From the NCBI GenBank assembly GCA_009903405.1, contig PRCZ01000005.1, forward strand, positions 1 to 49,479: a stretch of 49,479 nucleotides of DNA. Reading direction: 5' to 3'. Positions 1-49,479 of this stretch are shown here, piece by piece (the stretch's first letter is position 1; every line of letters starts with the position of its first letter). The notes under the pieces were generated by a model. That model searched no databases. It was not told where the DNA came from and was given only the letters and a program-made list of their open reading frames with translations. The stretch is from Candidatus Methanophaga sp. AG-394-G06. GTDB lineage: Archaea > Halobacteriota > Syntropharchaeia > Alkanophagales > Methanospirareceae. A program made the position numbers and the translations under genes.

Positions 1-70
1 AATCCGTGTAAATCCGTGTAAATCTGCGTCCTAAATTAAATATGTAGAAGTTATACGTTATATACAATAA
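1..70. repeat. Hairpin-element family 1, right arm (truncated by window edge)
   Basis: AATCCGTGTA-AATCCGTGTA-AATCTGCGTC-CTAAATTAAA...AGTTATACGTTATATACAA; near-identical to 16358-16426 and to the reverse complement of 26471-26535 and 44947-45006. Confidence 0.85.
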
Positions 71-73
71 AAA

Positions 74-1081
74 ATGCTCGAACAATATCTCGGCAAAGTT
101 GTAGATAGGAAAGACCTAAACGCAGAAGAAGCAGAAGCTGCTATGCGAACGATAATGAGCGGCGAAGCGGAGAAACTACAAACTGCTGCGTTCTTAGCCT
201 CTTTACGGACGAAGGGCGAGACAGAAGATGAAATAGCTGCTTTTGCACGGGTCATGCGCGACATGGCACTAAAAATAAAACCGAAAGTGGAGAAGAGCGT
301 GGACGTTTGCGGGACTGGCGGCGATGTGATAAAAACGTTCAACATCTCCACCACTGCTGCGTTCATCACTGCTTGCGTAGTGCCCGTAGCGAAACACGGT
401 AACCGGTCAGTAACGTCAAAATGTGGTAGTGCAGACGTAATAGAGGAATTAGGTGCGAATCTGGCTTTACCGCCTCGCAAGATAGAGGAATGCATCGAGA
501 AGATAGGGATTGGGTTCATGTTCGCACCCTTGCACCATCAGGCGATGAAGAACGTGATGGAAGTGAGGCAGAAGCTGGGTATGAGGACGGTGTTCAATAT
601 TCTGGGTCCGTTAACGAATCCTGCAAATGCAACGCATCAACTCATTGGCGTTTACGATGCTGCAATAACAGATAAGATAGCGAAAGTGCTTCGTATATTG
701 GGTCTGAAGAAGGCGTTAGTGGTGCATGGCGAGCCGGGCGTGGATGAGGTTTCTATCTCCGGGCGGACGAAGGTATCGCATCTGGAAAATGACAGGATAG
801 ATTCGTATTACATAGAACCCGGTGATTTTGGGCTGCAACCGGCATCGCCAGAAGCAATTGCAGGTGGTGATAGGAAAGCGAGTGCGAGGATATTGCAGGA
901 TATATTGAGTTGCAAAGAAAAGGGAGCGAAACGGGATGTTGTTTTATTGAACGCGGCAGCGGCTATCTTCGCTGCTGACGAAGCAACTAGCATAAAAGAG
1001 GGGTTTGAAATTGCAAAGGGGGTATTGGAAGACGGGAAGGCGGCAGAGAAGTTGAAGGCGTTTATTCGGTTTGCGCAGTGA
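74..1081 (+). CDS. trpD: Anthranilate phosphoribosyltransferase
   Basis: DVCGTGGD, FNIST, KHGNRSVTSKCGSAD, RTVFNILGPLTNP motifs; 335 aa. Confidence 0.97.
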   Translation: MLEQYLGKVVDRKDLNAEEAEAAMRTIMSGEAEKLQTAAFLASLRTKGETEDEIAAFARVMRDMALKIKPKVEKSVDVCGTGGDVIKTFNISTTAAFITACVVPVAKHGNRSVTSKCGSADVIEELGANLALPPRKIEECIEKIGIGFMFAPLHHQAMKNVMEVRQKLGMRTVFNILGPLTNPANATHQLIGVYDAAITDKIAKVLRILGLKKALVVHGEPGVDEVSISGRTKVSHLENDRIDSYYIEPGDFGLQPASPEAIAGGDRKASARILQDILSCKEKGAKRDVVLLNAAAAIFAADEATSIKEGFEIAKGVLEDGKAAEKLKAFIRFAQ

Positions 1082-1086
1082 AAACG

Positions 1087-1251
1087 GTATTTGTATAACA
1101 AATCTAAAAAACCACGAGAGTTCACAAGATTGACACAGAACCGGAAATCCGAGAACAGAACTCTGACTTCTTGGACCTTCATTCTCGTAAAATCTGTGTA
1201 AATCTGCGTCATAAATTAAATTTGTAGGTAGAAGTTATACTTTATATACAA
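1087..1251. repeat. Hairpin-element family 1, complete copy filling the trpD-trpC spacer
   Basis: Left arm GTATTTGTATA...AAAAAACCACGAGAGTTCACAAGATTGACACAGA; right arm AATCTGTGTAAATCTGCGTC...GAAGTTATACTTTATATACAA. Confidence 0.8.
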
Positions 1252-1258
1252 CGATAAA

Positions 1259-2017
1259 ATGGTAGAAGAAATCATAAATAGGAAACGAGAGACCATTGGA
1301 AAGCTGAAAGAACGAAGAAGCATAAAAGACGCAATAGTAGCAGCTAAAGCATCAGGAAAACGACCTGTCATTACAGAAGTAAAGCGAAGAGGCTTAAAAG
1401 CAGGAGAGAACGAAGTAGTAATAGAGGCGGAAGAAGCTGCGAGCAAAATGAAAGAAGGCGGTGCATGTGCGCTATCCGTTTTAACAGACGAGGCGTTTTC
1501 CGGTAGTTTAGACGATTTAAGAACCGTAAAAGTTAATGTTGACCTGCCGGTATTGAGAAAGGACTTCATCTTCGATACGTTTCAGGTCTACGAATCCTAT
1601 GCTTGCGGTGCGAGTGCGATATTATTAATAGCGAGATTCTTAACTGTGGCAAGATTGAAGGAGCTGGCAAAGAAAGCTGCCTCACTGGGTATAGAATCAC
1701 TTATCGAGATAGATCGCGAATCAAAAGACAAGATTCTTGATGCCGATCTAACGGAGATTTCATCATCTGCGTTAATCGGCATAAACAATCGCGACTTAGA
1801 TACGTTTGAAGTGACTTTGGAAACTTTTGAGGCGATTGCACCGGCAGTTAAACAGAAGATACCGGACGATGTACCTTTAGTTGCTCTGAGTGGAATTAAT
1901 AATCCGGAAGATGCAAGGCGGATGTTCGATGCGGGTGCAGATGCTTTGCTTGTTGGCACATCCGTTATGAATGCCGCGGATATAGCGCAGAAAGTGAAAG
2001 AGTTGGTGGATAGCTGA
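1259..2017 (+). CDS. trpC: Indole-3-glycerol phosphate synthase
   Basis: ITEVKR, LSVLTD, PVLRKDFI, GINNRDL, LVGTS motifs; follows trpD. Confidence 0.96.
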   Translation: MVEEIINRKRETIGKLKERRSIKDAIVAAKASGKRPVITEVKRRGLKAGENEVVIEAEEAASKMKEGGACALSVLTDEAFSGSLDDLRTVKVNVDLPVLRKDFIFDTFQVYESYACGASAILLIARFLTVARLKELAKKAASLGIESLIEIDRESKDKILDADLTEISSSALIGINNRDLDTFEVTLETFEAIAPAVKQKIPDDVPLVALSGINNPEDARRMFDAGADALLVGTSVMNAADIAQKVKELVDS

Positions 2018-2047
2018 AAAATCGCAAATTCGTTTTAGCTCTTTTAT

Positions 2048-2110
2048 AACCACAAGATTACACCGATTTTCATAAAAATGCAATCCAAGACGAAGCTGAG
2101 TTCGTGGTGT
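2048..2110. repeat. Degenerate hairpin-element family 1 copy
   Basis: AACCACAAGATTACACCGATTTTCA matches the arm at 31235-31260; TTCGTGGT at 2101 can pair with it. Confidence 0.55.
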
Positions 2111-2150
2111 TAATCACATCAATAAATTCACGTATTGACACATGAACGCA

Positions 2151-2678
2151 CTATGCCCATTCAATCACTTCGTAATTGTTCTTAATGACCTTTTTGGTGG
2201 GGTAGATTTCTCCAATAATCTCGTCCGGATCGAACCAAAGATGAATCTCTTTTTTTGCAGATTCCTCGGAGTCCGAGCAATGGATAACGTTCTCCATGAT
2301 GCCCTTTTTGTTAATCCTACCGTAAGCTCCGCGGATGGATATTGGGTCTGCTTCGAGTGGATTCGTTGCACCTGCTATCCTTCGCACTTTTGAGATCGCG
2401 TCCACCCCTTCGGACACAAACACAAGTACGCGTTCATACTCAGGGCCATAGGTTTTACCGGAAAAGTACTCATAAAGGTCATCAAAAAACGGTTCGTCTT
2501 TTAAATGCGCGTAATGCTGCTCCACAAGTTCCCGCGATACGTTGACAACTTTTGCACCTATGAGCCTCAGGCGTGCTTCTAAAAGGCGGGTGAGGATGTT
2601 CCCGGTCAATGATTTCACCAGTGCGTCTGGCTTCAGAATGATCAGAGTGTGTTGGTGTTTCTTTGTTGCTTCGGTCAT
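2151..2678 (-). CDS. ndk: Nucleoside diphosphate kinase
   Basis: TLIILKPDA, GATNP...SIRG, N-V-I-H-C-S-D catalytic His motif, EIHLWF. Confidence 0.95.
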   Translation of the reverse strand: MTEATKKHQHTLIILKPDALVKSLTGNILTRLLEARLRLIGAKVVNVSRELVEQHYAHLKDEPFFDDLYEYFSGKTYGPEYERVLVFVSEGVDAISKVRRIAGATNPLEADPISIRGAYGRINKKGIMENVIHCSDSEESAKKEIHLWFDPDEIIGEIYPTKKVIKNNYEVIEWA

Positions 2679-2750
2679 TGCTTGTACACCTTTTTGGTTA
2701 GATATAAAATAGGATTATTCAATATAAATATAATTAAGGATACTTTGAGA

Positions 2751-2776
2751 GAACAAAATAAAATCAATTATTGACA
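2751..2776. repeat. Isolated outer left-arm fragment of hairpin-element family 1
   Basis: GAACAAAATAAAATCAATTATTGACA matches 16296-16325 and the reverse complement of 26592-26616. Confidence 0.6.
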
Positions 2777-2800
2777 TGTTACATTTTTCATTGTCCGCAC

Positions 2801-4168
2801 TTACCTCTTACCGCCAGCTAAGACCGCAGCAGCCCTGGCTGCGCTTTCCGGTGTAAAGAATACAGGCAAACCGTTTTTCTCCTCGAAATGCTTTGCCATT
2901 CGCCTTGTAAACTTACCACCCGGACTACAGATGAGTATCGGTTTATTGTATATGTCTCTGATCTCTTTCAGCTTATCTACCAGTCGTTCCGTGATTTCCG
3001 GTGGACCCCATAGAACAATTACAATGACAATGTCGTATTCGTCCCTCAAGCCCTCCTCAAGGGCAATAACGTAATTCTCATCGGTAACACTACTGGTCAG
3101 GTCTATGGGATTACCAGTAGCAGTGTAACCGGGCAGTTTGGCGCTCAAGCGTTTTCTCGTTTCCTCTGTAAGACCAGTAACTTCAAGTCCCAAATCTTCA
3201 CATGCATCTGCCATAGTTACAGCGACACCACCACCATCCGTTATAATCAAAACCTTTTTGCCTGCGACCAGATCATAGGAGTTCAAAACCTTACAGGCAT
3301 CCTTTAACCCCTCATAGCCGTCCACCTCAATTATCCCGGCCTTTTTAAATGCCGCCTTATATAGCTCATACCTACCGGATATTGCACCCGTATGTGATCT
3401 GGCAGCATGTACTCCCGCCTCCCTTTTGCCAACCTTAAGAGCAACAACGGGCTTTCTCTTTGTGCATCGCGATGCCACCTCTACAAACCGCCTTCCGTCG
3501 TCTACCGATTCCATGTATAAGACAACAACCTTCGTTGCATCATCATCAACCAGGAAATTGAGGCACTCTGTCTCACCAACGTCAACTCTATTCCCATAAC
3601 TCACAATCCTTGCGACACCAATACCTTCTGACGCCAGCTCATCCACGATCATTTCAGCAAAAGAACCGCTCTGAGTAAGTATAGAGATCCTGCCTCTTTT
3701 GAGCCGCTTCACCCGTTCCACAGGTATAAAAAAAGTATCCATCTTGGACACAGTATCATATATGCCCAAACAGTTTGGACCGATGATCCTTATCCCTTTC
3801 CGCGCAACAATCTCTTTTAGCGATTCTTCCAACCGCCGCCCGGAATCCCCGACCTCCTTGAAACCCGCACTGATAATGATTGCACCCTTGACATTTTCGA
3901 CTGGCTTCAGCGCCCCCAACACTTTAGAGGCAGGTAGTGCAATAATGGCCACATCTATATCGTCCTTTATCTCGGCCATTGAGCTGTAGCACTTGCAACC
4001 GTCAATAGAGGGATATTTAGGATTTACTAGATATGTAGACCCTTTAAAACCGATTCGCTTAAGGCTTTCCAAGATGATATGAGACGCTTTTCCGGGGGTT
4101 GGTGAAGCACCAACAACGGCGATTGTTTTCGGGTTAAAGAAGAAGTTTATGTCTGTTCCAATACTCAT
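2801..4168 (-). CDS. acdA: ADP-forming acyl/acetyl-CoA synthetase alpha subunit (CoA-binding)
   Basis: PKTIAVVGAS, IIGPNCLG, QSG, AARSHTGA phospho-His motif, GNPIDL; no ATP-grasp beta domain. Confidence 0.88.
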   Translation of the reverse strand: MSIGTDINFFFNPKTIAVVGASPTPGKASHIILESLKRIGFKGSTYLVNPKYPSIDGCKCYSSMAEIKDDIDVAIIALPASKVLGALKPVENVKGAIIISAGFKEVGDSGRRLEESLKEIVARKGIRIIGPNCLGIYDTVSKMDTFFIPVERVKRLKRGRISILTQSGSFAEMIVDELASEGIGVARIVSYGNRVDVGETECLNFLVDDDATKVVVLYMESVDDGRRFVEVASRCTKRKPVVALKVGKREAGVHAARSHTGAISGRYELYKAAFKKAGIIEVDGYEGLKDACKVLNSYDLVAGKKVLIITDGGGVAVTMADACEDLGLEVTGLTEETRKRLSAKLPGYTATGNPIDLTSSVTDENYVIALEEGLRDEYDIVIVIVLWGPPEITERLVDKLKEIRDIYNKPILICSPGGKFTRRMAKHFEEKNGLPVFFTPESAARAAAVLAGGKR

Positions 4169-5069
4169 TTACGCCCTCCTGTATCTTATTCAGTGCCGCC
4201 TCCTGCCTAACAGGTTTAAAGAGATGGGCGAACCGCCCCTGTACTTGTAGATATTCTTCCACGGGCTTAAATCTTTTGGGGACAACAGTATGAGTAACAA
4301 CACCAAAAACAGCCTCTTTTAGTGCCCAGACGCCAGTATCAACCGCCAGTTTTGCGAGTTTTACCGTGTATGACGAGTCGATTCCCCAGCCAGGAGGGCA
4401 GGGAGAAAGAGCTATAAACAGTTTTGGGCCTTTGTACTGTTCTGCCTTTTTAAATTTGTTAATCAGATCAACAGGGTGGGCTGGCGAGATGGTAGCAAGA
4501 TAGGGTGGCTTGTGGCTATTCCAAATTGCAAAGAGATCTTTCTTTGCAAGTTCCGATCCTATGGGACTTATCCTTCCTGGTGGGGTTGTGCCGGTCTTTG
4601 ATGCAAATGGTGTTGCTCCTGACCACTGGACGCCGGTATTGCCATAAGCCTCATTATCATAACAGATATAATAGAAGTCGAGGTTGCGGTTGATAGCCCC
4701 CGAAGTAGAAGAAAGACCCATATCGTAAGCAGCCCCATCACCGGTCAATACAACCACCTTCAAATCCTCGTCCGGATCGAGCCTACCCTTTTTTATCAAT
4801 ATGTCCAGCGCATCCCGTATCCCTTGCGCTCCGGCGGGTGCAGATGCCATTGCTGTATAAAGCCATGAATTCTTAAATGGGGTATAGGGATATATGGCAA
4901 GCAGCGTGAAACAACCGGCTGCATTTACTATTACTGTCTTTCGCCCCAGTGCCTTCATACAGTGCCTCAACGCCAAAAGACCACCACAACCCGCACAAGC
5001 TGGAGTGCCAGGGAGCATATTCTCTTCAGGCGGGATGCCTTTGATTGATTTTATACGTTCTATAACCAT
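4134..5069 (-). CDS. porB: 2-oxoacid (pyruvate):ferredoxin oxidoreductase beta subunit
   Basis: ACAGCG, GDG...YDNEAYGNTG TPP-binding motif, SPCPPGW; start moved to ATG 5069. Confidence 0.9.
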   Translation of the reverse strand: MVIERIKSIKGIPPEENMLPGTPACAGCGGLLALRHCMKALGRKTVIVNAAGCFTLLAIYPYTPFKNSWLYTAMASAPAGAQGIRDALDILIKKGRLDPDEDLKVVVLTGDGAAYDMGLSSTSGAINRNLDFYYICYDNEAYGNTGVQWSGATPFASKTGTTPPGRISPIGSELAKKDLFAIWNSHKPPYLATISPAHPVDLINKFKKAEQYKGPKLFIALSPCPPGWGIDSSYTVKLAKLAVDTGVWALKEAVFGVVTHTVVPKRFKPVEEYLQVQGRFAHLFKPVRQEAALNKIQEGVNEYWNRHKLLL

Positions 5070-5074
5070 CTCTT

Positions 5075-6295
5075 TCACCCCTTTCCCGCCATCCTCTTTA
5101 ATCGCTCCATTTCCTGCCATTCCTTATCGGTGTATATAAGTTGAGCGGTTCCCGCATCTTCTGTATCCGCACCCGTAACCGTCTTATTGATGATGAACTC
5201 AAACTCGTCAGGGCTTATGTTTTTACCACCAAGTCCGGCAATAAACGATAGCAGGAGCGGCCTATGTTTCTCATTGTATAGGCAACTAGCAATCTCCGAA
5301 TGCAGAATCCCGCCCTTGCCTATGCTGATGTTCTGGTCTATGACCGCAACAGCCATCTTCCCGGTGATTGCTGCCTTTAGATCCGCCACAGGAAATGGCC
5401 GTACGAGCCGCAACCGCAAAAGCCCAGCCTTTATTCCGCTTTCTCGAGCATTGTTAACAGCCGCCTTGCCGAGAGTGGAGAAGGAGTTGGTCATAACGAG
5501 AACATAATCAGCGTCGTCCAGCATATAGCCTTCAATGGTATCATAGTTTCGACCAAATCCAGTTTCAAATTCCTCACAAACCTCTTTATAGACCGCCAGC
5601 GCGTTTTGACTTGCCATATGCATCTGGTATTTGAAATACGAATACCCTAACCCGCCAAGTACTGCCGCGCTTTGGGCCATTGGTTGACTAGCCTTAAAGA
5701 AAGCGTGTTTCGGCTGATATAGCGGTAGAAAATTTCTGACCTGCTCCACATCTGGCACCTCTACGGGTTCTCGGGTAAACGAGAGATAAAAACCATCCAG
5801 ATTAACAATAATTGGCAGCAGCACCCGCTCGTCCTCTACCAATCGGTATGCCATCAAGATAGAATCTAAAACCTCCTGGCAGGTCTCACAATGTATCTGC
5901 AAAAATCCCGTGTCCCTTGCTGCTAGTACATCGTTATGGTCTGGCTCGAGTGTAATCGGAGAGGACAAGCCTCGCGATACATTTGCCATCACCAGAGGTA
6001 CTCGCCAGCCGGCTACTGCATAGAGCATCTCAAAACCATACAGAAGCCCTTGACTAGAAGTAGCCGTAAAAGCACGAGCGCCCGTAGCAGAAGCAGATCC
6101 CGCTGCTGTTAGCATCGAATGCTCGGAGTCCATAGTAACGTACTTGCTATCCATAACACCATCAGAAATCCACCTTGCCAAAGTCTCGATAATCTCTGTC
6201 TGGGGTGTTATAGGATAGACGGGGATATAATCCACTTCGGCCAACCGCACCCCCCATGCAGCCGCGGCATTGCCTGTGAGCATCTCTTTTCTCAT
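5075..6295 (-). CDS. porA: 2-oxoacid (pyruvate):ferredoxin oxidoreductase alpha subunit
   Basis: GNAAAA, YPITPQT, SEHS, TATSSQGL, GLGG motifs; start ATG 6295. Confidence 0.92.
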   Translation of the reverse strand: MRKEMLTGNAAAAWGVRLAEVDYIPVYPITPQTEIIETLARWISDGVMDSKYVTMDSEHSMLTAAGSASATGARAFTATSSQGLLYGFEMLYAVAGWRVPLVMANVSRGLSSPITLEPDHNDVLAARDTGFLQIHCETCQEVLDSILMAYRLVEDERVLLPIIVNLDGFYLSFTREPVEVPDVEQVRNFLPLYQPKHAFFKASQPMAQSAAVLGGLGYSYFKYQMHMASQNALAVYKEVCEEFETGFGRNYDTIEGYMLDDADYVLVMTNSFSTLGKAAVNNARESGIKAGLLRLRLVRPFPVADLKAAITGKMAVAVIDQNISIGKGGILHSEIASCLYNEKHRPLLLSFIAGLGGKNISPDEFEFIINKTVTGADTEDAGTAQLIYTDKEWQEMERLKRMAGKG

Positions 6296-6321
6296 TTCAC
6301 GAGCACATCTCCTTCCTGAAA

Positions 6322-7227
6322 TCACACATGAACCTCCCGTACCTTGCCTAAACTATTTGTGGGGCATTCCTCAACACAGATCAGGCAGCCCTTACAGTTA
6401 TCGTAATCGGTATATGGAAAGCCGTCTTCATTTACTAAAATACAGCCATCCGGGCATCTGGCAACGCAGATCATACATCTGGTACAGGAATCGTAATTCC
6501 AGACAGGTCTAAAAACGCGCCAGTTACCGGTCATTCGCAAGGGCGTATTGCCGGTAGCGTTTATAGCAGGACTAGAGACCGTGGCAGGTTCGAACGGTAC
6601 GGAGATAACTTTAGAGCTCTTTTTTTTGATTGCGTCAGTAGTTTTTAGTTCTAGTTCTATTTTTGCTGGCGTGATGGCATTGAAACAATATAGTGCAGCA
6701 GCTACGTTTTTATCTAAAAGTCTTTTGTCTGTTATGATCTCGGATAATACTTTTTTCACAGCATCCGTTAAAGAATCTTCGCTAAGACCAACGATCCGGG
6801 CGGCAACTCCGCCTGCAAGGGTGCTAAGAATCGGCATGCCCAGCATATCAAGCCCAATCTTCGTTATATCTAGTGTTAATACCTGAGCGGTGATTTTATA
6901 CTCAACCTTCGCCTCCTCCGGGCTATGGGCAGTGTTTATAAGTACTATACCGCCCTGTTTAATGCCTAATACGGGCTTCGTCAAGGGATCTTGCAACAAG
7001 GTTTCGTCCATGACTATCACAATATCTGGTTCTGCTATCACACCTCGTTCCATGATGGGTTCTTCAGATATGCGTGCAGAGGCAGCTACTGGTGCACCCC
7101 GCCTCTCGGCACCATACAATGGGAAGTCCTGAGCATAGTAGCCATCCAAAAATGCCGCGGTACCCAGCACTTTACTGGCAACTCTTGCGCCCTGACCGCC
7201 CCTACCATGAAATCTCAACTTGTACAT
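6322..7227 (-). CDS. 2-oxoacid:ferredoxin oxidoreductase fused gamma-delta subunit
   Basis: HGRGGQG and YGAERRGAP (gamma) followed by TGNWR..RP and two CxxCxxCxxxCP motifs (delta); start ATG 7227. Confidence 0.9.
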   Translation of the reverse strand: MYKLRFHGRGGQGARVASKVLGTAAFLDGYYAQDFPLYGAERRGAPVAASARISEEPIMERGVIAEPDIVIVMDETLLQDPLTKPVLGIKQGGIVLINTAHSPEEAKVEYKITAQVLTLDITKIGLDMLGMPILSTLAGGVAARIVGLSEDSLTDAVKKVLSEIITDKRLLDKNVAAALYCFNAITPAKIELELKTTDAIKKKSSKVISVPFEPATVSSPAINATGNTPLRMTGNWRVFRPVWNYDSCTRCMICVARCPDGCILVNEDGFPYTDYDNCKGCLICVEECPTNSLGKVREVHV

Positions 7228-7280
7228 TTTTAGTCTATAAACTTCCCTTTGCATGCATGAATAAAAAAACCTTATTTCTT

Positions 7281-7359
7281 TGATCAAACTTTCTTTGTGA
7301 AAGAAAGTTTGCTGCGCAAGCCTTTTTCGGTAAAGCCTTTTTCTTTAGAAAAAGGGTTT
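7281..7359. repeat. A/T-rich palindromic repeat family 2 (tandem hairpins) overlapping the rimI 3' end
   Basis: CAAACTTTCTTT-GTG-AAAGAAAGTTTG perfect 12-bp stem plus CCTTTTTCT-TT-AGAAAAAGG. Confidence 0.7.
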
Positions 7360-7763
7360 ATCATCACAACTGCATCTTCATCGCCATAATACCCAGGAAT
7401 TATACGCTGCATGGCAAAGCCCAAATGGCTATAAAACGCCCTTGCCACCTCATTACTCTCACGCACTTCCACAATCGCATCACCCCTTGTCCGCTTCAAA
7501 ACTACACCTACTAGCTCCGTCCCTATACCACTTCTCCTATACCGCGCGTGCACTGCGACAGAGACTATATGCCCATCCGGATAAAAGATAATATAGCCAA
7601 CGACTTCATGCCCCGCGATATATACCCTGAAATTATCGCGATATGCAGATGCGAAATACAAAAACGTAACTCGGTCATATGGCGTTTTCGGGAATGCGTT
7701 CGCTTCTATCCTCAAAATCGCACCCAAATCAGCCCGCCTGAATCCCCTTATCCACCCTCGCAT
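7284..7763 (-). CDS. rimI: RimI-like GNAT N-acetyltransferase
   Basis: HIVSVAV, RRSGIG acetyl-CoA motif, EVRESN..A..FY..LGF, YYGDEDA. Confidence 0.85.
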   Translation of the reverse strand: MRGWIRGFRRADLGAILRIEANAFPKTPYDRVTFLYFASAYRDNFRVYIAGHEVVGYIIFYPDGHIVSVAVHARYRRSGIGTELVGVVLKRTRGDAIVEVRESNEVARAFYSHLGFAMQRIIPGYYGDEDAVVMINPFSKEKGFTEKGLRSKLSFTKKV

Positions 7764-7803
7764 CGCCTCATGCCCGTTATGCTAATCATCTACCATCTCC
7801 CAT

Positions 7804-8655
7804 CTATATTCCCAATCCTTCTTCCAATGCTTCGAGTACGAGTCTTGATGACCCCCTTACGTTTTTTATCTCGAGCCCAAACTTCGAAGCGAATTTGTCA
7901 ACGGTCTTTCGGTATTCTAGATCGTCCTCATCCGCTTCACTATAGCATATCTTCACCACTCTCTGGTAATGGTTCTGCATGATTTTTATTATCCTGCGTG
8001 TGTCACTGGCAGCACTTATTTTACTGTTCCCGGCCATAATACCAACAGAAGATTCTAAAATCACCTGTGGCTCCTTTATTATTGCTGCACCTGCGGGCGT
8101 CATGAAAAAAGTACCTATCTCTTCCCGTAACAGCGCCTGCACCTTCTCCTTTCCCAGTGCAATCTCGATACAATTGTTCAGTATTGCCCCTGTTTTATCG
8201 CGCGGTATTACTACTGGAACCTCTACGTTTTCTATTACACGCTCCATTTCTCTTGCTGTATTGCCACAGAGCCCGTACCCCAATATGACAAAATCCACTA
8301 CGGAGCTCATCGTTTTTAGACACGCTTTTATCTCAGCCAGTAGTTTATCCGGGTAATCATGCGATTGTAACTCCAATACACGAATAATCACCGAATCATT
8401 GATGTTATCCGCACGAATTTCCTTCTTTATTCCCGTAATTGTTTTCTCTTTTACATTTAATTTTAATTTTGATTTTGTTCTTGCCTCTTCCACGAACTCA
8501 CTCGAAAATCGCTCGTTCACCTTCTTAGTTAATATAGTCAGCGCTAAATTATTCGGCTCCGGCAGCAAGAAGAATATCCTGTCTACGCCTGCTCTTCTAA
8601 TAACCGCCCCTATTTCTTTTCTTAATATCTCACATGTGATGACTCCGATATGCAT
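7804..8655 (-). CDS. DUF1638-like protein
   Basis: N-terminal TCEIL, H.YPDKL, GYGLCGN, NCI...LG, FFMTP motifs typical of DUF1638. Confidence 0.7.
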   Translation of the reverse strand: MHIGVITCEILRKEIGAVIRRAGVDRIFFLLPEPNNLALTILTKKVNERFSSEFVEEARTKSKLKLNVKEKTITGIKKEIRADNINDSVIIRVLELQSHDYPDKLLAEIKACLKTMSSVVDFVILGYGLCGNTAREMERVIENVEVPVVIPRDKTGAILNNCIEIALGKEKVQALLREEIGTFFMTPAGAAIIKEPQVILESSVGIMAGNSKISAASDTRRIIKIMQNHYQRVVKICYSEADEDDLEYRKTVDKFASKFGLEIKNVRGSSRLVLEALEEGLGI

Positions 8656-8657
8656 TA

Positions 8658-8684
8658 GATCAAACCTTTTCTTAAAAAGAAAAG
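8658..8684. repeat. Palindromic repeat family 2 copy
   Basis: GATCAAACCTTTTCTT-AA-AAGAAAAG, same architecture as 7282-7311. Confidence 0.55.
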
Positions 8685-8709
8685 CGATGTGCGAAATGAA
8701 ATCTCAGGG

Positions 8710-9223
8710 TTAATCCTCCATCATTTCCACGCCGTAGTCCGCTTCGAGAAAAGCAATGACATCCGTTTTGTTTATCCTCTGCTTCATTGGCAATTTCTTC
8801 TTCTGTATCTTCCGCTCTTTTATTCGATACCCCGGCCTTTTTAACGCGACTGAAACATCCATCCCAAATATACCGACCGTAGGCTCGTAACGGTAGCCAA
8901 AGTCGGTATGCTCTTCAACACCAAAGGAGAAATTACCCAGTGTGTCAAGCTGACTCTTATAGAGCTTATTTTGTATTTTAAAGCATCGTTTGAGGAAAGC
9001 ATCAGCTCGTGCTCCTCGTAGCGTGACATTACACGCAATAGCTTCACCTTTTTTTTATGCTCAGTGGCTGTAAGGACCTCTTAGCCGTTCTTTTAATTGG
9101 TTTTTGACCCACAATACGCTCCAAAAGTTTATCCGCTTTTGCTAACTTCTCGCCACTTTCGCCCACACCCATGTTTATCACTACTTTGTCCACTTGTATC
9201 CTTCTCATCGATTCTGCTGCCAT
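8710..9223 (-). CDS. rpl5: 50S ribosomal protein uL5, interrupted by a +1 frameshift in an A8 run (9049-9056)
   Basis: Manual translation MAAESMRRIQVDKVVINMGVGESGEKL...SIKK / GEAIACNVTLRG...GNFSFGVEEHTDF...GIFGMDV..RPGYR; span 514 nt = 171 codons + 1; follows rps4e. Confidence 0.92.
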
Positions 9224-9268
9224 TTTTTCACATTCGCTCCTTTCTTTATATACCGTATATGTTCCGTT

Positions 9269-9976
9269 CTACACGCCCGGTATCTCTATTTTCTCCTTAC
9301 CCACCACGAAGACATAATCCTCTATGGTCTCGAAACTCCGTTCATCCTGTTTTATCCGTACAACATTTGGATCAGAACTTTTCGTCTTCCTTATCTCTTC
9401 TATTTCACCTGTCTCCGCTGAGTGCTTTCCGCCTATCACTACCGCTTTATTCCCGGCTTCATATGCAAAATGCTGCAATATCTCGTTATCGGGCACGGAA
9501 ATCATCAGCGAATCGTGTGTTTTTATCTCCTCATTTCGCTCGCCTGGAAGGATATTCCGACCATCATGCAAGTTCAATTGCCGCTTCCCCGCTTTTATCA
9601 TCGTTCTGCCGTCCACCCGACATAATTTCCTGAATGCCGCTTCCTCGTCTATTTCTATCAGCGACAACTTACCCTTCTTGTCTAAAAGAACCATATAGTG
9701 GGCTTTTAGCTTTGGTACGGAAAGAATGTCAAAGATACCAATAGGGAACTTATGCTCTTTCCTTACCTTCCCATTGACCACTACATTGCCTTCGTTCAAT
9801 ATCCTCTTCGCTTCTCTACTATTGTCCGCTAACTTCAGCAGATCCCTCACGAGCAGAAGCAGAGGCATGCTTCTATCTTTTGGATGCGGCCCTGGTACTG
9901 GATCTACCGACCAGTACGATACTTTCCTTTTTATCTTCCAGCTACGAGGTGCTGCTATTCTTTTCTGATGTCCCAT
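9269..9976 (-). CDS. rps4e: 30S ribosomal protein eS4
   Basis: HQKRIAAPRSW, PGPH, QLNLHDGRN, FETIEDYVFVVG. Confidence 0.97.
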   Translation of the reverse strand: MGHQKRIAAPRSWKIKRKVSYWSVDPVPGPHPKDRSMPLLLLVRDLLKLADNSREAKRILNEGNVVVNGKVRKEHKFPIGIFDILSVPKLKAHYMVLLDKKGKLSLIEIDEEAAFRKLCRVDGRTMIKAGKRQLNLHDGRNILPGERNEEIKTHDSLMISVPDNEILQHFAYEAGNKAVVIGGKHSAETGEIEEIRKTKSSDPNVVRIKQDERSFETIEDYVFVVGKEKIEIPGV

Positions 9977-10013
9977 TTTTATCTGTTTCTCCTATTATCG
10001 TTCATTCGTTTGT

Positions 10014-12233
10014 TTACGCATAAGCATGTCGCACCAAATCTTCCGCTCGCTCTTCGAACTCCTGTTGCGCTTTAACCGTTGTTGTTGGCTTCATGCTCTT
10101 AATTGCCGATTCGAAATGTTTCTTCATTACTATTATGTTCTCCAGTATATCTTTAATCTTCTCTTCAGTTATTTCCGGAGTGACGAACTCACGTAAAGCA
10201 GCCATTACTGCTTCTTTTACTATTCCCGCTATATCGGCCCCGACATAACCCTCCGTCATTTTCGCAAGTTCTTCTCTACTTACGTCCGCCCCTAATGGCT
10301 TCCCGGCTAAATGAACCTTAAATATGGCCTCCCGCGCTTCCTTTGTCGGCGATTGTATATATATTAACCTATCCAATCTCCCCGGCCGCAGTAATGCCGG
10401 GTCTATTATATCCGGTCTGTTTGTCGCTGCTATGATCATCACATCCTTTAACTCCTCTAATCCGTCCATTTCTGTTAATATCTGTGAAACTACCCGTTCT
10501 GTTACATGCGAGTCTAAACCTGCGCTTCGGATAGGCGCGATTGAATCAATCTCATCTAAGAAGATAATACAAGGTGCAGATTGCTTTGCTTTTCTGAAAA
10601 TCTCACGCACTGCCTTCTCTGACTCGCCAACCCATTTTGAAAGCAGTTCAGGACCTTTAATCGAAATGAAATTCGCATCGCTCTCATTCGCTACCGCTTT
10701 CACCAGCATTGTCTTCCCTGTTCCCGGCGGACCGAACAAGAGGACGCCTTTCGGCGGCTTTGTATTTAACTGCGAGAAAACATCAGGATATTTGAGTGGC
10801 CACTCCACAACCTCCTTCAATTCCTGTTTCGCACGCTCCAAGCCGCCTATGTCTTCCCACTTCACATTTGGCACTTCTACAAAGACTTCCCTGAGTGCGG
10901 AAGGCTCTGTGTTCTTTAACGCCTCATTGAAATCATCCATTGTTACTTCCAGCTTTTCCACCATTTCCGGCGGTATCTCCTGCTCCAGATCTATCTCGGG
11001 CAGTATTTTACGCAGGGCGTGCATAGCGGCCTCTTTACATAAAGTGGCAATGTCCGCACCGACAAACCCGTGCGTGAAATTCGCGATTTCTTTTAGGTTC
11101 ACATCTTCCGCCAGTGGCATTCCACGTGTATGCACTTGCAATATCTCGTCACGCCCGTTCCTGTCTGGAATACCTATTTCTAGCTCTCTATCAAATCGAC
11201 CGCCCCTTCTCAAAGCTTCGTCAAGCGCATTTGGTCTGTTTGTGGCCCCAATTACTACTACCTGTCCTCTTGATTCCTGACCATCCATTAACGATAGAAG
11301 TTGAGCTACTACCCTTCGCTCCACTTCACCCGTTGTCTCGCCTCTCTTCGGCGCTATTGAATCCAATTCATCGATAAATATAATGGACGGAGCGCTCTTT
11401 TCCGCGTCCTCAAATATCTGCCGCAGATGACGCTCACTTTCACCATAAAATTTACTCATTATTTCCGGTCCTGAAATAGAATAGAAATTAGCATCCGTCT
11501 CATTTGCAACTGCTTTTGCTATCAGTGTCTTTCCTGTTCCCGGCGGCCCCTGCAGGAGTACACCCTTTGGTGGCTCTATCCCCAATCGCTCGAACAGCTC
11601 CGGATGCCTTAATGGTAATTCTATCATCTCCCGTATCAGTCCTATTTCCCGCTTTAGTCCTCCGATGTCCTCATAAGCCACGCGAGGAACGCCTATTTTC
11701 TCCTCCCGCGCCTTACGAAGTAGAATTCCGGTTTCTATATTTGGGATCACCGTGCCTAAGGGCACGGTATTAGTAACAACAAAAGAGACGGGATTACCAA
11801 GCATATCAACCCTTATAATTTGACCTTTAGTAATTGGCACGCCTTTCAATCGGCTCAATAAATAACGCTCACCACCTGCAATTCTTACCTGTTGGGTGGG
11901 CTCAAGCGTGATCCTTTTCGCCGCTTTCACCCGCGTCTTCCGCAGCCTCACCTTGTCATCTATGGCGACGCCTGCATTGCTCCTTATATTCCCATCTATA
12001 CGCAGTATTGACTTACCAATGTCGGGTGAATATCCAGGATGGACAATAGCAGTGGCGACACTCCTTCCTTCGATTTCTACCACGTCACCTGGTATAAGCC
12101 CAAGCTTTCGCATCGTTTCCGTCTCTAGTCGTGCTATCCCTCTACCGGCGTCTCTGTGGTACGCCTCAGCTACCCGCAATATTGCTGACGCCTCTCTCTC
12201 TTCTTTATCCGTCATCACCCTTTCTTCATCCAT
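10014..12233 (-). CDS. cdc48: CDC48/VCP-family AAA+ ATPase
   Basis: N-domain plus two AAA modules (GPPGTGKT x2, [21 protein letters not shown]); C-terminal HbYX-like HAYA. Confidence 0.96.
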
Positions 12234-12316
12234 ATATTTGTTATTTCATCATTATAAAACAAAACCTAAATATTCGACTTTTATATACTTATAATAGAAC
12301 TGGAGAATATAGCAAA

Positions 12317-13414
12317 ATGAGAGAAGAATTGTTAATGATTCCGGGACCTGTGCCTGTACTGCCACGCATCCGTGATGCGATGTCAAAACCAATGATACCG
12401 CACAGAGGCGATGAGTTCAAACAGCTTTATGTAGAGGTAGTAGAGAATTTAAGGGCAATATTCAAAACGAGAAATGACCTCTTCCCGCTTAGCGGATCGG
12501 GAACATGCGCTATGGAATCGGCAATAGCCAATTTAGTATATAATGAAACAAGCGTAGTGTGCATAGCAAATGGCAAATTCGGTGAGCGGTTTTACGAGAT
12601 CGCAGAGCGATATACTGAGCACGTCACGGTCGTTAACTTCGACTGGGGGAGTCCAATAGAATTAGAAAAGGTAAATGTAGCCCTGGAAAGTAATCCCGAT
12701 GTGGTGACGATGGTACATAACGAGACATCCACGGGTATTTTCAACCCGGCGAAGGAAGTGGGGAAACTGACGAAGAAGCATGATGCCATTTTTGTGCTCG
12801 ATTGTATCACATCCATAGGAGGTAATGATGTCCCTGTGGACCAGCTCGGGGTGGACATTGCTATTGTGGGATCGCAGAAATGTTTGGGTGCACCACCCGG
12901 ATTATCCGCACTTTCTGTTAGCGATAAAGTATTGGACCTAATGCGTGCGAATAAAAAAAGGCCGTATTACATGGACATTATTGCTTATAAGAAGAGTTTA
13001 GATAAGAAACAGACGCCCTATACGCCCGCTTTGCCGCTTTTCTTCGCACTTCATGAAGCTTTAGAGGTGATAATCGAAGAGGGCATGGCTAAAAGGACAG
13101 AAAGGCATAGGATGCTGTCTGCAATGGTTAGGACAGCAGTTACGTCTTTGGGACTTTCTTTGTTCCCGCAGTTGAACGAAGTAAGTGAGTATTCTAATAC
13201 TGTTACCGCGATAAACATGCCCTCTGGCTTCTCAGATGAACAACTCAAAGGCGGTATGAGAAGAAAAGGCGTAATTGTGGCTGGCGGACAGGAGAACCTG
13301 AAAGGCAAGATATTCAGGATGGCAACTATGGGGAATATAACCGAGCAGGAAGTGTCAATGGCTATACGGGCATTAGGCGAAGTGCTGATGGAAAAAAAAA
13401 TTACGGATGGATAG
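12317..13414 (+). CDS. Class V PLP aminotransferase (serine-pyruvate/phosphoserine aminotransferase-like)
   Basis: MIPGPVP, SGSGT, VHNETSTG, GSQKCLGAPPG, TPYTP; start ATG 12317. Confidence 0.9.
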   Translation: MREELLMIPGPVPVLPRIRDAMSKPMIPHRGDEFKQLYVEVVENLRAIFKTRNDLFPLSGSGTCAMESAIANLVYNETSVVCIANGKFGERFYEIAERYTEHVTVVNFDWGSPIELEKVNVALESNPDVVTMVHNETSTGIFNPAKEVGKLTKKHDAIFVLDCITSIGGNDVPVDQLGVDIAIVGSQKCLGAPPGLSALSVSDKVLDLMRANKKRPYYMDIIAYKKSLDKKQTPYTPALPLFFALHEALEVIIEEGMAKRTERHRMLSAMVRTAVTSLGLSLFPQLNEVSEYSNTVTAINMPSGFSDEQLKGGMRRKGVIVAGGQENLKGKIFRMATMGNITEQEVSMAIRALGEVLMEKKITDG

Positions 13415-14072
13415 CGGAATAAAAGTCTTCTCGTTCGATGTAGACGGCACGTTAGTGAGCCAGGAATTTGCAGATTGTGTTTGGCTACGAGGTATTCCGG
13501 AAGCATACGCCGCGAAGCACGCGTTGAGCTTTGAACATGCATTTGAATTTGTAAAGCGAGAATATGACAATATAGGCGAGAACCGGATAGAATGGTATAA
13601 TATACGTTTCTGGCTGCGGAAGTTCAACTTGAAAATAGCATACGAAAAGCTATTCGAGAAATACGAGGCTGAAGTGAAGATATATACCGAGGTCGAAAGC
13701 GTTTTGAAAGTGCTGAAAGAAGCAGGATATGTGCTGGTGGTAAATTCCAATGCGGCAACAGAATTCATTGACTTCCAAATCCAACCAATAAGGAAATACT
13801 TCTCTCATGTATTCTCGGCAACGTCTGATTTCGGCGAGTTGAAGAAATCAAATGGCCATTATGCACAGGTATGCGAGATTCTGGATGTGAAGCCGCAAGA
13901 GGTTGTTCATACAGGCGACCATTTTGTGTTTGATTTTCTCAATCCACGCAGAATTGGTATTACTGCGTATTATTTAGATAGGTCCAGAGATGCAATGCCT
14001 GCGGTCAATGGAAATGATGAGTTCCTTATAAGCGATTTGAATGAGCTTCTGGATGCTTTTGAACTCATATAA
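13407..14072 (+). CDS. HAD-superfamily hydrolase
   Basis: FDVDGTL motif I, HTGD motif IV; overlaps the upstream stop. Confidence 0.9.
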   Translation: MDSGIKVFSFDVDGTLVSQEFADCVWLRGIPEAYAAKHALSFEHAFEFVKREYDNIGENRIEWYNIRFWLRKFNLKIAYEKLFEKYEAEVKIYTEVESVLKVLKEAGYVLVVNSNAATEFIDFQIQPIRKYFSHVFSATSDFGELKKSNGHYAQVCEILDVKPQEVVHTGDHFVFDFLNPRRIGITAYYLDRSRDAMPAVNGNDEFLISDLNELLDAFELI

Positions 14073-14083
14073 CTGTAATGCAA

Positions 14084-14132
14084 ATTTGGGTGAGATTTGG
14101 GTATAATCTGGGCGAAAACAAAAGCTTAAAAA
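14084..14132 (+). promoter_or_regulatory. Three 11-bp-period direct repeats directly upstream of a BRE/TATA-like box
   Basis: ATTTGGGTGAG / ATTTGGGTATA / ATCTGGGCGAA then CAAAAGCTTAAAAA. Confidence 0.5.
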
Positions 14133-14202
14133 GGGTTATTCCAATATAGGACTGTGTAAACACACCCCAAAAAAATAAAAAAATAGGAGGTGAAGCGAAA
14201 AG

Positions 14203-14835
14203 ATGAGAAGAGAAATAATCGGCAGTATTTTAGTTCTGGCAGTGATAGCGTGTTCCATTGGTGTCATATCCGCTCAAAAACCGTTCGGCATGCAAGCACC
14301 TGCTGAGGGTCATCAGCGGTTCGGTGGCGCAGGGTGGATGAACCAGTTGACAGAAGAGCAAAGGGATGATGTGCGGCAGCAGATGCATGAATTCCAACAG
14401 CAGATCTGTGACCAGTATAACCTCTCCCTGCCAAGTGGTCCGTTAAGCAATTTGACTGACGAGGAACGAGCAGATGTACGGCAGCAGATGCGGATGTTCC
14501 AGCGGGGTCAAAGAAATGACACGAAAGAGTTTCGACAGCAGATCTGTGACCAGCATAATCTCTCCTGTCCGGAGGGTCCGTTGAGCAATTTGACTGATGA
14601 GGAACGAACAGAGGTACAGCAACAGATACATGAGTTCCGACAGGGTCAAAGAAATGCCACGCAGGTGTTCCATCAGGCTCAAAAACAGGAAGCGGAAGAG
14701 TTCTGGCAGCAGATCTCTGACCAGTACAACATCACAGATTCAATCGGCCCAAGATTTATGCATGGAGATGGCCATGGTTTCCGCGGCAATAAGGGCTCAC
14801 ACAAGCAGGGTCATGGACCAGGATTTGGAGGCTGA
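14203..14835 (+). CDS. Secreted Gln-rich repeat protein, Spy/CpxP/ZraP-like
   Basis: GGAGGTGA RBS, signal peptide, LTEEQ/LTDEE motifs, 46-aa internal repeat, His/Gly-rich tail. Confidence 0.75.
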   Translation: MRREIIGSILVLAVIACSIGVISAQKPFGMQAPAEGHQRFGGAGWMNQLTEEQRDDVRQQMHEFQQQICDQYNLSLPSGPLSNLTDEERADVRQQMRMFQRGQRNDTKEFRQQICDQHNLSCPEGPLSNLTDEERTEVQQQIHEFRQGQRNATQVFHQAQKQEAEEFWQQISDQYNITDSIGPRFMHGDGHGFRGNKGSHKQGHGPGFGG

Positions 14836-14881
14836 ACATAAAAATCAGATCGGAACAAACAGAGATGTACAAATGTAGCAA

Positions 14882-14914
14882 GTGCGTGGTTGAACCACGC
14901 ACCCTCAATTTTTT
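14882..14914. terminator. Hairpin plus T-run between convergent genes
   Basis: GTGCGTGGTT-G-AACCACGCAC perfect inverted repeat followed by a T-tract. Confidence 0.6.
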
Positions 14915-16151
14915 ATTTGCCGTTCTTTAAAAGAGAAAGTTCACTCAGTATCTCCTCGGCAATCCGCCTTTTCGCTCCTTTCACCTGCTTTATCTCTTTC
15001 CCGCCTTCTCGCATTATATATACTTCGTTCTCCTCTGTCCCTATCCCGCCACTGCCAACGTCATTTGCAACAACCATCTCGAGCTTATAATCAGCCATCT
15101 TTTTTCTCGACTTTTCTATTAAATCCGCCTCAGAAACGTTCGTTTCCGCTTTAAATCCCACAATGACAAGTTCAGGGAATTCATTCCGCGCCTCTTCTAT
15201 TAATTTCCGAATAGGCGAGAGATGCAGATGTAAATCACCACCAGATGATATTTTTACTTCTGACGGATCAACCGTAAAATCACCTATGGCAGCAGCGGAA
15301 ATAAGCACGTCATATCCACTTTGGAGCTCGTTCATGCACGCATCAATCATTTCACGTGCAGTTTCGACCTTGAGTTCTTTTATCCCTAGTAGCTTCAGTT
15401 CATTGTTATGTATAATGGTGACATCAGCACCTTGCTTATATGCCTCTTTTGCTAGTTCCTTCCCGGTTCGACCGGAACTTCGGTTCGTTAAGATTCTTAT
15501 CGGGTCTATTGGCTCAATGGTGGGTCCGCTAGTTACGAGGATTCGTTTTCCTGCAAGTCGCTTTGGCGACAGGACACGCTCAACGGCGAGCAGTATATCA
15601 TCAATCGCTACGATTTTTGCCAGCCGTTCCTCTATTCTAGGGCCTATGACGGTAACACCAAGCCTTTTCAATTTCTCCATGTTCTCTATCAGAACAGGGC
15701 TCCTATAGATAGATTCATGCATTGCTGGCACTATTAGGATCGGGAATCCCGAGCCGAAAGCAGTGGTTGCAAATGCCGTTACTGGCGTATCCGATACGCC
15801 CGTGGCGATTTTGTTGACTGTATTTGCCGTGCACGGCGCGATGATAAACAGGTCTGCTGAGCCTTCCATACCTAAAAACTCTACATGCTCTATATTTCCC
15901 ATTAATTTCGTTATCACCTCGTGCCCCGTAGCATAATGAAGCGTATAAGGATGTATTATTTCTGTTGCCGCGTCACTCATCACACCATATACCTCTGCAC
16001 CGTGTCTTATCAATTCCCGTGCGAGCTCAACAGTCTTTATCGCTGCGATAGAGCCCGTAACACCTAAAACTATCTTCTTACCCTGCAGAGATTGACTCTT
16101 TGTTCCTGTAATCCTCAAGGAGGGGTGTGGTCCCCTTTCTGCCCCTGTCAT
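14913..16151 (-). CDS. coaBC: Bifunctional phosphopantothenoylcysteine decarboxylase/synthetase
   Basis: GVTGSIAA, APCTANT, PAMH, TSGPT.E.IDPIR..TNRSSGRTG, GFKAET; start ATG 16151. Confidence 0.95.
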   Translation of the reverse strand: MTGAERGPHPSLRITGTKSQSLQGKKIVLGVTGSIAAIKTVELARELIRHGAEVYGVMSDAATEIIHPYTLHYATGHEVITKLMGNIEHVEFLGMEGSADLFIIAPCTANTVNKIATGVSDTPVTAFATTAFGSGFPILIVPAMHESIYRSPVLIENMEKLKRLGVTVIGPRIEERLAKIVAIDDILLAVERVLSPKRLAGKRILVTSGPTIEPIDPIRILTNRSSGRTGKELAKEAYKQGADVTIIHNNELKLLGIKELKVETAREMIDACMNELQSGYDVLISAAAIGDFTVDPSEVKISSGGDLHLHLSPIRKLIEEARNEFPELVIVGFKAETNVSEADLIEKSRKKMADYKLEMVVANDVGSGGIGTEENEVYIMREGGKEIKQVKGAKRRIAEEILSELSLLKNGK

Positions 16152-16153
16152 AA

Positions 16154-16226
16154 TGGACCGGTCGGGATTTGAACCCGAGGCCTCTCGCACGCCAAGCGAG
16201 TGATCTTCCAACTGATCTACCGGCCC
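16154..16226 (-). tRNA. tRNA-Ala(GGC)
   Basis: GGGCCGG acceptor stem, anticodon arm CTCGC-TT-GGC-GT-GCGAG, GGTTCAAATCC T-arm; CCA not encoded. Confidence 0.95.
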
Positions 16227-16295
16227 ATCCTGCTACTTCTCTGCTTTTATACTTCTTCTATTCTTATTACGGGACTCAAGTTATATAAATTCTAA

Positions 16296-16426
16296 GAACA
16301 AACTAAATAAAATCAATTAATGACACAGATTAACGCAGATTAACGCAGAAGAAATCAAATCCGTGTAAATCCGTGTAAATCTGCGTCCTAAATTAAATCT
16401 GTAAAAGTTATACGTTATATGCAATA
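16296..16426. repeat. Hairpin-element family 1, complete copy with short spacer
   Basis: GACACAGATT-AACGCAGATT-AACGCAGA / AATCCGTGTA-AATCCGTGTA-AATCTGCGTC arms. Confidence 0.88.
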
Positions 16427-16434
16427 CAAAAGAA

Positions 16435-16893
16435 TTATAGATATCCTGATACATCATCTATCATTCTTTCGCAATAGAAGCACCTGAACCGAGGCGGATT
16501 CGCACCCACAGTAACGAATTTTGATATAACCGGCTCCCGTTCAGCATTGGATATGCAATTGGGATTTGCACATCTTATAATACCCTCTATTGATCCGGGA
16601 AGATATACTTTATGCTTTGCTATCACTTCAGAATTACGGATTATGTTTATGGATGCATTTGGCGCAATCAACGCGATTTTACCCACTTCTTCTGGCTTTA
16701 ATTCCCTATCTTCCACCTTTACTATGTCCTTCCTGCCCATCTTCTTGCTTTGTACGTTCATCGCAACGCTTAAAACCGCATCTGTCCTCGCTGTTATCGA
16801 CAATATCTTCAACACGTTTAGCGCCTGCCCCGCTGTAATATGGTCAATGACGGTTCCATTTTTGATTGCCACTATCTTTAATTCTTTCTTCAT
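16435..16893 (-). CDS. pyrI: Aspartate carbamoyltransferase regulatory subunit
   Basis: IKNGTVIDHI, KDIVKVE, CANPNCIS, RCFYCE zinc site; start ATG 16893. Confidence 0.96.
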   Translation of the reverse strand: MKKELKIVAIKNGTVIDHITAGQALNVLKILSITARTDAVLSVAMNVQSKKMGRKDIVKVEDRELKPEEVGKIALIAPNASINIIRNSEVIAKHKVYLPGSIEGIIRCANPNCISNAEREPVISKFVTVGANPPRFRCFYCERMIDDVSGYL

Positions 16894-16905
16894 CTCAAGC
16901 GTCAG

Positions 16906-16979
16906 TGGGGCCGCCGAGATTTGAACTCGGGACAACTCGGTCTTCAGCCGAGCGCTCTCCCAGTCTGAGCTACGACCCC
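16906..16979 (-). tRNA. tRNA-Phe(GAA)
   Basis: GGGGTCG/CGGCCCC acceptor stem, CTCGG-CT-GAA-GA-CCGAG anticodon arm, GTTCAAATC T-loop. Confidence 0.95.
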
Positions 16980-17058
16980 ATTCAAATTAATTATATTGCC
17001 ACAGTAAATAAATTATATTTCTTTATGGTACATAAAGCACATTATTTCTTTTAGTAAT

Positions 17059-17119
17059 GCTTTTCTTTCTAAGAAAAGGTTTTTGGTAAAGCTTTTAAAA
17101 CTTTTTGAAAGAAAAGTTT
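17059..17119. repeat. Palindromic repeat family 2 copy
   Basis: CTTTTCTT-TCT-AAGAAAAG, GGTAAAGCTTTT and AAACTTTT...AAAAGTTT; GGTAAAGC(C/T)TTT is shared with 7329-7340. Confidence 0.55.
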
Positions 17120-17130
17120 CTGATGTAAAA

Positions 17131-18531
17131 ATGGAAGAAGAGATAAAAAAGGCAATTGATTCAGTAGTAACAAAAAATGCGAGATACGCTGATCTCCGCC
17201 TGGAAAAGAGTTACGCAACTGTTATTGACCTAAGAGATGATGTACTCAGAGAGATGAGCTACAGCATAGACCAGGGCATGGGCATCCGGGTACTTTATAA
17301 CAATTCATGGGGATTCTGTTCCTCCAACGAGATCTCAATACCCAAGCTGAGAGATAGCTTTGAAGACGCCTTTAAGATCAGTAAAGCGCTATCAGAATCA
17401 AGTAAGAAGACGGAAACCATAACAATAGCCGATACAAAGCCCGTAAACGACTATTATAAACTGAAGCCGAAGATAAACCCTGATGATGTCAGCATAGAAG
17501 CGAAGAAGGAGATAGTTAAAGATGTGTATAAAGCGGCGAAGAAACACTCCACACTCATAAAAAGCGTCTCCATCTCATATTTCGATGGCTACGAGGAGAA
17601 GATATATGCCAATTCCGATGGCAGCTATATAGTAACAGAAACGCCGGCGGTTTTTATGCGTGTGCATGCTGTCGCGAAGAAGGGAGACCTGCTGCAAGAG
17701 GGGAGAGAGAGCATAGGTGCTGTGGCGGGTTTTGAAGTTATAGAAGGGGCAAACCCCGAGCTTCTGGGCGTAAAGGCTGCGGATAAAGCGGTTAGGCTGC
17801 TTGATGCTGAACTGCCACCCGGTGGTGAGTTACCTGTGATAATGGACAACAAACTTAGCGGTGTCTTTATGCACGAAGCGCTCGGGCATGCCGCAGAAGC
17901 CGACCACGTATTATACGGTGAATCTATACTAGAGGGTAGAGTAGGCGATGAGATAGCGTACAAAGGTCTAACGGTTGCTGACGATCCGACCATCGAGAAT
18001 TCACATGGATATTACAAATATGACGATGAGGGTGCACGATCAAAGAGAACAGAAATAATAAAAGACGGTGTTTTGGTCTCTTATTTACACACTCGGGAGA
18101 CTGCAGGCAGGTTAGATGCAATGCCAACCCCAAATGCAAGAGCCGCTGACTATTCGGAAGTCCCTTTGGTCCGCATGAGTAATACCGTTATTGAAGAAGG
18201 CGATTGGGATTTTAAAGATATGCAAGCAGATATACAGTTTGGGATCTACGCCAAGGGTATGCGCGGAGGGCAGGTGGATACAGTAAGGGGTGAGTTTCAG
18301 TTCAGTGCGGAAGAGGCATTCATGATAGAAAATGGCGCGCTTACTAAGAGATTGAAGAACGTTTCTCTTTCCGGTAGGACCCTTGATGTATTGAAGAACA
18401 TAGATGCCATAGGGAATGATAAAATGCAGGGTACAATAGGATTCTGTGGCAAAGATGGCCAGGAGGTCCCGGTCTCTGAGTATGCACCGCATATGCGAGT
18501 GCAGAAGATACTGGTCGGTGGACTCCAGTGA
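17131..18531 (+). CDS. tldD: TldD-family metalloprotease
   Basis: GMGIRV, HEALGH zinc motif, DDEG, RMSNT, CGKDGQ. Confidence 0.92.
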   Translation: MEEEIKKAIDSVVTKNARYADLRLEKSYATVIDLRDDVLREMSYSIDQGMGIRVLYNNSWGFCSSNEISIPKLRDSFEDAFKISKALSESSKKTETITIADTKPVNDYYKLKPKINPDDVSIEAKKEIVKDVYKAAKKHSTLIKSVSISYFDGYEEKIYANSDGSYIVTETPAVFMRVHAVAKKGDLLQEGRESIGAVAGFEVIEGANPELLGVKAADKAVRLLDAELPPGGELPVIMDNKLSGVFMHEALGHAAEADHVLYGESILEGRVGDEIAYKGLTVADDPTIENSHGYYKYDDEGARSKRTEIIKDGVLVSYLHTRETAGRLDAMPTPNARAADYSEVPLVRMSNTVIEEGDWDFKDMQADIQFGIYAKGMRGGQVDTVRGEFQFSAEEAFMIENGALTKRLKNVSLSGRTLDVLKNIDAIGNDKMQGTIGFCGKDGQEVPVSEYAPHMRVQKILVGGLQ

Positions 18532-18555
18532 GTCAGCCATGAAATATGGTGATAG

Positions 18556-18723
18556 CTATTTCTTCCGGAACTCTGTATAACCACATTTCCCGCAGGAATA
18601 TCGGTCTGCATGTTCTGCTAAAAACACGCCTGTGCCACACCTTGGGCATGCCTTCCGCTTCCTGCGTAACTTAACGCCTCCTTTTCCACTTACTACTTCG
18701 TAAAACTCATGTATTGCAGCCAT
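18556..18723 (-). CDS. rps27ae: 30S ribosomal protein eS31 (S27ae)
   Basis: Manual translation [10 protein letters not shown]...[30 protein letters not shown] (55 aa, below the ORF track cutoff). Confidence 0.95.
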
Positions 18724-18733
18724 TTTTATCTAT

Positions 18734-19105
18734 TTATTCTCCTCCCTTTGCCACTTCAGTTTCTGTTACTTTCGCATCTTCCGTTTCTACTACTTTTGCA
18801 TCTTCCTTTTCCACTTCGCCCTCGCCCAAGCTACCAAAATTTCTTTTTGATATATGCTCTCGCTCTACTTCCCTCAACCTATCTTCACTTTCATACACCT
18901 TTGCGTAGCCAACCGTTTCCCTCTTCCCAAATTCCGTTTTCATCCTATCGATTACAAGAAGGTTTTGAGTGCTCCGAAGCTCTTTTATTAATGCATTACG
19001 CGCTTCTGCTCTGCCCGGTGAAGCTCCCTCATGCTTCAGTCTAAAGAAGACTTCCTTTCTCATCAACAGTTGATTATTGGCCTCTTTTGTTATCTCTATC
19101 TCCAT
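18734..19105 (-). CDS. rps24e: 30S ribosomal protein eS24
   Basis: NQLLMRKEV, TEFGKRETVGYAKVY; acidic tail with 8-aa repeats. Confidence 0.95.
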   Translation of the reverse strand: MEIEITKEANNQLLMRKEVFFRLKHEGASPGRAEARNALIKELRSTQNLLVIDRMKTEFGKRETVGYAKVYESEDRLREVEREHISKRNFGSLGEGEVEKEDAKVVETEDAKVTETEVAKGGE

Positions 19106-19162
19106 ATCTTTCTCTTCTCCCTATAATACTATTACTACATTATTATGATTAATATCTCTAAT

Positions 19163-19348
19163 TCACCTTACCTTCAATGCATATCGCCCCTCTTTCGTTA
19201 TGCCCAATTTCTTCGCTATCTCGGACTCTGCTACATCTATAATCGCCACATACCCACTCCAGTCACCACTAACTGAATTAGAGCCACATACACATACTAC
19301 CTTTCCACTTTCCACTATCCTATGGCAATCTCGGCATGCCTTTTCCAT
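19163..19348 (-). CDS. spt4: Transcription elongation factor Spt4 (RpoE'')
   Basis: ACRDCH...CVCGS, WSGYV, SEIAKKLGI, GRYALKVR. Confidence 0.95.
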   Translation of the reverse strand: MEKACRDCHRIVESGKVVCVCGSNSVSGDWSGYVAIIDVAESEIAKKLGITKEGRYALKVR

Positions 19349-19950
19349 TAATCCTCCCCCTTCTTCTCCGCCTTCTCCGCATCCACCTTCTTCTTCTCCT
19401 CAGCCTCTGCATCGTCAGCCTCTAGCCACTCTAATTTACCCAAGCCCGGCTGCCGCATTGTTAACCCGATCTTACTATCACCTGGGTCCCGCTCATTTAG
19501 CGAAATTGCAACTATCCTTGCACGTACCTTATCTCCCTCACCCAATGTCCTACTAGTATCCTTAGTGACGAGTTTCGCACCCTTCTCGTCATATGAGATG
19601 TATTCATCAGTAATCTGGCTGATATGTAACAAACCATCTAAGGGACCTATCTCCACAAAAGCGCCAAATTCTACTATCTCTACCACGGCCCCTTCTACTA
19701 TCTCCTGCATTTTGGGCCTGAAAACGAGTGCATCAAAGATCGTTTCATAATAGACGCCTGCGTCACCGATCATTATCCGTCCCTCTTTTACATCCACAAT
19801 GTCCTGTATTGCAATGAACATCCCCAGCTTTTTATCCATTCGCCCCTCCAGTCTATCTTGTAACATTTCCTTCACGACAACCCGTAGATCATCCCCTAAC
19901 CTCTCAGGCGGCACTCTTACTACATCAATCGCACTTACCTTTGTATACAT
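19348..19950 (-). CDS. rpoE1: RNA polymerase subunit Rpo7 (E')
   Basis: VRVPP, S1 domain FGAFVEIGPLDGLLHISQI, KIGLTMRQPGLGKLEW. Confidence 0.96.
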   Translation of the reverse strand: MYTKVSAIDVVRVPPERLGDDLRVVVKEMLQDRLEGRMDKKLGMFIAIQDIVDVKEGRIMIGDAGVYYETIFDALVFRPKMQEIVEGAVVEIVEFGAFVEIGPLDGLLHISQITDEYISYDEKGAKLVTKDTSRTLGEGDKVRARIVAISLNERDPGDSKIGLTMRQPGLGKLEWLEADDAEAEEKKKVDAEKAEKKGED

Positions 19951-20029
19951 CTTTCTTTTATCCTGCTTCGCCTTAACTTACATACCTATATCTGTTTGTT
20001 TTGAATTTATTTGGGCTTTTATATCTACT

Positions 20030-22441
20030 CTACGATTGTGATTTATCAATTCTAGCCTCCACTTCCGCAACATGTAACCGCGTAGATATTATCGCATCCG
20101 AGTTCAACGATATTGAATCTATACCACATTCAACAAGAAACTCAGCAAATTCAGGGAAATCGCTCGGCGCCTGGCCACAAATACCTATCTTTCTTCTCGG
20201 CTCGTGTGCATGTGCAACATTTATGACATGCTTCACTAACCGCTTCACCGCTTCGCTCCTCTCGTCAAATAAGCGTGCAACGAGGGCGGAATCCCTATCC
20301 AAACCAAGTGTTAGCTGTGTCAGATCGTTCGACCCTATACTGAACCCGTCAAATACTTCTGCAAATTCATCTGCTAAAATGACATTTGAGGGGACCTCAC
20401 ACATCACATACACTTCCAGTCCCTTTTCGCCTTGTTTCAAGCCAAAACTCGCCATCGTCTCTATTACTCTCTTACCTTCTTCTGGCGTCCTGCAAAACGG
20501 AACCATTACCTTTACATTGGTCAACCCCATCTCTTCCCTAACTTTCTTTATCGCTTCGCATTCTAATCCGAATGCGGGTCTGAATTTATCATCGTAATAA
20601 CGAGACGCACCTCGCCAACCGATCATCGGGTTACTCTCCTCAGGCTCGTAGAGATATCCCCCTATCAGATTGGCATACTCATTTGTCTTGAAATCGGAAA
20701 ACCGCACTATCACGTCATTAGGATAAAATCCCGCTCCTATCTTACCTATACCCATCGCTAAATTGTCAATAAAGAATTGCACCTTGTCCTCATATGATGC
20801 GCTTCGCTCGTCTATCGCTTTAATTACTCTCGCTATTTTCTTGTCCTCTACCGCCATCCGCTTTAATTTCTCATACTCTATCAGTGCCTGGGGGTGTATG
20901 CCGATATAAGAATTGATTATGAACTCCTCGCGGGCTAAACCAACGCCGTCATTGGGAATTTGACCTTGAACAAATGCATTTTCCGGAACTCCAGCATTCA
21001 TCATTATCCTAGTACGAGGTCTTGGAAGGGTGTCTAGAGCCAGTTTGTCCACACGATATTTCAACTTGCCTTCGTATATCTGCCCTATACCCTCGGAGCA
21101 ATCTACAGTGGCATCTTTTACACCCTTTAGTGCTTTTGTACCATTATCTGTTCCGATAACACATGGTGTTCCCAGTTCCCTTGAAATTATAGCGGCGTGG
21201 CAGGTTCTTCCACCCCTGTTCGTGACAATAGCAGCTGCTATTTTCATTATCGGCTCCCAGTCTGGGTCGGTCATATGAGTTACCAGAACTTGCCCGGGCT
21301 TGAATTTTAGGATGTCTTTTGGATTCTCTATTATATTTACTTCACCATATCCGATTTTGTGTCCCACCGCCTCGCCTTGAGCAAGCAGTGTACCTTCCTC
21401 CTCCAGCACGTACGTCTCGGAGATCGCAAAATCCTTCTGTGAATGTACCGTTTCTGGTCTCGCCTGAACGATGAAGAGTTCATTTGTTATCCCATCCTTT
21501 GCCCATTCGATGTCCATTGGTCCGCCGTAATGGTCTTCTATAATGCAGGCCCATCTCGCCAATGTGAGCACTTCATCGTCACTCAGCATGAATCGGTTTC
21601 GCTCTTCTTTAGTTACATTCTGCTGTTTCGTCCCGGTTCCTTTATCTTTATAAACCAGTTTCTTTCTCTTCGCACCCAATTTCTTCTCCACTATCGGTCT
21701 AAATCCCGCCTTTAGTGTCGGCTTGAATACATAAAACTGGTCGGGATTTATAGTGCCTTGTACTACGTTCTCGCCCAAGCCGTATGCACCAGTTATGAAA
21801 ACCGCGTCCTTGAAACCTGATTCGGTATCTATGGAGAACATAACGCCTGAACTTGCTAAATCCGAGCGAGCCATCTTCTGCACGCCAACGGATAGATAGA
21901 CACCGAGATGGTCAAATCCTTTATCCACACGATATGATATTGCCCTATTAGTAAATAATGATGCGAAGCATTCCATAACCTTTTTGAGCAATTTCTCTTC
22001 ACCCTTTACGTTCAGATACGTCTCTTGCTGTCCCGCAAAGGAAGCGGTAGGTAGATCTTCCGCAGTTGCACTGCTCCTCACCGCTACGTCAACCCCCGCA
22101 CCATATCGTTTCTCCATTTCTCTATAAGCAAGCCTTATCTCTTCCTCTAAGTCTGCAGGACAACCAGCATCAGTTATTAGCGCTCTTAGCTTACTGCCCC
22201 TTATAGACAAATTCTCCATATCGTGCGTGTCCAAATCCGACAGTGTATCCCGGATCTCCTCTCGTATCCCCGCTTCTTCGATTACATGTCTATATGCCTC
22301 TGCAGTGATAGCGAATCCAAAGGGTACGTTCACATCTTTTTCTTGCAGATTTCTTATCATTTCGCCCAGGGATGCATTCTTACCTCCAACTAGGGCTACA
22401 TCGCCTGCTCCGACCTCATCAAACCATTTTATAAATTTCAT
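20030..22441 (-). CDS. ppsA: Phosphoenolpyruvate synthase
   Basis: VGGKNASLGEM, VAVRSSATAEDLP, GGRTCHAAI phospho-His, SDFKTNEY, FSIGSNDLTQ. Confidence 0.97.
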   Translation of the reverse strand: MKFIKWFDEVGAGDVALVGGKNASLGEMIRNLQEKDVNVPFGFAITAEAYRHVIEEAGIREEIRDTLSDLDTHDMENLSIRGSKLRALITDAGCPADLEEEIRLAYREMEKRYGAGVDVAVRSSATAEDLPTASFAGQQETYLNVKGEEKLLKKVMECFASLFTNRAISYRVDKGFDHLGVYLSVGVQKMARSDLASSGVMFSIDTESGFKDAVFITGAYGLGENVVQGTINPDQFYVFKPTLKAGFRPIVEKKLGAKRKKLVYKDKGTGTKQQNVTKEERNRFMLSDDEVLTLARWACIIEDHYGGPMDIEWAKDGITNELFIVQARPETVHSQKDFAISETYVLEEEGTLLAQGEAVGHKIGYGEVNIIENPKDILKFKPGQVLVTHMTDPDWEPIMKIAAAIVTNRGGRTCHAAIISRELGTPCVIGTDNGTKALKGVKDATVDCSEGIGQIYEGKLKYRVDKLALDTLPRPRTRIMMNAGVPENAFVQGQIPNDGVGLAREEFIINSYIGIHPQALIEYEKLKRMAVEDKKIARVIKAIDERSASYEDKVQFFIDNLAMGIGKIGAGFYPNDVIVRFSDFKTNEYANLIGGYLYEPEESNPMIGWRGASRYYDDKFRPAFGLECEAIKKVREEMGLTNVKVMVPFCRTPEEGKRVIETMASFGLKQGEKGLEVYVMCEVPSNVILADEFAEVFDGFSIGSNDLTQLTLGLDRDSALVARLFDERSEAVKRLVKHVINVAHAHEPRRKIGICGQAPSDFPEFAEFLVECGIDSISLNSDAIISTRLHVAEVEARIDKSQS

Positions 22442-22603
22442 GATTTAGCACCTATTTGCACTCTAAACATCTTTTTTTTTTCATACATAAAAAGATACGT
22501 CTCTTTTTCTTCTTCTCCTGTTCATCAACCATGACTCCGCTTCTATCATATCTTAGGTCCGGCGAATGTGCTCAATAACGTGTGTAAAATCCTAAAACAT
22601 AAT

Positions 22604-22888
22604 ATGAAAAAAGATTATGTAGTCGTCGCAGTTCTGTTAGTAGCACTCGTCAGCACGAGTTACGTTATCGGTGCCTCTCAAGAAGGGAGAGGCAATGTGA
22701 ACAGCGACCAAATCGCAGTTCAAAGCAACAATGAGACACTACCAGGTAACAATGATACGGGGCAAGATGTGGAGAAGGCAAGACCTATGTTCGTACTTGT
22801 GAGGATTGCTACATCTGCTGTTACAGAAAGGACGATCGCGGTCCTGGGTGTTATCGTACGGCGAGATGCTGGTATTTTTTCCATATAA
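22604..22888 (+). CDS. Short hypothetical exported protein, possibly a remnant
   Basis: MKK + hydrophobic signal peptide, then short polar region. Confidence 0.4.
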   Translation: MKKDYVVVAVLLVALVSTSYVIGASQEGRGNVNSDQIAVQSNNETLPGNNDTGQDVEKARPMFVLVRIATSAVTERTIAVLGVIVRRDAGIFSI

Positions 22889-23330
22889 CCTAACCATGGA
22901 GATATGCTGATTTCTGTCAGAAGGTCTGTATTCTTCTGAAAACATAAATGCTCTAATTGCCTATAACATCGCATTATAAAGTTCATCCATCGTCTTCATT
23001 TCCTAAAGTTTGACGCATATACGATTTGTGTAACTCGATCGAGACATCGCACGGATCAAAGAGGGTTTTACGAATAATTGAAAGAGGCGTCACCCGAATT
23101 AAGGATTGCAATCAATGTTGGTATTATGTTTAAAGCCTCTGAACATTCATGACATCGTTTTATATGCTCCTGTCTGGAACTGAAAAAAGGTCCCATTCAT
23201 AGAATATTTCCAATACAAAGGGTAAAGAAAGAGAACACAGAGCACCGGAAGAGATTGTCGCTAGCATTGTTGAGAAGGAAGATAGAAGCTCTAAACTGTG
23301 GTTTGAAACACAATCCAAGGTGAAGAGAGG

Positions 23331-23472
23331 ATGAAAAAAAATACATTTTGATGGTGCCACAATACCAAATCCCGGTAAAATGGGGATAGGCGTAGTTTTA
23401 ATTGAAAATAGCTACATAAACGAAGAAGAAAACAGTTCAGAAAAAGTTGTTTTAATAATAGAACATTACTAA
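23331..23472 (+). pseudogene. RNase HI-like N-terminal remnant
   Basis: IHFDGATIPNPGKMGIGVVL resembles the FDG...NPG..G.G motif; ATG is out of frame by one A in an A8 run; the remainder is missing. Confidence 0.6.
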
Positions 23473-23587
23473 CTTATAGGGCGGTATTCACAAATGTCAG
23501 ACAAATCGGAAAAAGGTCAAACCGAGGAGATGAGTCAGCAAGAGGCAATAAAACACTTAACTATTCTTAGTTGCTCATAGATAACTA

Positions 23588-24031
23588 ATGAAATACTCAG
23601 AAGCAAAACAGGGCCGGACATTTGTTATACGGCTCGAAGACGGCGATATTATTCATGAAAAGCTAGAGGAATTTGCTCGTGTGCATTCGATTAATGCGGC
23701 GGCATTGATAGCAGTTGGAGGTGCAGACGAAGGTAGCAAGCTGGTTGTTGGACCGGAGCAAGGTAGGAGTAAGCCTATTACGCCAATGGAGCATATCTTA
23801 AGAGATGTTCGTGAAATATCAGGTGTCGGGACCATATTTCCCGATAAAGATCATAACCCTGTCTTGCACATGCATATTGCCTGTGGTCGTGAAGAATCTA
23901 CGGTAACTGGCTGTGTCCGTAGGGGTGTGAAGGTGTGGCATCTTCTGGAACTAATTCTTTTTGAATTGCTCGATTCGAGCGCATCTCGTATCTTTGATGA
24001 GCAGATTGGGTTTGAGCTGTTGGAGCCGTGA
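23588..24031 (+). CDS. PPC/DUF296 domain protein
   Basis: RLEDGD, EISGVGTI, LHMHIACG motif. Confidence 0.88.
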   Translation: MKYSEAKQGRTFVIRLEDGDIIHEKLEEFARVHSINAAALIAVGGADEGSKLVVGPEQGRSKPITPMEHILRDVREISGVGTIFPDKDHNPVLHMHIACGREESTVTGCVRRGVKVWHLLELILFELLDSSASRIFDEQIGFELLEP

Positions 24032-24039
24032 GATAAGGC

Positions 24040-24882
24040 ATGAGAGACAAGTGGACGAAATTCTGCCCGAAATGCGGTACGCAAACAGACGAACTCTTTG
24101 ATTCCCTATGTGAAGACTGCTTTAAGCGAGAGATAAAGTTAATCGAACCCACAGGGATAAGTGTGAGTATATGCAGGACCTGTGGCTGTTACTTTAAAGG
24201 CAATGAGAGAACGAGCATAGAGGCGGTTGTGGAAGCTACAATAAGGAAAGAGATATGGAAGAAGTATGGATGCGACAGTAAAGTCGAGATAAAAGAGATA
24301 AAGACAGGAGATAAGCGTGCACACGTAGTTCTAATCGCGAAAGCCGAACTAAGAGGTCTGCAGCTAACAGAAAACGGAGAACTTGAGGTCCTTTTGAAAC
24401 GAGAGTCATGTGAACGATGCAACCGGATAGCAGGCGGATATTACGCGGGAATAGTGCAGATAAGAGCAGATGACCGAATCCCAACAGATGACGAGCTGGC
24501 AATAGCGGAAAAAGTCGCACATTCGTCGCTAATCGAGCCGGATTTTATATCCAAAGAGGTGTTGTTGAAGGAAGGGCTGGACATTTATGTTAGCAGTATG
24601 GAATGCGGTCGCATGATCTCGAATGCGATAGTGAGACGATTCGGCGGCAGCTATTCGAGAAGTCAGAAATTATACGGCCGGAAAGATGGTAGAAACGTAT
24701 ACCGGATCTCTTTTTCGGTTCGTATGCCCGGGTTTAGGGTGGGAGACGTGCTGGAAATCGGAGACAAACGCATTTCCATAGAGAAGATGGTAGAAGGGCG
24801 AGGGATAGAGGGCGTGGATATAGACACTGACGAGCGCGTGTTCCTGAGTAAGCGAGAGACGATGAAAGCGAAACGGGTGTGA
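24040..24882 (+). CDS. nmd3: NMD3-family ribosome biogenesis protein
   Basis: FCPKCG..LCEDC, CRTCG, CERCNR...GYY.GIVQIR, KLYGRKDG. Confidence 0.9.
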   Translation: MRDKWTKFCPKCGTQTDELFDSLCEDCFKREIKLIEPTGISVSICRTCGCYFKGNERTSIEAVVEATIRKEIWKKYGCDSKVEIKEIKTGDKRAHVVLIAKAELRGLQLTENGELEVLLKRESCERCNRIAGGYYAGIVQIRADDRIPTDDELAIAEKVAHSSLIEPDFISKEVLLKEGLDIYVSSMECGRMISNAIVRRFGGSYSRSQKLYGRKDGRNVYRISFSVRMPGFRVGDVLEIGDKRISIEKMVEGRGIEGVDIDTDERVFLSKRETMKAKRV

Positions 24883-24910
24883 AAAGCGGTAAAAATCAGC
24901 AAATGATTTT

Positions 24911-24989
24911 GTATTTGTATATTTCTTGCCACCGAGTACACCGAGAGCACCGAGTTTTTTCCCTCAGTGTGCTCTGTGGTCTCTGTGGC
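24911..24989. repeat. Hairpin element with 9-bp units (family 1 variant)
   Basis: GTATTTGTATA then GCCACCGAG-TACACCGAG-AGCACCGAG / CTCAGTGTG-CTCTGTGGT-CTCTGTGGC. Confidence 0.75.
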
Positions 24990-25034
24990 TATCACTTTTG
25001 ATTTTTTTGTTTATTTTATCGGTTCCCCATAGCA

Positions 25035-25669
25035 TCAAGTAAAGTAGCTCGTCCAAGGCATCATTAATGGATAATTGTCACAGTCTCCACCTATGCTATA
25101 AGAAGAATCGCCAATTCCATCTCCGTCGGAATCGCTACCGTTGTAATCGCCCCAGTAGTTGCCCAAGTACTTCGTGTAGGTATTACCGCTATAAGTGTAG
25201 GTTATTGTAGAAGGGGAATGCCAAATATTGGTAGAATTAAGAGAATCTGCATTGACCAAGAAGTTATCGACAAAGTTGTTTAGATAAATGCTGTTGTTAC
25301 ACGAAGAAAAGTTCAAACATATACCATTGTTTCCATTGTTCTTTGCCGTGTTATTTGCAATCATGTTCTCGCTTGAAGTCCAAAGAACAATACCCGCCTG
25401 AAGGTTCGAGTCCACAGTGTTGCCTACTACCGCGTTATTCTGTGATGCGTCTAACGTTATCCCATGATGGTTAACATTGTTCGAGGCATCATTATCAGAA
25501 ATCCTGTTGTCGCTAGAATAGCTTAAATAGATACCTGTATTTGTGTTGTCCGAGCAGTTACTGTTTGCTATTATGTTCTCATTAGAATAGCGAAAACAGG
25601 AGATTCCCGCACCACTGTTTGAATTGGCGTTATTATTGGCCAAGCGATTATTGTTAGAATGAGACCTTA
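25035..25669 (-). pseudogene. 3' half of a NosD/CASH parallel beta-helix surface protein, truncated at the IS end
   Basis: Asn-rich GI.L..S.NN repeats, GNYWGDY.G.D.DGDGIGD..Y, DNYPLM; reading frame runs up to the IS terminus and has no native N-terminus. Confidence 0.8.
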
Positions 25670-26208
25670 GGGGGCGTCACAGAATAACTGTGCCAAGTTC
25701 ATGACGACGGATAGATAGTATAGTTCCATTCTCCATGGAAGCCATTGCGTTTAATGTTGACTGCTTCCAGCTCTTCCTTCGAGATTTTACAGTCGATATG
25801 GTATGTGTTGGTGTCGAGTTCGCAATGTATCCCGAGTCCGTTTTTTGTACTCGTAGCACCAATGAGATTCACCATCACTTCGTGACTGACGAGCGGCTTT
25901 CCTCGCCAGTTTTGATTTATAAAGGAGAACATGTGGTGTTCGATTTTGTTCCACTTACTCGTTCCCGGGGGGAAATGACAAACGGAAATCGGAAAGCCGA
26001 GTTCATTGGCAAGGTTCTGAAGCGCCATCTTCCAGAGCCTGACACGGTAGCCATTACTACCGCCTCCATCGGCCGTGATAAGTAATTGCTGGGCATTGGG
26101 ATAGAGCTTCCGCCCCATCGAGTACCACCATCGGCGAATGGTCATCATTCTTACATTGCATGTAATTTCAATAAGTGGTAGTTAATATAGTTATTTCGTG
26201 ACGCTCCC
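25670..26208 (-). mobile_element. ISAzo13-family remnant with ~20-bp imperfect terminal inverted repeats
   Basis: GGGGGCGTCACAGAATAACT vs AGTTATTTCGTGACGCTCCC (17/20 inverted); TTA flanks both ends. Confidence 0.8.
25699..26148 (-). pseudogene. ISAzo13-family DDE transposase, C-terminal fragment
   Basis: LLITADGGGSNG, HFPPGTSKWNKIEH, NWRGKPL, FHGEWNYTI. Confidence 0.9.
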
Positions 26209-26469
26209 TTAGGAGTTCTTGTATCAGCAGTAGGAATAACTGCGTCAATCTTGATATTTGAGAAGAAAAGAGTTGGTGTCATTCTTGCTTTAATTTGGTC
26301 TGCATTACAGTTCTTATCATTACAAATAGATTCGTTTGGTTTTAATTTCATCCAATTTTTGGATTTGCGTTTTTATTTTAGTATCGGAGGTGCGGATTTC
26401 GGAATAAATCTCTTTGCGATTGTATTATTCTGTTTATTCTTTATAAAACGGAATGAATTGGATATTTAG
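26209..26469 (+). pseudogene. 3' fragment of a membrane protein starting at the IS end
   Basis: Hydrophobic open frame LGVLVSAVGITASILIFEKK... begins exactly at the flanking TTA with no ATG. Confidence 0.55.
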
Positions 26470-26470
26470 C

Positions 26471-26616
26471 GTATATAATGTATAACTACCGCCTATTTAA
26501 TTTAGGACGCAGATTTACACTGATTTACACGGACTTATTCAAGTTTGACCTTGTTGATCATTATCATCTGTGTCAATCTGCGTTAATCTGTGTCAATAAT
26601 TGATTTTAGTTTGTTC
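26471..26616. repeat. Hairpin-element family 1, complete copy (inverted relative to 16296-16426)
   Basis: GGACGCAGATTTACACTGATTTACACGGA ... ATCTGTGTCAATCTGCGTTAATCTGTGTCAATAATTGATTTTAGTTTGTTC. Confidence 0.88.
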
Positions 26617-26620
26617 CCAG

Positions 26621-29485
26621 TTATTTAGCATATTTCCCACGCCGATAAAACCTGCGTTTCAAAACCTCCTTCTCCGATTCGATGATAAGCCCGATCAAAT
26701 GCTCATTCACGGCCCCTTCTCCTTTTAAAATTTCACTTGCATCTTCCGGTTTAATCCCTTTACCCGCAAGTGTAACTAAAGCAGCCTTACCGTAGTTAGA
26801 AACCAACTCAGCCGATATAATCGCATCTTTAACCACTCTCCCCTCTTTTTTACTCTTCACTTTCCGTATCTCGCGCCTGACCAGCTCCTCATCCGCTTGT
26901 ACCGCACCTATGCGCTTCGATTCGCATTCCGGACATTGCACAGTATCCACATCATGTATCCGCGTTACCGCTACATACCTCCAGCAGTTTGTGCATACAA
27001 AAGTCAACGACTCGTCAAGCAACCTTGCTTTCACATACTTTATTATTACCTTATGCATCCTATCGGGCGGGATCAGCTCATAGCCCCTTTTTATTACCTC
27101 CACGATTCCCGCAACAGGGCTAACGCCATCACCTTTTAGCACACTGATTTTTAATTTGCCCGCGGTTATCTGTTTTAACAATCCGATAGTCTGTTTTATA
27201 TTCACATCCTTATCCTGAGCTTCTCTTATAGCTTCATCGAATACTGCAGAGCCATCAAAACTCCTTATCAGGTTGTCAAGGTCCAGATCACTCAATGACG
27301 CTTTCTTCGCTATAGCTCCAAATCGTCTCGCTACATGTATGAACCTATGCTTAAATAACCTACTTCGGACTAATGAGTCGATAGCGAGCTTTTCTATTGC
27401 TCCTGTTGATAGCGCTAAGATAATCGCCTCAACCTCTTCCGGCTCTAACTCGGATTCTGTTCTCAGCATTATCCTGTAAGGATCTTGCTGCACGCCCACG
27501 GGCGCACCTATCTTATCTGATATAACGGTAGCAAGGATCATGGCTAACGTCCGATTTACAAGCAGCCCGAACGAGCATTGCAAGATTATATATTCATTCC
27601 ACTGTTCGAGCGTTAACAGCTTATCTGTCGGTACGGGATAACCGCCTCTCTCTTGCTCTATAACTTCATCTAAAGCGCGGGTAATGGTCTGCTCGCTACA
27701 AGAATAGCGCTGTACGAGCTCCTTACCTATCTCGGCAACCGCCTTACCTGCTTCAAGCTCTTCTTCCAGACCGCCACGGATCTTACCTACCTCGTTCGCA
27801 ACAGGATAAGGAACCGGAATCTCCTCTCCTACCCAGCTTGGGATAGCACCAGTCGGATCCTCTTCGTGCTTTACGTATATCCTATCGCCATACACGTGCA
27901 ATATCTTCCATACACGACCACCTTCGATGAACTTGTTCCCTGCTTTGGCATATTCAGCAACAAAGGCTTCGTCCAAAACGCCTACGGGTTTGTCATCGTC
28001 GTCAATGACCAAGAACTGTCTTACTTCTGGAATCATGGACAAATGCTCGAAATAATAGTTATATAGCGGCTTTATCTGTTTTGGTCTCATGAATACCTTC
28101 TCTTCGGCAGAGAACCAGAGAAGCCGTGGTATTCGTGAATGCATATAGACCAAGACGGAGACTAATTCCTGCTCCTCAAGGTCCCTATAGGGGTATGCCT
28201 TTTTTATCAGTGCCAACGCTTCTTCAAAGCTCCATCGCCCTTGCGCCATAAGCAATCCCGCTATTTGATGTGCCAGAACGTCAAGCGGCTTCTCCGGTAT
28301 GCCAGCAGGCTCTAAATCATCTGTAAGAGCCTTACGACAGATCACTAGCGATTCCAGTGCATCGTCCGAATCCTGAACAACTATCGCACCATTTGCAATG
28401 CCACCTATCCTATGACCGCTTCTGCCGATTCTCTGCAGCAGCCTCGTCACCTGTCTCGGTGAGTTATACTGAATAACAAAGTCCAGCCGGCCGATGTCTA
28501 TACCTAGCTCTAAGGAACTCGTGCAGATAATACCTTGCAGTTTGCCGTCTTTAATACCTTTCTCTACGTTAAGTCGTGATGGCTTGGATAGCGAGCCATG
28601 ATGAACACCAACGAGGAAGTTCAAATCCCAGACCCGGAACCGGCTTCCAAGGATCTCTGTTATCGAGCGCGTATTTGTGAATATCAATGTTGATTTATGC
28701 TCTTCGACCAGTTTCTTCATCAACTGTAACCGAGCGGCGACTTCGGGATATGTATATAGCTCTTCCGCCAGCTTATAATCTTCCGAATCGGCTCGTGGAT
28801 AAAAAACCTCCACCGCTATTGACCTGGCTATCGGGACATTGATTATCTCGCATTCTCGTTGTGTCCCGACCAAGAATTTCGCCACTCGATCTGGCGAGCC
28901 TATGGTGGCGGATAATCCAATGACTTGGAAATCTGCTTTCTTAAGGTACCGAAGCCGTTCCAGTGCAAGAGCAAATTGAGTGCCGCGCTTGTCACATGCG
29001 AGTTCATGCACTTCATCTACGATTACCCATTTGACAACTGCTAGGTGCTGACGCATAATCCTACCCGGTATTATCGCCTGTAACGTCTCCGGTGTGGTAA
29101 TCAGAATATCAGGTGGAGCCATTGCCTGTGCCTCTCTTTCCCTATTCGAGGTGTCGCCATGTCTCACGCCTAACCTCAGGTCAAGTCGTTTACACCACCA
29201 TTGTAATCGTTCAAGCATATCCCTATTCAAAGCTTTCAGTGGCGTTATGTAAAGGACTTTTATTCCTGCACCTCGTTCTGTTCGGATTAACGCATCTAAG
29301 ACGGGTAAAAGTGCCGCTTCTGTCTTGCCACTCGCGGTTGGCGCAATCAATAATACGTTTTTTCCTTCTGTTATAAAAGGAATAGCCCTGGTTTGTGGTT
29401 CGGTGGGACTCGAAAACCCTTTTTCACCTATTGCTTTTTGAATGGGGCTCGAGAATAAGGAGTATACCGTGGGTTCTAGTTCCAT
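26621..29485 (-). CDS. lhr: Lhr-family SF2 helicase with C-terminal Cys motif
   Basis: APTASGKT, TTPETL, DEVH, LSAT, HHGSL, SLELGIDIG, QRIGRSGH; CTNC...CPEC near the C-terminus. Confidence 0.93.
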   Translation of the reverse strand: MELEPTVYSLFSSPIQKAIGEKGFSSPTEPQTRAIPFITEGKNVLLIAPTASGKTEAALLPVLDALIRTERGAGIKVLYITPLKALNRDMLERLQWWCKRLDLRLGVRHGDTSNREREAQAMAPPDILITTPETLQAIIPGRIMRQHLAVVKWVIVDEVHELACDKRGTQFALALERLRYLKKADFQVIGLSATIGSPDRVAKFLVGTQRECEIINVPIARSIAVEVFYPRADSEDYKLAEELYTYPEVAARLQLMKKLVEEHKSTLIFTNTRSITEILGSRFRVWDLNFLVGVHHGSLSKPSRLNVEKGIKDGKLQGIICTSSLELGIDIGRLDFVIQYNSPRQVTRLLQRIGRSGHRIGGIANGAIVVQDSDDALESLVICRKALTDDLEPAGIPEKPLDVLAHQIAGLLMAQGRWSFEEALALIKKAYPYRDLEEQELVSVLVYMHSRIPRLLWFSAEEKVFMRPKQIKPLYNYYFEHLSMIPEVRQFLVIDDDDKPVGVLDEAFVAEYAKAGNKFIEGGRVWKILHVYGDRIYVKHEEDPTGAIPSWVGEEIPVPYPVANEVGKIRGGLEEELEAGKAVAEIGKELVQRYSCSEQTITRALDEVIEQERGGYPVPTDKLLTLEQWNEYIILQCSFGLLVNRTLAMILATVISDKIGAPVGVQQDPYRIMLRTESELEPEEVEAIILALSTGAIEKLAIDSLVRSRLFKHRFIHVARRFGAIAKKASLSDLDLDNLIRSFDGSAVFDEAIREAQDKDVNIKQTIGLLKQITAGKLKISVLKGDGVSPVAGIVEVIKRGYELIPPDRMHKVIIKYVKARLLDESLTFVCTNCWRYVAVTRIHDVDTVQCPECESKRIGAVQADEELVRREIRKVKSKKEGRVVKDAIISAELVSNYGKAALVTLAGKGIKPEDASEILKGEGAVNEHLIGLIIESEKEVLKRRFYRRGKYAK

Positions 29486-29489
29486 ATTT

Positions 29490-29640
29490 GTATTTGTATA
29501 GCGGAGATTAAAAAACCACGAGATTCCACAAGATTAACACAAGAGATAGGGATTAATATGGGATAAAGTAGCTTATAAAGTACTGAAATCTTGTTACTTC
29601 CATTCTATCCGCGTAAAAAGCCGTGTGATCTTGTGGTTAG
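29490..29640. repeat. Hairpin-element family 1 copy
   Basis: GTATTTGTATA...AAAAAACCACGAGATTCCACAAGATTAACACA (like 1087-1139) ... CCGTGTGATCTTGTGGTT. Confidence 0.75.
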
Positions 29641-29746
29641 CTAAAGAATTGCAATTATACTTATAGTTTTCGTAAAAGTTATATAAAAGAACTAAACGGT
29701 ATCTTATATATAGTGTTCTTACCTAAAATATTTTGGACATATAAGC

Positions 29747-31216
29747 ATGACGACTATAACGCCAAAATCACTGTTGAATATCGTGAAAATAGACCTTAAG
29801 AGGGACCTGAACCCGCTACTAAACGAGATTCTTACTATTGTGGGACGAGAGATGCGTGCTCGTTCCGGGACTATTATGCTCGTCAATGAGGAGACAGGTG
29901 AACTTGAGATGGTTGCTACTTTTGGTCTTCCGGACGATTATATTGAAAAGGTTTACAGCGAGGGAGTGCCCATCACCACAAGCCCATCGGGCGTGGTTCT
30001 GAAGGCGGGGCGTTATTACCAGGTGCCTAATATCTTCGAAGAGCCTAGAGATAAACCCTGGTTGGACCTTGGACGTGAGTTAGGCATTTCGGCGCAGATA
30101 GTTATGCCAATGAAACGAAAGGACGAGGTTATAGGTCTGCTGAATGTCTATATGGCAAATCCCCATGAATTCACAGAAAGCGAGATTGCTTTTCTAACAA
30201 TAGCAGCAAGCCAAGCCGCAGCGGTAATCGAAAATGCTAGACTATATACCCGGATAGAGAATAAAAACGTGGAACTGGAGTACGAGATCAACGAGCGTAA
30301 GCGTGTGGAGGCGGCATTGCGGGAGAAAAAGGAACTATTGAGTAACATATTGGCTGGATCCGCTGTTGGGATAGGAGTTGTGGAAGATAGAAAGCTTAGT
30401 TGGACAAATGAAAGCATGATGAAAATGTTCGGTGTAGAAAATGAAGAAGATTATATTGGCCAAAGTGCAAAAATACTTTATGCGTCAGAAGAGGAATATG
30501 AACGAGTTGGCCAAATACTCCATAAAAATCGTACTGATAAAGTAGTCCAATTCGATGCACAACTTAAACGAAAAGATGGTTCCATCTTCTATGGCTGCAT
30601 ATTGATAAGCTTTTTAGATTTGTCTAATCCCATGAAAAAGGCTATTGCTACTATTTTGGATATATCATGGAGAAAGCATGCGGAAGTGGCACTTAAAAGA
30701 TCAGAAGAGCGGCTAAGGGTATTATTTGAATATGCACCGAATGCATACTTCCTGTACGACTTAGAAGGTAACATATTGGACGTTAATAAAGCCGCAGAGA
30801 GCATAAGTGGATATAAAAAGGAAGAAGTAATAGGTAAGAATCTTTTCAATCTGAAAATACTGCCCCCCGAGCAAAAACCAAAAGCAGATGCGTTTTTGGC
30901 TAAGCATGTGCAGGGGCAACCTCGTGATTCCGGTGAGCGTATCTTAACTCGAAAAGAGGGTAATAAGGTCATAGTAGAACTAAGAGCGTTTTCTGTAAAG
31001 ATAGAGGATAGAACTTTGGTGTTATGCTCGACCCTTGACATCACGGCGCGCAAGCGGGCTGAGGAGGCGTTAGTAACCAAAAACCGGGAACTGGTGCGTG
31101 AAATCAACAACCGCAGGCGAGTAGAGAATGCGTTGAAAAGAAGTGAACAAAAGTACAAGGAAATTACTGATTTCTTACCCGACCAGATTTATGAGTATAT
31201 ACGTATACTAAACTAA
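29747..31216 (+). CDS. GAF-PAS-PAS sensor protein lacking an output domain (probably truncated)
   Basis: GAF domain ending QAAAVIENARLY, PAS/PAC ends DISWRK and DITARKRAEE; stops a few residues into another PAS. Confidence 0.82.
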   Translation: MTTITPKSLLNIVKIDLKRDLNPLLNEILTIVGREMRARSGTIMLVNEETGELEMVATFGLPDDYIEKVYSEGVPITTSPSGVVLKAGRYYQVPNIFEEPRDKPWLDLGRELGISAQIVMPMKRKDEVIGLLNVYMANPHEFTESEIAFLTIAASQAAAVIENARLYTRIENKNVELEYEINERKRVEAALREKKELLSNILAGSAVGIGVVEDRKLSWTNESMMKMFGVENEEDYIGQSAKILYASEEEYERVGQILHKNRTDKVVQFDAQLKRKDGSIFYGCILISFLDLSNPMKKAIATILDISWRKHAEVALKRSEERLRVLFEYAPNAYFLYDLEGNILDVNKAAESISGYKKEEVIGKNLFNLKILPPEQKPKADAFLAKHVQGQPRDSGERILTRKEGNKVIVELRAFSVKIEDRTLVLCSTLDITARKRAEEALVTKNRELVREINNRRRVENALKRSEQKYKEITDFLPDQIYEYIRILN

Positions 31217-31218
31217 TC

Positions 31219-31266
31219 GTATTTGTAGCAAGCAAACCACAAGATTACACAGATTTTCACGAGAAA
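31219..31266. repeat. Hairpin-element family 1 single arm
   Basis: GTATTTGTA...AAACCACAAGATTACACAGATTTTCACGAGAAA; near reverse complement of 38580-38612. Confidence 0.75.
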
Positions 31267-31279
31267 ACAATAATATATA

Positions 31280-31480
31280 TCACTTTGACGCTAGCGAGGC
31301 AAGTTTGGCTACAAGGATGAATATTGCCTGTTTGTGATCTTCCTTACTCCTGTGCACCTGAAAAGGCGAGATGTCCAGCTCATTATACTCCGAGAAATCA
31401 CAGCCCAAATCATTTTCTTCACAATACCGCTTTATCTGTGCCAATAGCATATGCAGGTGTACTAGCTCTTCCTTTTTCAT
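31280..31480 (-). CDS. UPF0058-family small archaeal protein
   Basis: MKKEELVHLH...Y.ELDISP..VHRSK.DHK.AIF pattern. Confidence 0.85.
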   Translation of the reverse strand: MKKEELVHLHMLLAQIKRYCEENDLGCDFSEYNELDISPFQVHRSKEDHKQAIFILVAKLASLASK

Positions 31481-31715
31481 CTTCACACTTGGTCAGCGCA
31501 TTTAACTAGATAAGATCTACTTGTAATTGCAACTATTTAAAGTTTTCTATCTGCCGCCTCTGCATAGCTTAACAATCTCCAAAAGCATACCGGAATTTGT
31601 GCTGATCTGAATTGCCAATCAAGATAAAGGAAGAGGATACAGAGGTTAAAATTTTATGTGACCCCTTTCTTTATTTCTCCGCCTTTTCTTTTTGGTTGCT
31701 CCAAACCGTGAGCGA

Positions 31716-32831
31716 TCACTCCCCGCCTAAGAACGACTCCAGCATTTCCGGATCCACTCGCATATTCAGGATCCTGATGGGCTCTGCCTTCTCGTAAATA
31801 TTCTTCAAGTTACCCTGCTTCTTATACGAAGCAAGCTTCCTTACACCCTTTAGCTGCGATTCTGAAAGCTTCTTTGTTTCTATCACCCCTTCTTCTTCCG
31901 CTCGCTTCACCAGTTCCTTACCTGCATCACTTCTCGTTATCACAGTTGACCATCCAAATTCGGAGCCTATTGAACCAACCGACACATCCGCGAACTCGGC
32001 AGCAAAATCGTAGCAATAGTCGCACGCTTCACGCACGCAGTCACGCATATTCTTTATCGGCGTTTTTAGCTCTTTCCCCGCCTTTGTATAAACGATGAAA
32101 CTACCCTTCTTTATGTTGAACTTCTCAACATCTTCTATCTGCGTGCCCAACTCTAGCAGCTTATTTTTGAGCATAGGCATGTCAAAAGTTTCTGAGCAGA
32201 GTAGCCCAATCAGTAACTTCACCCTATCTGCACCGACATCAAATCCCTTTGACAGTTGTACCTTCCTCATACCCTGTATGTGACATGGCAACCCGACGAG
32301 AGCGACATTTTTATAGCCCTGCTCAAAAGCATCTCCAACACCTGATACAGAAGGGCACTGCGTATATTTCGATCCAGCAGCAGCTAATATGTCCGCCTTT
32401 TTTGTTGCTACGAACGGTTCCGCTACCCAGTCTTCAGATGTCTTTGATACCACCGCGGCGTCTATCTCACCGTGCTCAAGCAAGAATACGAGTAATGCAG
32501 ATACAACTCCGCCATCTTGTGCCTTCTCTATTATCGCTTTATCAGTCGCTCTTGCGGTCAATATATCCCCCTTGTAGTATCCCAAAAGGTTATCGGTTCT
32601 TATCTCGCCAAACACAGCCCGTTCTACTTCAAAAGGCGCGAAGAACGTCCGTGGACAGAAATCATAGCACGCACCGTGTATCTCATAGCATTTCTTCTTC
32701 GTCACGGGTATCTCATTCTCATAAGTTATGTATTCTTTACAGAATGCACCACAAGAGCCACAGTAGCAGCACAGACCGTTATATATCACTTCTGCTTCTA
32801 GATCCGTTATGTTCCCTTTCTCTTTTACCAT
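31716..32831 (-). CDS. FrhB/FpoF-family F420-binding flavoprotein with N-terminal ferredoxin domain
   Basis: CCYCGSCGAFC and C...GACYDFCP; AQDGGVVSAL, SKY, GLPCH, GLLCSE, ACDYCYD, ADVSVGS. Confidence 0.9.
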   Translation of the reverse strand: MVKEKGNITDLEAEVIYNGLCCYCGSCGAFCKEYITYENEIPVTKKKCYEIHGACYDFCPRTFFAPFEVERAVFGEIRTDNLLGYYKGDILTARATDKAIIEKAQDGGVVSALLVFLLEHGEIDAAVVSKTSEDWVAEPFVATKKADILAAAGSKYTQCPSVSGVGDAFEQGYKNVALVGLPCHIQGMRKVQLSKGFDVGADRVKLLIGLLCSETFDMPMLKNKLLELGTQIEDVEKFNIKKGSFIVYTKAGKELKTPIKNMRDCVREACDYCYDFAAEFADVSVGSIGSEFGWSTVITRSDAGKELVKRAEEEGVIETKKLSESQLKGVRKLASYKKQGNLKNIYEKAEPIRILNMRVDPEMLESFLGGE

Positions 32832-32836
32832 GGTAA

Positions 32837-33376
32837 TCACCTCTTTATACTTTCTACCAACTTCTTCAGCATATCCTTATACTCATCTTCCATCCTCGGC
32901 ATGATATTCGTAAAGCTCATCCGCGCATTCGGATGGTAATATCGGTCAATAGAAACCGTACGCATCAAAGGATCAGTCGCGAAATTCTTCAGACACGAAA
33001 GCATCTGCGATGCATAATAATAGATGATGCCATAGAAGATCACGAAATCGTAATTGCCCGCACCGTCCAGACCTTTCCAGTTTGGATCGCGTAAACAATT
33101 GGTGAGTTCATGCAAGTTGTAATAGTATACGTTCTCGGTGTATTTTTTTTCTACAAAACCTCTCATGCTGTGCCCCGTTGCTGCTATGGGTATTCCTTTT
33201 TTACCTATTTCTATCGCTATTTCTACAAAGAAATTGTCTCGCAGTATCTCTGAGCCAACCACGAGCAACGGTCTCCTTGCACTTGTTATATAACACCCTA
33301 TCACTTCCGGCGGTGCAATCCCGCCTATCTCCGGACCCGCGATACTCGCCACGTCAAACGGTATTTCTATTCCCAT
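32837..33376 (-). CDS. cdhB: CO dehydrogenase/ACDS epsilon subunit
   Basis: ARRPLLVVG, DPNWKGLDG.GNYD, LKNFA, YHPNA.MSF. Confidence 0.93.
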   Translation of the reverse strand: MGIEIPFDVASIAGPEIGGIAPPEVIGCYITSARRPLLVVGSEILRDNFFVEIAIEIGKKGIPIAATGHSMRGFVEKKYTENVYYYNLHELTNCLRDPNWKGLDGAGNYDFVIFYGIIYYYASQMLSCLKNFATDPLMRTVSIDRYYHPNARMSFTNIMPRMEDEYKDMLKKLVESIKR

Positions 33377-33389
33377 TTTTTTACCACCC

Positions 33390-35789
33390 TTATTTCTTTC
33401 CCCTTACCAATCTTTCTAAATTCGTCGGGTTAAACGAGGGGTTGTATCCCCTAATCGGTCCTTCCTCTATCTTCTTCTTCTTCCAATCTATCTTCCAGCC
33501 TTGCTCATCCTCCAGTTTCTTCAATAATTCGTTCCGCGTAGCAATAGGGAGGTCACTTGCAGCTCTTACGAAGAGATGCCAATCCGGCGGATATGCACTG
33601 AGATACTTCTGGTTGAGGTCTATGTAATGTGTCAGTTTTATAGACCGTCCACGATCTGTATCCGAAGGCCGAATGCAGAGTTTTGCCATCATCGGTAACG
33701 CTTCCTCCACCGTTTCACAGGCCACGAGCAAATCCTGCGGTCCCGGTTCGACATAAACCTCAGAACCGTCACTGGCATCTATTAGTTTCCAATCTTCTTT
33801 TCTGTCAGGGCGACTCATAAACGCTCTACGGTATTTCACACCATGAGGTCCTACCACCGCGGGAACTCCCAGCCTATTAAAGCCCGTAGCGATAGAAGCA
33901 GCCTTCTGCGACATCGCGCCCCACGCAACACCACATGCACCCACTCGGCTCAAAATATAATCTGCGATCTCTTCATAATTGCCCCTCAATGGCCGTCCTG
34001 CGAATATACTTGCCACTTTTATCGTGGCATCGTGTATATGCGCATTGGAAACGCACGAGCCTATGTTGATAACTCCACCGCCACTGAACCCGCCGTGATG
34101 CGCCTCGTATATCGTTTTCCCGTCTTCATCCTTCCAGAGCGCACAATCTATCGCCATGCAGCCTGTCAGCGCAACGATATAATTCCGTTCCGCAAACTCC
34201 TTCACGATAAGCCACGCATCCTTCGTGCCATTGGGATAATTGCCGCAGCCTATCGGTGCGATGATGCCGGGAATAGTTCCCAAGACTAGAGGGGCACCCG
34301 CTTCTCGTATCTCACTGTCCCATATCGGTCCCCTACCTATTCGCATCCGCCCTTTCTCTTCTTTCAACTGTGGATACGCCGCTTTTGTCATCACATCTAC
34401 AATCGGAATATGCTTCTTACATACCTGCTCACATCTGCCGCAGCCGACACAGATGTCGAACAAGTCGGCAAGTGGCTTTAGGTTGCCCGCGGCGGCACTT
34501 TTATTCGCCTCGCCAATATAAAGCCCGTTAGGACATGCAAGTGTGCAGCTCCCGCATAGGATGCAGTCATTCACGTAATATTTGAATTCGTCATCGCTGA
34601 GTATAAACTTTAGCGACCTTCTCTTCTTATCCATTTGGAGCGCAGTCCTCACCGCGACCTCACCTACCTGGTCAGGTTCGAGTATTATGACTCCGGGTAC
34701 CCGGCCGCTAACTAGGTCATCCACTATCTTATCCGGGTCATCGTCTGTGCGATCCACCAGCCCGTGCATTGCCTTGTCGTTCGTTGCGATCATAGGTGAC
34801 TGTACACGCTGGCAGAGTTCTAATACGTCTGCACGGATGCACTGCTCGTCTATCACGACAACATCAGCAATCCCCGCTCGTAGGACACGCAGTTGCCGGC
34901 CGAGCGCGGATACTATCTTCGCTTTTTTATACACTCGCGTGGTATCAATAGACGTGCAGCATATTCCACCGACTTCTACCTTGTCTTCCAGGTCGTTTTC
35001 CGTTAAATACACGCCTATATCCGCAGACGGCGGCACATTATGCCCAATAACAATAATAACGGGTTTATTCGTATCTATTGTACCTATACCCACATCAACA
35101 AAAGGCACGTCAGGTCCATCGCCCGGAAAGCCAGAAGGCATATCATAACACGCAATCTGGATAATATCCGCGGCTTCCTTGTTTAACGAGTCGAGCATAC
35201 CCATGTGTAACGCTTTCGACTCGAAGTCCATGTACGAGCCCTCCTGCCCGGTGTGAAGTGCATCTGCTAACTGAACTATCTGCTCTTCTACATAACTGAA
35301 TACTTCATCGTAATCGCCGATTGTCTTCGGTTTTATTCCGCATACCAACCGCGTTAAGGGTGCTTCTATATCCACTTCGGGTCCGAAATCTATCGGCACG
35401 TCTGGACCGAACTTCTTTATCATATCATGTAAAAGATGCCTACCATGACCACAATGTGCACTACAGCCCACCAAACAAGCAAGAAGGACCATCCTTCCTT
35501 GCTGCGCGTCCATCCTTATCCCGCATGCACCTTTTTTGTTACCCGTGAGGTCGCATTTACCGTATGTGCAAAGGCAGCACATGTCGCAAATAGGCGCATA
35601 AAACGGTTTGTAGCGGTTCAGAAGCTTGAAGTCCCAGTCTCGAAGCGTTGCGATGCGCGGCATTGGATGGGGCCCCATTGGCTCCCATTCTTCCTCTTCC
35701 TCGCCTTCATCCACTATCTCCCCTATGTGTATATCCACATTTTTCAAGTCGAAGACATCGACAAGCCCACCTTTTTTTATCTCTTCCAT
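33390..35789 (-). CDS. cdhA: CO dehydrogenase/ACDS alpha subunit
   Basis: WEPMGP, CDMCCLCTYGKC, GHN, GICCT, DEQC, two 4Fe-4S motifs, GSCVSN, SQKA. Confidence 0.97.
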   Translation of the reverse strand: MEEIKKGGLVDVFDLKNVDIHIGEIVDEGEEEEEWEPMGPHPMPRIATLRDWDFKLLNRYKPFYAPICDMCCLCTYGKCDLTGNKKGACGIRMDAQQGRMVLLACLVGCSAHCGHGRHLLHDMIKKFGPDVPIDFGPEVDIEAPLTRLVCGIKPKTIGDYDEVFSYVEEQIVQLADALHTGQEGSYMDFESKALHMGMLDSLNKEAADIIQIACYDMPSGFPGDGPDVPFVDVGIGTIDTNKPVIIVIGHNVPPSADIGVYLTENDLEDKVEVGGICCTSIDTTRVYKKAKIVSALGRQLRVLRAGIADVVVIDEQCIRADVLELCQRVQSPMIATNDKAMHGLVDRTDDDPDKIVDDLVSGRVPGVIILEPDQVGEVAVRTALQMDKKRRSLKFILSDDEFKYYVNDCILCGSCTLACPNGLYIGEANKSAAAGNLKPLADLFDICVGCGRCEQVCKKHIPIVDVMTKAAYPQLKEEKGRMRIGRGPIWDSEIREAGAPLVLGTIPGIIAPIGCGNYPNGTKDAWLIVKEFAERNYIVALTGCMAIDCALWKDEDGKTIYEAHHGGFSGGGVINIGSCVSNAHIHDATIKVASIFAGRPLRGNYEEIADYILSRVGACGVAWGAMSQKAASIATGFNRLGVPAVVGPHGVKYRRAFMSRPDRKEDWKLIDASDGSEVYVEPGPQDLLVACETVEEALPMMAKLCIRPSDTDRGRSIKLTHYIDLNQKYLSAYPPDWHLFVRAASDLPIATRNELLKKLEDEQGWKIDWKKKKIEEGPIRGYNPSFNPTNLERLVRGKK

Positions 35790-35927
35790 TTTTTACCCTC
35801 CTCTATCCCTATATTCCATCTCTTTCTTTTTACTTTTTAAGCTTTACGGTTTTTGTTTCTGCAGCGCCATTACTAACTCAAGTAATTTAGGAACCTAAAA
35901 CGGTTGCACTCGCGCTTCACAGCAGTA

Positions 35928-36047
35928 TCATAGTGAAAATAGTGCAATCACCGAACCAATCATTATAGCGGCCATTAATAAGCCCACTATCGCTTTCTGC
36001 CATCGCTTACTGCTGCTATCTTTCTCCACTCTTTTCCTTTTCACCAT
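35928..36047 (-). CDS. Small single-pass membrane protein (39 aa)
   Basis: MVKRKRVEKDSSSKRWQKAIVGLLMAAIMIGSVIALFSL; GAGGAGG upstream; basic N-terminus plus TM helix. Confidence 0.6.
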   Translation of the reverse strand: MVKRKRVEKDSSSKRWQKAIVGLLMAAIMIGSVIALFSL

Positions 36048-36305
36048 CTCTTCTTTTTACCCCTCCTCTTAAATTTTTGATTCCGTTGGTAAATATTAGA
36101 ATCGGACAATGAATATAAAGTTCCCTTGTTTATATAAATGAGTCTAAGACGCCTTATGTTATAGGTATTCCTGCAAATTTTAAGCTTTTTAACGATACTT
36201 CTGACAGCGTCTTTATATAGGTTATCCATAAAAGATTAATGTTATTAGTATTACTTGTTTAAGCTAAAGATGTGTATAGCTTAGCTCCATAGAGGGAAAA
36301 GAAGG

Positions 36306-36494
36306 ATGAGTACAGCAAAAGAAGAAGTACGAAAGATACTTGAGCAGATCCCCGATGACTCGTCGTTTGAGGATATCCCGTATTATATCTATGTGCGGGA
36401 GAAGATTGAGCGTGGGCTGGGAGATATAGAAAAAGGACGTATAATCGACCAGGAGGAGATTGAGCGAAGAATGAATAAATGGCTCGGAAAGTAA
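36306..36494 (+). CDS. Putative type II antitoxin (ParE/RelE partner)
   Basis: 62 aa, KIERGL.DIEKGR...EE pattern; overlaps the toxin-like ORF. Confidence 0.75.
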   Translation: MSTAKEEVRKILEQIPDDSSFEDIPYYIYVREKIERGLGDIEKGRIIDQEEIERRMNKWLGK

Positions 36495-36577
36495 AGTGGA
36501 CCGAGGCAGCTTGGAGCGATCTGGAAGAGGCTGCAGACTATATAGCCCGTGACTCACCACACTATGCTGCAGCATAA
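36479..36577 (+). pseudogene. Truncated ParE/RelE toxin
   Basis: MARKVKWTEAAWSDLEEAADYIARDSPHYAAA* is a typical ParE N-terminus, but only 32 aa. Confidence 0.75.
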
Positions 36578-36746
36578 AACTGTCGTGGCTCAGTCAGGGA
36601 TACCTGTCCTCTTAGCGCATTATAAACCATCTGATAACTTTTCATAAAACTGAGTATTTGACATTGAGATTTATTCGTCAATGATACAAAGAAAAAAATA
36701 TTCCCGCGTATTCCAACAATATCGTGGGGATACTATAAATTGTCGT

Positions 36747-38516
36747 TTACGCTATCTTTATATTACCTATCCAGATGAAGTCGTCACTGCCTGTGGCATA
36801 AAGTCTATCGCTTATTATCGCCGCTATTTGCTTTTGTGTCTTGTTTGAGACATCTATTACACCGGGTTCCGGACCGTCCCCATCCAGATCTAAGATGCTG
36901 TCTATGTACGTATACTCAGAATCGCCGTAAGCGTTATCTCTTCCGGGGTTGAGCACGATTATCGTGTAATTTCCGTTGTCTGCATCGCTATCTACTTTTA
37001 GCTTTTTGTAATAGTTATAGGCGTTCGTAGAATTGCAATATGTGGGTACTGTGTATATTGTAGTGCCATACAAACCGTCCATCCCTGTGCCATTCCCTCC
37101 TTCTGGAGATAATAGCACTATCTCAACGTAGTCTGATGATGCGTTACCAAAAACATCGAAACTGTCGCCAGGAGCGACAGTCGTATTTGTGATTGTCGCA
37201 TCTAAGTGTGTTTTTAGCACTAATATCGCGGCCGATCCGTCTGCAGTTGTTGTTGGAGGGCTTTCGCCAGGTCTTTTAGCGCAATCTAGCCATGCCTTTA
37301 GCGTTACTAATCCGGGTACGGTCATACCGACGTCGGTTGTTCTTATCTCTTTGCTAAATGTACCATCAGCACCTATCAGAAGATAATATAGCTTAGGATA
37401 CAGAATATCATCTATAAAGACATCAACATAGGTGCCTGTATTCGCTATACCTTTTATAGCCAGCTTCTCGCCGATTACCACCGTAGATGGCAAATCAAAC
37501 ACCACCCCTTTCTCGGAAACGGTTATGTCTACGGTGTCATAGTCGCCCTTACGGCAGCCACCTGTAACTGTTACTATTATCGTATAGGTTCCTGTATCGT
37601 TAAATTTGACTGCATACGTCCTGATACCGTCTGCATCTATCCTACTATTGAACCAATTTCCATGGTAGTTAGCCCCTGTTGGTGTGTCATCTATGCCCCC
37701 TTTAAACATCACACATCTACTCAAAGGAGAAGCTTCAACTGTTATAGGATCGTCTGCTACACCGGTTACAGCGAGTTTTACTGTCTGAAGCTCAACACAA
37801 AAGGGCTTCTCTGCAGTGATATTAATTTCACCTCTTGTTATTTCTAAATCCCTTATAACGCTCGCTGCTTCTAATCCACATGCATTCTCTTGTTTGGTTT
37901 TTACCTTAAATGTGTAATCCCCAATAGTCCATCCAGAAGTCTTGACTGTATTAGCCGCACTGCCATAATTACTTGTCAAGAAATCTACGGTTATGCCTGT
38001 AAACTGCTGATTATTTACTTCGTCATGTTTTATCTGGCCATCAGGACCTATTACAACGAGATCAATTATGTCATAAGCGAATAAGTTCATACCAGCAGTA
38101 TCAATTATAAGGTTTGTTCCCACAGCAAGGGACGCAACCTTCCTTGTACCTACTTTGAGCCTTAATGGTATGTCGGGCAGTTCAACTGCAAGCTGCGCAT
38201 CATAGCCCGTTGAATCTCGATAGTTCACATAATACGCTCCTGATGTTGGCCAATTTACGTTGTAAATACGGTTGTTAGCATTTGTCTGATACACGTTCTC
38301 TATATCACCACTTACTATCCGGGATACTGTCACTGTCCCCCCGTACCCCTCAAATTGCAAATTCTGTCCGATCAGCACTTTTTGTGTTGCTGGACCCGAG
38401 ATAGTGTTGAAGTTACTACCGTCACTCGTAGCAACAGCCATCGGCATCGCCACTGCAAGTACAGAAACAACCATAATCGCAGCCATTGCAATACCTATTA
38501 TCGCTTTGCCTTTCAT
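36747..38516 (-). CDS. Secreted S-layer-like cell-surface glycoprotein
   Basis: Signal peptide, Thr/Gly/Asp-rich beta-strand composition, G.YT repeats, terminal GSDD motif; no C-terminal anchor. Confidence 0.65.
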   Translation of the reverse strand: MKGKAIIGIAMAAIMVVSVLAVAMPMAVATSDGSNFNTISGPATQKVLIGQNLQFEGYGGTVTVSRIVSGDIENVYQTNANNRIYNVNWPTSGAYYVNYRDSTGYDAQLAVELPDIPLRLKVGTRKVASLAVGTNLIIDTAGMNLFAYDIIDLVVIGPDGQIKHDEVNNQQFTGITVDFLTSNYGSAANTVKTSGWTIGDYTFKVKTKQENACGLEAASVIRDLEITRGEINITAEKPFCVELQTVKLAVTGVADDPITVEASPLSRCVMFKGGIDDTPTGANYHGNWFNSRIDADGIRTYAVKFNDTGTYTIIVTVTGGCRKGDYDTVDITVSEKGVVFDLPSTVVIGEKLAIKGIANTGTYVDVFIDDILYPKLYYLLIGADGTFSKEIRTTDVGMTVPGLVTLKAWLDCAKRPGESPPTTTADGSAAILVLKTHLDATITNTTVAPGDSFDVFGNASSDYVEIVLLSPEGGNGTGMDGLYGTTIYTVPTYCNSTNAYNYYKKLKVDSDADNGNYTIIVLNPGRDNAYGDSEYTYIDSILDLDGDGPEPGVIDVSNKTQKQIAAIISDRLYATGSDDFIWIGNIKIA

Positions 38517-38579
38517 CTTTGTTTACAACTTCTTCTTTTTCGCGCCCTAAATCATTCTACTCTGCTCATCGCATTTAAA

Positions 38580-38617
38580 TTTCTCGTGTAAATCTGTGTA
38601 ATCTCGTGGTTTAAAAA
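38580..38617. repeat. Hairpin-element family 1 single arm
   Basis: TTTCTCGTGTAAATCTGTGTAATCTCGTGGTTT. Confidence 0.75.
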
Positions 38618-38620
38618 CCC

Positions 38621-39691
38621 TTACTCAAAGTCAGGCAACGCCGAACAAGCCCGACAACGCACACAGCCCGCCTTATTCTTCTTCTGGCTTACGCCAGTAT
38701 CGCGTAATATCACCGCCACCTGCTCGTATATATTGCGCATCCTATCAGGACTTGGCGGCTTCTCTTTCTCGAGCAAAGAACCCGGTATTGGACGCAGAGG
38801 CACAATAAAGGGATAAACGCCAAGTTCCGCTAATATCCTGCTGCCCTCTATAATGGATTCATCACTCTCGCCCAGTCCTGCAATCACATAACTACTGACC
38901 TGACTATCGCCAAAAACATCTACACTCCGCTTCCATGCATCAACATAATGCTGAAACGGGATCTCCGCCTTGCACGGAGCCACATACTTCAGCACTTCGC
39001 GGTCGAAAGACTCCCCATGAATACCCACGGTATCAACCGAATCGTAGAGCCGGTCAATAATACGAAGGTCTTCGGGCGGTTCGAATTGAGCATGAATCAG
39101 CAACCCGGTTGCTTCTTTTATTGCGCTCGCTATTTTTGCAAGGTGGTCTATACCATTGTCAGGCGTGGGAGTTGTACCCGTAGTAAGTGTTACATGCTTC
39201 ACATGATCCAGCTTTTGCGCTGCAAGTGCCACTTCGGCAAGCTGTTCCGGCGTCTTCTTCGCTATTGTCGCACCACTCTTCAGTGAGAGCTCGATTGCGC
39301 AGAACTTGCATCGCTTTGCCGTGTTCCAGTAAACGCAGGTCTGTATCGTGGTAGTAGCCAAGCAGTTCGCACCATGTAGGAGAGCGATTTTATAATATGG
39401 TATCCCCTCTTTAGTCTTTAACTCCTGGAACTTCGCTTGCGGGAATTTAACTTCGGTGATTCGCTCACCTTCTCTCTTGATCACATATCTTCCTCCGTTT
39501 TCGGCTTCCACTGTATATGGTGACTGAGCGACGAACCAGCTCTGTGTTGGCACGTTAACTACCGTGCCGCCAAAGAGGAACATACCACCTGCAGCGGGTC
39601 CCGCACCCGCTCTCCTACCCTTATCCAAGCCTGACGCTCTTGCGCCCAGGCATAACAAATCCACTTTCAGATTCTTAGTTTCCATTGCCAT
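38621..39691 (-). CDS. Radical SAM protein, MSMEG_0568-like
   Basis: RRAGAGP, IALLHG..LATT..QTC, C-x8-CKFC, C-terminal KAGCVRCRACS. Confidence 0.82.
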   Translation of the reverse strand: MAMETKNLKVDLLCLGARASGLDKGRRAGAGPAAGGMFLFGGTVVNVPTQSWFVAQSPYTVEAENGGRYVIKREGERITEVKFPQAKFQELKTKEGIPYYKIALLHGANCLATTTIQTCVYWNTAKRCKFCAIELSLKSGATIAKKTPEQLAEVALAAQKLDHVKHVTLTTGTTPTPDNGIDHLAKIASAIKEATGLLIHAQFEPPEDLRIIDRLYDSVDTVGIHGESFDREVLKYVAPCKAEIPFQHYVDAWKRSVDVFGDSQVSSYVIAGLGESDESIIEGSRILAELGVYPFIVPLRPIPGSLLEKEKPPSPDRMRNIYEQVAVILRDTGVSQKKNKAGCVRCRACSALPDFE

Positions 39692-41196
39692 CTCCGCTCT
39701 TTACCTATCAATCTACTTATCCCATCACTTGTTATCATCCCAATGACCCTTTGGTCCCTGTCAATGACTGGTAACGCAGAAATGTTATATCTCTCTAACT
39801 TTCTTATCACCAGCTCCAGAGGCTCCTCGGAATCCGCAGTTATCACATTCCTTGTCATTATTTCCGCCAAACCCTCATGCCGTGTCGCCACAGCCGTTGA
39901 TATATCCCAGGCGGTTACTATCCCTTCAAGTATTCCTTTTTCTGATATAACAGGGATATGCGTAAATTGAGATTCCATCATCAATTTCGCAGCATCTGCT
40001 ATACTTGCGCTCTCGCTTATTGTCGCAACTTCTCGTATCATCACGTCCTTCACCGGTGGCAGTTCCTTCGTCTGTTTCATTGGTTTACAGACAGTATCTA
40101 TAGGCAATCGCTCTACTGGCTGTGTCAGGAAGAATTCACCACCCTTTATCTCTCTCTTCAACGCATCTGCAACTTTATTCGCCATATAAAAACTAGAAAG
40201 CGGCGAAGTTGGCACTTCCTTTCCTTCTATCTCGATCACACCCGACTTTAACTCCTCGTATGTTACTTTCCTCATTACAGGACGTTCTCTCCTGGGAACA
40301 CTAAAATCAATCACTTCTGTTGTAATATCTGCATCCTGTACCCCTGTTTTCGCCGCTATCCTTGCATTCAATACAGGTATCGGTATTCCAATACCTACGT
40401 ACAGTGTCACGCCATAGCGGTATATGGTGGCACCTCTTATGTATTCCGGACTCATCTCCTTCAAGTTCCCGGAGACCATTAATGATCCAAAGCGGCTAAT
40501 AGGCTCATGCTGCGTCCCCATCCCCACTATATGGCCCTGAGCACCACAGAGAAAAATCCTTGTACCTATCCCTATGGTCTCGAAATCAGGATCGTTAGAA
40601 ATGGGTGACAGTGTGCCGGCACCACAATAATTAGCATTTCGCGAATCCGGAAGTAGCGTGCCCATATAGGTATATAATGCCCTGTCTGCGGAGTTTATTG
40701 CAACTTCATGCCGCTGAAAGGCATTTCGTGGATTTAGCATAACCGCCTGATTCAGGTCTCCGAGCGTAATTGTTGTTTCTAGCTCTTTTCTGGGGTAGCA
40801 ATCTGTGCCAGAGCTAATGGCCTTCACATCTATCGGCTTACCAGCTACTAAATCTTCTAGTACATATCCACCGCCATAGTCTAAGCCTTCGGCTTCTGAT
40901 AATTGCGTTGCCCCGATATAAGCATCTACCGCTGCGATTCCGGTATATGCTTCTACATCATTAAGCCACACTCGCTGCATCCTTATTGGCGGATCTGCAT
41001 GACCTAAGTTGATGAATGCACCTGAGGAGCACATGGGGCCAAAAGTACCCGTGGTGACAACGTCTACTTCCTTTGCTGCTTCTTCCGCACCCAACTCGGT
41101 CACTATCTCGCTCATTCTATCCGCTGTCACTACATGAACACTGCCATCCTCAATTCTTTCGTTTATCTCCTCTATGCTTTTCTTCGTCTCCGCCAT
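39667..41196 (-). CDS. L-aspartate semialdehyde sulfurtransferase (DUF39 + CBS pair; MA1821/MJ0100 family)
   Basis: VDVVTTGTFGPMCSSGA, TDCYPR, NPRNA, YTYMG, C-terminal CBS pair. Confidence 0.9.
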   Translation of the reverse strand: MAETKKSIEEINERIEDGSVHVVTADRMSEIVTELGAEEAAKEVDVVTTGTFGPMCSSGAFINLGHADPPIRMQRVWLNDVEAYTGIAAVDAYIGATQLSEAEGLDYGGGYVLEDLVAGKPIDVKAISSGTDCYPRKELETTITLGDLNQAVMLNPRNAFQRHEVAINSADRALYTYMGTLLPDSRNANYCGAGTLSPISNDPDFETIGIGTRIFLCGAQGHIVGMGTQHEPISRFGSLMVSGNLKEMSPEYIRGATIYRYGVTLYVGIGIPIPVLNARIAAKTGVQDADITTEVIDFSVPRRERPVMRKVTYEELKSGVIEIEGKEVPTSPLSSFYMANKVADALKREIKGGEFFLTQPVERLPIDTVCKPMKQTKELPPVKDVMIREVATISESASIADAAKLMMESQFTHIPVISEKGILEGIVTAWDISTAVATRHEGLAEIMTRNVITADSEEPLELVIRKLERYNISALPVIDRDQRVIGMITSDGISRLIGKERRWQWKLRI

Positions 41197-41280
41197 ACGT
41201 AAATACCTATAAGAGAAACACCTTTAAATATTTCTGTATTCAAAATATTTATACTATCAAACATCTTTACCTCTGTTGCC

Positions 41281-41370
41281 GTTGAACGTGACGGTCAAAT
41301 AATAATTTCTGGCAGAGGTCCGGAAGCAGCCGAAGAATTTGGCAATGCTGTGGCTTTTGCTCTGGAATGA
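41281..41370 (+). pseudogene. C-terminal remnant of a DJ-1/PfpI-family protein
   Basis: VERDGQIIISGRGPEAAEEFGNAVAFALE* matches the PfpI terminal DG.IIT..GP.AA.EF pattern; no start codon. Confidence 0.6.
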
Positions 41371-41462
41371 TAAAGGGGGCAATGGGAAAAGTGAAATTGT
41401 TTTGAGCGATATACTGAATGGAAGAGGATGAAAGAGGAGATAAATGAGGAGGACTTGAGGCC

Positions 41463-41783
41463 ATGAGCGTAATAGTTGTGAATACTGATTTCGTTACGGG
41501 AAAGGAGATAGTAGAGATTTTAGGACTTGTAAAAGGGAATGTAATCCAGGCGAAGCATCTGGGTAAGGATATAGTGGCAGGATTCCGAACGATAGTCGGT
41601 GGTGAGATAAAGGAATACACGGAGATGCTGAGCGAGGCACGTGAGATCGCATTGAAACGGACGACAGAGAAAGCGGAAGAGATGGATGCGGATGCAGTTG
41701 TCAATCTGCGGTTTATGACTTCTATGGTGATGAGCGGCGCAGCGGAAATACTTGCTTACGGGACTGCCGTTAAGCTGAAGTGA
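41463..41783 (+). CDS. YbjQ/UPF0145 family protein
   Basis: LGLVKG, IVGGEIKEY, ADAVVNLRF, EILAYGTAVK. Confidence 0.95.
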   Translation: MSVIVVNTDFVTGKEIVEILGLVKGNVIQAKHLGKDIVAGFRTIVGGEIKEYTEMLSEAREIALKRTTEKAEEMDADAVVNLRFMTSMVMSGAAEILAYGTAVKLK

Positions 41784-41818
41784 GTAAGGAGACTAATTTT
41801 GGATATTAAAGTGTAAAG

Positions 41819-42442
41819 ATGGACGGCAAAAGCCATTTAATCTTTGGAAAGAAGGTTTTGGAGAAATGCTGACTTGATGTCGCGTACACCGGTTGGAGTA
41901 CCACACAGGACATAGACCTTTCTTTCTTACACCGTTATTGGAGACACCGCTTTAGCGTTTTTAATAAGATATACGAAGAATTTATCCGGTTAGAGCCGGC
42001 GGTACCGGTAAAAGAGAAAGAGGCTATTGCAGTGGCAATTACTTCTCATTTCTGGTTGGATATTTTCAATTCCTGGATCTGGATTTGGGGCTTTCTTCCA
42101 CGCTTTCCCGCCCTGTTTGTTCCGAAAGAAGTGTCAAAAGAATATATTGAAGACTTGAATATAGGTTTGCTTGCAGAAGAGCAAAAAGAAGCAGTAAAAG
42201 AATTTTATGATGAATCCGAGAAACTCTTTGAGATTTCTATACCCGCTTTAACAGTTGATGAAACGCTATCGTGGATGCTTACGAGTTTGAAAAAGCACAG
42301 TTATCTCGGCGCTTCTAACGTTAACCTCGCGGTAAGAAACATATCAACATTTATAGGACGCGAGATAGAATACAAAGATATAGACGTAGAAGTAGAAGAG
42401 AAGTATTATAATTTCTTAAATGATTTCTTCGCAAAGTGGTGA
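41819..42442 (+). pseudogene. Putative metal-dependent hydrolase (YdjM-like motifs) with in-frame TGA at codon 18
   Basis: MDGKSH...KC*LD...QDID...HRYWRH...SHFWLD, continuous in frame with the 42032 ORF. Confidence 0.6.
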
Positions 42443-42841
42443 TGTAATGGCATCTGCTCAAAAATCTGTGCATTTTTGTGCAGACAATGCAAAAGGGAAA
42501 GTGCAAAAGGTTGAGGTGAGGCAAGAAATATAATTTTATATATATCTAACTTTAATATGTTACCAATAAGCCTCCTGCCATTGAACACCCACAGCGCAAT
42601 GGCAGGTATATAATCACTGAGAGGTTACTCAGTAATCTCTCATAATATTTTATTATTGTGCTTTAAAGCTATTTATTAGTGATAATCATGGAAAGAGTAG
42701 TCGTTTTTATTAGTTCAACACCGCCTCAACACTATGATACTCATCAATTAATCGCCTCACGTTTTCATCTGTTTCATATGTCCCTTTTAACGCATGGATA
42801 CCTTAGGATTTAATAGCATTCAATAAATAAGGAGATAAAAA

Positions 42842-43909
42842 TTGGTTAAACCAAGAACTCAGTTGTCTGATCTAAGTGTCTGTGAGCATGGGGGGGAACA
42901 AGAGGGTGCGGAAGTAATAGACTTCAGTGTAAATCTAAACCCTTACGGACCGCCGGAATTCGTTCACGAGGTGATAAAGGGTGCAATAGAAGCGATAAAG
43001 TTATACCCTGACACCGAATGCAGCGAGTTAAGAGCGAGAATATCACAAAAATTCGGCTGTGAGACGGACGAAGTATTGGTGGGTGCAGGTGTTTCTGAGC
43101 TCATCCAGCTCATAACTCTTGCGTTCATGAAAAATCGAGCGCTCATGCCGCAACACACTTATGGTGAATATGCCGTTGCGGCAAAGATGATGGGTGCGAA
43201 GATAAAGTGTATAGAAATGCCTGACCTTCGAATCAATCCCGAATTAATAATGGCAGAGATGAAACGCGATGACGTGGTATTCCTCTGCAATCCGAACAAC
43301 CCAACAGGCCAGTATCTCGTCAAAAATGAGGTAGCACAGATAATAGAAGAGGCTGAGCGAATTGATGCGATGGTAGTGCTGGACGAAGCGTATGTGGACT
43401 TTGTAAAGCATGCATTTCCTGCACATAATTTATCCACTCAGAATATGATTATTCTACGCTCTTTAACAAAATCGTTCGCTATACCGGGTGTAAGGGCGGG
43501 ATATGCGATTTCAGCGGAGGAAACGGTAAAAGCAATGGCGAAGATAAAAGTGCCGTGGAGTGTGAGTGTGTTTGCACAGAAGATAGCTGCGGCGGTAATT
43601 AGTACAGAAGGCGATACCTTTTTAGCTGAGACTATAGAGAAGGTAGAACGGAGTAAAGATAAGGTGGAGAACGCGTTGGGGATACACTCAGATGCTAATT
43701 TTTATGCTCTTGATGTGGGTAATGCAAGAGAAGCGAAAAGTGAACTTTTGGGGGCTGGAATCAGGGTAAGAGATTGCAGTTCTTTTGGCTTGCCTTCTCA
43801 TATACGGTTCTCCGTAAGGACGGATGAAGAGAATGAATTGCTGATCCACAACTTTTCTTTACAAAAGCAAAGAAATAAATATACCATACGTATAGACAAT
43901 AAAAAATGA
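42842..43909 (+). CDS. Class I/II PLP enzyme, CobD (threonine-phosphate decarboxylase)/HisC-like
   Basis: HGG...DFSVNLNPYG, YPD, CNPNNPTG, DEAY, RSLTKSF..PG.R.GY, RDCSSF. Confidence 0.88.
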   Translation: MVKPRTQLSDLSVCEHGGEQEGAEVIDFSVNLNPYGPPEFVHEVIKGAIEAIKLYPDTECSELRARISQKFGCETDEVLVGAGVSELIQLITLAFMKNRALMPQHTYGEYAVAAKMMGAKIKCIEMPDLRINPELIMAEMKRDDVVFLCNPNNPTGQYLVKNEVAQIIEEAERIDAMVVLDEAYVDFVKHAFPAHNLSTQNMIILRSLTKSFAIPGVRAGYAISAEETVKAMAKIKVPWSVSVFAQKIAAAVISTEGDTFLAETIEKVERSKDKVENALGIHSDANFYALDVGNAREAKSELLGAGIRVRDCSSFGLPSHIRFSVRTDEENELLIHNFSLQKQRNKYTIRIDNKK

Positions 43910-44898
43910 ACAGCATAAGAGTCATCATATCAGGTTGGATAGAACTCTCCGGACTGCCAAAGTTCGTAACTACTATGCTCCCGTTCCTCCTGGGCGCGGT
44001 AGTAGCATGGGCTTATGGGTGTCCGATAGACTGGATTGTGCTGGTATTATCGCTGCTTGCAGTGTTCCTGATAACCGATTCATGCTTCGTACTCAATGCG
44101 TGCAGTGTATACGCGGATCTAAAGCGAAACGGTGTCGATTTCTGTCCCGTAGATGGAACAAGCACGCTTCATTCCACTGCAGTCAGCGGCCGGTTTAACG
44201 CACTCGCGAAAGGACGTATAACAGTGAAACAGGCGGCTATTGGCTCTTATCTGTGCATATTGGCCGCATTACCAATCGGCGTGCTGTTGCAGTTCTATTT
44301 CTATACGGGCGTTCTAACCTTGCCGCTCGGGCTCATCGGCATCTTCATTGCATACGCGTATTCACGAGGGCCACAGTTCTCTTACCGCGGATTGGGCGAG
44401 ATAGCGCTAACCCTTGGGGTAGGGTGGTGGACAGTGTTCAGCGGTTACTATTTGCAAGCGCACCAGGTGAGCTGGCTCCCTATTGTCATTGCGTTGCCTT
44501 GGGGTATAGACGTATTCAAGCTGAAATTAACGCGAGAAATACCTGATTTTGACAGCGATCAGGTGATAAACCGCAGGAACTTGACAATTCGTATGGGCAA
44601 AGTCACGGCTGTCAGCCTCTATTTACCGTTAACGGTCGCTTCATGGCTCGCATTTATCCCTATCGTGTTCTTAGACGTACCATATATAGCGTTCGTGCTG
44701 TTAGCTCTTCCGATGTTCTTCACTGCGAAGAGTTTGATATTAATTCAAACGTTTAAAAAGAGTTTAATCAAAAATAGTGATCGATGGAAAGCCGAAGTAG
44801 GTATGCAAGCCATAATTAAAAACGCATTCACCGGTATGATATTGATTCCCGTTGCACTTATTGGTATTTTTGCTCTTAAGATGGTTGTATCGGTTTAG
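43906..44898 (+). CDS. UbiA/MenA-family prenyltransferase
   Basis: Multi-TM; G.D, YS.GP..YRGLGE, IPDFDSD...RRNL MenA-like motifs. Confidence 0.8.
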   Translation: MNSIRVIISGWIELSGLPKFVTTMLPFLLGAVVAWAYGCPIDWIVLVLSLLAVFLITDSCFVLNACSVYADLKRNGVDFCPVDGTSTLHSTAVSGRFNALAKGRITVKQAAIGSYLCILAALPIGVLLQFYFYTGVLTLPLGLIGIFIAYAYSRGPQFSYRGLGEIALTLGVGWWTVFSGYYLQAHQVSWLPIVIALPWGIDVFKLKLTREIPDFDSDQVINRRNLTIRMGKVTAVSLYLPLTVASWLAFIPIVFLDVPYIAFVLLALPMFFTAKSLILIQTFKKSLIKNSDRWKAEVGMQAIIKNAFTGMILIPVALIGIFALKMVVSV

Positions 44899-44906
44899 AT
44901 ACACGT

Positions 44907-45093
44907 AACCACGAGATTATAACGTATGGCAACCTTTTGTTTTATTTTGTATATAACGTATAAGTTCTACCTATTTAGGACGCAGATTTACACGGATTTA
45001 CGCAGAAAACTATTTCCTCAAAGTATCTAATAATCTCCTCCGTCAACTAAACCTTATATTTTAAATCCTGCTTATCTGCGTTCATCTGCGTCC
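44907..45093. repeat. Hairpin-element family 1 copy with a decayed ORF start in its spacer
   Basis: TTGTATATAACGTATAAGTTC...GGACGCAGATTTACACGGATTTACGCAGA / ATCTGCGTTCATCTGCGTCC; extra AACCACGAGATTA at 44907. Confidence 0.85.
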
Positions 45094-45115
45094 GATTATC
45101 AAAAATTATTCTTTT

Positions 45116-45184
45116 TCATATCTCACTTGCGACTTCCACGCCGCCAAATCCAGAGCCTAGCACTACTACTTTCATATTGTTCAT
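45116..45184 (-). pseudogene. N-terminal remnant of an FAD-dependent oxidoreductase
   Basis: MNNMKVVVLGSGFGGVEVASEI*: Rossmann GxGxxG motif then an immediate stop. Confidence 0.65.
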
Positions 45185-45248
45185 TACTGTAAAATAGAAA
45201 TTAAAATTTATAAAGATAGAGGTTATTACTACCAACATCAAAGTAAAA

Positions 45249-46481
45249 ATGCTGAAAATGGACATACTAATCCTACCAAAGCTGCTTCCCAGAGCGGACA
45301 TCATTGGCGGACCTATCTTAATCTATCATCGAATTAAGAACCTGGCTTCGATGGGGCATAAGATAACCCTGATTGCGCCTGTGTATACGGATGAAGATCG
45401 AACGGATAAAAGTCTTGCACCCTTCTGTGAAATGATTATCAAGATCGATTCTGTCCGGGAGCGACCAGAAGAAGAAGTAGAGGCACTTTATAAACAATTA
45501 CATAGACCGAGGAACTTCTTAACCAGGGACGGTGGTTACAATGACGTGCTAGACGAGGCATTGAAATCAGCATTAATGGATAACCATTTTGATGCGGTTA
45601 TTGCTGAATATTCAATGATGGGGCAGTACATAGAGTCAAATCGTAGCCTCATCCCCGCAGATACCATGTCTGTGATTTCGGTACATGAATGCTATACAAA
45701 AGCGTTTGAACTAAGAGCCGAAAAAGGAGAGGCTATTAGTGCGGATACAATAAAGGAGCTATTTAATTACGAGTTTAAGATGTATGACGTTGCTGATAGG
45801 ATTTTATCATTAACCCAGGAAGATGCCGATATTATGATAGGCTATGCGCCAGAACTGAAGGACAAAATCAGGGTAGTGCCTCACGGAGTGGACACAGGAT
45901 TTTACACGCCGCCTGAGAAGAGCTCAGGGGCAAGAAACACAAAAAATATACTCTATCTTGGCAATTTCATGCATAATCCTAATGTAGACGCGGTAAATAA
46001 TTTCATCAACCACTGCTGGACGAGAATCCTGCGGGAAGTTCCGGATGCTAAGTTTTACGCAATTGGAGGTAGTCCACCACAGGAACTCCTGGATTTGAGA
46101 TGTGAGAATATAATTGTCCGGGAAGGCGGGACTAACGATAATGTGCGGCGGACTTACTGGGATAGTGATGTGTTAGTGGCGCCGATTGAGTTGGGTACAG
46201 GTTTCAGAGGAAAACTCTTAGAAGCGATGGCTTGCGGGCTGCCAGTAGTTGCCACTCGACTGGCTACTTTTGGTATAAGTCCCGTAGAAGGGGAAGAGAT
46301 GTTCGTAGCAGATGATTATGACGCTTTTTCCAGATATGTGATTATGCTTTTAAATGATGTCGAGCTGAGGAAGAAGATTAGTAGGAATGCATTAGCATTA
46401 GCAATGAAATTTGATCATAGGTATGCAGCCGAGAAATTAGAGCGGGTGCTTAAGGAAGGACCGCGGTGGGTAAGAACCTGA
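45249..46481 (+). CDS. Glycosyltransferase family 4
   Basis: VPHGVD, G.F.H.PN.DA, G.RGKLLEAMACGLPVVAT. Confidence 0.9.
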   Translation: MLKMDILILPKLLPRADIIGGPILIYHRIKNLASMGHKITLIAPVYTDEDRTDKSLAPFCEMIIKIDSVRERPEEEVEALYKQLHRPRNFLTRDGGYNDVLDEALKSALMDNHFDAVIAEYSMMGQYIESNRSLIPADTMSVISVHECYTKAFELRAEKGEAISADTIKELFNYEFKMYDVADRILSLTQEDADIMIGYAPELKDKIRVVPHGVDTGFYTPPEKSSGARNTKNILYLGNFMHNPNVDAVNNFINHCWTRILREVPDAKFYAIGGSPPQELLDLRCENIIVREGGTNDNVRRTYWDSDVLVAPIELGTGFRGKLLEAMACGLPVVATRLATFGISPVEGEEMFVADDYDAFSRYVIMLLNDVELRKKISRNALALAMKFDHRYAAEKLERVLKEGPRWVRT

Positions 46482-47721
46482 CACGTCCATGACTTGAGAC
46501 CACGCATTTAGCCACCAGTTTCCACATAAAAGCACTTTCAGCCTCTTCAACTACCCAAAAATCATAATTACCCTGTTTCATGTCTCCCGCCTTATTGAGT
46601 ACTGACCCATCTTCAGAGTCATAGTAATATCCGGCTGCATCCACCACCGCCTCTTTCAAAGCCTTAATGTCGTCCGTTTCTCCTGTGGCCTGATATGCAC
46701 GGGTAATCACCAAAAGAGCATCATATGCTGCGAGCGCGTAAGTTTCAGGAGTTCTTCCTAGCTTCTCCTTGATCTTCCTCATAGCTGGCCCAGTCTCATC
46801 TGTTTGTTTACATTCGAAAAGAGGACATTCAAATCCTGTTCTTACTGCAAACCGGGCTGCCTGATCATTCTGCACCAGTTCTTTGTTAAGAGCCGTAGCG
46901 TCACAGCCATACCAACTCACATCAGAGAGATTGGACTGGTTCTGTGCTTCTATAAATATGGGTACCACCTCATCAAAAGCAATAAGGTGTACTGCTACTA
47001 CATCACCATACTGAGCTATTGCTTCTGCTACTTTTGAGTTCAAAGAATATATCGCGGTCGAGAAATTTACGGTACTGACGTTATACCTCACGCCATCAAC
47101 CACTGTGCCGCCGAGTGCCTTGAAGCTTTCGTTCGTGGCATTTGTTAGGTCATCGCCCCATACATCGCCTCGCCACATAGGTACAAGAACACTCACCCCT
47201 TCGTCCCACATGCGATTCGCAATAGCTGCTGCTTGATAGGTATCATCAGTGCAAAACCTGAATACGTTATCGCCGGGAATGGCCAAGGATGGTGCCGTGC
47301 TTGCGTGGCTGATCAGCAGAATGTCGTTTTCATCTGCGTATGATTTAACTGCTTTGACCTCGGCACTGGCACCGGGGCCAATGACTATTTTTACACCCTC
47401 TTTGGATAAGTTCTGCAGCTTTTCAAGTGCAACTGCCGGATCTGTCTTCGTATCTTCTATGATGAGTCGCATACGCATCTCAGAACCGATGCTGGCAAGA
47501 TACTCATTCGTATCTTCAACTGCGATCTCCAGCGCGGCTTTACTTGCTTCACCCAAAGAAGACCTGTCGCCGGTAAGAGCTAATAGGGCGCCGATAACGA
47601 TCTCGGATTGCGTATCTGATAACTGTGTCGTTTTATCTAAAGCAAGAGACCCACTAGTTGAAAAGCCTAGCACGAGTAGTAGAAGGACTATTACAGCGGT
47701 TATTCTTACTACCCCTGTCAT
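46450..47721 (-). CDS. LivJ-like (type I periplasmic) substrate-binding protein, orphan
   Basis: Signal anchor, IGALLALTG, EDTKTDP, IGP..S, STAPSL, AYDAL. Confidence 0.85.
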   Translation of the reverse strand: MTGVVRITAVIVLLLLVLGFSTSGSLALDKTTQLSDTQSEIVIGALLALTGDRSSLGEASKAALEIAVEDTNEYLASIGSEMRMRLIIEDTKTDPAVALEKLQNLSKEGVKIVIGPGASAEVKAVKSYADENDILLISHASTAPSLAIPGDNVFRFCTDDTYQAAAIANRMWDEGVSVLVPMWRGDVWGDDLTNATNESFKALGGTVVDGVRYNVSTVNFSTAIYSLNSKVAEAIAQYGDVVAVHLIAFDEVVPIFIEAQNQSNLSDVSWYGCDATALNKELVQNDQAARFAVRTGFECPLFECKQTDETGPAMRKIKEKLGRTPETYALAAYDALLVITRAYQATGETDDIKALKEAVVDAAGYYYDSEDGSVLNKAGDMKQGNYDFWVVEEAESAFMWKLVAKCVVSSHGRVRFLPTAVLP

Positions 47722-47799
47722 AATTCTATATACATGCAACATAGTATAAAAGCTTTTCGATTTTTTCTCGCGAGCCGATATGAAAAGTGAAACAAAGGT

Positions 47800-49317
47800 T
47801 TAGAGGAACCGGAACACCTCCGGCAGTTCACCAACTGCAGTTCTGAACTTTTCGGGCCATTTATCCGTGTCAAAGCCCTTTTGTGCTAAAAATACCGCAG
47901 CCCAACGTTGTAATCCCACACCTGAGCAGCCGGACCATAGTTCTTCACCGCTTTGCAGCTTCACGTTAAACCCTTTAGGATATTTATCTCCATTCACACT
48001 AACATTCTGGAACTCCAGCAATTTACTGCTATAAGGTAAAACCGCCTCGTAATCTATGGTCCCTACTTCTTTTAATTCCGACAGACCCGCTTTACCCTCC
48101 TGCGCCATGAACCAGGGCGTCACCCATGCCTCGCGCCACTCAATGTCCAGTATCTCATTGAATATATAGCGATACTTATCTTGCAACTGCTTCGAGTGCT
48201 CAATCACCTGTTCCTTCGTACCCATCCACAGGATCTCAACACGATGGAACTCGTCAAGCCGCTCTATGCCGTGAATACCGCCACTTTCATATCGGTGTGA
48301 AGTGCCGGAGTGATCAAAGATCTTTATCGGTAGTATATCGTCTGGCATGGTCTTACCCTGCAGGAACACCCATGAGGGTGGGCACTGTGCATAACACATA
48401 CCGCCTACATTCTCTATCCGCTCCATAATCATGTCCAACGGTACCTCATTCGTGACTTTATAATAATCAATTACATCTTCCCAGTATTCCGGGTCGCGTG
48501 TCTTCGGTGTGCATACATAATACGCCTCCGGGTAAATCCCTTTTGCATGTCCCGACCTCTTCCACACGTCCCAGGTAACGAACTTAGGAAATATCATCTC
48601 TTCATAGCCCAAAGGCGTGAATATCTCGTCAAACAATATGCGTTCGAAGGCTCTGAATATCTTCGTTGGCTGCGGCCCGTATATAAACTGCCCCCGTCCC
48701 GCAGCATGTCTTATCCAACCTCGCTTTGCCATCTCTTCCGTTGGGTCTTTATCAAAATGAAATGGCTTTTTGTCACTCTCAAACAGAAGTTCCCAGTGCT
48801 CGCTTTTACCTTTCCATTTTATAGCTTCCTTCTTATCCTCCAGTAATTTCAGTATCCTATCAGGAATCCTCTTTTCTAACAAGAACTCGTCAATATCCAG
48901 AAAAAGCTTTAACTTATCCGCCTCTTGCTTTATCGCTTTTACAAACGGCAATTTCTTTAGCTTCAATTCCGTGTCCCAGTCCATTGTTATCTCATAATCC
49001 TCTATCTCCATACCCCGTATCCCAATACGATGCTTACCTAAGAATTTACCGAATTCGTTCTTCAATCGTAGAAGCGCATCATGCGCCCGCACAAACCGAT
49101 CGGAAACAATCTTCAGCTCCAGTTTATCCGCTGCAATAGCCCACGATACAACTTCAGCACCGCAACCAGGCGGAGCACCTTTCTTTAATAATTCCGCGTT
49201 ACAATAATTCACAAATTCCGTTAGCTCATCGGAACTTACCGCTTCACTCAGGCTCCCACTGCATTTGAGGTTTGCTTTTAGCATGAATTCCATATCAGTT
49301 GCTTTTTCACGTTCCAT
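47800..49317 (-). CDS. serS: Methanogen-type (type 2) seryl-tRNA synthetase
   Basis: YAQCPP, HRYESGGIHGIERLDEFHRVE, LEFQN, WSGCSGVG zinc-ligand motifs. Confidence 0.95.
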   Translation of the reverse strand: MEREKATDMEFMLKANLKCSGSLSEAVSSDELTEFVNYCNAELLKKGAPPGCGAEVVSWAIAADKLELKIVSDRFVRAHDALLRLKNEFGKFLGKHRIGIRGMEIEDYEITMDWDTELKLKKLPFVKAIKQEADKLKLFLDIDEFLLEKRIPDRILKLLEDKKEAIKWKGKSEHWELLFESDKKPFHFDKDPTEEMAKRGWIRHAAGRGQFIYGPQPTKIFRAFERILFDEIFTPLGYEEMIFPKFVTWDVWKRSGHAKGIYPEAYYVCTPKTRDPEYWEDVIDYYKVTNEVPLDMIMERIENVGGMCYAQCPPSWVFLQGKTMPDDILPIKIFDHSGTSHRYESGGIHGIERLDEFHRVEILWMGTKEQVIEHSKQLQDKYRYIFNEILDIEWREAWVTPWFMAQEGKAGLSELKEVGTIDYEAVLPYSSKLLEFQNVSVNGDKYPKGFNVKLQSGEELWSGCSGVGLQRWAAVFLAQKGFDTDKWPEKFRTAVGELPEVFRFL

Positions 49318-49319
49318 CC

Positions 49320-49479
49320 TTAATTCCCCACCCCTACTTCATTTTGCACCAGCTCGATCATATCTCGTGCCACATTTGCGTTCATCAGATAATCATCCAC
49401 GCTTGCTATTAGCGACCCTATTTTAGAAGCTTCGAAATGTGTTTCGACACTCGTTTTCATAATAACCGTTTCCATATTC
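49320..49479 (-). CDS. pcc1: KEOPS subunit Pcc1, 3' part (runs off the window)
   Basis: ...KIGSLIASVDDYLMNANVA... typical Pcc1 C-terminal helix. Confidence 0.7.
   Translation of the reverse strand, partial: NMETVIMKTSVETHFEASKIGSLIASVDDYLMNANVARDMIELVQNEVGVGN

Follow-up and report, generated by a model that had tools for sequence, protein, structure and literature searches.

Intergenic tandem-unit repeats of an ANME-1-like archaeon as probable ends and gene-less remnants of miniature GxxExxY cassettes

The short inverted repeats scattered between the genes of this ANME-1-like archaeal genome probably derive from very small selfish cassettes, either as their ends or as remnants that lack the gene; each cassette is built around a GxxExxY gene and would be moved via nuclease-made breaks. 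The window analyzed comprises 49,479 nucleotides of contig PRCZ01000005.1, within a 1.53-Mb assembly that contains about 168 repeat loci, or approximately one repeat per 9 kb. Every named arm type corresponds to the end of a cassette of about 470 bp with one GxxExxY gene (TIGR04256/PF13366). An intact cassette consists of two or three tandem units of 9-10 bp, a GxxExxY gene of about 125 residues, and the same units inverted, and its innermost units overlap the start or stop codon of the gene.

Genome-wide, there are 183 arrays of at least two units (127 with two abutting units, 56 with three), whereas one mononucleotide shuffle yields 2; for the three unit types, two-unit patterns occur 209, 68 and 36 times, versus 0-1 in each of five shuffles. 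The units share the core C-R-C-N-G-A-T/G, and 10-mers from the units rank with the most frequent ones in the genome. Arrays within 400 bp of each other are paired exclusively face to face (43 pairs versus 0 in the other arrangement), and just 7 of the 183 arrays fall inside proxy ORFs (83% of the genome). These numbers support the dispersed, intergenic, MITE- or REP-like family proposed in an earlier note on this DNA, which was also right to set it apart from CRISPR: arrays of two or three abutting units, paired in inverted orientation, do not form a long direct-repeat array with regular spacers. All eleven loci listed in that note were recovered at the same coordinates, every one of them between ORFs or tRNA genes. 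A regular expression for the units found window arrays at 1-29, 1113-1209, 16324-16386, 24930-24984, 26508-26593, 29517-29535, 31238-31256, 38591-38608 and 44910-45091, and only isolated single-unit matches in the rest of the window.

Six of the 11 loci are arm pairs, the form that the earlier note described for each arm. At the contig start, the locus at 1-70 is truncated to a forward-strand right arm (1..74, 95% identical to 16358-16431) of three 10-bp units AATCYGYGTN with an outer tail ending TTATATACAA, which abuts the trpD ATG at 74. In a chimeric forward-strand element (1087..1254), the tail GTATTTGTATA is followed by a left arm of B type (1113-1131), and beyond the spacer lies a right arm of A type (1191-1210) with a tail ending TATATACAA that stops 7 nt before the trpC ATG. 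The locus at 2048-2110 is a forward B-type arm (AACCACAAGATTACACCGATTTT, within 2040..2115) with only a weak, degenerate partner at 2095-2110, and 2751..2776 (forward strand) is no pair at all, being a solitary outer tail (GAACAAAATAAAATCAATTATTGACA) without units; at the same site, G002 has a full element and a 9-bp-unit element. The interval between a tRNA-Ala gene and the pyrI stop codon holds an arms-only element (16296..16434, forward strand) made up of a tail, three units, a 7-nt spacer, three inverted units and a tail; the same type recurs in reverse, with a 30-nt spacer, at 26465..26620 (reverse strand), the short-spacer form of which appears in contigs from RNA runs. At 24911..24989 (forward strand), a 9-bp-unit element has three copies of CACCGAGNN facing three of CTCNGTGNN, preceded by the tail GTATTTGTATA.

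Three further loci are B-type: a forward-strand element (29485..29645) with a tail, a left arm (29515-29543), a 60-nt core and a diverged right arm (29602-29640); a single forward arm (31219..31266) preceded by the tail GTATTTGTAG, which together with the 29515 arm brackets a GAF-PAS gene; and a single reversed arm (38580..38617, reverse strand), 94% complementary to 31234-31266. The latter two are not pairs either. Near the right end, an isolated B-type unit fragment (AACCACGAGATTATAACG, 44907..44925, forward strand), present in G005 too, is followed by a C-type GxxExxY cassette (44937..45100, reverse strand) reduced to a remnant by an internal deletion of 323 bp of the gene; it matches the intact cassette of G019 in two blocks (91.6% over 83 nt and 96.5% over 57 nt). 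The window contains no intact GxxExxY gene. The three recurrent outer tails and the mixing of arms at 1087, 16296 and 44947, where the same right arm accompanies three different left arms, are evident in the sequence itself.

The spacers were described as unique, which is true of those at 1087, 2048 and 29490 (no other match in the genome), but not of those at 16296, where the 7-nt spacer is part of a form whose 15 copies all have the same arm spacing, or at 44907 and 26471, which have 5 and 2 matches elsewhere in the genome, respectively. The suggestion that the center is a cargo slot was not borne out: it mostly holds a GxxExxY gene remnant or nothing, rather than varied cargo. The B-type cores were considered as gene remnants and rejected, short-word blastn matching the arms only, with no core similarity to the GxxExxY gene. 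Long autonomous elements bounded by arms were likewise sought in G000, where the long repeats proved to be paralogous surface-protein and restriction-like genes. Gene-less copies do exist, as expected of a non-autonomous system, but the arms are also the ends of gene-bearing cassettes, so the system is not purely non-autonomous.

Four GxxExxY subfamilies were identified in relatives, each with its own arm-unit variant. Among the 8 loci of the B subfamily, the left arm is present at 7, the full right arm at 6, and the innermost unit lies over the stop codon at all 8; the D subfamily has the left arm at 6/6 loci and a right arm at the stop codon at 4/6. G000 has no intact GxxExxY gene and only 4 fragments (in an assembly that is 75% complete); a frameshifted A-type gene lies there between two arm pairs (contig C64, 52050-52650). 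PF13366 was detected in 15 of 41 relatives, which are not phylogenetically independent; all 15 are among the 21 genomes with the B arm, and none among the 20 without it. Given the co-variation of arm variant and gene subfamily, it is plausible, as the earlier note envisaged, that a trans-acting enzyme recognizes the arms. The design extends well beyond these relatives: among 71 metagenome loci analyzed from a set of 80, encoding distant GxxExxY proteins (42-59% identical), the flank-to-flank inverted repeat beats all 20 shuffles at 51, and arms of at least 20 nt have a best period of 8-11 nt in 46 of 49 cases. Three of four GxxExxY matches in a viral collection have a similar-looking architecture.

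The proteins of the four subfamilies score 157.7, 139.7, 137.5 and 159.8 bits against TIGR04256 (cut-off 35), and all 40 sequences compared keep the PD-(D/E)XK catalytic residues D74, E84 and K86. Purifying selection acts on the gene (dN/dS of 0.05-0.25 in 21 pairs, with dS of 0.5-1.1 between copies). A structure model of the protein (pLDDT 95) has the PD-(D/E)XK fold and is closest in structure to Cas4 SSO0001 (4ic1; E 8e-4, TM 0.54), a fold-level similarity only, with partial coverage of Cas4 (TMt 0.36) and no cas context here. A sequence search for a solved structure of the protein found none, and libraries of defense and phage proteins gave just weak matches to Cas4 (E about 1e-3) and endonucleases. 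The GxxExxY/PDDEXK_3 family is very large (39,956 cluster representatives at E ≤ 0.001); the one survey paper found to mention it gives its function as unknown.

Comparison with relatives indicates that the repeats vary in presence, differing at a minimum of nine sites among genomes of the same genus. At the trpD-trpC site, the 1087..1254 element is replaced by 41 bp of unrelated sequence in two congeners; in G001 the left half is the same but the right arm is of B type. The 16296 site has no element in G005 and a 9-bp-unit element in G004; the 26470 site has three different deletions in G002, G006 and G001; and the C cassette remnant is absent in G005 and G006. Host genes do lie between arms and are variable in presence, such as the GAF-PAS gene between the 29515 and 31219 arms, which is missing in G006; this pattern also fits recombination between arms. 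In G019, a whole 520-bp cassette, with GxxExxY as the sole gene carried, separates two genes; the corresponding interval in G000 is 18 bp.

Most of the "empty" sites look less like untouched targets than like secondary deletions or replacements of the whole spacer, and exact gain or loss without duplication was found at one site only (0-1 nt overlap). Three of three solitary tails break 0-4 nt from the border between the tail and the first unit. No target-site duplication was consistent across the sites compared, in agreement with the earlier note, and none was found at the flanks of B-type elements. A fixed 7-bp duplication was considered and rejected, G004 and the window sharing sequence that the "empty" G005 lacks, and the 26470 site having three deletions; the 7-nt repeats at 16296 and 26470 look like deletion microhomology. 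These observations bear on whether the repeats are ordinary MITEs moved by an unrelated transposase, such as ISAzo13 or the IS200/IS605 TnpA, with GxxExxY as a passenger gene. The window does include a truncated ISAzo13 transposase gene (25699-26148), 5 ISAzo13 fragments occur genome-wide, and Y1-transposase fragments exist in the genome, but the latter are just 4 short fragments of PF01797, one with a stop codon, and neither transposase adjoins the arms. The lack of a consistent target duplication, the co-variation of arm variants with GxxExxY subfamily, the G019 insertion carrying the GxxExxY gene alone, and the same design at 51/71 unrelated loci make this origin quite improbable.

Exact 19-mers are conserved across genera of one family, and 5 genomes from 2 genera have retained one cassette at a shared cbiL-like locus. 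An identical copy of the 22-mer arm is found in contigs titled Ethanoperedens, Syntrophoarchaeum and Methanolliviera; the two Ethanoperedens contigs have little or no flanking similarity to this genome, the Syntrophoarchaeum contig matches it at arms only, and the Methanolliviera contig has no blastn match to it at 1e-10. A seemingly bacterial occurrence of the exact arm was discounted, since the "Desulfuromonadales" contig in question is syntenic with contig C27 of G000 at about 73% and is therefore probably mis-binned. Of 48 copies, 13 have a tail end no more than 15 nt from a start codon, versus 1.6 in the control, and 4 have one near a stop codon, versus 1.5. On the basis of this position and a TATA-like sequence, one of the outer tails may act as an outward promoter.

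Such placement would also be expected if the repeats were kept by the host as REP-like sequences, namely sites for host factors with promoter or terminator tails, maintained by selection and spread by recombination, GxxExxY being a domesticated partner and not a mobility enzyme. Conservation of the 19-mers across genera despite dS of 0.5-1.1 between gene copies, the stability of the cbiL-like cassette, and the persistence of arms in genomes without the GxxExxY gene (B arms, with 1 to 39 matches, in G008, G009, G010, G018, G022 and G033, none having a PF13366 match) favor such a role. However, copies also point at the 3' ends of genes (the pyrI and UbiA sites), congeners hold different element types or none at the same site, the same cassette design surrounds distant family members on unrelated metagenome contigs, and archaea of other orders carry the arm amid unrelated flanking sequence. 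Host maintenance as the primary explanation is thus considered unlikely.

The inverted arms, present inside operons such as trpD-trpC, might instead act mainly as RNA, in hairpins that end, stabilize or process neighboring transcripts, or as small-RNA genes. Folded as single-stranded DNA, six elements form moderate hairpins (z -0.9 to -4.6): three outdo their shuffles (z -3.0 to -4.6, the lowest being the 24911 element), but the other three fold no better than about 2 standard deviations from shuffles. Left and right arms are conserved as systematically different variants, not as complements of each other, and Rfam at gathering scores matched none of the repeats, only two tRNAs in the window. 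The elements are present in the contigs of four RNA runs, at multi-copy depth and with joints such as 29493>31260, but as contigs these give no readout of transcript starts, strands or levels and cannot show hairpins transcribed as units. A predominantly RNA-level function is accordingly very improbable.

No description of such a repeat or cassette family was found in the literature searched, which agrees with the earlier view of an undescribed system, and each known system compared resembles it only in part. The REP/REPIN sequences of Pseudomonas and E. coli are single GC-rich palindromes that flank the gene of an HUH/Y1 enzyme, RAYT. Here, too, a single small enzyme gene has its own inverted repeats on either side, intergenic space is filled by many inverted doublets that lack the gene, target duplication is missing, and the repeats have long been conserved within a lineage; however, the flanked gene is PF13366, of the PD-(D/E)XK fold, PF01797 fragments never adjoin the arms, and each arm is built from 9-10-bp units in tandem. 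Like MITEs, archaeal ones included, the elements are short, non-coding, multi-copy and variably present, have terminal inverted repeats, and derive by internal deletion from a gene-bearing element; unlike MITEs, they lack a consistent target-site duplication, and the longer elements with the same ends are the GxxExxY cassettes, which encode no recognized transposase. Correia elements (CREE/NEMIS) of Neisseria are likewise small inverted-repeat elements at gene junctions, to which they bring outward promoters, a role suggested here by position only; they differ in duplicating TA, and no cognate gene is known for them. The foldback transposons of Drosophila, with long inverted arms of short tandem repeats of about 10 bp, are analogous in form only, being eukaryotic, much longer and unrelated in sequence. 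The intervening sequences of bacterial 23S rRNA, found in many lineages, are about 450 bp long with inverted ends and one ORF of about 120 codons, but the ORF belongs to a different family and they sit inside rRNA genes.

We infer that the GxxExxY nuclease moves the elements, although we know of no PD-(D/E)XK protein of this size that transposes DNA alone. The protein would bind the units, one per helical turn, and cut at the outer edge of an array; repair of the break would lose, move or copy elements with or without the gene, leaving no fixed target duplication. Internal deletion of a cassette would yield MITE-like copies that keep only arms and outer tails, and surviving copies would often lie directly before start codons because one tail is probably an outward promoter. 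A bolder proposal, offered tentatively, is that GxxExxY is the sole mobility enzyme of a very large, unrecognized class of autonomous miniature elements spanning Bacteria and Archaea, in which a PD-(D/E)XK nuclease of about 125 residues reads tandem 9-10-bp units at both ends and moves a cassette of about 470 bp and its gene-less copies via break repair without target duplication, the ANME-1 copies having become a main source of promoters and intergenic turnover.

The fixed cassette design and its cognate repeat arrays provide a testable role for GxxExxY/PDDEXK_3, and the cassette family would explain the density of repeats in these uncultured methane-oxidizing archaea. The repeats break assemblies, since several contigs, including PRCZ01000005.1, end inside them; they remodel intergenic DNA even between genomes that are almost identical, and housekeeping genes such as trpD and trpC may owe promoters to them.

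The three unit types and three conserved tails by which the earlier note had described the hairpin elements of the window all belong to one family of cassettes of approximately 470 bp (arm, gene, inverted arm) that encode GxxExxY proteins (TIGR04256/PF13366, PDDEXK_3), because the unit variants and tails of the GxxExxY gene subfamilies match them. The intact GxxExxY genes of related genomes form four subfamilies in which gene and arm co-vary, each subfamily being bracketed by its own unit variant (ACRCNGATNW for A and C, CCACRAGATT for B, and the 9-bp unit CRCNGAG for D). At B-type loci, the left arm lies directly before the start in seven of eight cases, the full right arm is present in six of eight, and the innermost unit extends over the stop codon in all eight; D-type loci have the left arm in 6/6 cases and a right arm at the stop in 4/6. 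Arms of types B and D end outward in the tail GTATTTGTATA, and A/C-type arms in the tail GAACAAA..AAAATCAATTA on the left and AGTTATACGTTATATACAA on the right. The earlier note had proposed a tabulation of ORFs enclosed between arms, and intact cassettes enclose GxxExxY genes. The spacers are not all unique as had been claimed: some recur among other element copies, and one spacer type translates to a piece of a GxxExxY protein. A PF13366 search of the source assembly (G000) identified a frameshifted gene between two arm pairs (G000:C64:52164-52495) and two fragments; the family is present in 14 of 40 relatives (15 of 41 genomes including G000). Five genomes from two genera (L152-L155 and L146, in G023, G001, G002, G006 and G005) carry a B-type cassette at the 3' end of a cbiL-like methyltransferase gene; the arm, itself translated, keeps the two genes in one reading frame. 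The GxxExxY gene lacks an ATG of its own in four of these genomes and is still under purifying selection.

The window is one entire contig of a larger assembly (1.53 Mb, 119 contigs, 42.7% G+C). Its gene content is archaeal and methanogen-like (CdhA/B, FrhB, S4e, S24e, Rpo7 and a methanogen-type SerRS), and most public contigs with the window's repeats are titled Methanophagales (= ANME-1). All 11 loci of the earlier note were found where it placed them, between genes or tRNAs, and the genome search that it proposed (short-word blastn with the 11 window elements) gave 622 matches that merged into 168 loci, several of which sit at contig ends. Arrays of at least two tandem units number 183 genome-wide versus 2 in a shuffled genome, and two-unit patterns of the three types number 209, 68 and 36 versus 0-1 in five shuffles. 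Pairing is strictly face-to-face: among array pairs no more than 400 bp apart, 43 face each other, 3 and 2 are in tandem, and none faces outward. Although proxy ORFs make up 83% of the genome, only 7 of the 183 arrays lie mostly within them, and all but one of these seven touch an ORF end. The Rfam search of the window matched two tRNAs and nothing else. The genome also contains another dispersed repeat, in which an A/G-rich hairpin comes after TTTGGTAAAGCTTTT (window 8662-8685 and 17050-17120). Of its 90 fuzzy matches, only 22 are no more than 150 bp away from a unit array, and many B-type elements have this repeat as their core. Other features of the window are a truncated ISAzo13-family DDE transposase (25699-26148, minus strand, profile positions 164-308 of 308), of a family with five fragments genome-wide, and a 138-nt tandem duplication (14389-14664, 79-83% identical) inside an ORF that has no Pfam match (14203-14835).

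Copies without genes are of several kinds. The element at 44937-45100 (minus strand) is a C-type cassette minus 323 bp of its gene, consisting of two blocks that match the intact cassette of a relative, G019 (83 nt, 91.6% identical to cassette positions 6-85; 57 nt, 96.5% identical to positions 409-465). The elements at 16296 and 26471 consist of little more than arms and tails; an identical arm spacing is found in fifteen copies genome-wide. The recurrent cores of B-type elements have a different origin, and the match of these elements to cassettes is limited to the arms. The element at 1087 is chimeric: its left half is shared with the congener G001, where the right arm is B-type, versus A-type in the window, and the switch falls within similar units.

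Comparison with five congeners (G001, G002, G004, G005 and G006; approximately 90-98% identical in flanking genes) reveals rapid gain, loss and replacement of elements at gene junctions, with breaks at the array border. A comparison of trpD-trpC and pyrI/tRNA-Ala for filled and empty sites had been proposed, and element states differ at both. Between trpD and trpC, the window has 165 bp, G004 and G006 have 41 unrelated bp, and G001 has two genes along with a B-type element. The pyrI/tRNA-Ala element is found in G001, G002 and G006 and is absent from G005, where the junction shows a 7-nt repeat (GTTATAT). G004 has an element of 9-bp units at this site that begins with the same bases as the element of the window, so the empty state of G005 looks like a secondary deletion. 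At 26470, there are three different deletions (123, 151 and 239 bp in G002, G006 and G001, respectively). The element at 44950 is absent from G005 and G006, and G004 has two genes there, a whole NDH-2-like flavoprotein gene and a second oxidoreductase gene, both missing in the window, G005 and G006; the window retains only the first ~20 codons of the former (45100-45190, minus strand). At 6297, where the window has no element, G002 and G004 have one with its tail abutting an ATG, and at 2776, G002 has two elements and the window a tail only. Elsewhere, G000:C53:46354 closes exactly in G004 after removal of 135 bp (overlap 0-1 nt); G000:C53:52144 has three states in three genomes; and G000:C86:25920 has 139 unrelated bp in G000, 479-592 bp in G001, G002, G004 and G006 (read in G001 as a D cassette plus a hairpin) and ~690 bp in G005. 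The arm at the site of G000:C53:52144 in G006 (G006:C83:14230-14580, L265) is of a fifth type, with GTATTTGTATAGC tails as in other types and CCAAGCA-like units. In G019, two genes enclose a 520-bp stretch that includes an intact B cassette, whereas 18 bp separate these genes in the aligned flanks of G000. All three solitary tails break 0-4 nt from the border of tail and first unit. Two host genes between arms vary in presence: a GAF-PAS sensor gene with arms on both sides (window 29507-31259) is missing in G006 together with these arms, and in contigs from two sequencing runs position 29493 is joined directly to ~31260; a gene for a 265-residue membrane protein is present in G002, absent from G000 and, judging by gap size, probably present in G001.

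The TATATACAA tail is preceded by units in 48 copies, and the distance to a proxy gene start is at most 15, 30 and 60 nt in 13, 19 and 24 of them, versus 1.6, 3.0 and 5.5 for random intergenic points; the corresponding counts for stops are 4, 5 and 8 versus 1.5, 2.7 and 4.8. In several copies, the final base of the tail is also part of an ATG, and trpD and trpC are examples in the window. This tail, which contains TATA-like stretches, may function as a promoter.

The B-type arm (19-mer, one mismatch allowed) occurs in 21 of 41 genomes, and its reversed pattern in none: all eight of the genus (22 to 113 matches each), 18 of 24 other family members and 3 of 16 outside the family. All 15 genomes with PF13366 have the B arm and none of the 20 arm-less genomes has PF13366, but these genomes are kin and the association does not count as independent evidence; in six genomes, the arm is present and the gene is not. 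The exact 22-mer arm is also found in contigs titled Ethanoperedens (two, with flanks that have no similarity to this genome in one and a single 67% stretch in the other), Syntrophoarchaeum (matching this genome at the arms only) and Methanolliviera (no blastn match to this genome at 1e-10). A 'Desulfuromonadales' contig with the exact arm was rejected as a bacterial occurrence, being ANME-1-like and probably mis-binned.

The architecture extends beyond these genomes. At E <= 0.001, a profile of eight of the GxxExxY proteins matched 39,956 cluster representatives, and at 1e-10 it matched 18,217. Of 80 metagenome loci fetched (proteins 42-59% identical), 71 had flanks of 110 bp or more at each end, and in 51 of these the upstream and downstream flanks form an inverted repeat (score at least 14 and above all 20 shuffles); direct repeats of that score, taken as a control, occur in 17 of the 71. 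Of 49 arms at least 20 nt long, 46 have a best internal period of 8-11 nt, and the units (CACAGAG, CGCAGAG, CGCAGATT and CAGGATT) have a core in common with those of this genome. Three of four viral-collection matches are similar in architecture, as judged by eye. Many family members of 240-295 residues (P0001-P0021 and others) have two GxxExxY domains, and terminal extensions (N or C) of some single-domain members resemble translated unit arrays (e.g. TEGTEDTE, RRTESTQNPRRTQRT). Literature searches on ANME-1/Methanophagales repeats or MITEs and on GxxExxY/PDDEXK_3/TIGR04256/PF13366 yielded no description of such cassettes; in one paper, a GxxExxY domain adjoins a reverse transcriptase, and in another, PDDEXK_3 is listed with function unknown and clades that mix bacteria and archaea.

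All four subfamilies match TIGR04256, and an alignment of 40 sequences shows no variation at D74, E84, K86 or the GxxExxY residues. The predicted structure is confident (pLDDT 95.1) and has the PD-(D/E)XK fold; its best structural match is the Cas4 protein SSO0001 (E 8.1e-4, TMq 0.54), and exonucleases, restriction-like proteins and Hjc resolvases rank next. A sequence search for a solved structure gave no match. Gene and arms are both under purifying selection: dN/dS is 0.05-0.25 in 21 pairs of B-type genes from seven genomes (dS up to 1.15), and across that same span the roughly 30-nt arms differ at few positions. Folding of the hairpins, suggested earlier as a check, gave structures that are only moderate as single strands (z -0.9 to -4.6), and the conserved variant of the left arm differs from that of the right; both observations are more in keeping with ends bound by a protein than with a hairpin acting as the signal. 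The GxxExxY nuclease would bind the units, whose length of ~10 bp would place one on each helical turn, and would cut beside the array; repair of the break may then delete, replace or copy elements, which would account for the 3-7-nt microhomologies and the replacement of whole spacers.

What the first reader, a model, noticed from the sequence alone, without database searches (positions are those of the whole stretch)
45004..45093. Hairpin-element spacer holds the decayed start of a GxxExxY-like nuclease gene, with its ATG inside the repeat arm
Seen: on the minus strand the arm reads GGACGCAG-ATG-AACGCAGAT (ATG at 45085) and continues MNADKQDLKYKV*LTEEIIRYF. Removing a TTT from AAG-G(TTT)AG-TTG gives MNADKQDLKYKELTEEIIR. 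From memory, this resembles the N-terminal helix of GxxExxY proteins (TIGR04256; PD-(D/E)xK PDDEXK_3 family), which precedes the LGxGxxExxY motif. The motif itself is absent here. Inference: the hairpin elements are internally deleted derivatives of a small element carrying a GxxExxY nuclease gene. That would give this function-unknown family a role as mobiliser or cargo.
Basis: partly seen in the sequence, partly recalled or inferred. Interest (0 to 1): 0.8.

Follow-up and report, generated by a model that had tools for sequence, protein, structure and literature searches.

The report
Gene-less relic of nuclease hairpin cassette
This 170-base stretch of an archaeal genome is the gutted shell of a small, apparently mobile DNA cassette whose intact form carries one uncharacterised nuclease gene between hairpin-forming repeat arms, which gives that widespread gene family a testable role.

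Summary
On the minus strand, window 45114-44971 matches both ends of an intact cassette in a related genus (L032). The 5' part, which includes the ATG inside the arm and codons 1-19, is 80/87 identical. The 3' part is 55/57 identical. 323 bp of the gene are missing. The intact gene is a clear GxxExxY/PDDEXK_3 member with the catalytic residues and a restriction-endonuclease-like fold. Other copies in the same genome keep the motif itself, or the middle of the gene, between the same arms.

The deleted form was itself copied. Four copies with different flanks share its junction and its stop-making 3-nt insertion. Hairpin elements come and go between sister genomes. The cassette is 92-97.5% identical between genera whose flanking genes are about 74% identical. 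Inverted arms bracket GxxExxY genes in 40 of 77 loci from many phyla, against 5 of 147 controls.

That the nuclease moves the element is inferred, not shown. Derivation of the commoner hairpin type from a gene-bearing cassette is also not shown. This scan noted such cassettes before in bacteria. This case is archaeal. My literature searches found no description.

The parts
45094..45114 (-). 5' outer module of the cassette (…AAAGAATAATTTTTGATAATC on the minus strand). It is A/T-rich and may be the gene's promoter (inference).
   Evidence: It is identical to the stretch upstream of the intact gene in L032 and is conserved in all type-B copies. Contigs of other copies diverge after 45114 (table 7).
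45074..45093 (-). 5' arm: two 10-nt units (GGACGCAGAT GAACGCAGAT) that contain the gene's ATG (45085-45083).
45028..45085 (-). Remnant of the 5' end of the GxxExxY ORF: codons 1-19, with a net 3-nt insertion that makes an in-frame TAG (45049-45047).
   Evidence: blastn against the L032 cassette, together with the 5' module, gives 80/87 identities.
45007..45027 (-). Remnant of the 3' end of the ORF (last codons and stop, …TTTGAGGAAATAG), joined directly to codon 19. This is the junction of a 323-bp internal deletion.
   Evidence: master positions 127-449 are missing. The same junction occurs in copies at three other loci.
44978..45006 (-). 3' arm (on the plus strand GGACGCAGATTTACACGGATTTACGCAGA). 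It is an inverted repeat of the 5' arm.
   Evidence: It is shared with the type-A hairpins.
44947..44977 (-). 3' outer module (…CTAAATAGGTAGAACTTATACGTTATATACAA on the minus strand). It is shared by type-A and type-B elements.
   Evidence: 64 blast hits of the shared 3' part in the genome. Contigs of other copies diverge before 44947. The first 7 bases are present in L032; the rest is absent there.
45116..45175 (-). Stump of a host gene (MKVVVLGSGFGGVEVASEI*, start of an FAD/NAD-type oxidoreductase) that abuts the element.
   Evidence: The gene is full-length in G007:C6 and shorter in G002:C20. The stump and the element are both absent in G005:C323.
16288..16413 (-). Type-A hairpin element of the same family (arms of 3+3 ten-nt units, short loop).
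   Evidence: It is absent from the orthologous site of G005:C348, with CATATAAC/TATATAAC (7/8) at the junctions. It is present in G002, G006 and G001.
26471..26621 (+). Type-A hairpin element with a 32-nt spacer.
   Evidence: It is absent from G006:C237, with an exact 8-bp direct repeat TATTTAGC at the junctions. It is present in G005 and mostly deleted in G002.
1..67 (-). Partial type-A element cut by the contig end. Its 3' outer module ends 6 nt before the ATG of the next gene.

Best explanation
SHOWN. Window 44947 to about 45114 is a gene-less derivative of a cassette of about 0.47 kb. The cassette is built as: 5' outer module, then a 5' arm of 10-nt units that contains the ATG, then a 131-codon GxxExxY (PD-(D/E)xK) nuclease gene, then a 3' arm inverted relative to the 5' arm, then a 3' outer module. 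The window copy keeps codons 1-19 (broken by a 3-nt insertion) and the last few codons. It lacks the 323 bp between them. This deleted form exists at several unrelated loci in sister genomes with the same junction, so it was copied after the deletion.

INFERRED (most likely mechanism). The cassette is selfish mobile DNA. Its arms are arrays of short units that can pair as a hairpin or cruciform, and they are the sites on which the encoded nuclease acts to start copying or moving the element. Gene-less copies such as this one, and the commoner type-A hairpins, would be non-autonomous passengers that depend on a nuclease supplied in trans. This resembles MITEs and their IS, or REPINs and their RAYT. 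No intact GxxExxY gene was found in this 75%-complete assembly, so its copies may now be stranded.
For: Relic status. blastn against the intact L032 cassette gives 80/87 and 55/57 identities with master positions 127-449 missing. The L032 gene matches TIGR04256 at E 2.4e-40 and PF13366 at E 1.6e-42. C23 keeps …KLGYGFLEKVYENA… and C27 keeps the middle of the gene between the same arms. The seven type-B copies have different internal deletions.

Spread of the deleted form. The window copy, G003:C111, G003:C33 and G004:C2 have different flanks on both sides. They share the junction ATTATTAGATACTTTGAGG and the +3-nt insertion. The 28 short type-A copies share one loop and differ mainly in the number of 10-nt units per arm.

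Gain and loss. Window 16288-16413 is absent in G005, and 26471-26621 is absent in G006, with 7/8 and 8/8 eight-bp direct repeats at the junctions.

Transfer. The cassette is 92-97.5% identical between G019 and G000. The flanking argS is 74.7% identical and the other neighbouring gene 73.9%.

Gene and arms as one unit. Each of four GxxExxY subfamilies in this archaeal family has its own flanking repeats: inverted arms in three, whole type-A hairpins in the fourth. In 77 loci from many phyla, an inverted repeat scoring 13 or more brackets the gene in 40, against 5 of 147 offset controls. The unit C[AG]GAT occurs 1.09 times per 100 nt, against 0.27 in controls.

Enzyme plausibly active. E34, D73, E83 and K85 are invariant in 83 sequences. 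The model has pLDDT 92.6. The best fold matches are all PD-(D/E)xK nucleases: BpuSI Z 8.3, 3ijm Z 8.2, SwaI Z 7.8, Cas4 SSO0001 by Foldseek at E 1.7e-4.

No competing transposase. Only broken Y1-transposase fragments were found, with no arm units beside the one inspected (C42).
Against: No activity, binding or cleavage is shown. A shared fold says nothing about the substrate, and Z around 8 is middling for this search.

Target-site duplications are not established. A scan of 36 copies found no consistent flanking repeat, and the class-I copies show none. The two 8-bp junction repeats could also reflect deletion between short repeats, stimulated by the palindrome.

The element's outermost modules are not inverted repeats of each other. 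Hairpin-less forms of the outer modules exist, so the unit that actually moves is uncertain.

The empty allele at the finding's own site (G005) also lacks a host gene stump, so it is not a clean pre-insertion site.

Orthologous loci can carry different deletion forms (G000:C84 against G003:C111), so some decay happens in place.

One element with the same kind of arms carries a different small ORF (C86:23965-24331), so the arms can travel without a GxxExxY gene.

Only 40 of 77 loci pass the ungapped arm test. The related genomes are kin, not independent samples.
Confidence: 0.45

Rival explanations
1. The relic is the same, but the nuclease is cargo. The hairpin element is moved or copied by something else, such as host replication or repair acting on palindromes, or an unlinked recombinase. 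The GxxExxY gene rides along as a defence, addiction or other accessory gene and is easily lost.
For: An element bounded by the same kind of arms carries an unrelated 63-codon ORF in place of GxxExxY, and it is absent in a sister genome. No intact GxxExxY gene was found in G000, yet about 60 or more hairpin copies persist. Hairpin cores are lost or gained between 5-nt repeats (CTAAA/TTTAG) in a way that slippage could explain. Arm unit number varies as slippage would produce.
Against: The gene-arm association holds across many phyla, with subfamily-specific arms. That fits an enzyme matched to its own sites better than interchangeable cargo. No other candidate mobilising gene was found next to the elements, and the Y1 transposase fragments are broken, with no arm units beside the one inspected. 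The genome is only 75% complete, so an intact gene may simply be unassembled.
Confidence: 0.3
2. The nuclease acts as a homing endonuclease. It cuts gene-less or empty copies of the repeat, and repair from a gene-bearing copy spreads the gene. On this view the hairpins are targets as much as derivatives.
For: Hairpin-less and gene-less versions of the same outer modules exist as potential targets. Orthologous loci carry different internal forms, as gene conversion between copies would give. The cassette is highly similar between genera.
Against: The window copy and its class contain both ends of the ORF, so they are deletion products and not naive targets. Gene-less forms outnumber gene-bearing ones in every genome searched. 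That is the opposite of efficient homing.
Confidence: 0.12
3. The repeats are mainly regulatory. They would be arrays of short units bound by a regulator, or an RNA stem that controls the gene, carried on a promoter-bearing module. The nuclease gene is only one of many genes that sit next to them.
For: The 3' outer module is followed within 60 nt by an ATG-started ORF of 80 aa or more in 23 of 50 copies, against 506 of 3000 random positions. Paired inverted arrays of tandem octanucleotide or heptanucleotide repeats in Geobacter metallireducens were annotated as predicted global-regulator binding sites (PMC2700814, passages seen). The ATG of the gene lies inside the arm, so an RNA stem could hide it.
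Against: Copies are present or absent between genomes that are 94-98% identical in the flanks. Gene remnants lie inside the elements. No compensatory base changes support a conserved stem. No Rfam family matches. Regulation would not explain 92-97.5% identity across genera.
Confidence: 0.1
4. The resemblance is chance: a short open frame in a repeat that only looks like a GxxExxY N-terminus.
For: The 19-codon remnant is too short to reach any HMM threshold. The window copy is not among the PF13366 matches in the genome at E <= 1.
Against: DNA homology to both ends of an intact gene gives E 9e-30 and 6e-25. Sister copies are graded intermediates.
Confidence: 0.01

Closest known systems
REPIN / RAYT systems of bacteria (Bertels & Rainey 2011, PMC3116915; PMC3337134; abstracts seen in the listing)
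   Same: Many short hairpin-forming repeats are dispersed between genes. A small gene is flanked by those repeats. The gene-less copies are thought to depend on the enzyme supplied in trans.
   Different: The enzyme here has a PD-(D/E)xK nuclease fold and is not a Y1/HUH tyrosine transposase. The Y1 fragments in this genome are broken, and the one inspected has no arm units beside it. The arms are arrays of 10-nt units of variable number. The host is an archaeon. The cassette looks horizontally transferred, whereas those abstracts describe REPIN-RAYT systems as mostly vertically inherited.
Insertion sequences and their MITE derivatives (general knowledge, recalled)
   Same: An internal deletion of a gene-bearing element leaves both ends. 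The deleted form then multiplies. Copies show presence/absence polymorphism.
   Different: There is no DDE, serine or tyrosine transposase. The outermost ends are not inverted repeats. A target-site duplication is not established.
IS200/IS605-type elements (general knowledge, recalled)
   Same: The ends are asymmetric with subterminal hairpins, and the element is small.
   Different: The enzyme family is different. The arms here pair with each other across the element and do not form a separate hairpin at each end.
Paired inverted arrays of tandem octanucleotide and heptanucleotide repeats in Geobacter metallireducens, annotated as 'predicted global regulator binding sites' (PMC2700814; passages seen; its supplementary figures could not be seen)
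   Same: Arrays of 7-8-nt units lie on opposite strands, in pairs, at many sites in a genome.
   Different: The passages I saw make no link to a GxxExxY gene. I did not test whether those repeats are of the same kind.
Free-standing homing endonuclease genes with a PD-(D/E)xK fold (general knowledge, recalled)
   Same: A small selfish nuclease gene whose spread depends on cutting a specific DNA site.
   Different: Here the gene sits between repeat arms, and gene-less derivatives are far more numerous than gene-bearing copies.

Membership tests
GxxExxY protein, TIGR04256 / Pfam PDDEXK_3 (PF13366) | HMM score above the curated cut-off (intact relative of this element, L032:1471-1866) | tested here: met
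   TIGR04256 137.5 bits (cut-off 35), E 2.4e-40. PF13366 145 bits (cut-off 22), E 1.6e-42.
GxxExxY protein, TIGR04256 / Pfam PDDEXK_3 (PF13366) | HMM score above the cut-off for the window copy itself | tested here: not met
   The window copy is not among the 4 PF13366 matches in the genome at E <= 1. Only 19 codons plus the last few remain. It is a relic of a member, shown by DNA homology, and not a member gene.
GxxExxY protein, TIGR04256 / Pfam PDDEXK_3 (PF13366) | GxxExxY motif | tested here: met
   G31, E34 and Y37 are invariant in 83 aligned sequences, including L032. The motif is present in sister copy C23. It lies in the part deleted from the window copy.
PD-(D/E)xK nuclease superfamily | Catalytic D…(D/E)xK residues and a restriction-endonuclease-like fold | tested here: met
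   D73, E83 and K85 are invariant. The AlphaFold2 model has pLDDT 92.6. All top structural matches are PD-(D/E)xK nucleases, with Z 8.3-6 and Foldseek E 1.7e-4 to Cas4 SSO0001. Nuclease activity itself is not testable with these tools.
MITE-like non-autonomous element | Shares both ends with a gene-bearing element and lacks the gene through internal deletion | tested here: met
MITE-like non-autonomous element | The deleted form is found at several unrelated loci | tested here: met
   All 4 class-I copies examined have different flanks and the same junction and insertion.
MITE-like non-autonomous element | Target-site duplication of fixed length | tested here: inconclusive
   Two filled/empty pairs show 8-bp junction repeats, 8/8 and 7/8. 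No consistent repeat was found in 36 copies.
MITE-like non-autonomous element | The parent element encodes a transposase of a known family | tested here: not met
   The only ORF is the PF13366 nuclease.
REPIN / RAYT | A Y1 (HUH) transposase gene flanked by the repeats | tested here: not met
   PF01797 gives only broken fragments in G000. The best one (C42) has no arm units in its flanks. The genome is 75% complete.
Known RNA family (Rfam 15) | Match at the gathering score | tested here: not met
   Only two tRNAs in the window reach the threshold.

The most novel reading that the evidence does not exclude
GxxExxY/PDDEXK_3 proteins are the mobilising enzymes of a class of hairpin-repeat cassettes found throughout prokaryotes. 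They would be a PD-(D/E)xK counterpart of the RAYT/REPIN partnership. Each enzyme subfamily would be matched to its own short-unit arms. The class would be active in archaea as well as bacteria, would move between genera, and would leave behind large populations of gene-less hairpins, some of which bring a promoter-like module to the start of host genes.
Probability: 0.35. Interest if true: 0.85.

Novelty: new variant of a known kind. Interest (0 to 1): 0.65.

Why it matters
TIGR04256/PF13366 is a large, widespread family. A 2012 survey of the superfamily listed its function as unknown (PMC3424549, passage seen). My searches found no later functional work. If these proteins act on the repeat arms that bracket their own genes, three things follow. 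A common class of intergenic hairpin repeats in bacteria and archaea gets an origin. Genome annotators get a way to recognise those repeats. A new kind of sequence- or structure-specific nuclease becomes testable with a defined substrate, namely its own arms. In this archaeon, whose DNA was found in marine-sediment and cold-seep runs, the elements make up a visible share of intergenic DNA. One abuts the stump of a truncated host gene, they break assemblies, and they often sit right at gene starts.

Tried and rejected
1. Clean empty site for the finding's own copy. G005 lacks window 44952-45187 but also lacks the host gene stump. G006 lacks more. G007 has the whole host gene. This is not a clean pre-insertion allele.

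2. Systematic search for target-site duplications in 36 copies: no consistent result.

3. Covariation in the hairpin: no compensatory changes, only changes in unit number.

4. Rfam at gathering thresholds: only two tRNAs.

5. PDB sequence search with the intact protein: no hit at E <= 1.

6. RAYT-like explanation: only broken Y1 transposase fragments, and no arm units beside the one inspected.

7. Expression. Contigs of two metatranscriptome runs were laid on window 44300-45800. The element region is swamped by repeat copies. The one joint (44900 to 45209 in X17) is a relative's allele like that of G006, and is not RNA processing. Nothing can be said about transcription.

8. A subfamily-1 cassette present in G001 and G006 at a site where G000 has an unrelated 140 nt. 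This is a replacement, not a clean insertion.

9. An integron attC-like reading was considered. The hairpins are dispersed singly and not in arrays. I ran no integrase search, so this is set aside and not excluded.

10. Gene remnants in type-A spacers: none detectable by PF13366 at E <= 1.

11. Literature. Searches for 'GxxExxY' (3 papers), 'PDDEXK_3' (1), 'TIGR04256'/'PF13366' (2), Geobacter repeat terms (4) and MITE/archaea/Methanosarcinales/nuclease (108, with the 12 listed titles checked) found no description of this cassette.

Full report
1. What is at the coordinates

GGACGCAGAT is followed by GAACGCAGAT, and the ATG is at 45085-45083. The frame gives MNADKQDLKYKV*LTEEIIRYFEEIVF. The outer 20 nt on each side form an inverted repeat, 80% complementary. 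The strand folds better than 198 of 200 shuffles. The core GGACGCAGAT is over-represented in the window: 10 matches with up to 1 mismatch, where shuffles give 2.5 on average and 0 of 100 shuffles reach 10.

2. The same genome holds the missing pieces

The window is contig C75 of a 1.53-Mb assembly of 119 contigs, 75% complete. An exact search for the core found 45 sites. Two element types share one outer end. On the plus strand of the window that end reads …TTGTATATAA-GTATAAC…ATTTA followed by GGACGCAGAT.

'Type A' is the majority. Its arms of one to three 10-nt units abut a short loop. 'Type B' is the type of this finding. Its other end reads …ATCTGCGTTCATCTGCGTCC-GATTATCAAAAATTATTCTTTCTTG.

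A Pfam PF13366 search of the genome gave four matches. Two of them lie between type-B ends. C23:35116-35271 reads KYKELTEEIIRIFYRVYNKLGYGFLEKVYENA…, which includes the GxxExxY motif itself, and then jumps to the 3' arm. C27:8535-8666 has the 5' arm with its ATG, followed directly by the middle of the gene (…YEGEVIGEYYADLLVENKVIVEIKAARSL…), and then the 3' arm. An alignment of seven type-B copies shows a different internal deletion in each. The other two matches belong to one nearly complete gene of another subfamily with a frameshift (C64). Whole type-A hairpins flank it on both sides.

3. An intact master copy exists in a relative

PF13366 was found in 16 of 41 related genomes, counting G000, and in all 7 other members of the genus. 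Many of the matches are only N-terminal or only C-terminal fragments.

I read the flanks of 16 full-length genes. One of them is the intact form of type B: L032, from genome G019, in another genus of the same family. It has the same 5' outer module and the same arm with the ATG in it. Its open frame reads MNADNQDFKYKELTEEIIKIFYRVYNKLGYGFLEKVYENAMM…GTKPEVKRKAFDNLRK, 131 codons from the arm ATG. The same 3' arm follows.

The protein matches TIGR04256 at E 2.4e-40 and PF13366 at E 1.6e-42. blastn of the window copy against this cassette gives two adjoining segments. Window 45114-45028 equals master 43-126, with 80/87 identities and a net 3-nt insertion. Window 45027-44971 equals master 450-506, with 55/57 identities. 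So 323 bp of the gene are missing.

4. The deleted form was itself copied

Gene-less type-B copies in the genus fall into a few breakpoint classes. The window's class keeps the 5' part to about master 86 and the 3' part from about master 410. It is also found at G003:C111, G003:C33 and G004:C2. All four have different flanking DNA on both sides. They share the same junction (ATTATTAGATACTTTGAGG) and the same stop-making insertion after AAGG. The deletion therefore happened in an ancestral element, and that element then multiplied, as MITEs do.

Decay also continues in place. G003:C111 is the orthologous locus of G000:C84 but carries another deletion form.

Type-A copies point the same way. 28 short copies share one loop and differ mainly in the number of 10-nt units per arm. 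There are no compensatory base changes.

A blast census gives 96 hits to a type-A query, 7 copies of the type-B 5' end and 64 hits to the shared 3' part. That is roughly 60 or more elements in 1.5 Mb.

5. Gain, loss and transfer

Two type-A elements in the window are missing from the orthologous sites of sister genomes whose flanks are 94-98% identical.

- Window 16288-16413 is absent in G005:C348, with CATATAAC/TATATAAC at the two junctions. It is present in G002, G006 and G001.
- Window 26471-26621 is absent in G006:C237, with an exact 8-bp repeat TATTTAGC. It is present in G005 and mostly deleted in G002.

The finding's own site is less clean. G005 lacks 44952-45187, which removes both the element and the 19-codon stump of an oxidoreductase gene. 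That gene is whole in G007.

A contig of a metatranscriptome run joins 44900 to 45209. It is a relative's allele like that of G006.

A scan of 36 copies found no consistent target-site duplication. Hairpin-less versions of the outer modules exist, bounded by 5-nt repeats. So neither the exact mobile unit nor its mechanism is settled.

Between G019 and G000 the cassette pieces are 92-97.5% identical. The flanking argS is 74.7% identical and the other neighbouring gene 73.9%. This argues for recent transfer between genera.

6. Gene and arms travel together far beyond this lineage

In this archaeal family, four GxxExxY subfamilies each have their own flanking repeats made of short tandem units: inverted arms for three of them, whole type-A hairpins for the fourth. 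The ATG lies in the 5' arm, at its inner end, or up to about 20 nt beyond it.

A scan of one genome per species returned 80 loci from many bacterial phyla and some archaea. 77 had enough flank to test. An ungapped inverted repeat scoring 13 or more links the 140 nt around the start to the 160 nt around the stop in 40 of the 77. Offset controls reach that score in 5 of 147. At a score of 18 or more the counts are 27 of 77 against 0 of 147. The unit C[AG]GAT is four times enriched, at 1.09 against 0.27 per 100 nt. The ungapped test undercounts arms whose units are spaced differently.

Earlier notes of this scan describe the same kind of cassette in bacterial genomes. I treated them as leads. The counts above are my own test.

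7. The enzyme

In 83 aligned sequences G31, E34, Y37, D73, E83 and K85 are invariant, which covers the GxxExxY motif and the D…ExK signature. The AlphaFold2 model is confident, with pLDDT 92.6 and pTM 0.86. Its best structural matches are all PD-(D/E)xK nucleases:

| Match | Score |
|---|---|
| BpuSI nuclease domain | Z 8.3 |
| 3ijm | Z 8.2 |
| SwaI | Z 7.8 |
| Cas4 SSO0001 | Z 7.5; Foldseek E 1.7e-4 |
| Hjc | Z 6.1 |

Such Z values are middling and show the fold, not the substrate. No solved structure matches by sequence.

8. Mechanism and rivals

I think the most likely account is a selfish cassette whose nuclease acts on its own arms, with gene-less copies mobilised in trans (0.45). Next is the cargo reading (0.3). 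It is supported by an element with the same kind of arms that carries another small ORF, and by the lack of any intact GxxExxY gene in this assembly. Homing (0.12) and a mainly regulatory role (0.1) follow.

The regulatory reading has one real observation behind it. The 3' outer module is followed within 60 nt by an ATG-started ORF of 80 aa or more in 23 of 50 copies, against 506 of 3000 random positions. A RAYT-like Y1 transposase is not a candidate here.

9. Comparison with the literature

A 2012 survey of the superfamily lists the function of PDDEXK_3 as unknown and notes multiple transfers (PMC3424549, passage seen). One paper mentions a GxxExxY-domain gene only in passing (PMC8934634, passage seen). 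REPIN/RAYT systems are the nearest in logic (abstracts seen). The paired tandem-octanucleotide 'regulator sites' of Geobacter metallireducens may be related (PMC2700814, passages seen; supplements closed). My searches found no description of a GxxExxY cassette with hairpin arms.

10. Verdict

The reading as a decayed start of a GxxExxY gene is supported, and I extend it: the 3' end of the gene is there too, and the deleted form spread. The role of the nuclease is inferred. The class appears undescribed in print. This is an archaeal instance with evidence of inter-genus transfer.

Noticed in passing
L023:742-1857 (also L022, L024, L014; genomes G002, G001, G006, G005): A subfamily-2 GxxExxY domain is read in frame as a C-terminal extension of the upstream precorrin methyltransferase-like gene (371-aa ORF). 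The arm encodes the linker, and there is no in-frame ATG of its own nearby. The frame is open in four genus members (386-390 aa), and also in G023, where the gene keeps its own ATG.
   Followed up: partly
genome-wide; e.g. window 44-67 followed by the ATG at 74: The 3' outer module (GTAGAAGTTATAC..TATATACAA) is followed within 60 nt by an ATG-started ORF of 80 aa or more in 23 of 50 copies, against 506 of 3000 random positions. The gap is often only 0-10 nt. The module may act as a portable promoter, or the element may prefer to insert at gene starts.
   Followed up: partly
G000:C86:23965-24331: An element bounded by two inverted arms of the 'R' type carries about 250 nt with a 63-codon ORF unrelated to GxxExxY. 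G005:C163 lacks C86:23979-24326 and keeps only the outer module.
   Followed up: partly
window 45116-45175 (-): A 19-codon stump of an FAD/NAD-type oxidoreductase gene abuts the element. The gene is whole in G007:C6, shorter in G002:C20 and absent in G005 and G006.
   Followed up: yes
G000:C42:50251-50650 (-): An IS200/IS605-type Y1 transposase pseudogene, split by a short A/T-rich insert. No arm units lie nearby.
   Followed up: partly
G000:C86:30810-30876: A 67-nt segment is absent from G005:C31. It looks like a different small inverted-repeat element.
   Followed up: no
G000:C86:25920-26058 against L007 and L009: Where G001 and G006 carry a subfamily-1 GxxExxY cassette (intact in G001, with one TAA in G006), G000 has an unrelated 140-nt sequence between the same flanking genes.
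   Followed up: partly
L153 (G001:C199:20800-21600): A subfamily-2 gene with a frameshift is preceded by a second, truncated copy of its own 5' arm and first codons. This is either tandem or nested insertion of the cassette.
   Followed up: no
G000 C9, C31:41990, C36:3940 and others: Copies of the subfamily-2 3' arm (…CTCGTGGAAATCTGTGTAATCTTGTGGTTA…) are scattered in G000, although no subfamily-2 gene was found there.
   Followed up: no
G001:C57:12600-12800 against G000:C86:18151-18257; G000:C39:5287: The outer modules occur without the hairpin core. The core is bounded by 5-nt direct repeats (CTAAA / TTTAG). Either the core is a separate insert or it is lost by slippage.
   Followed up: partly
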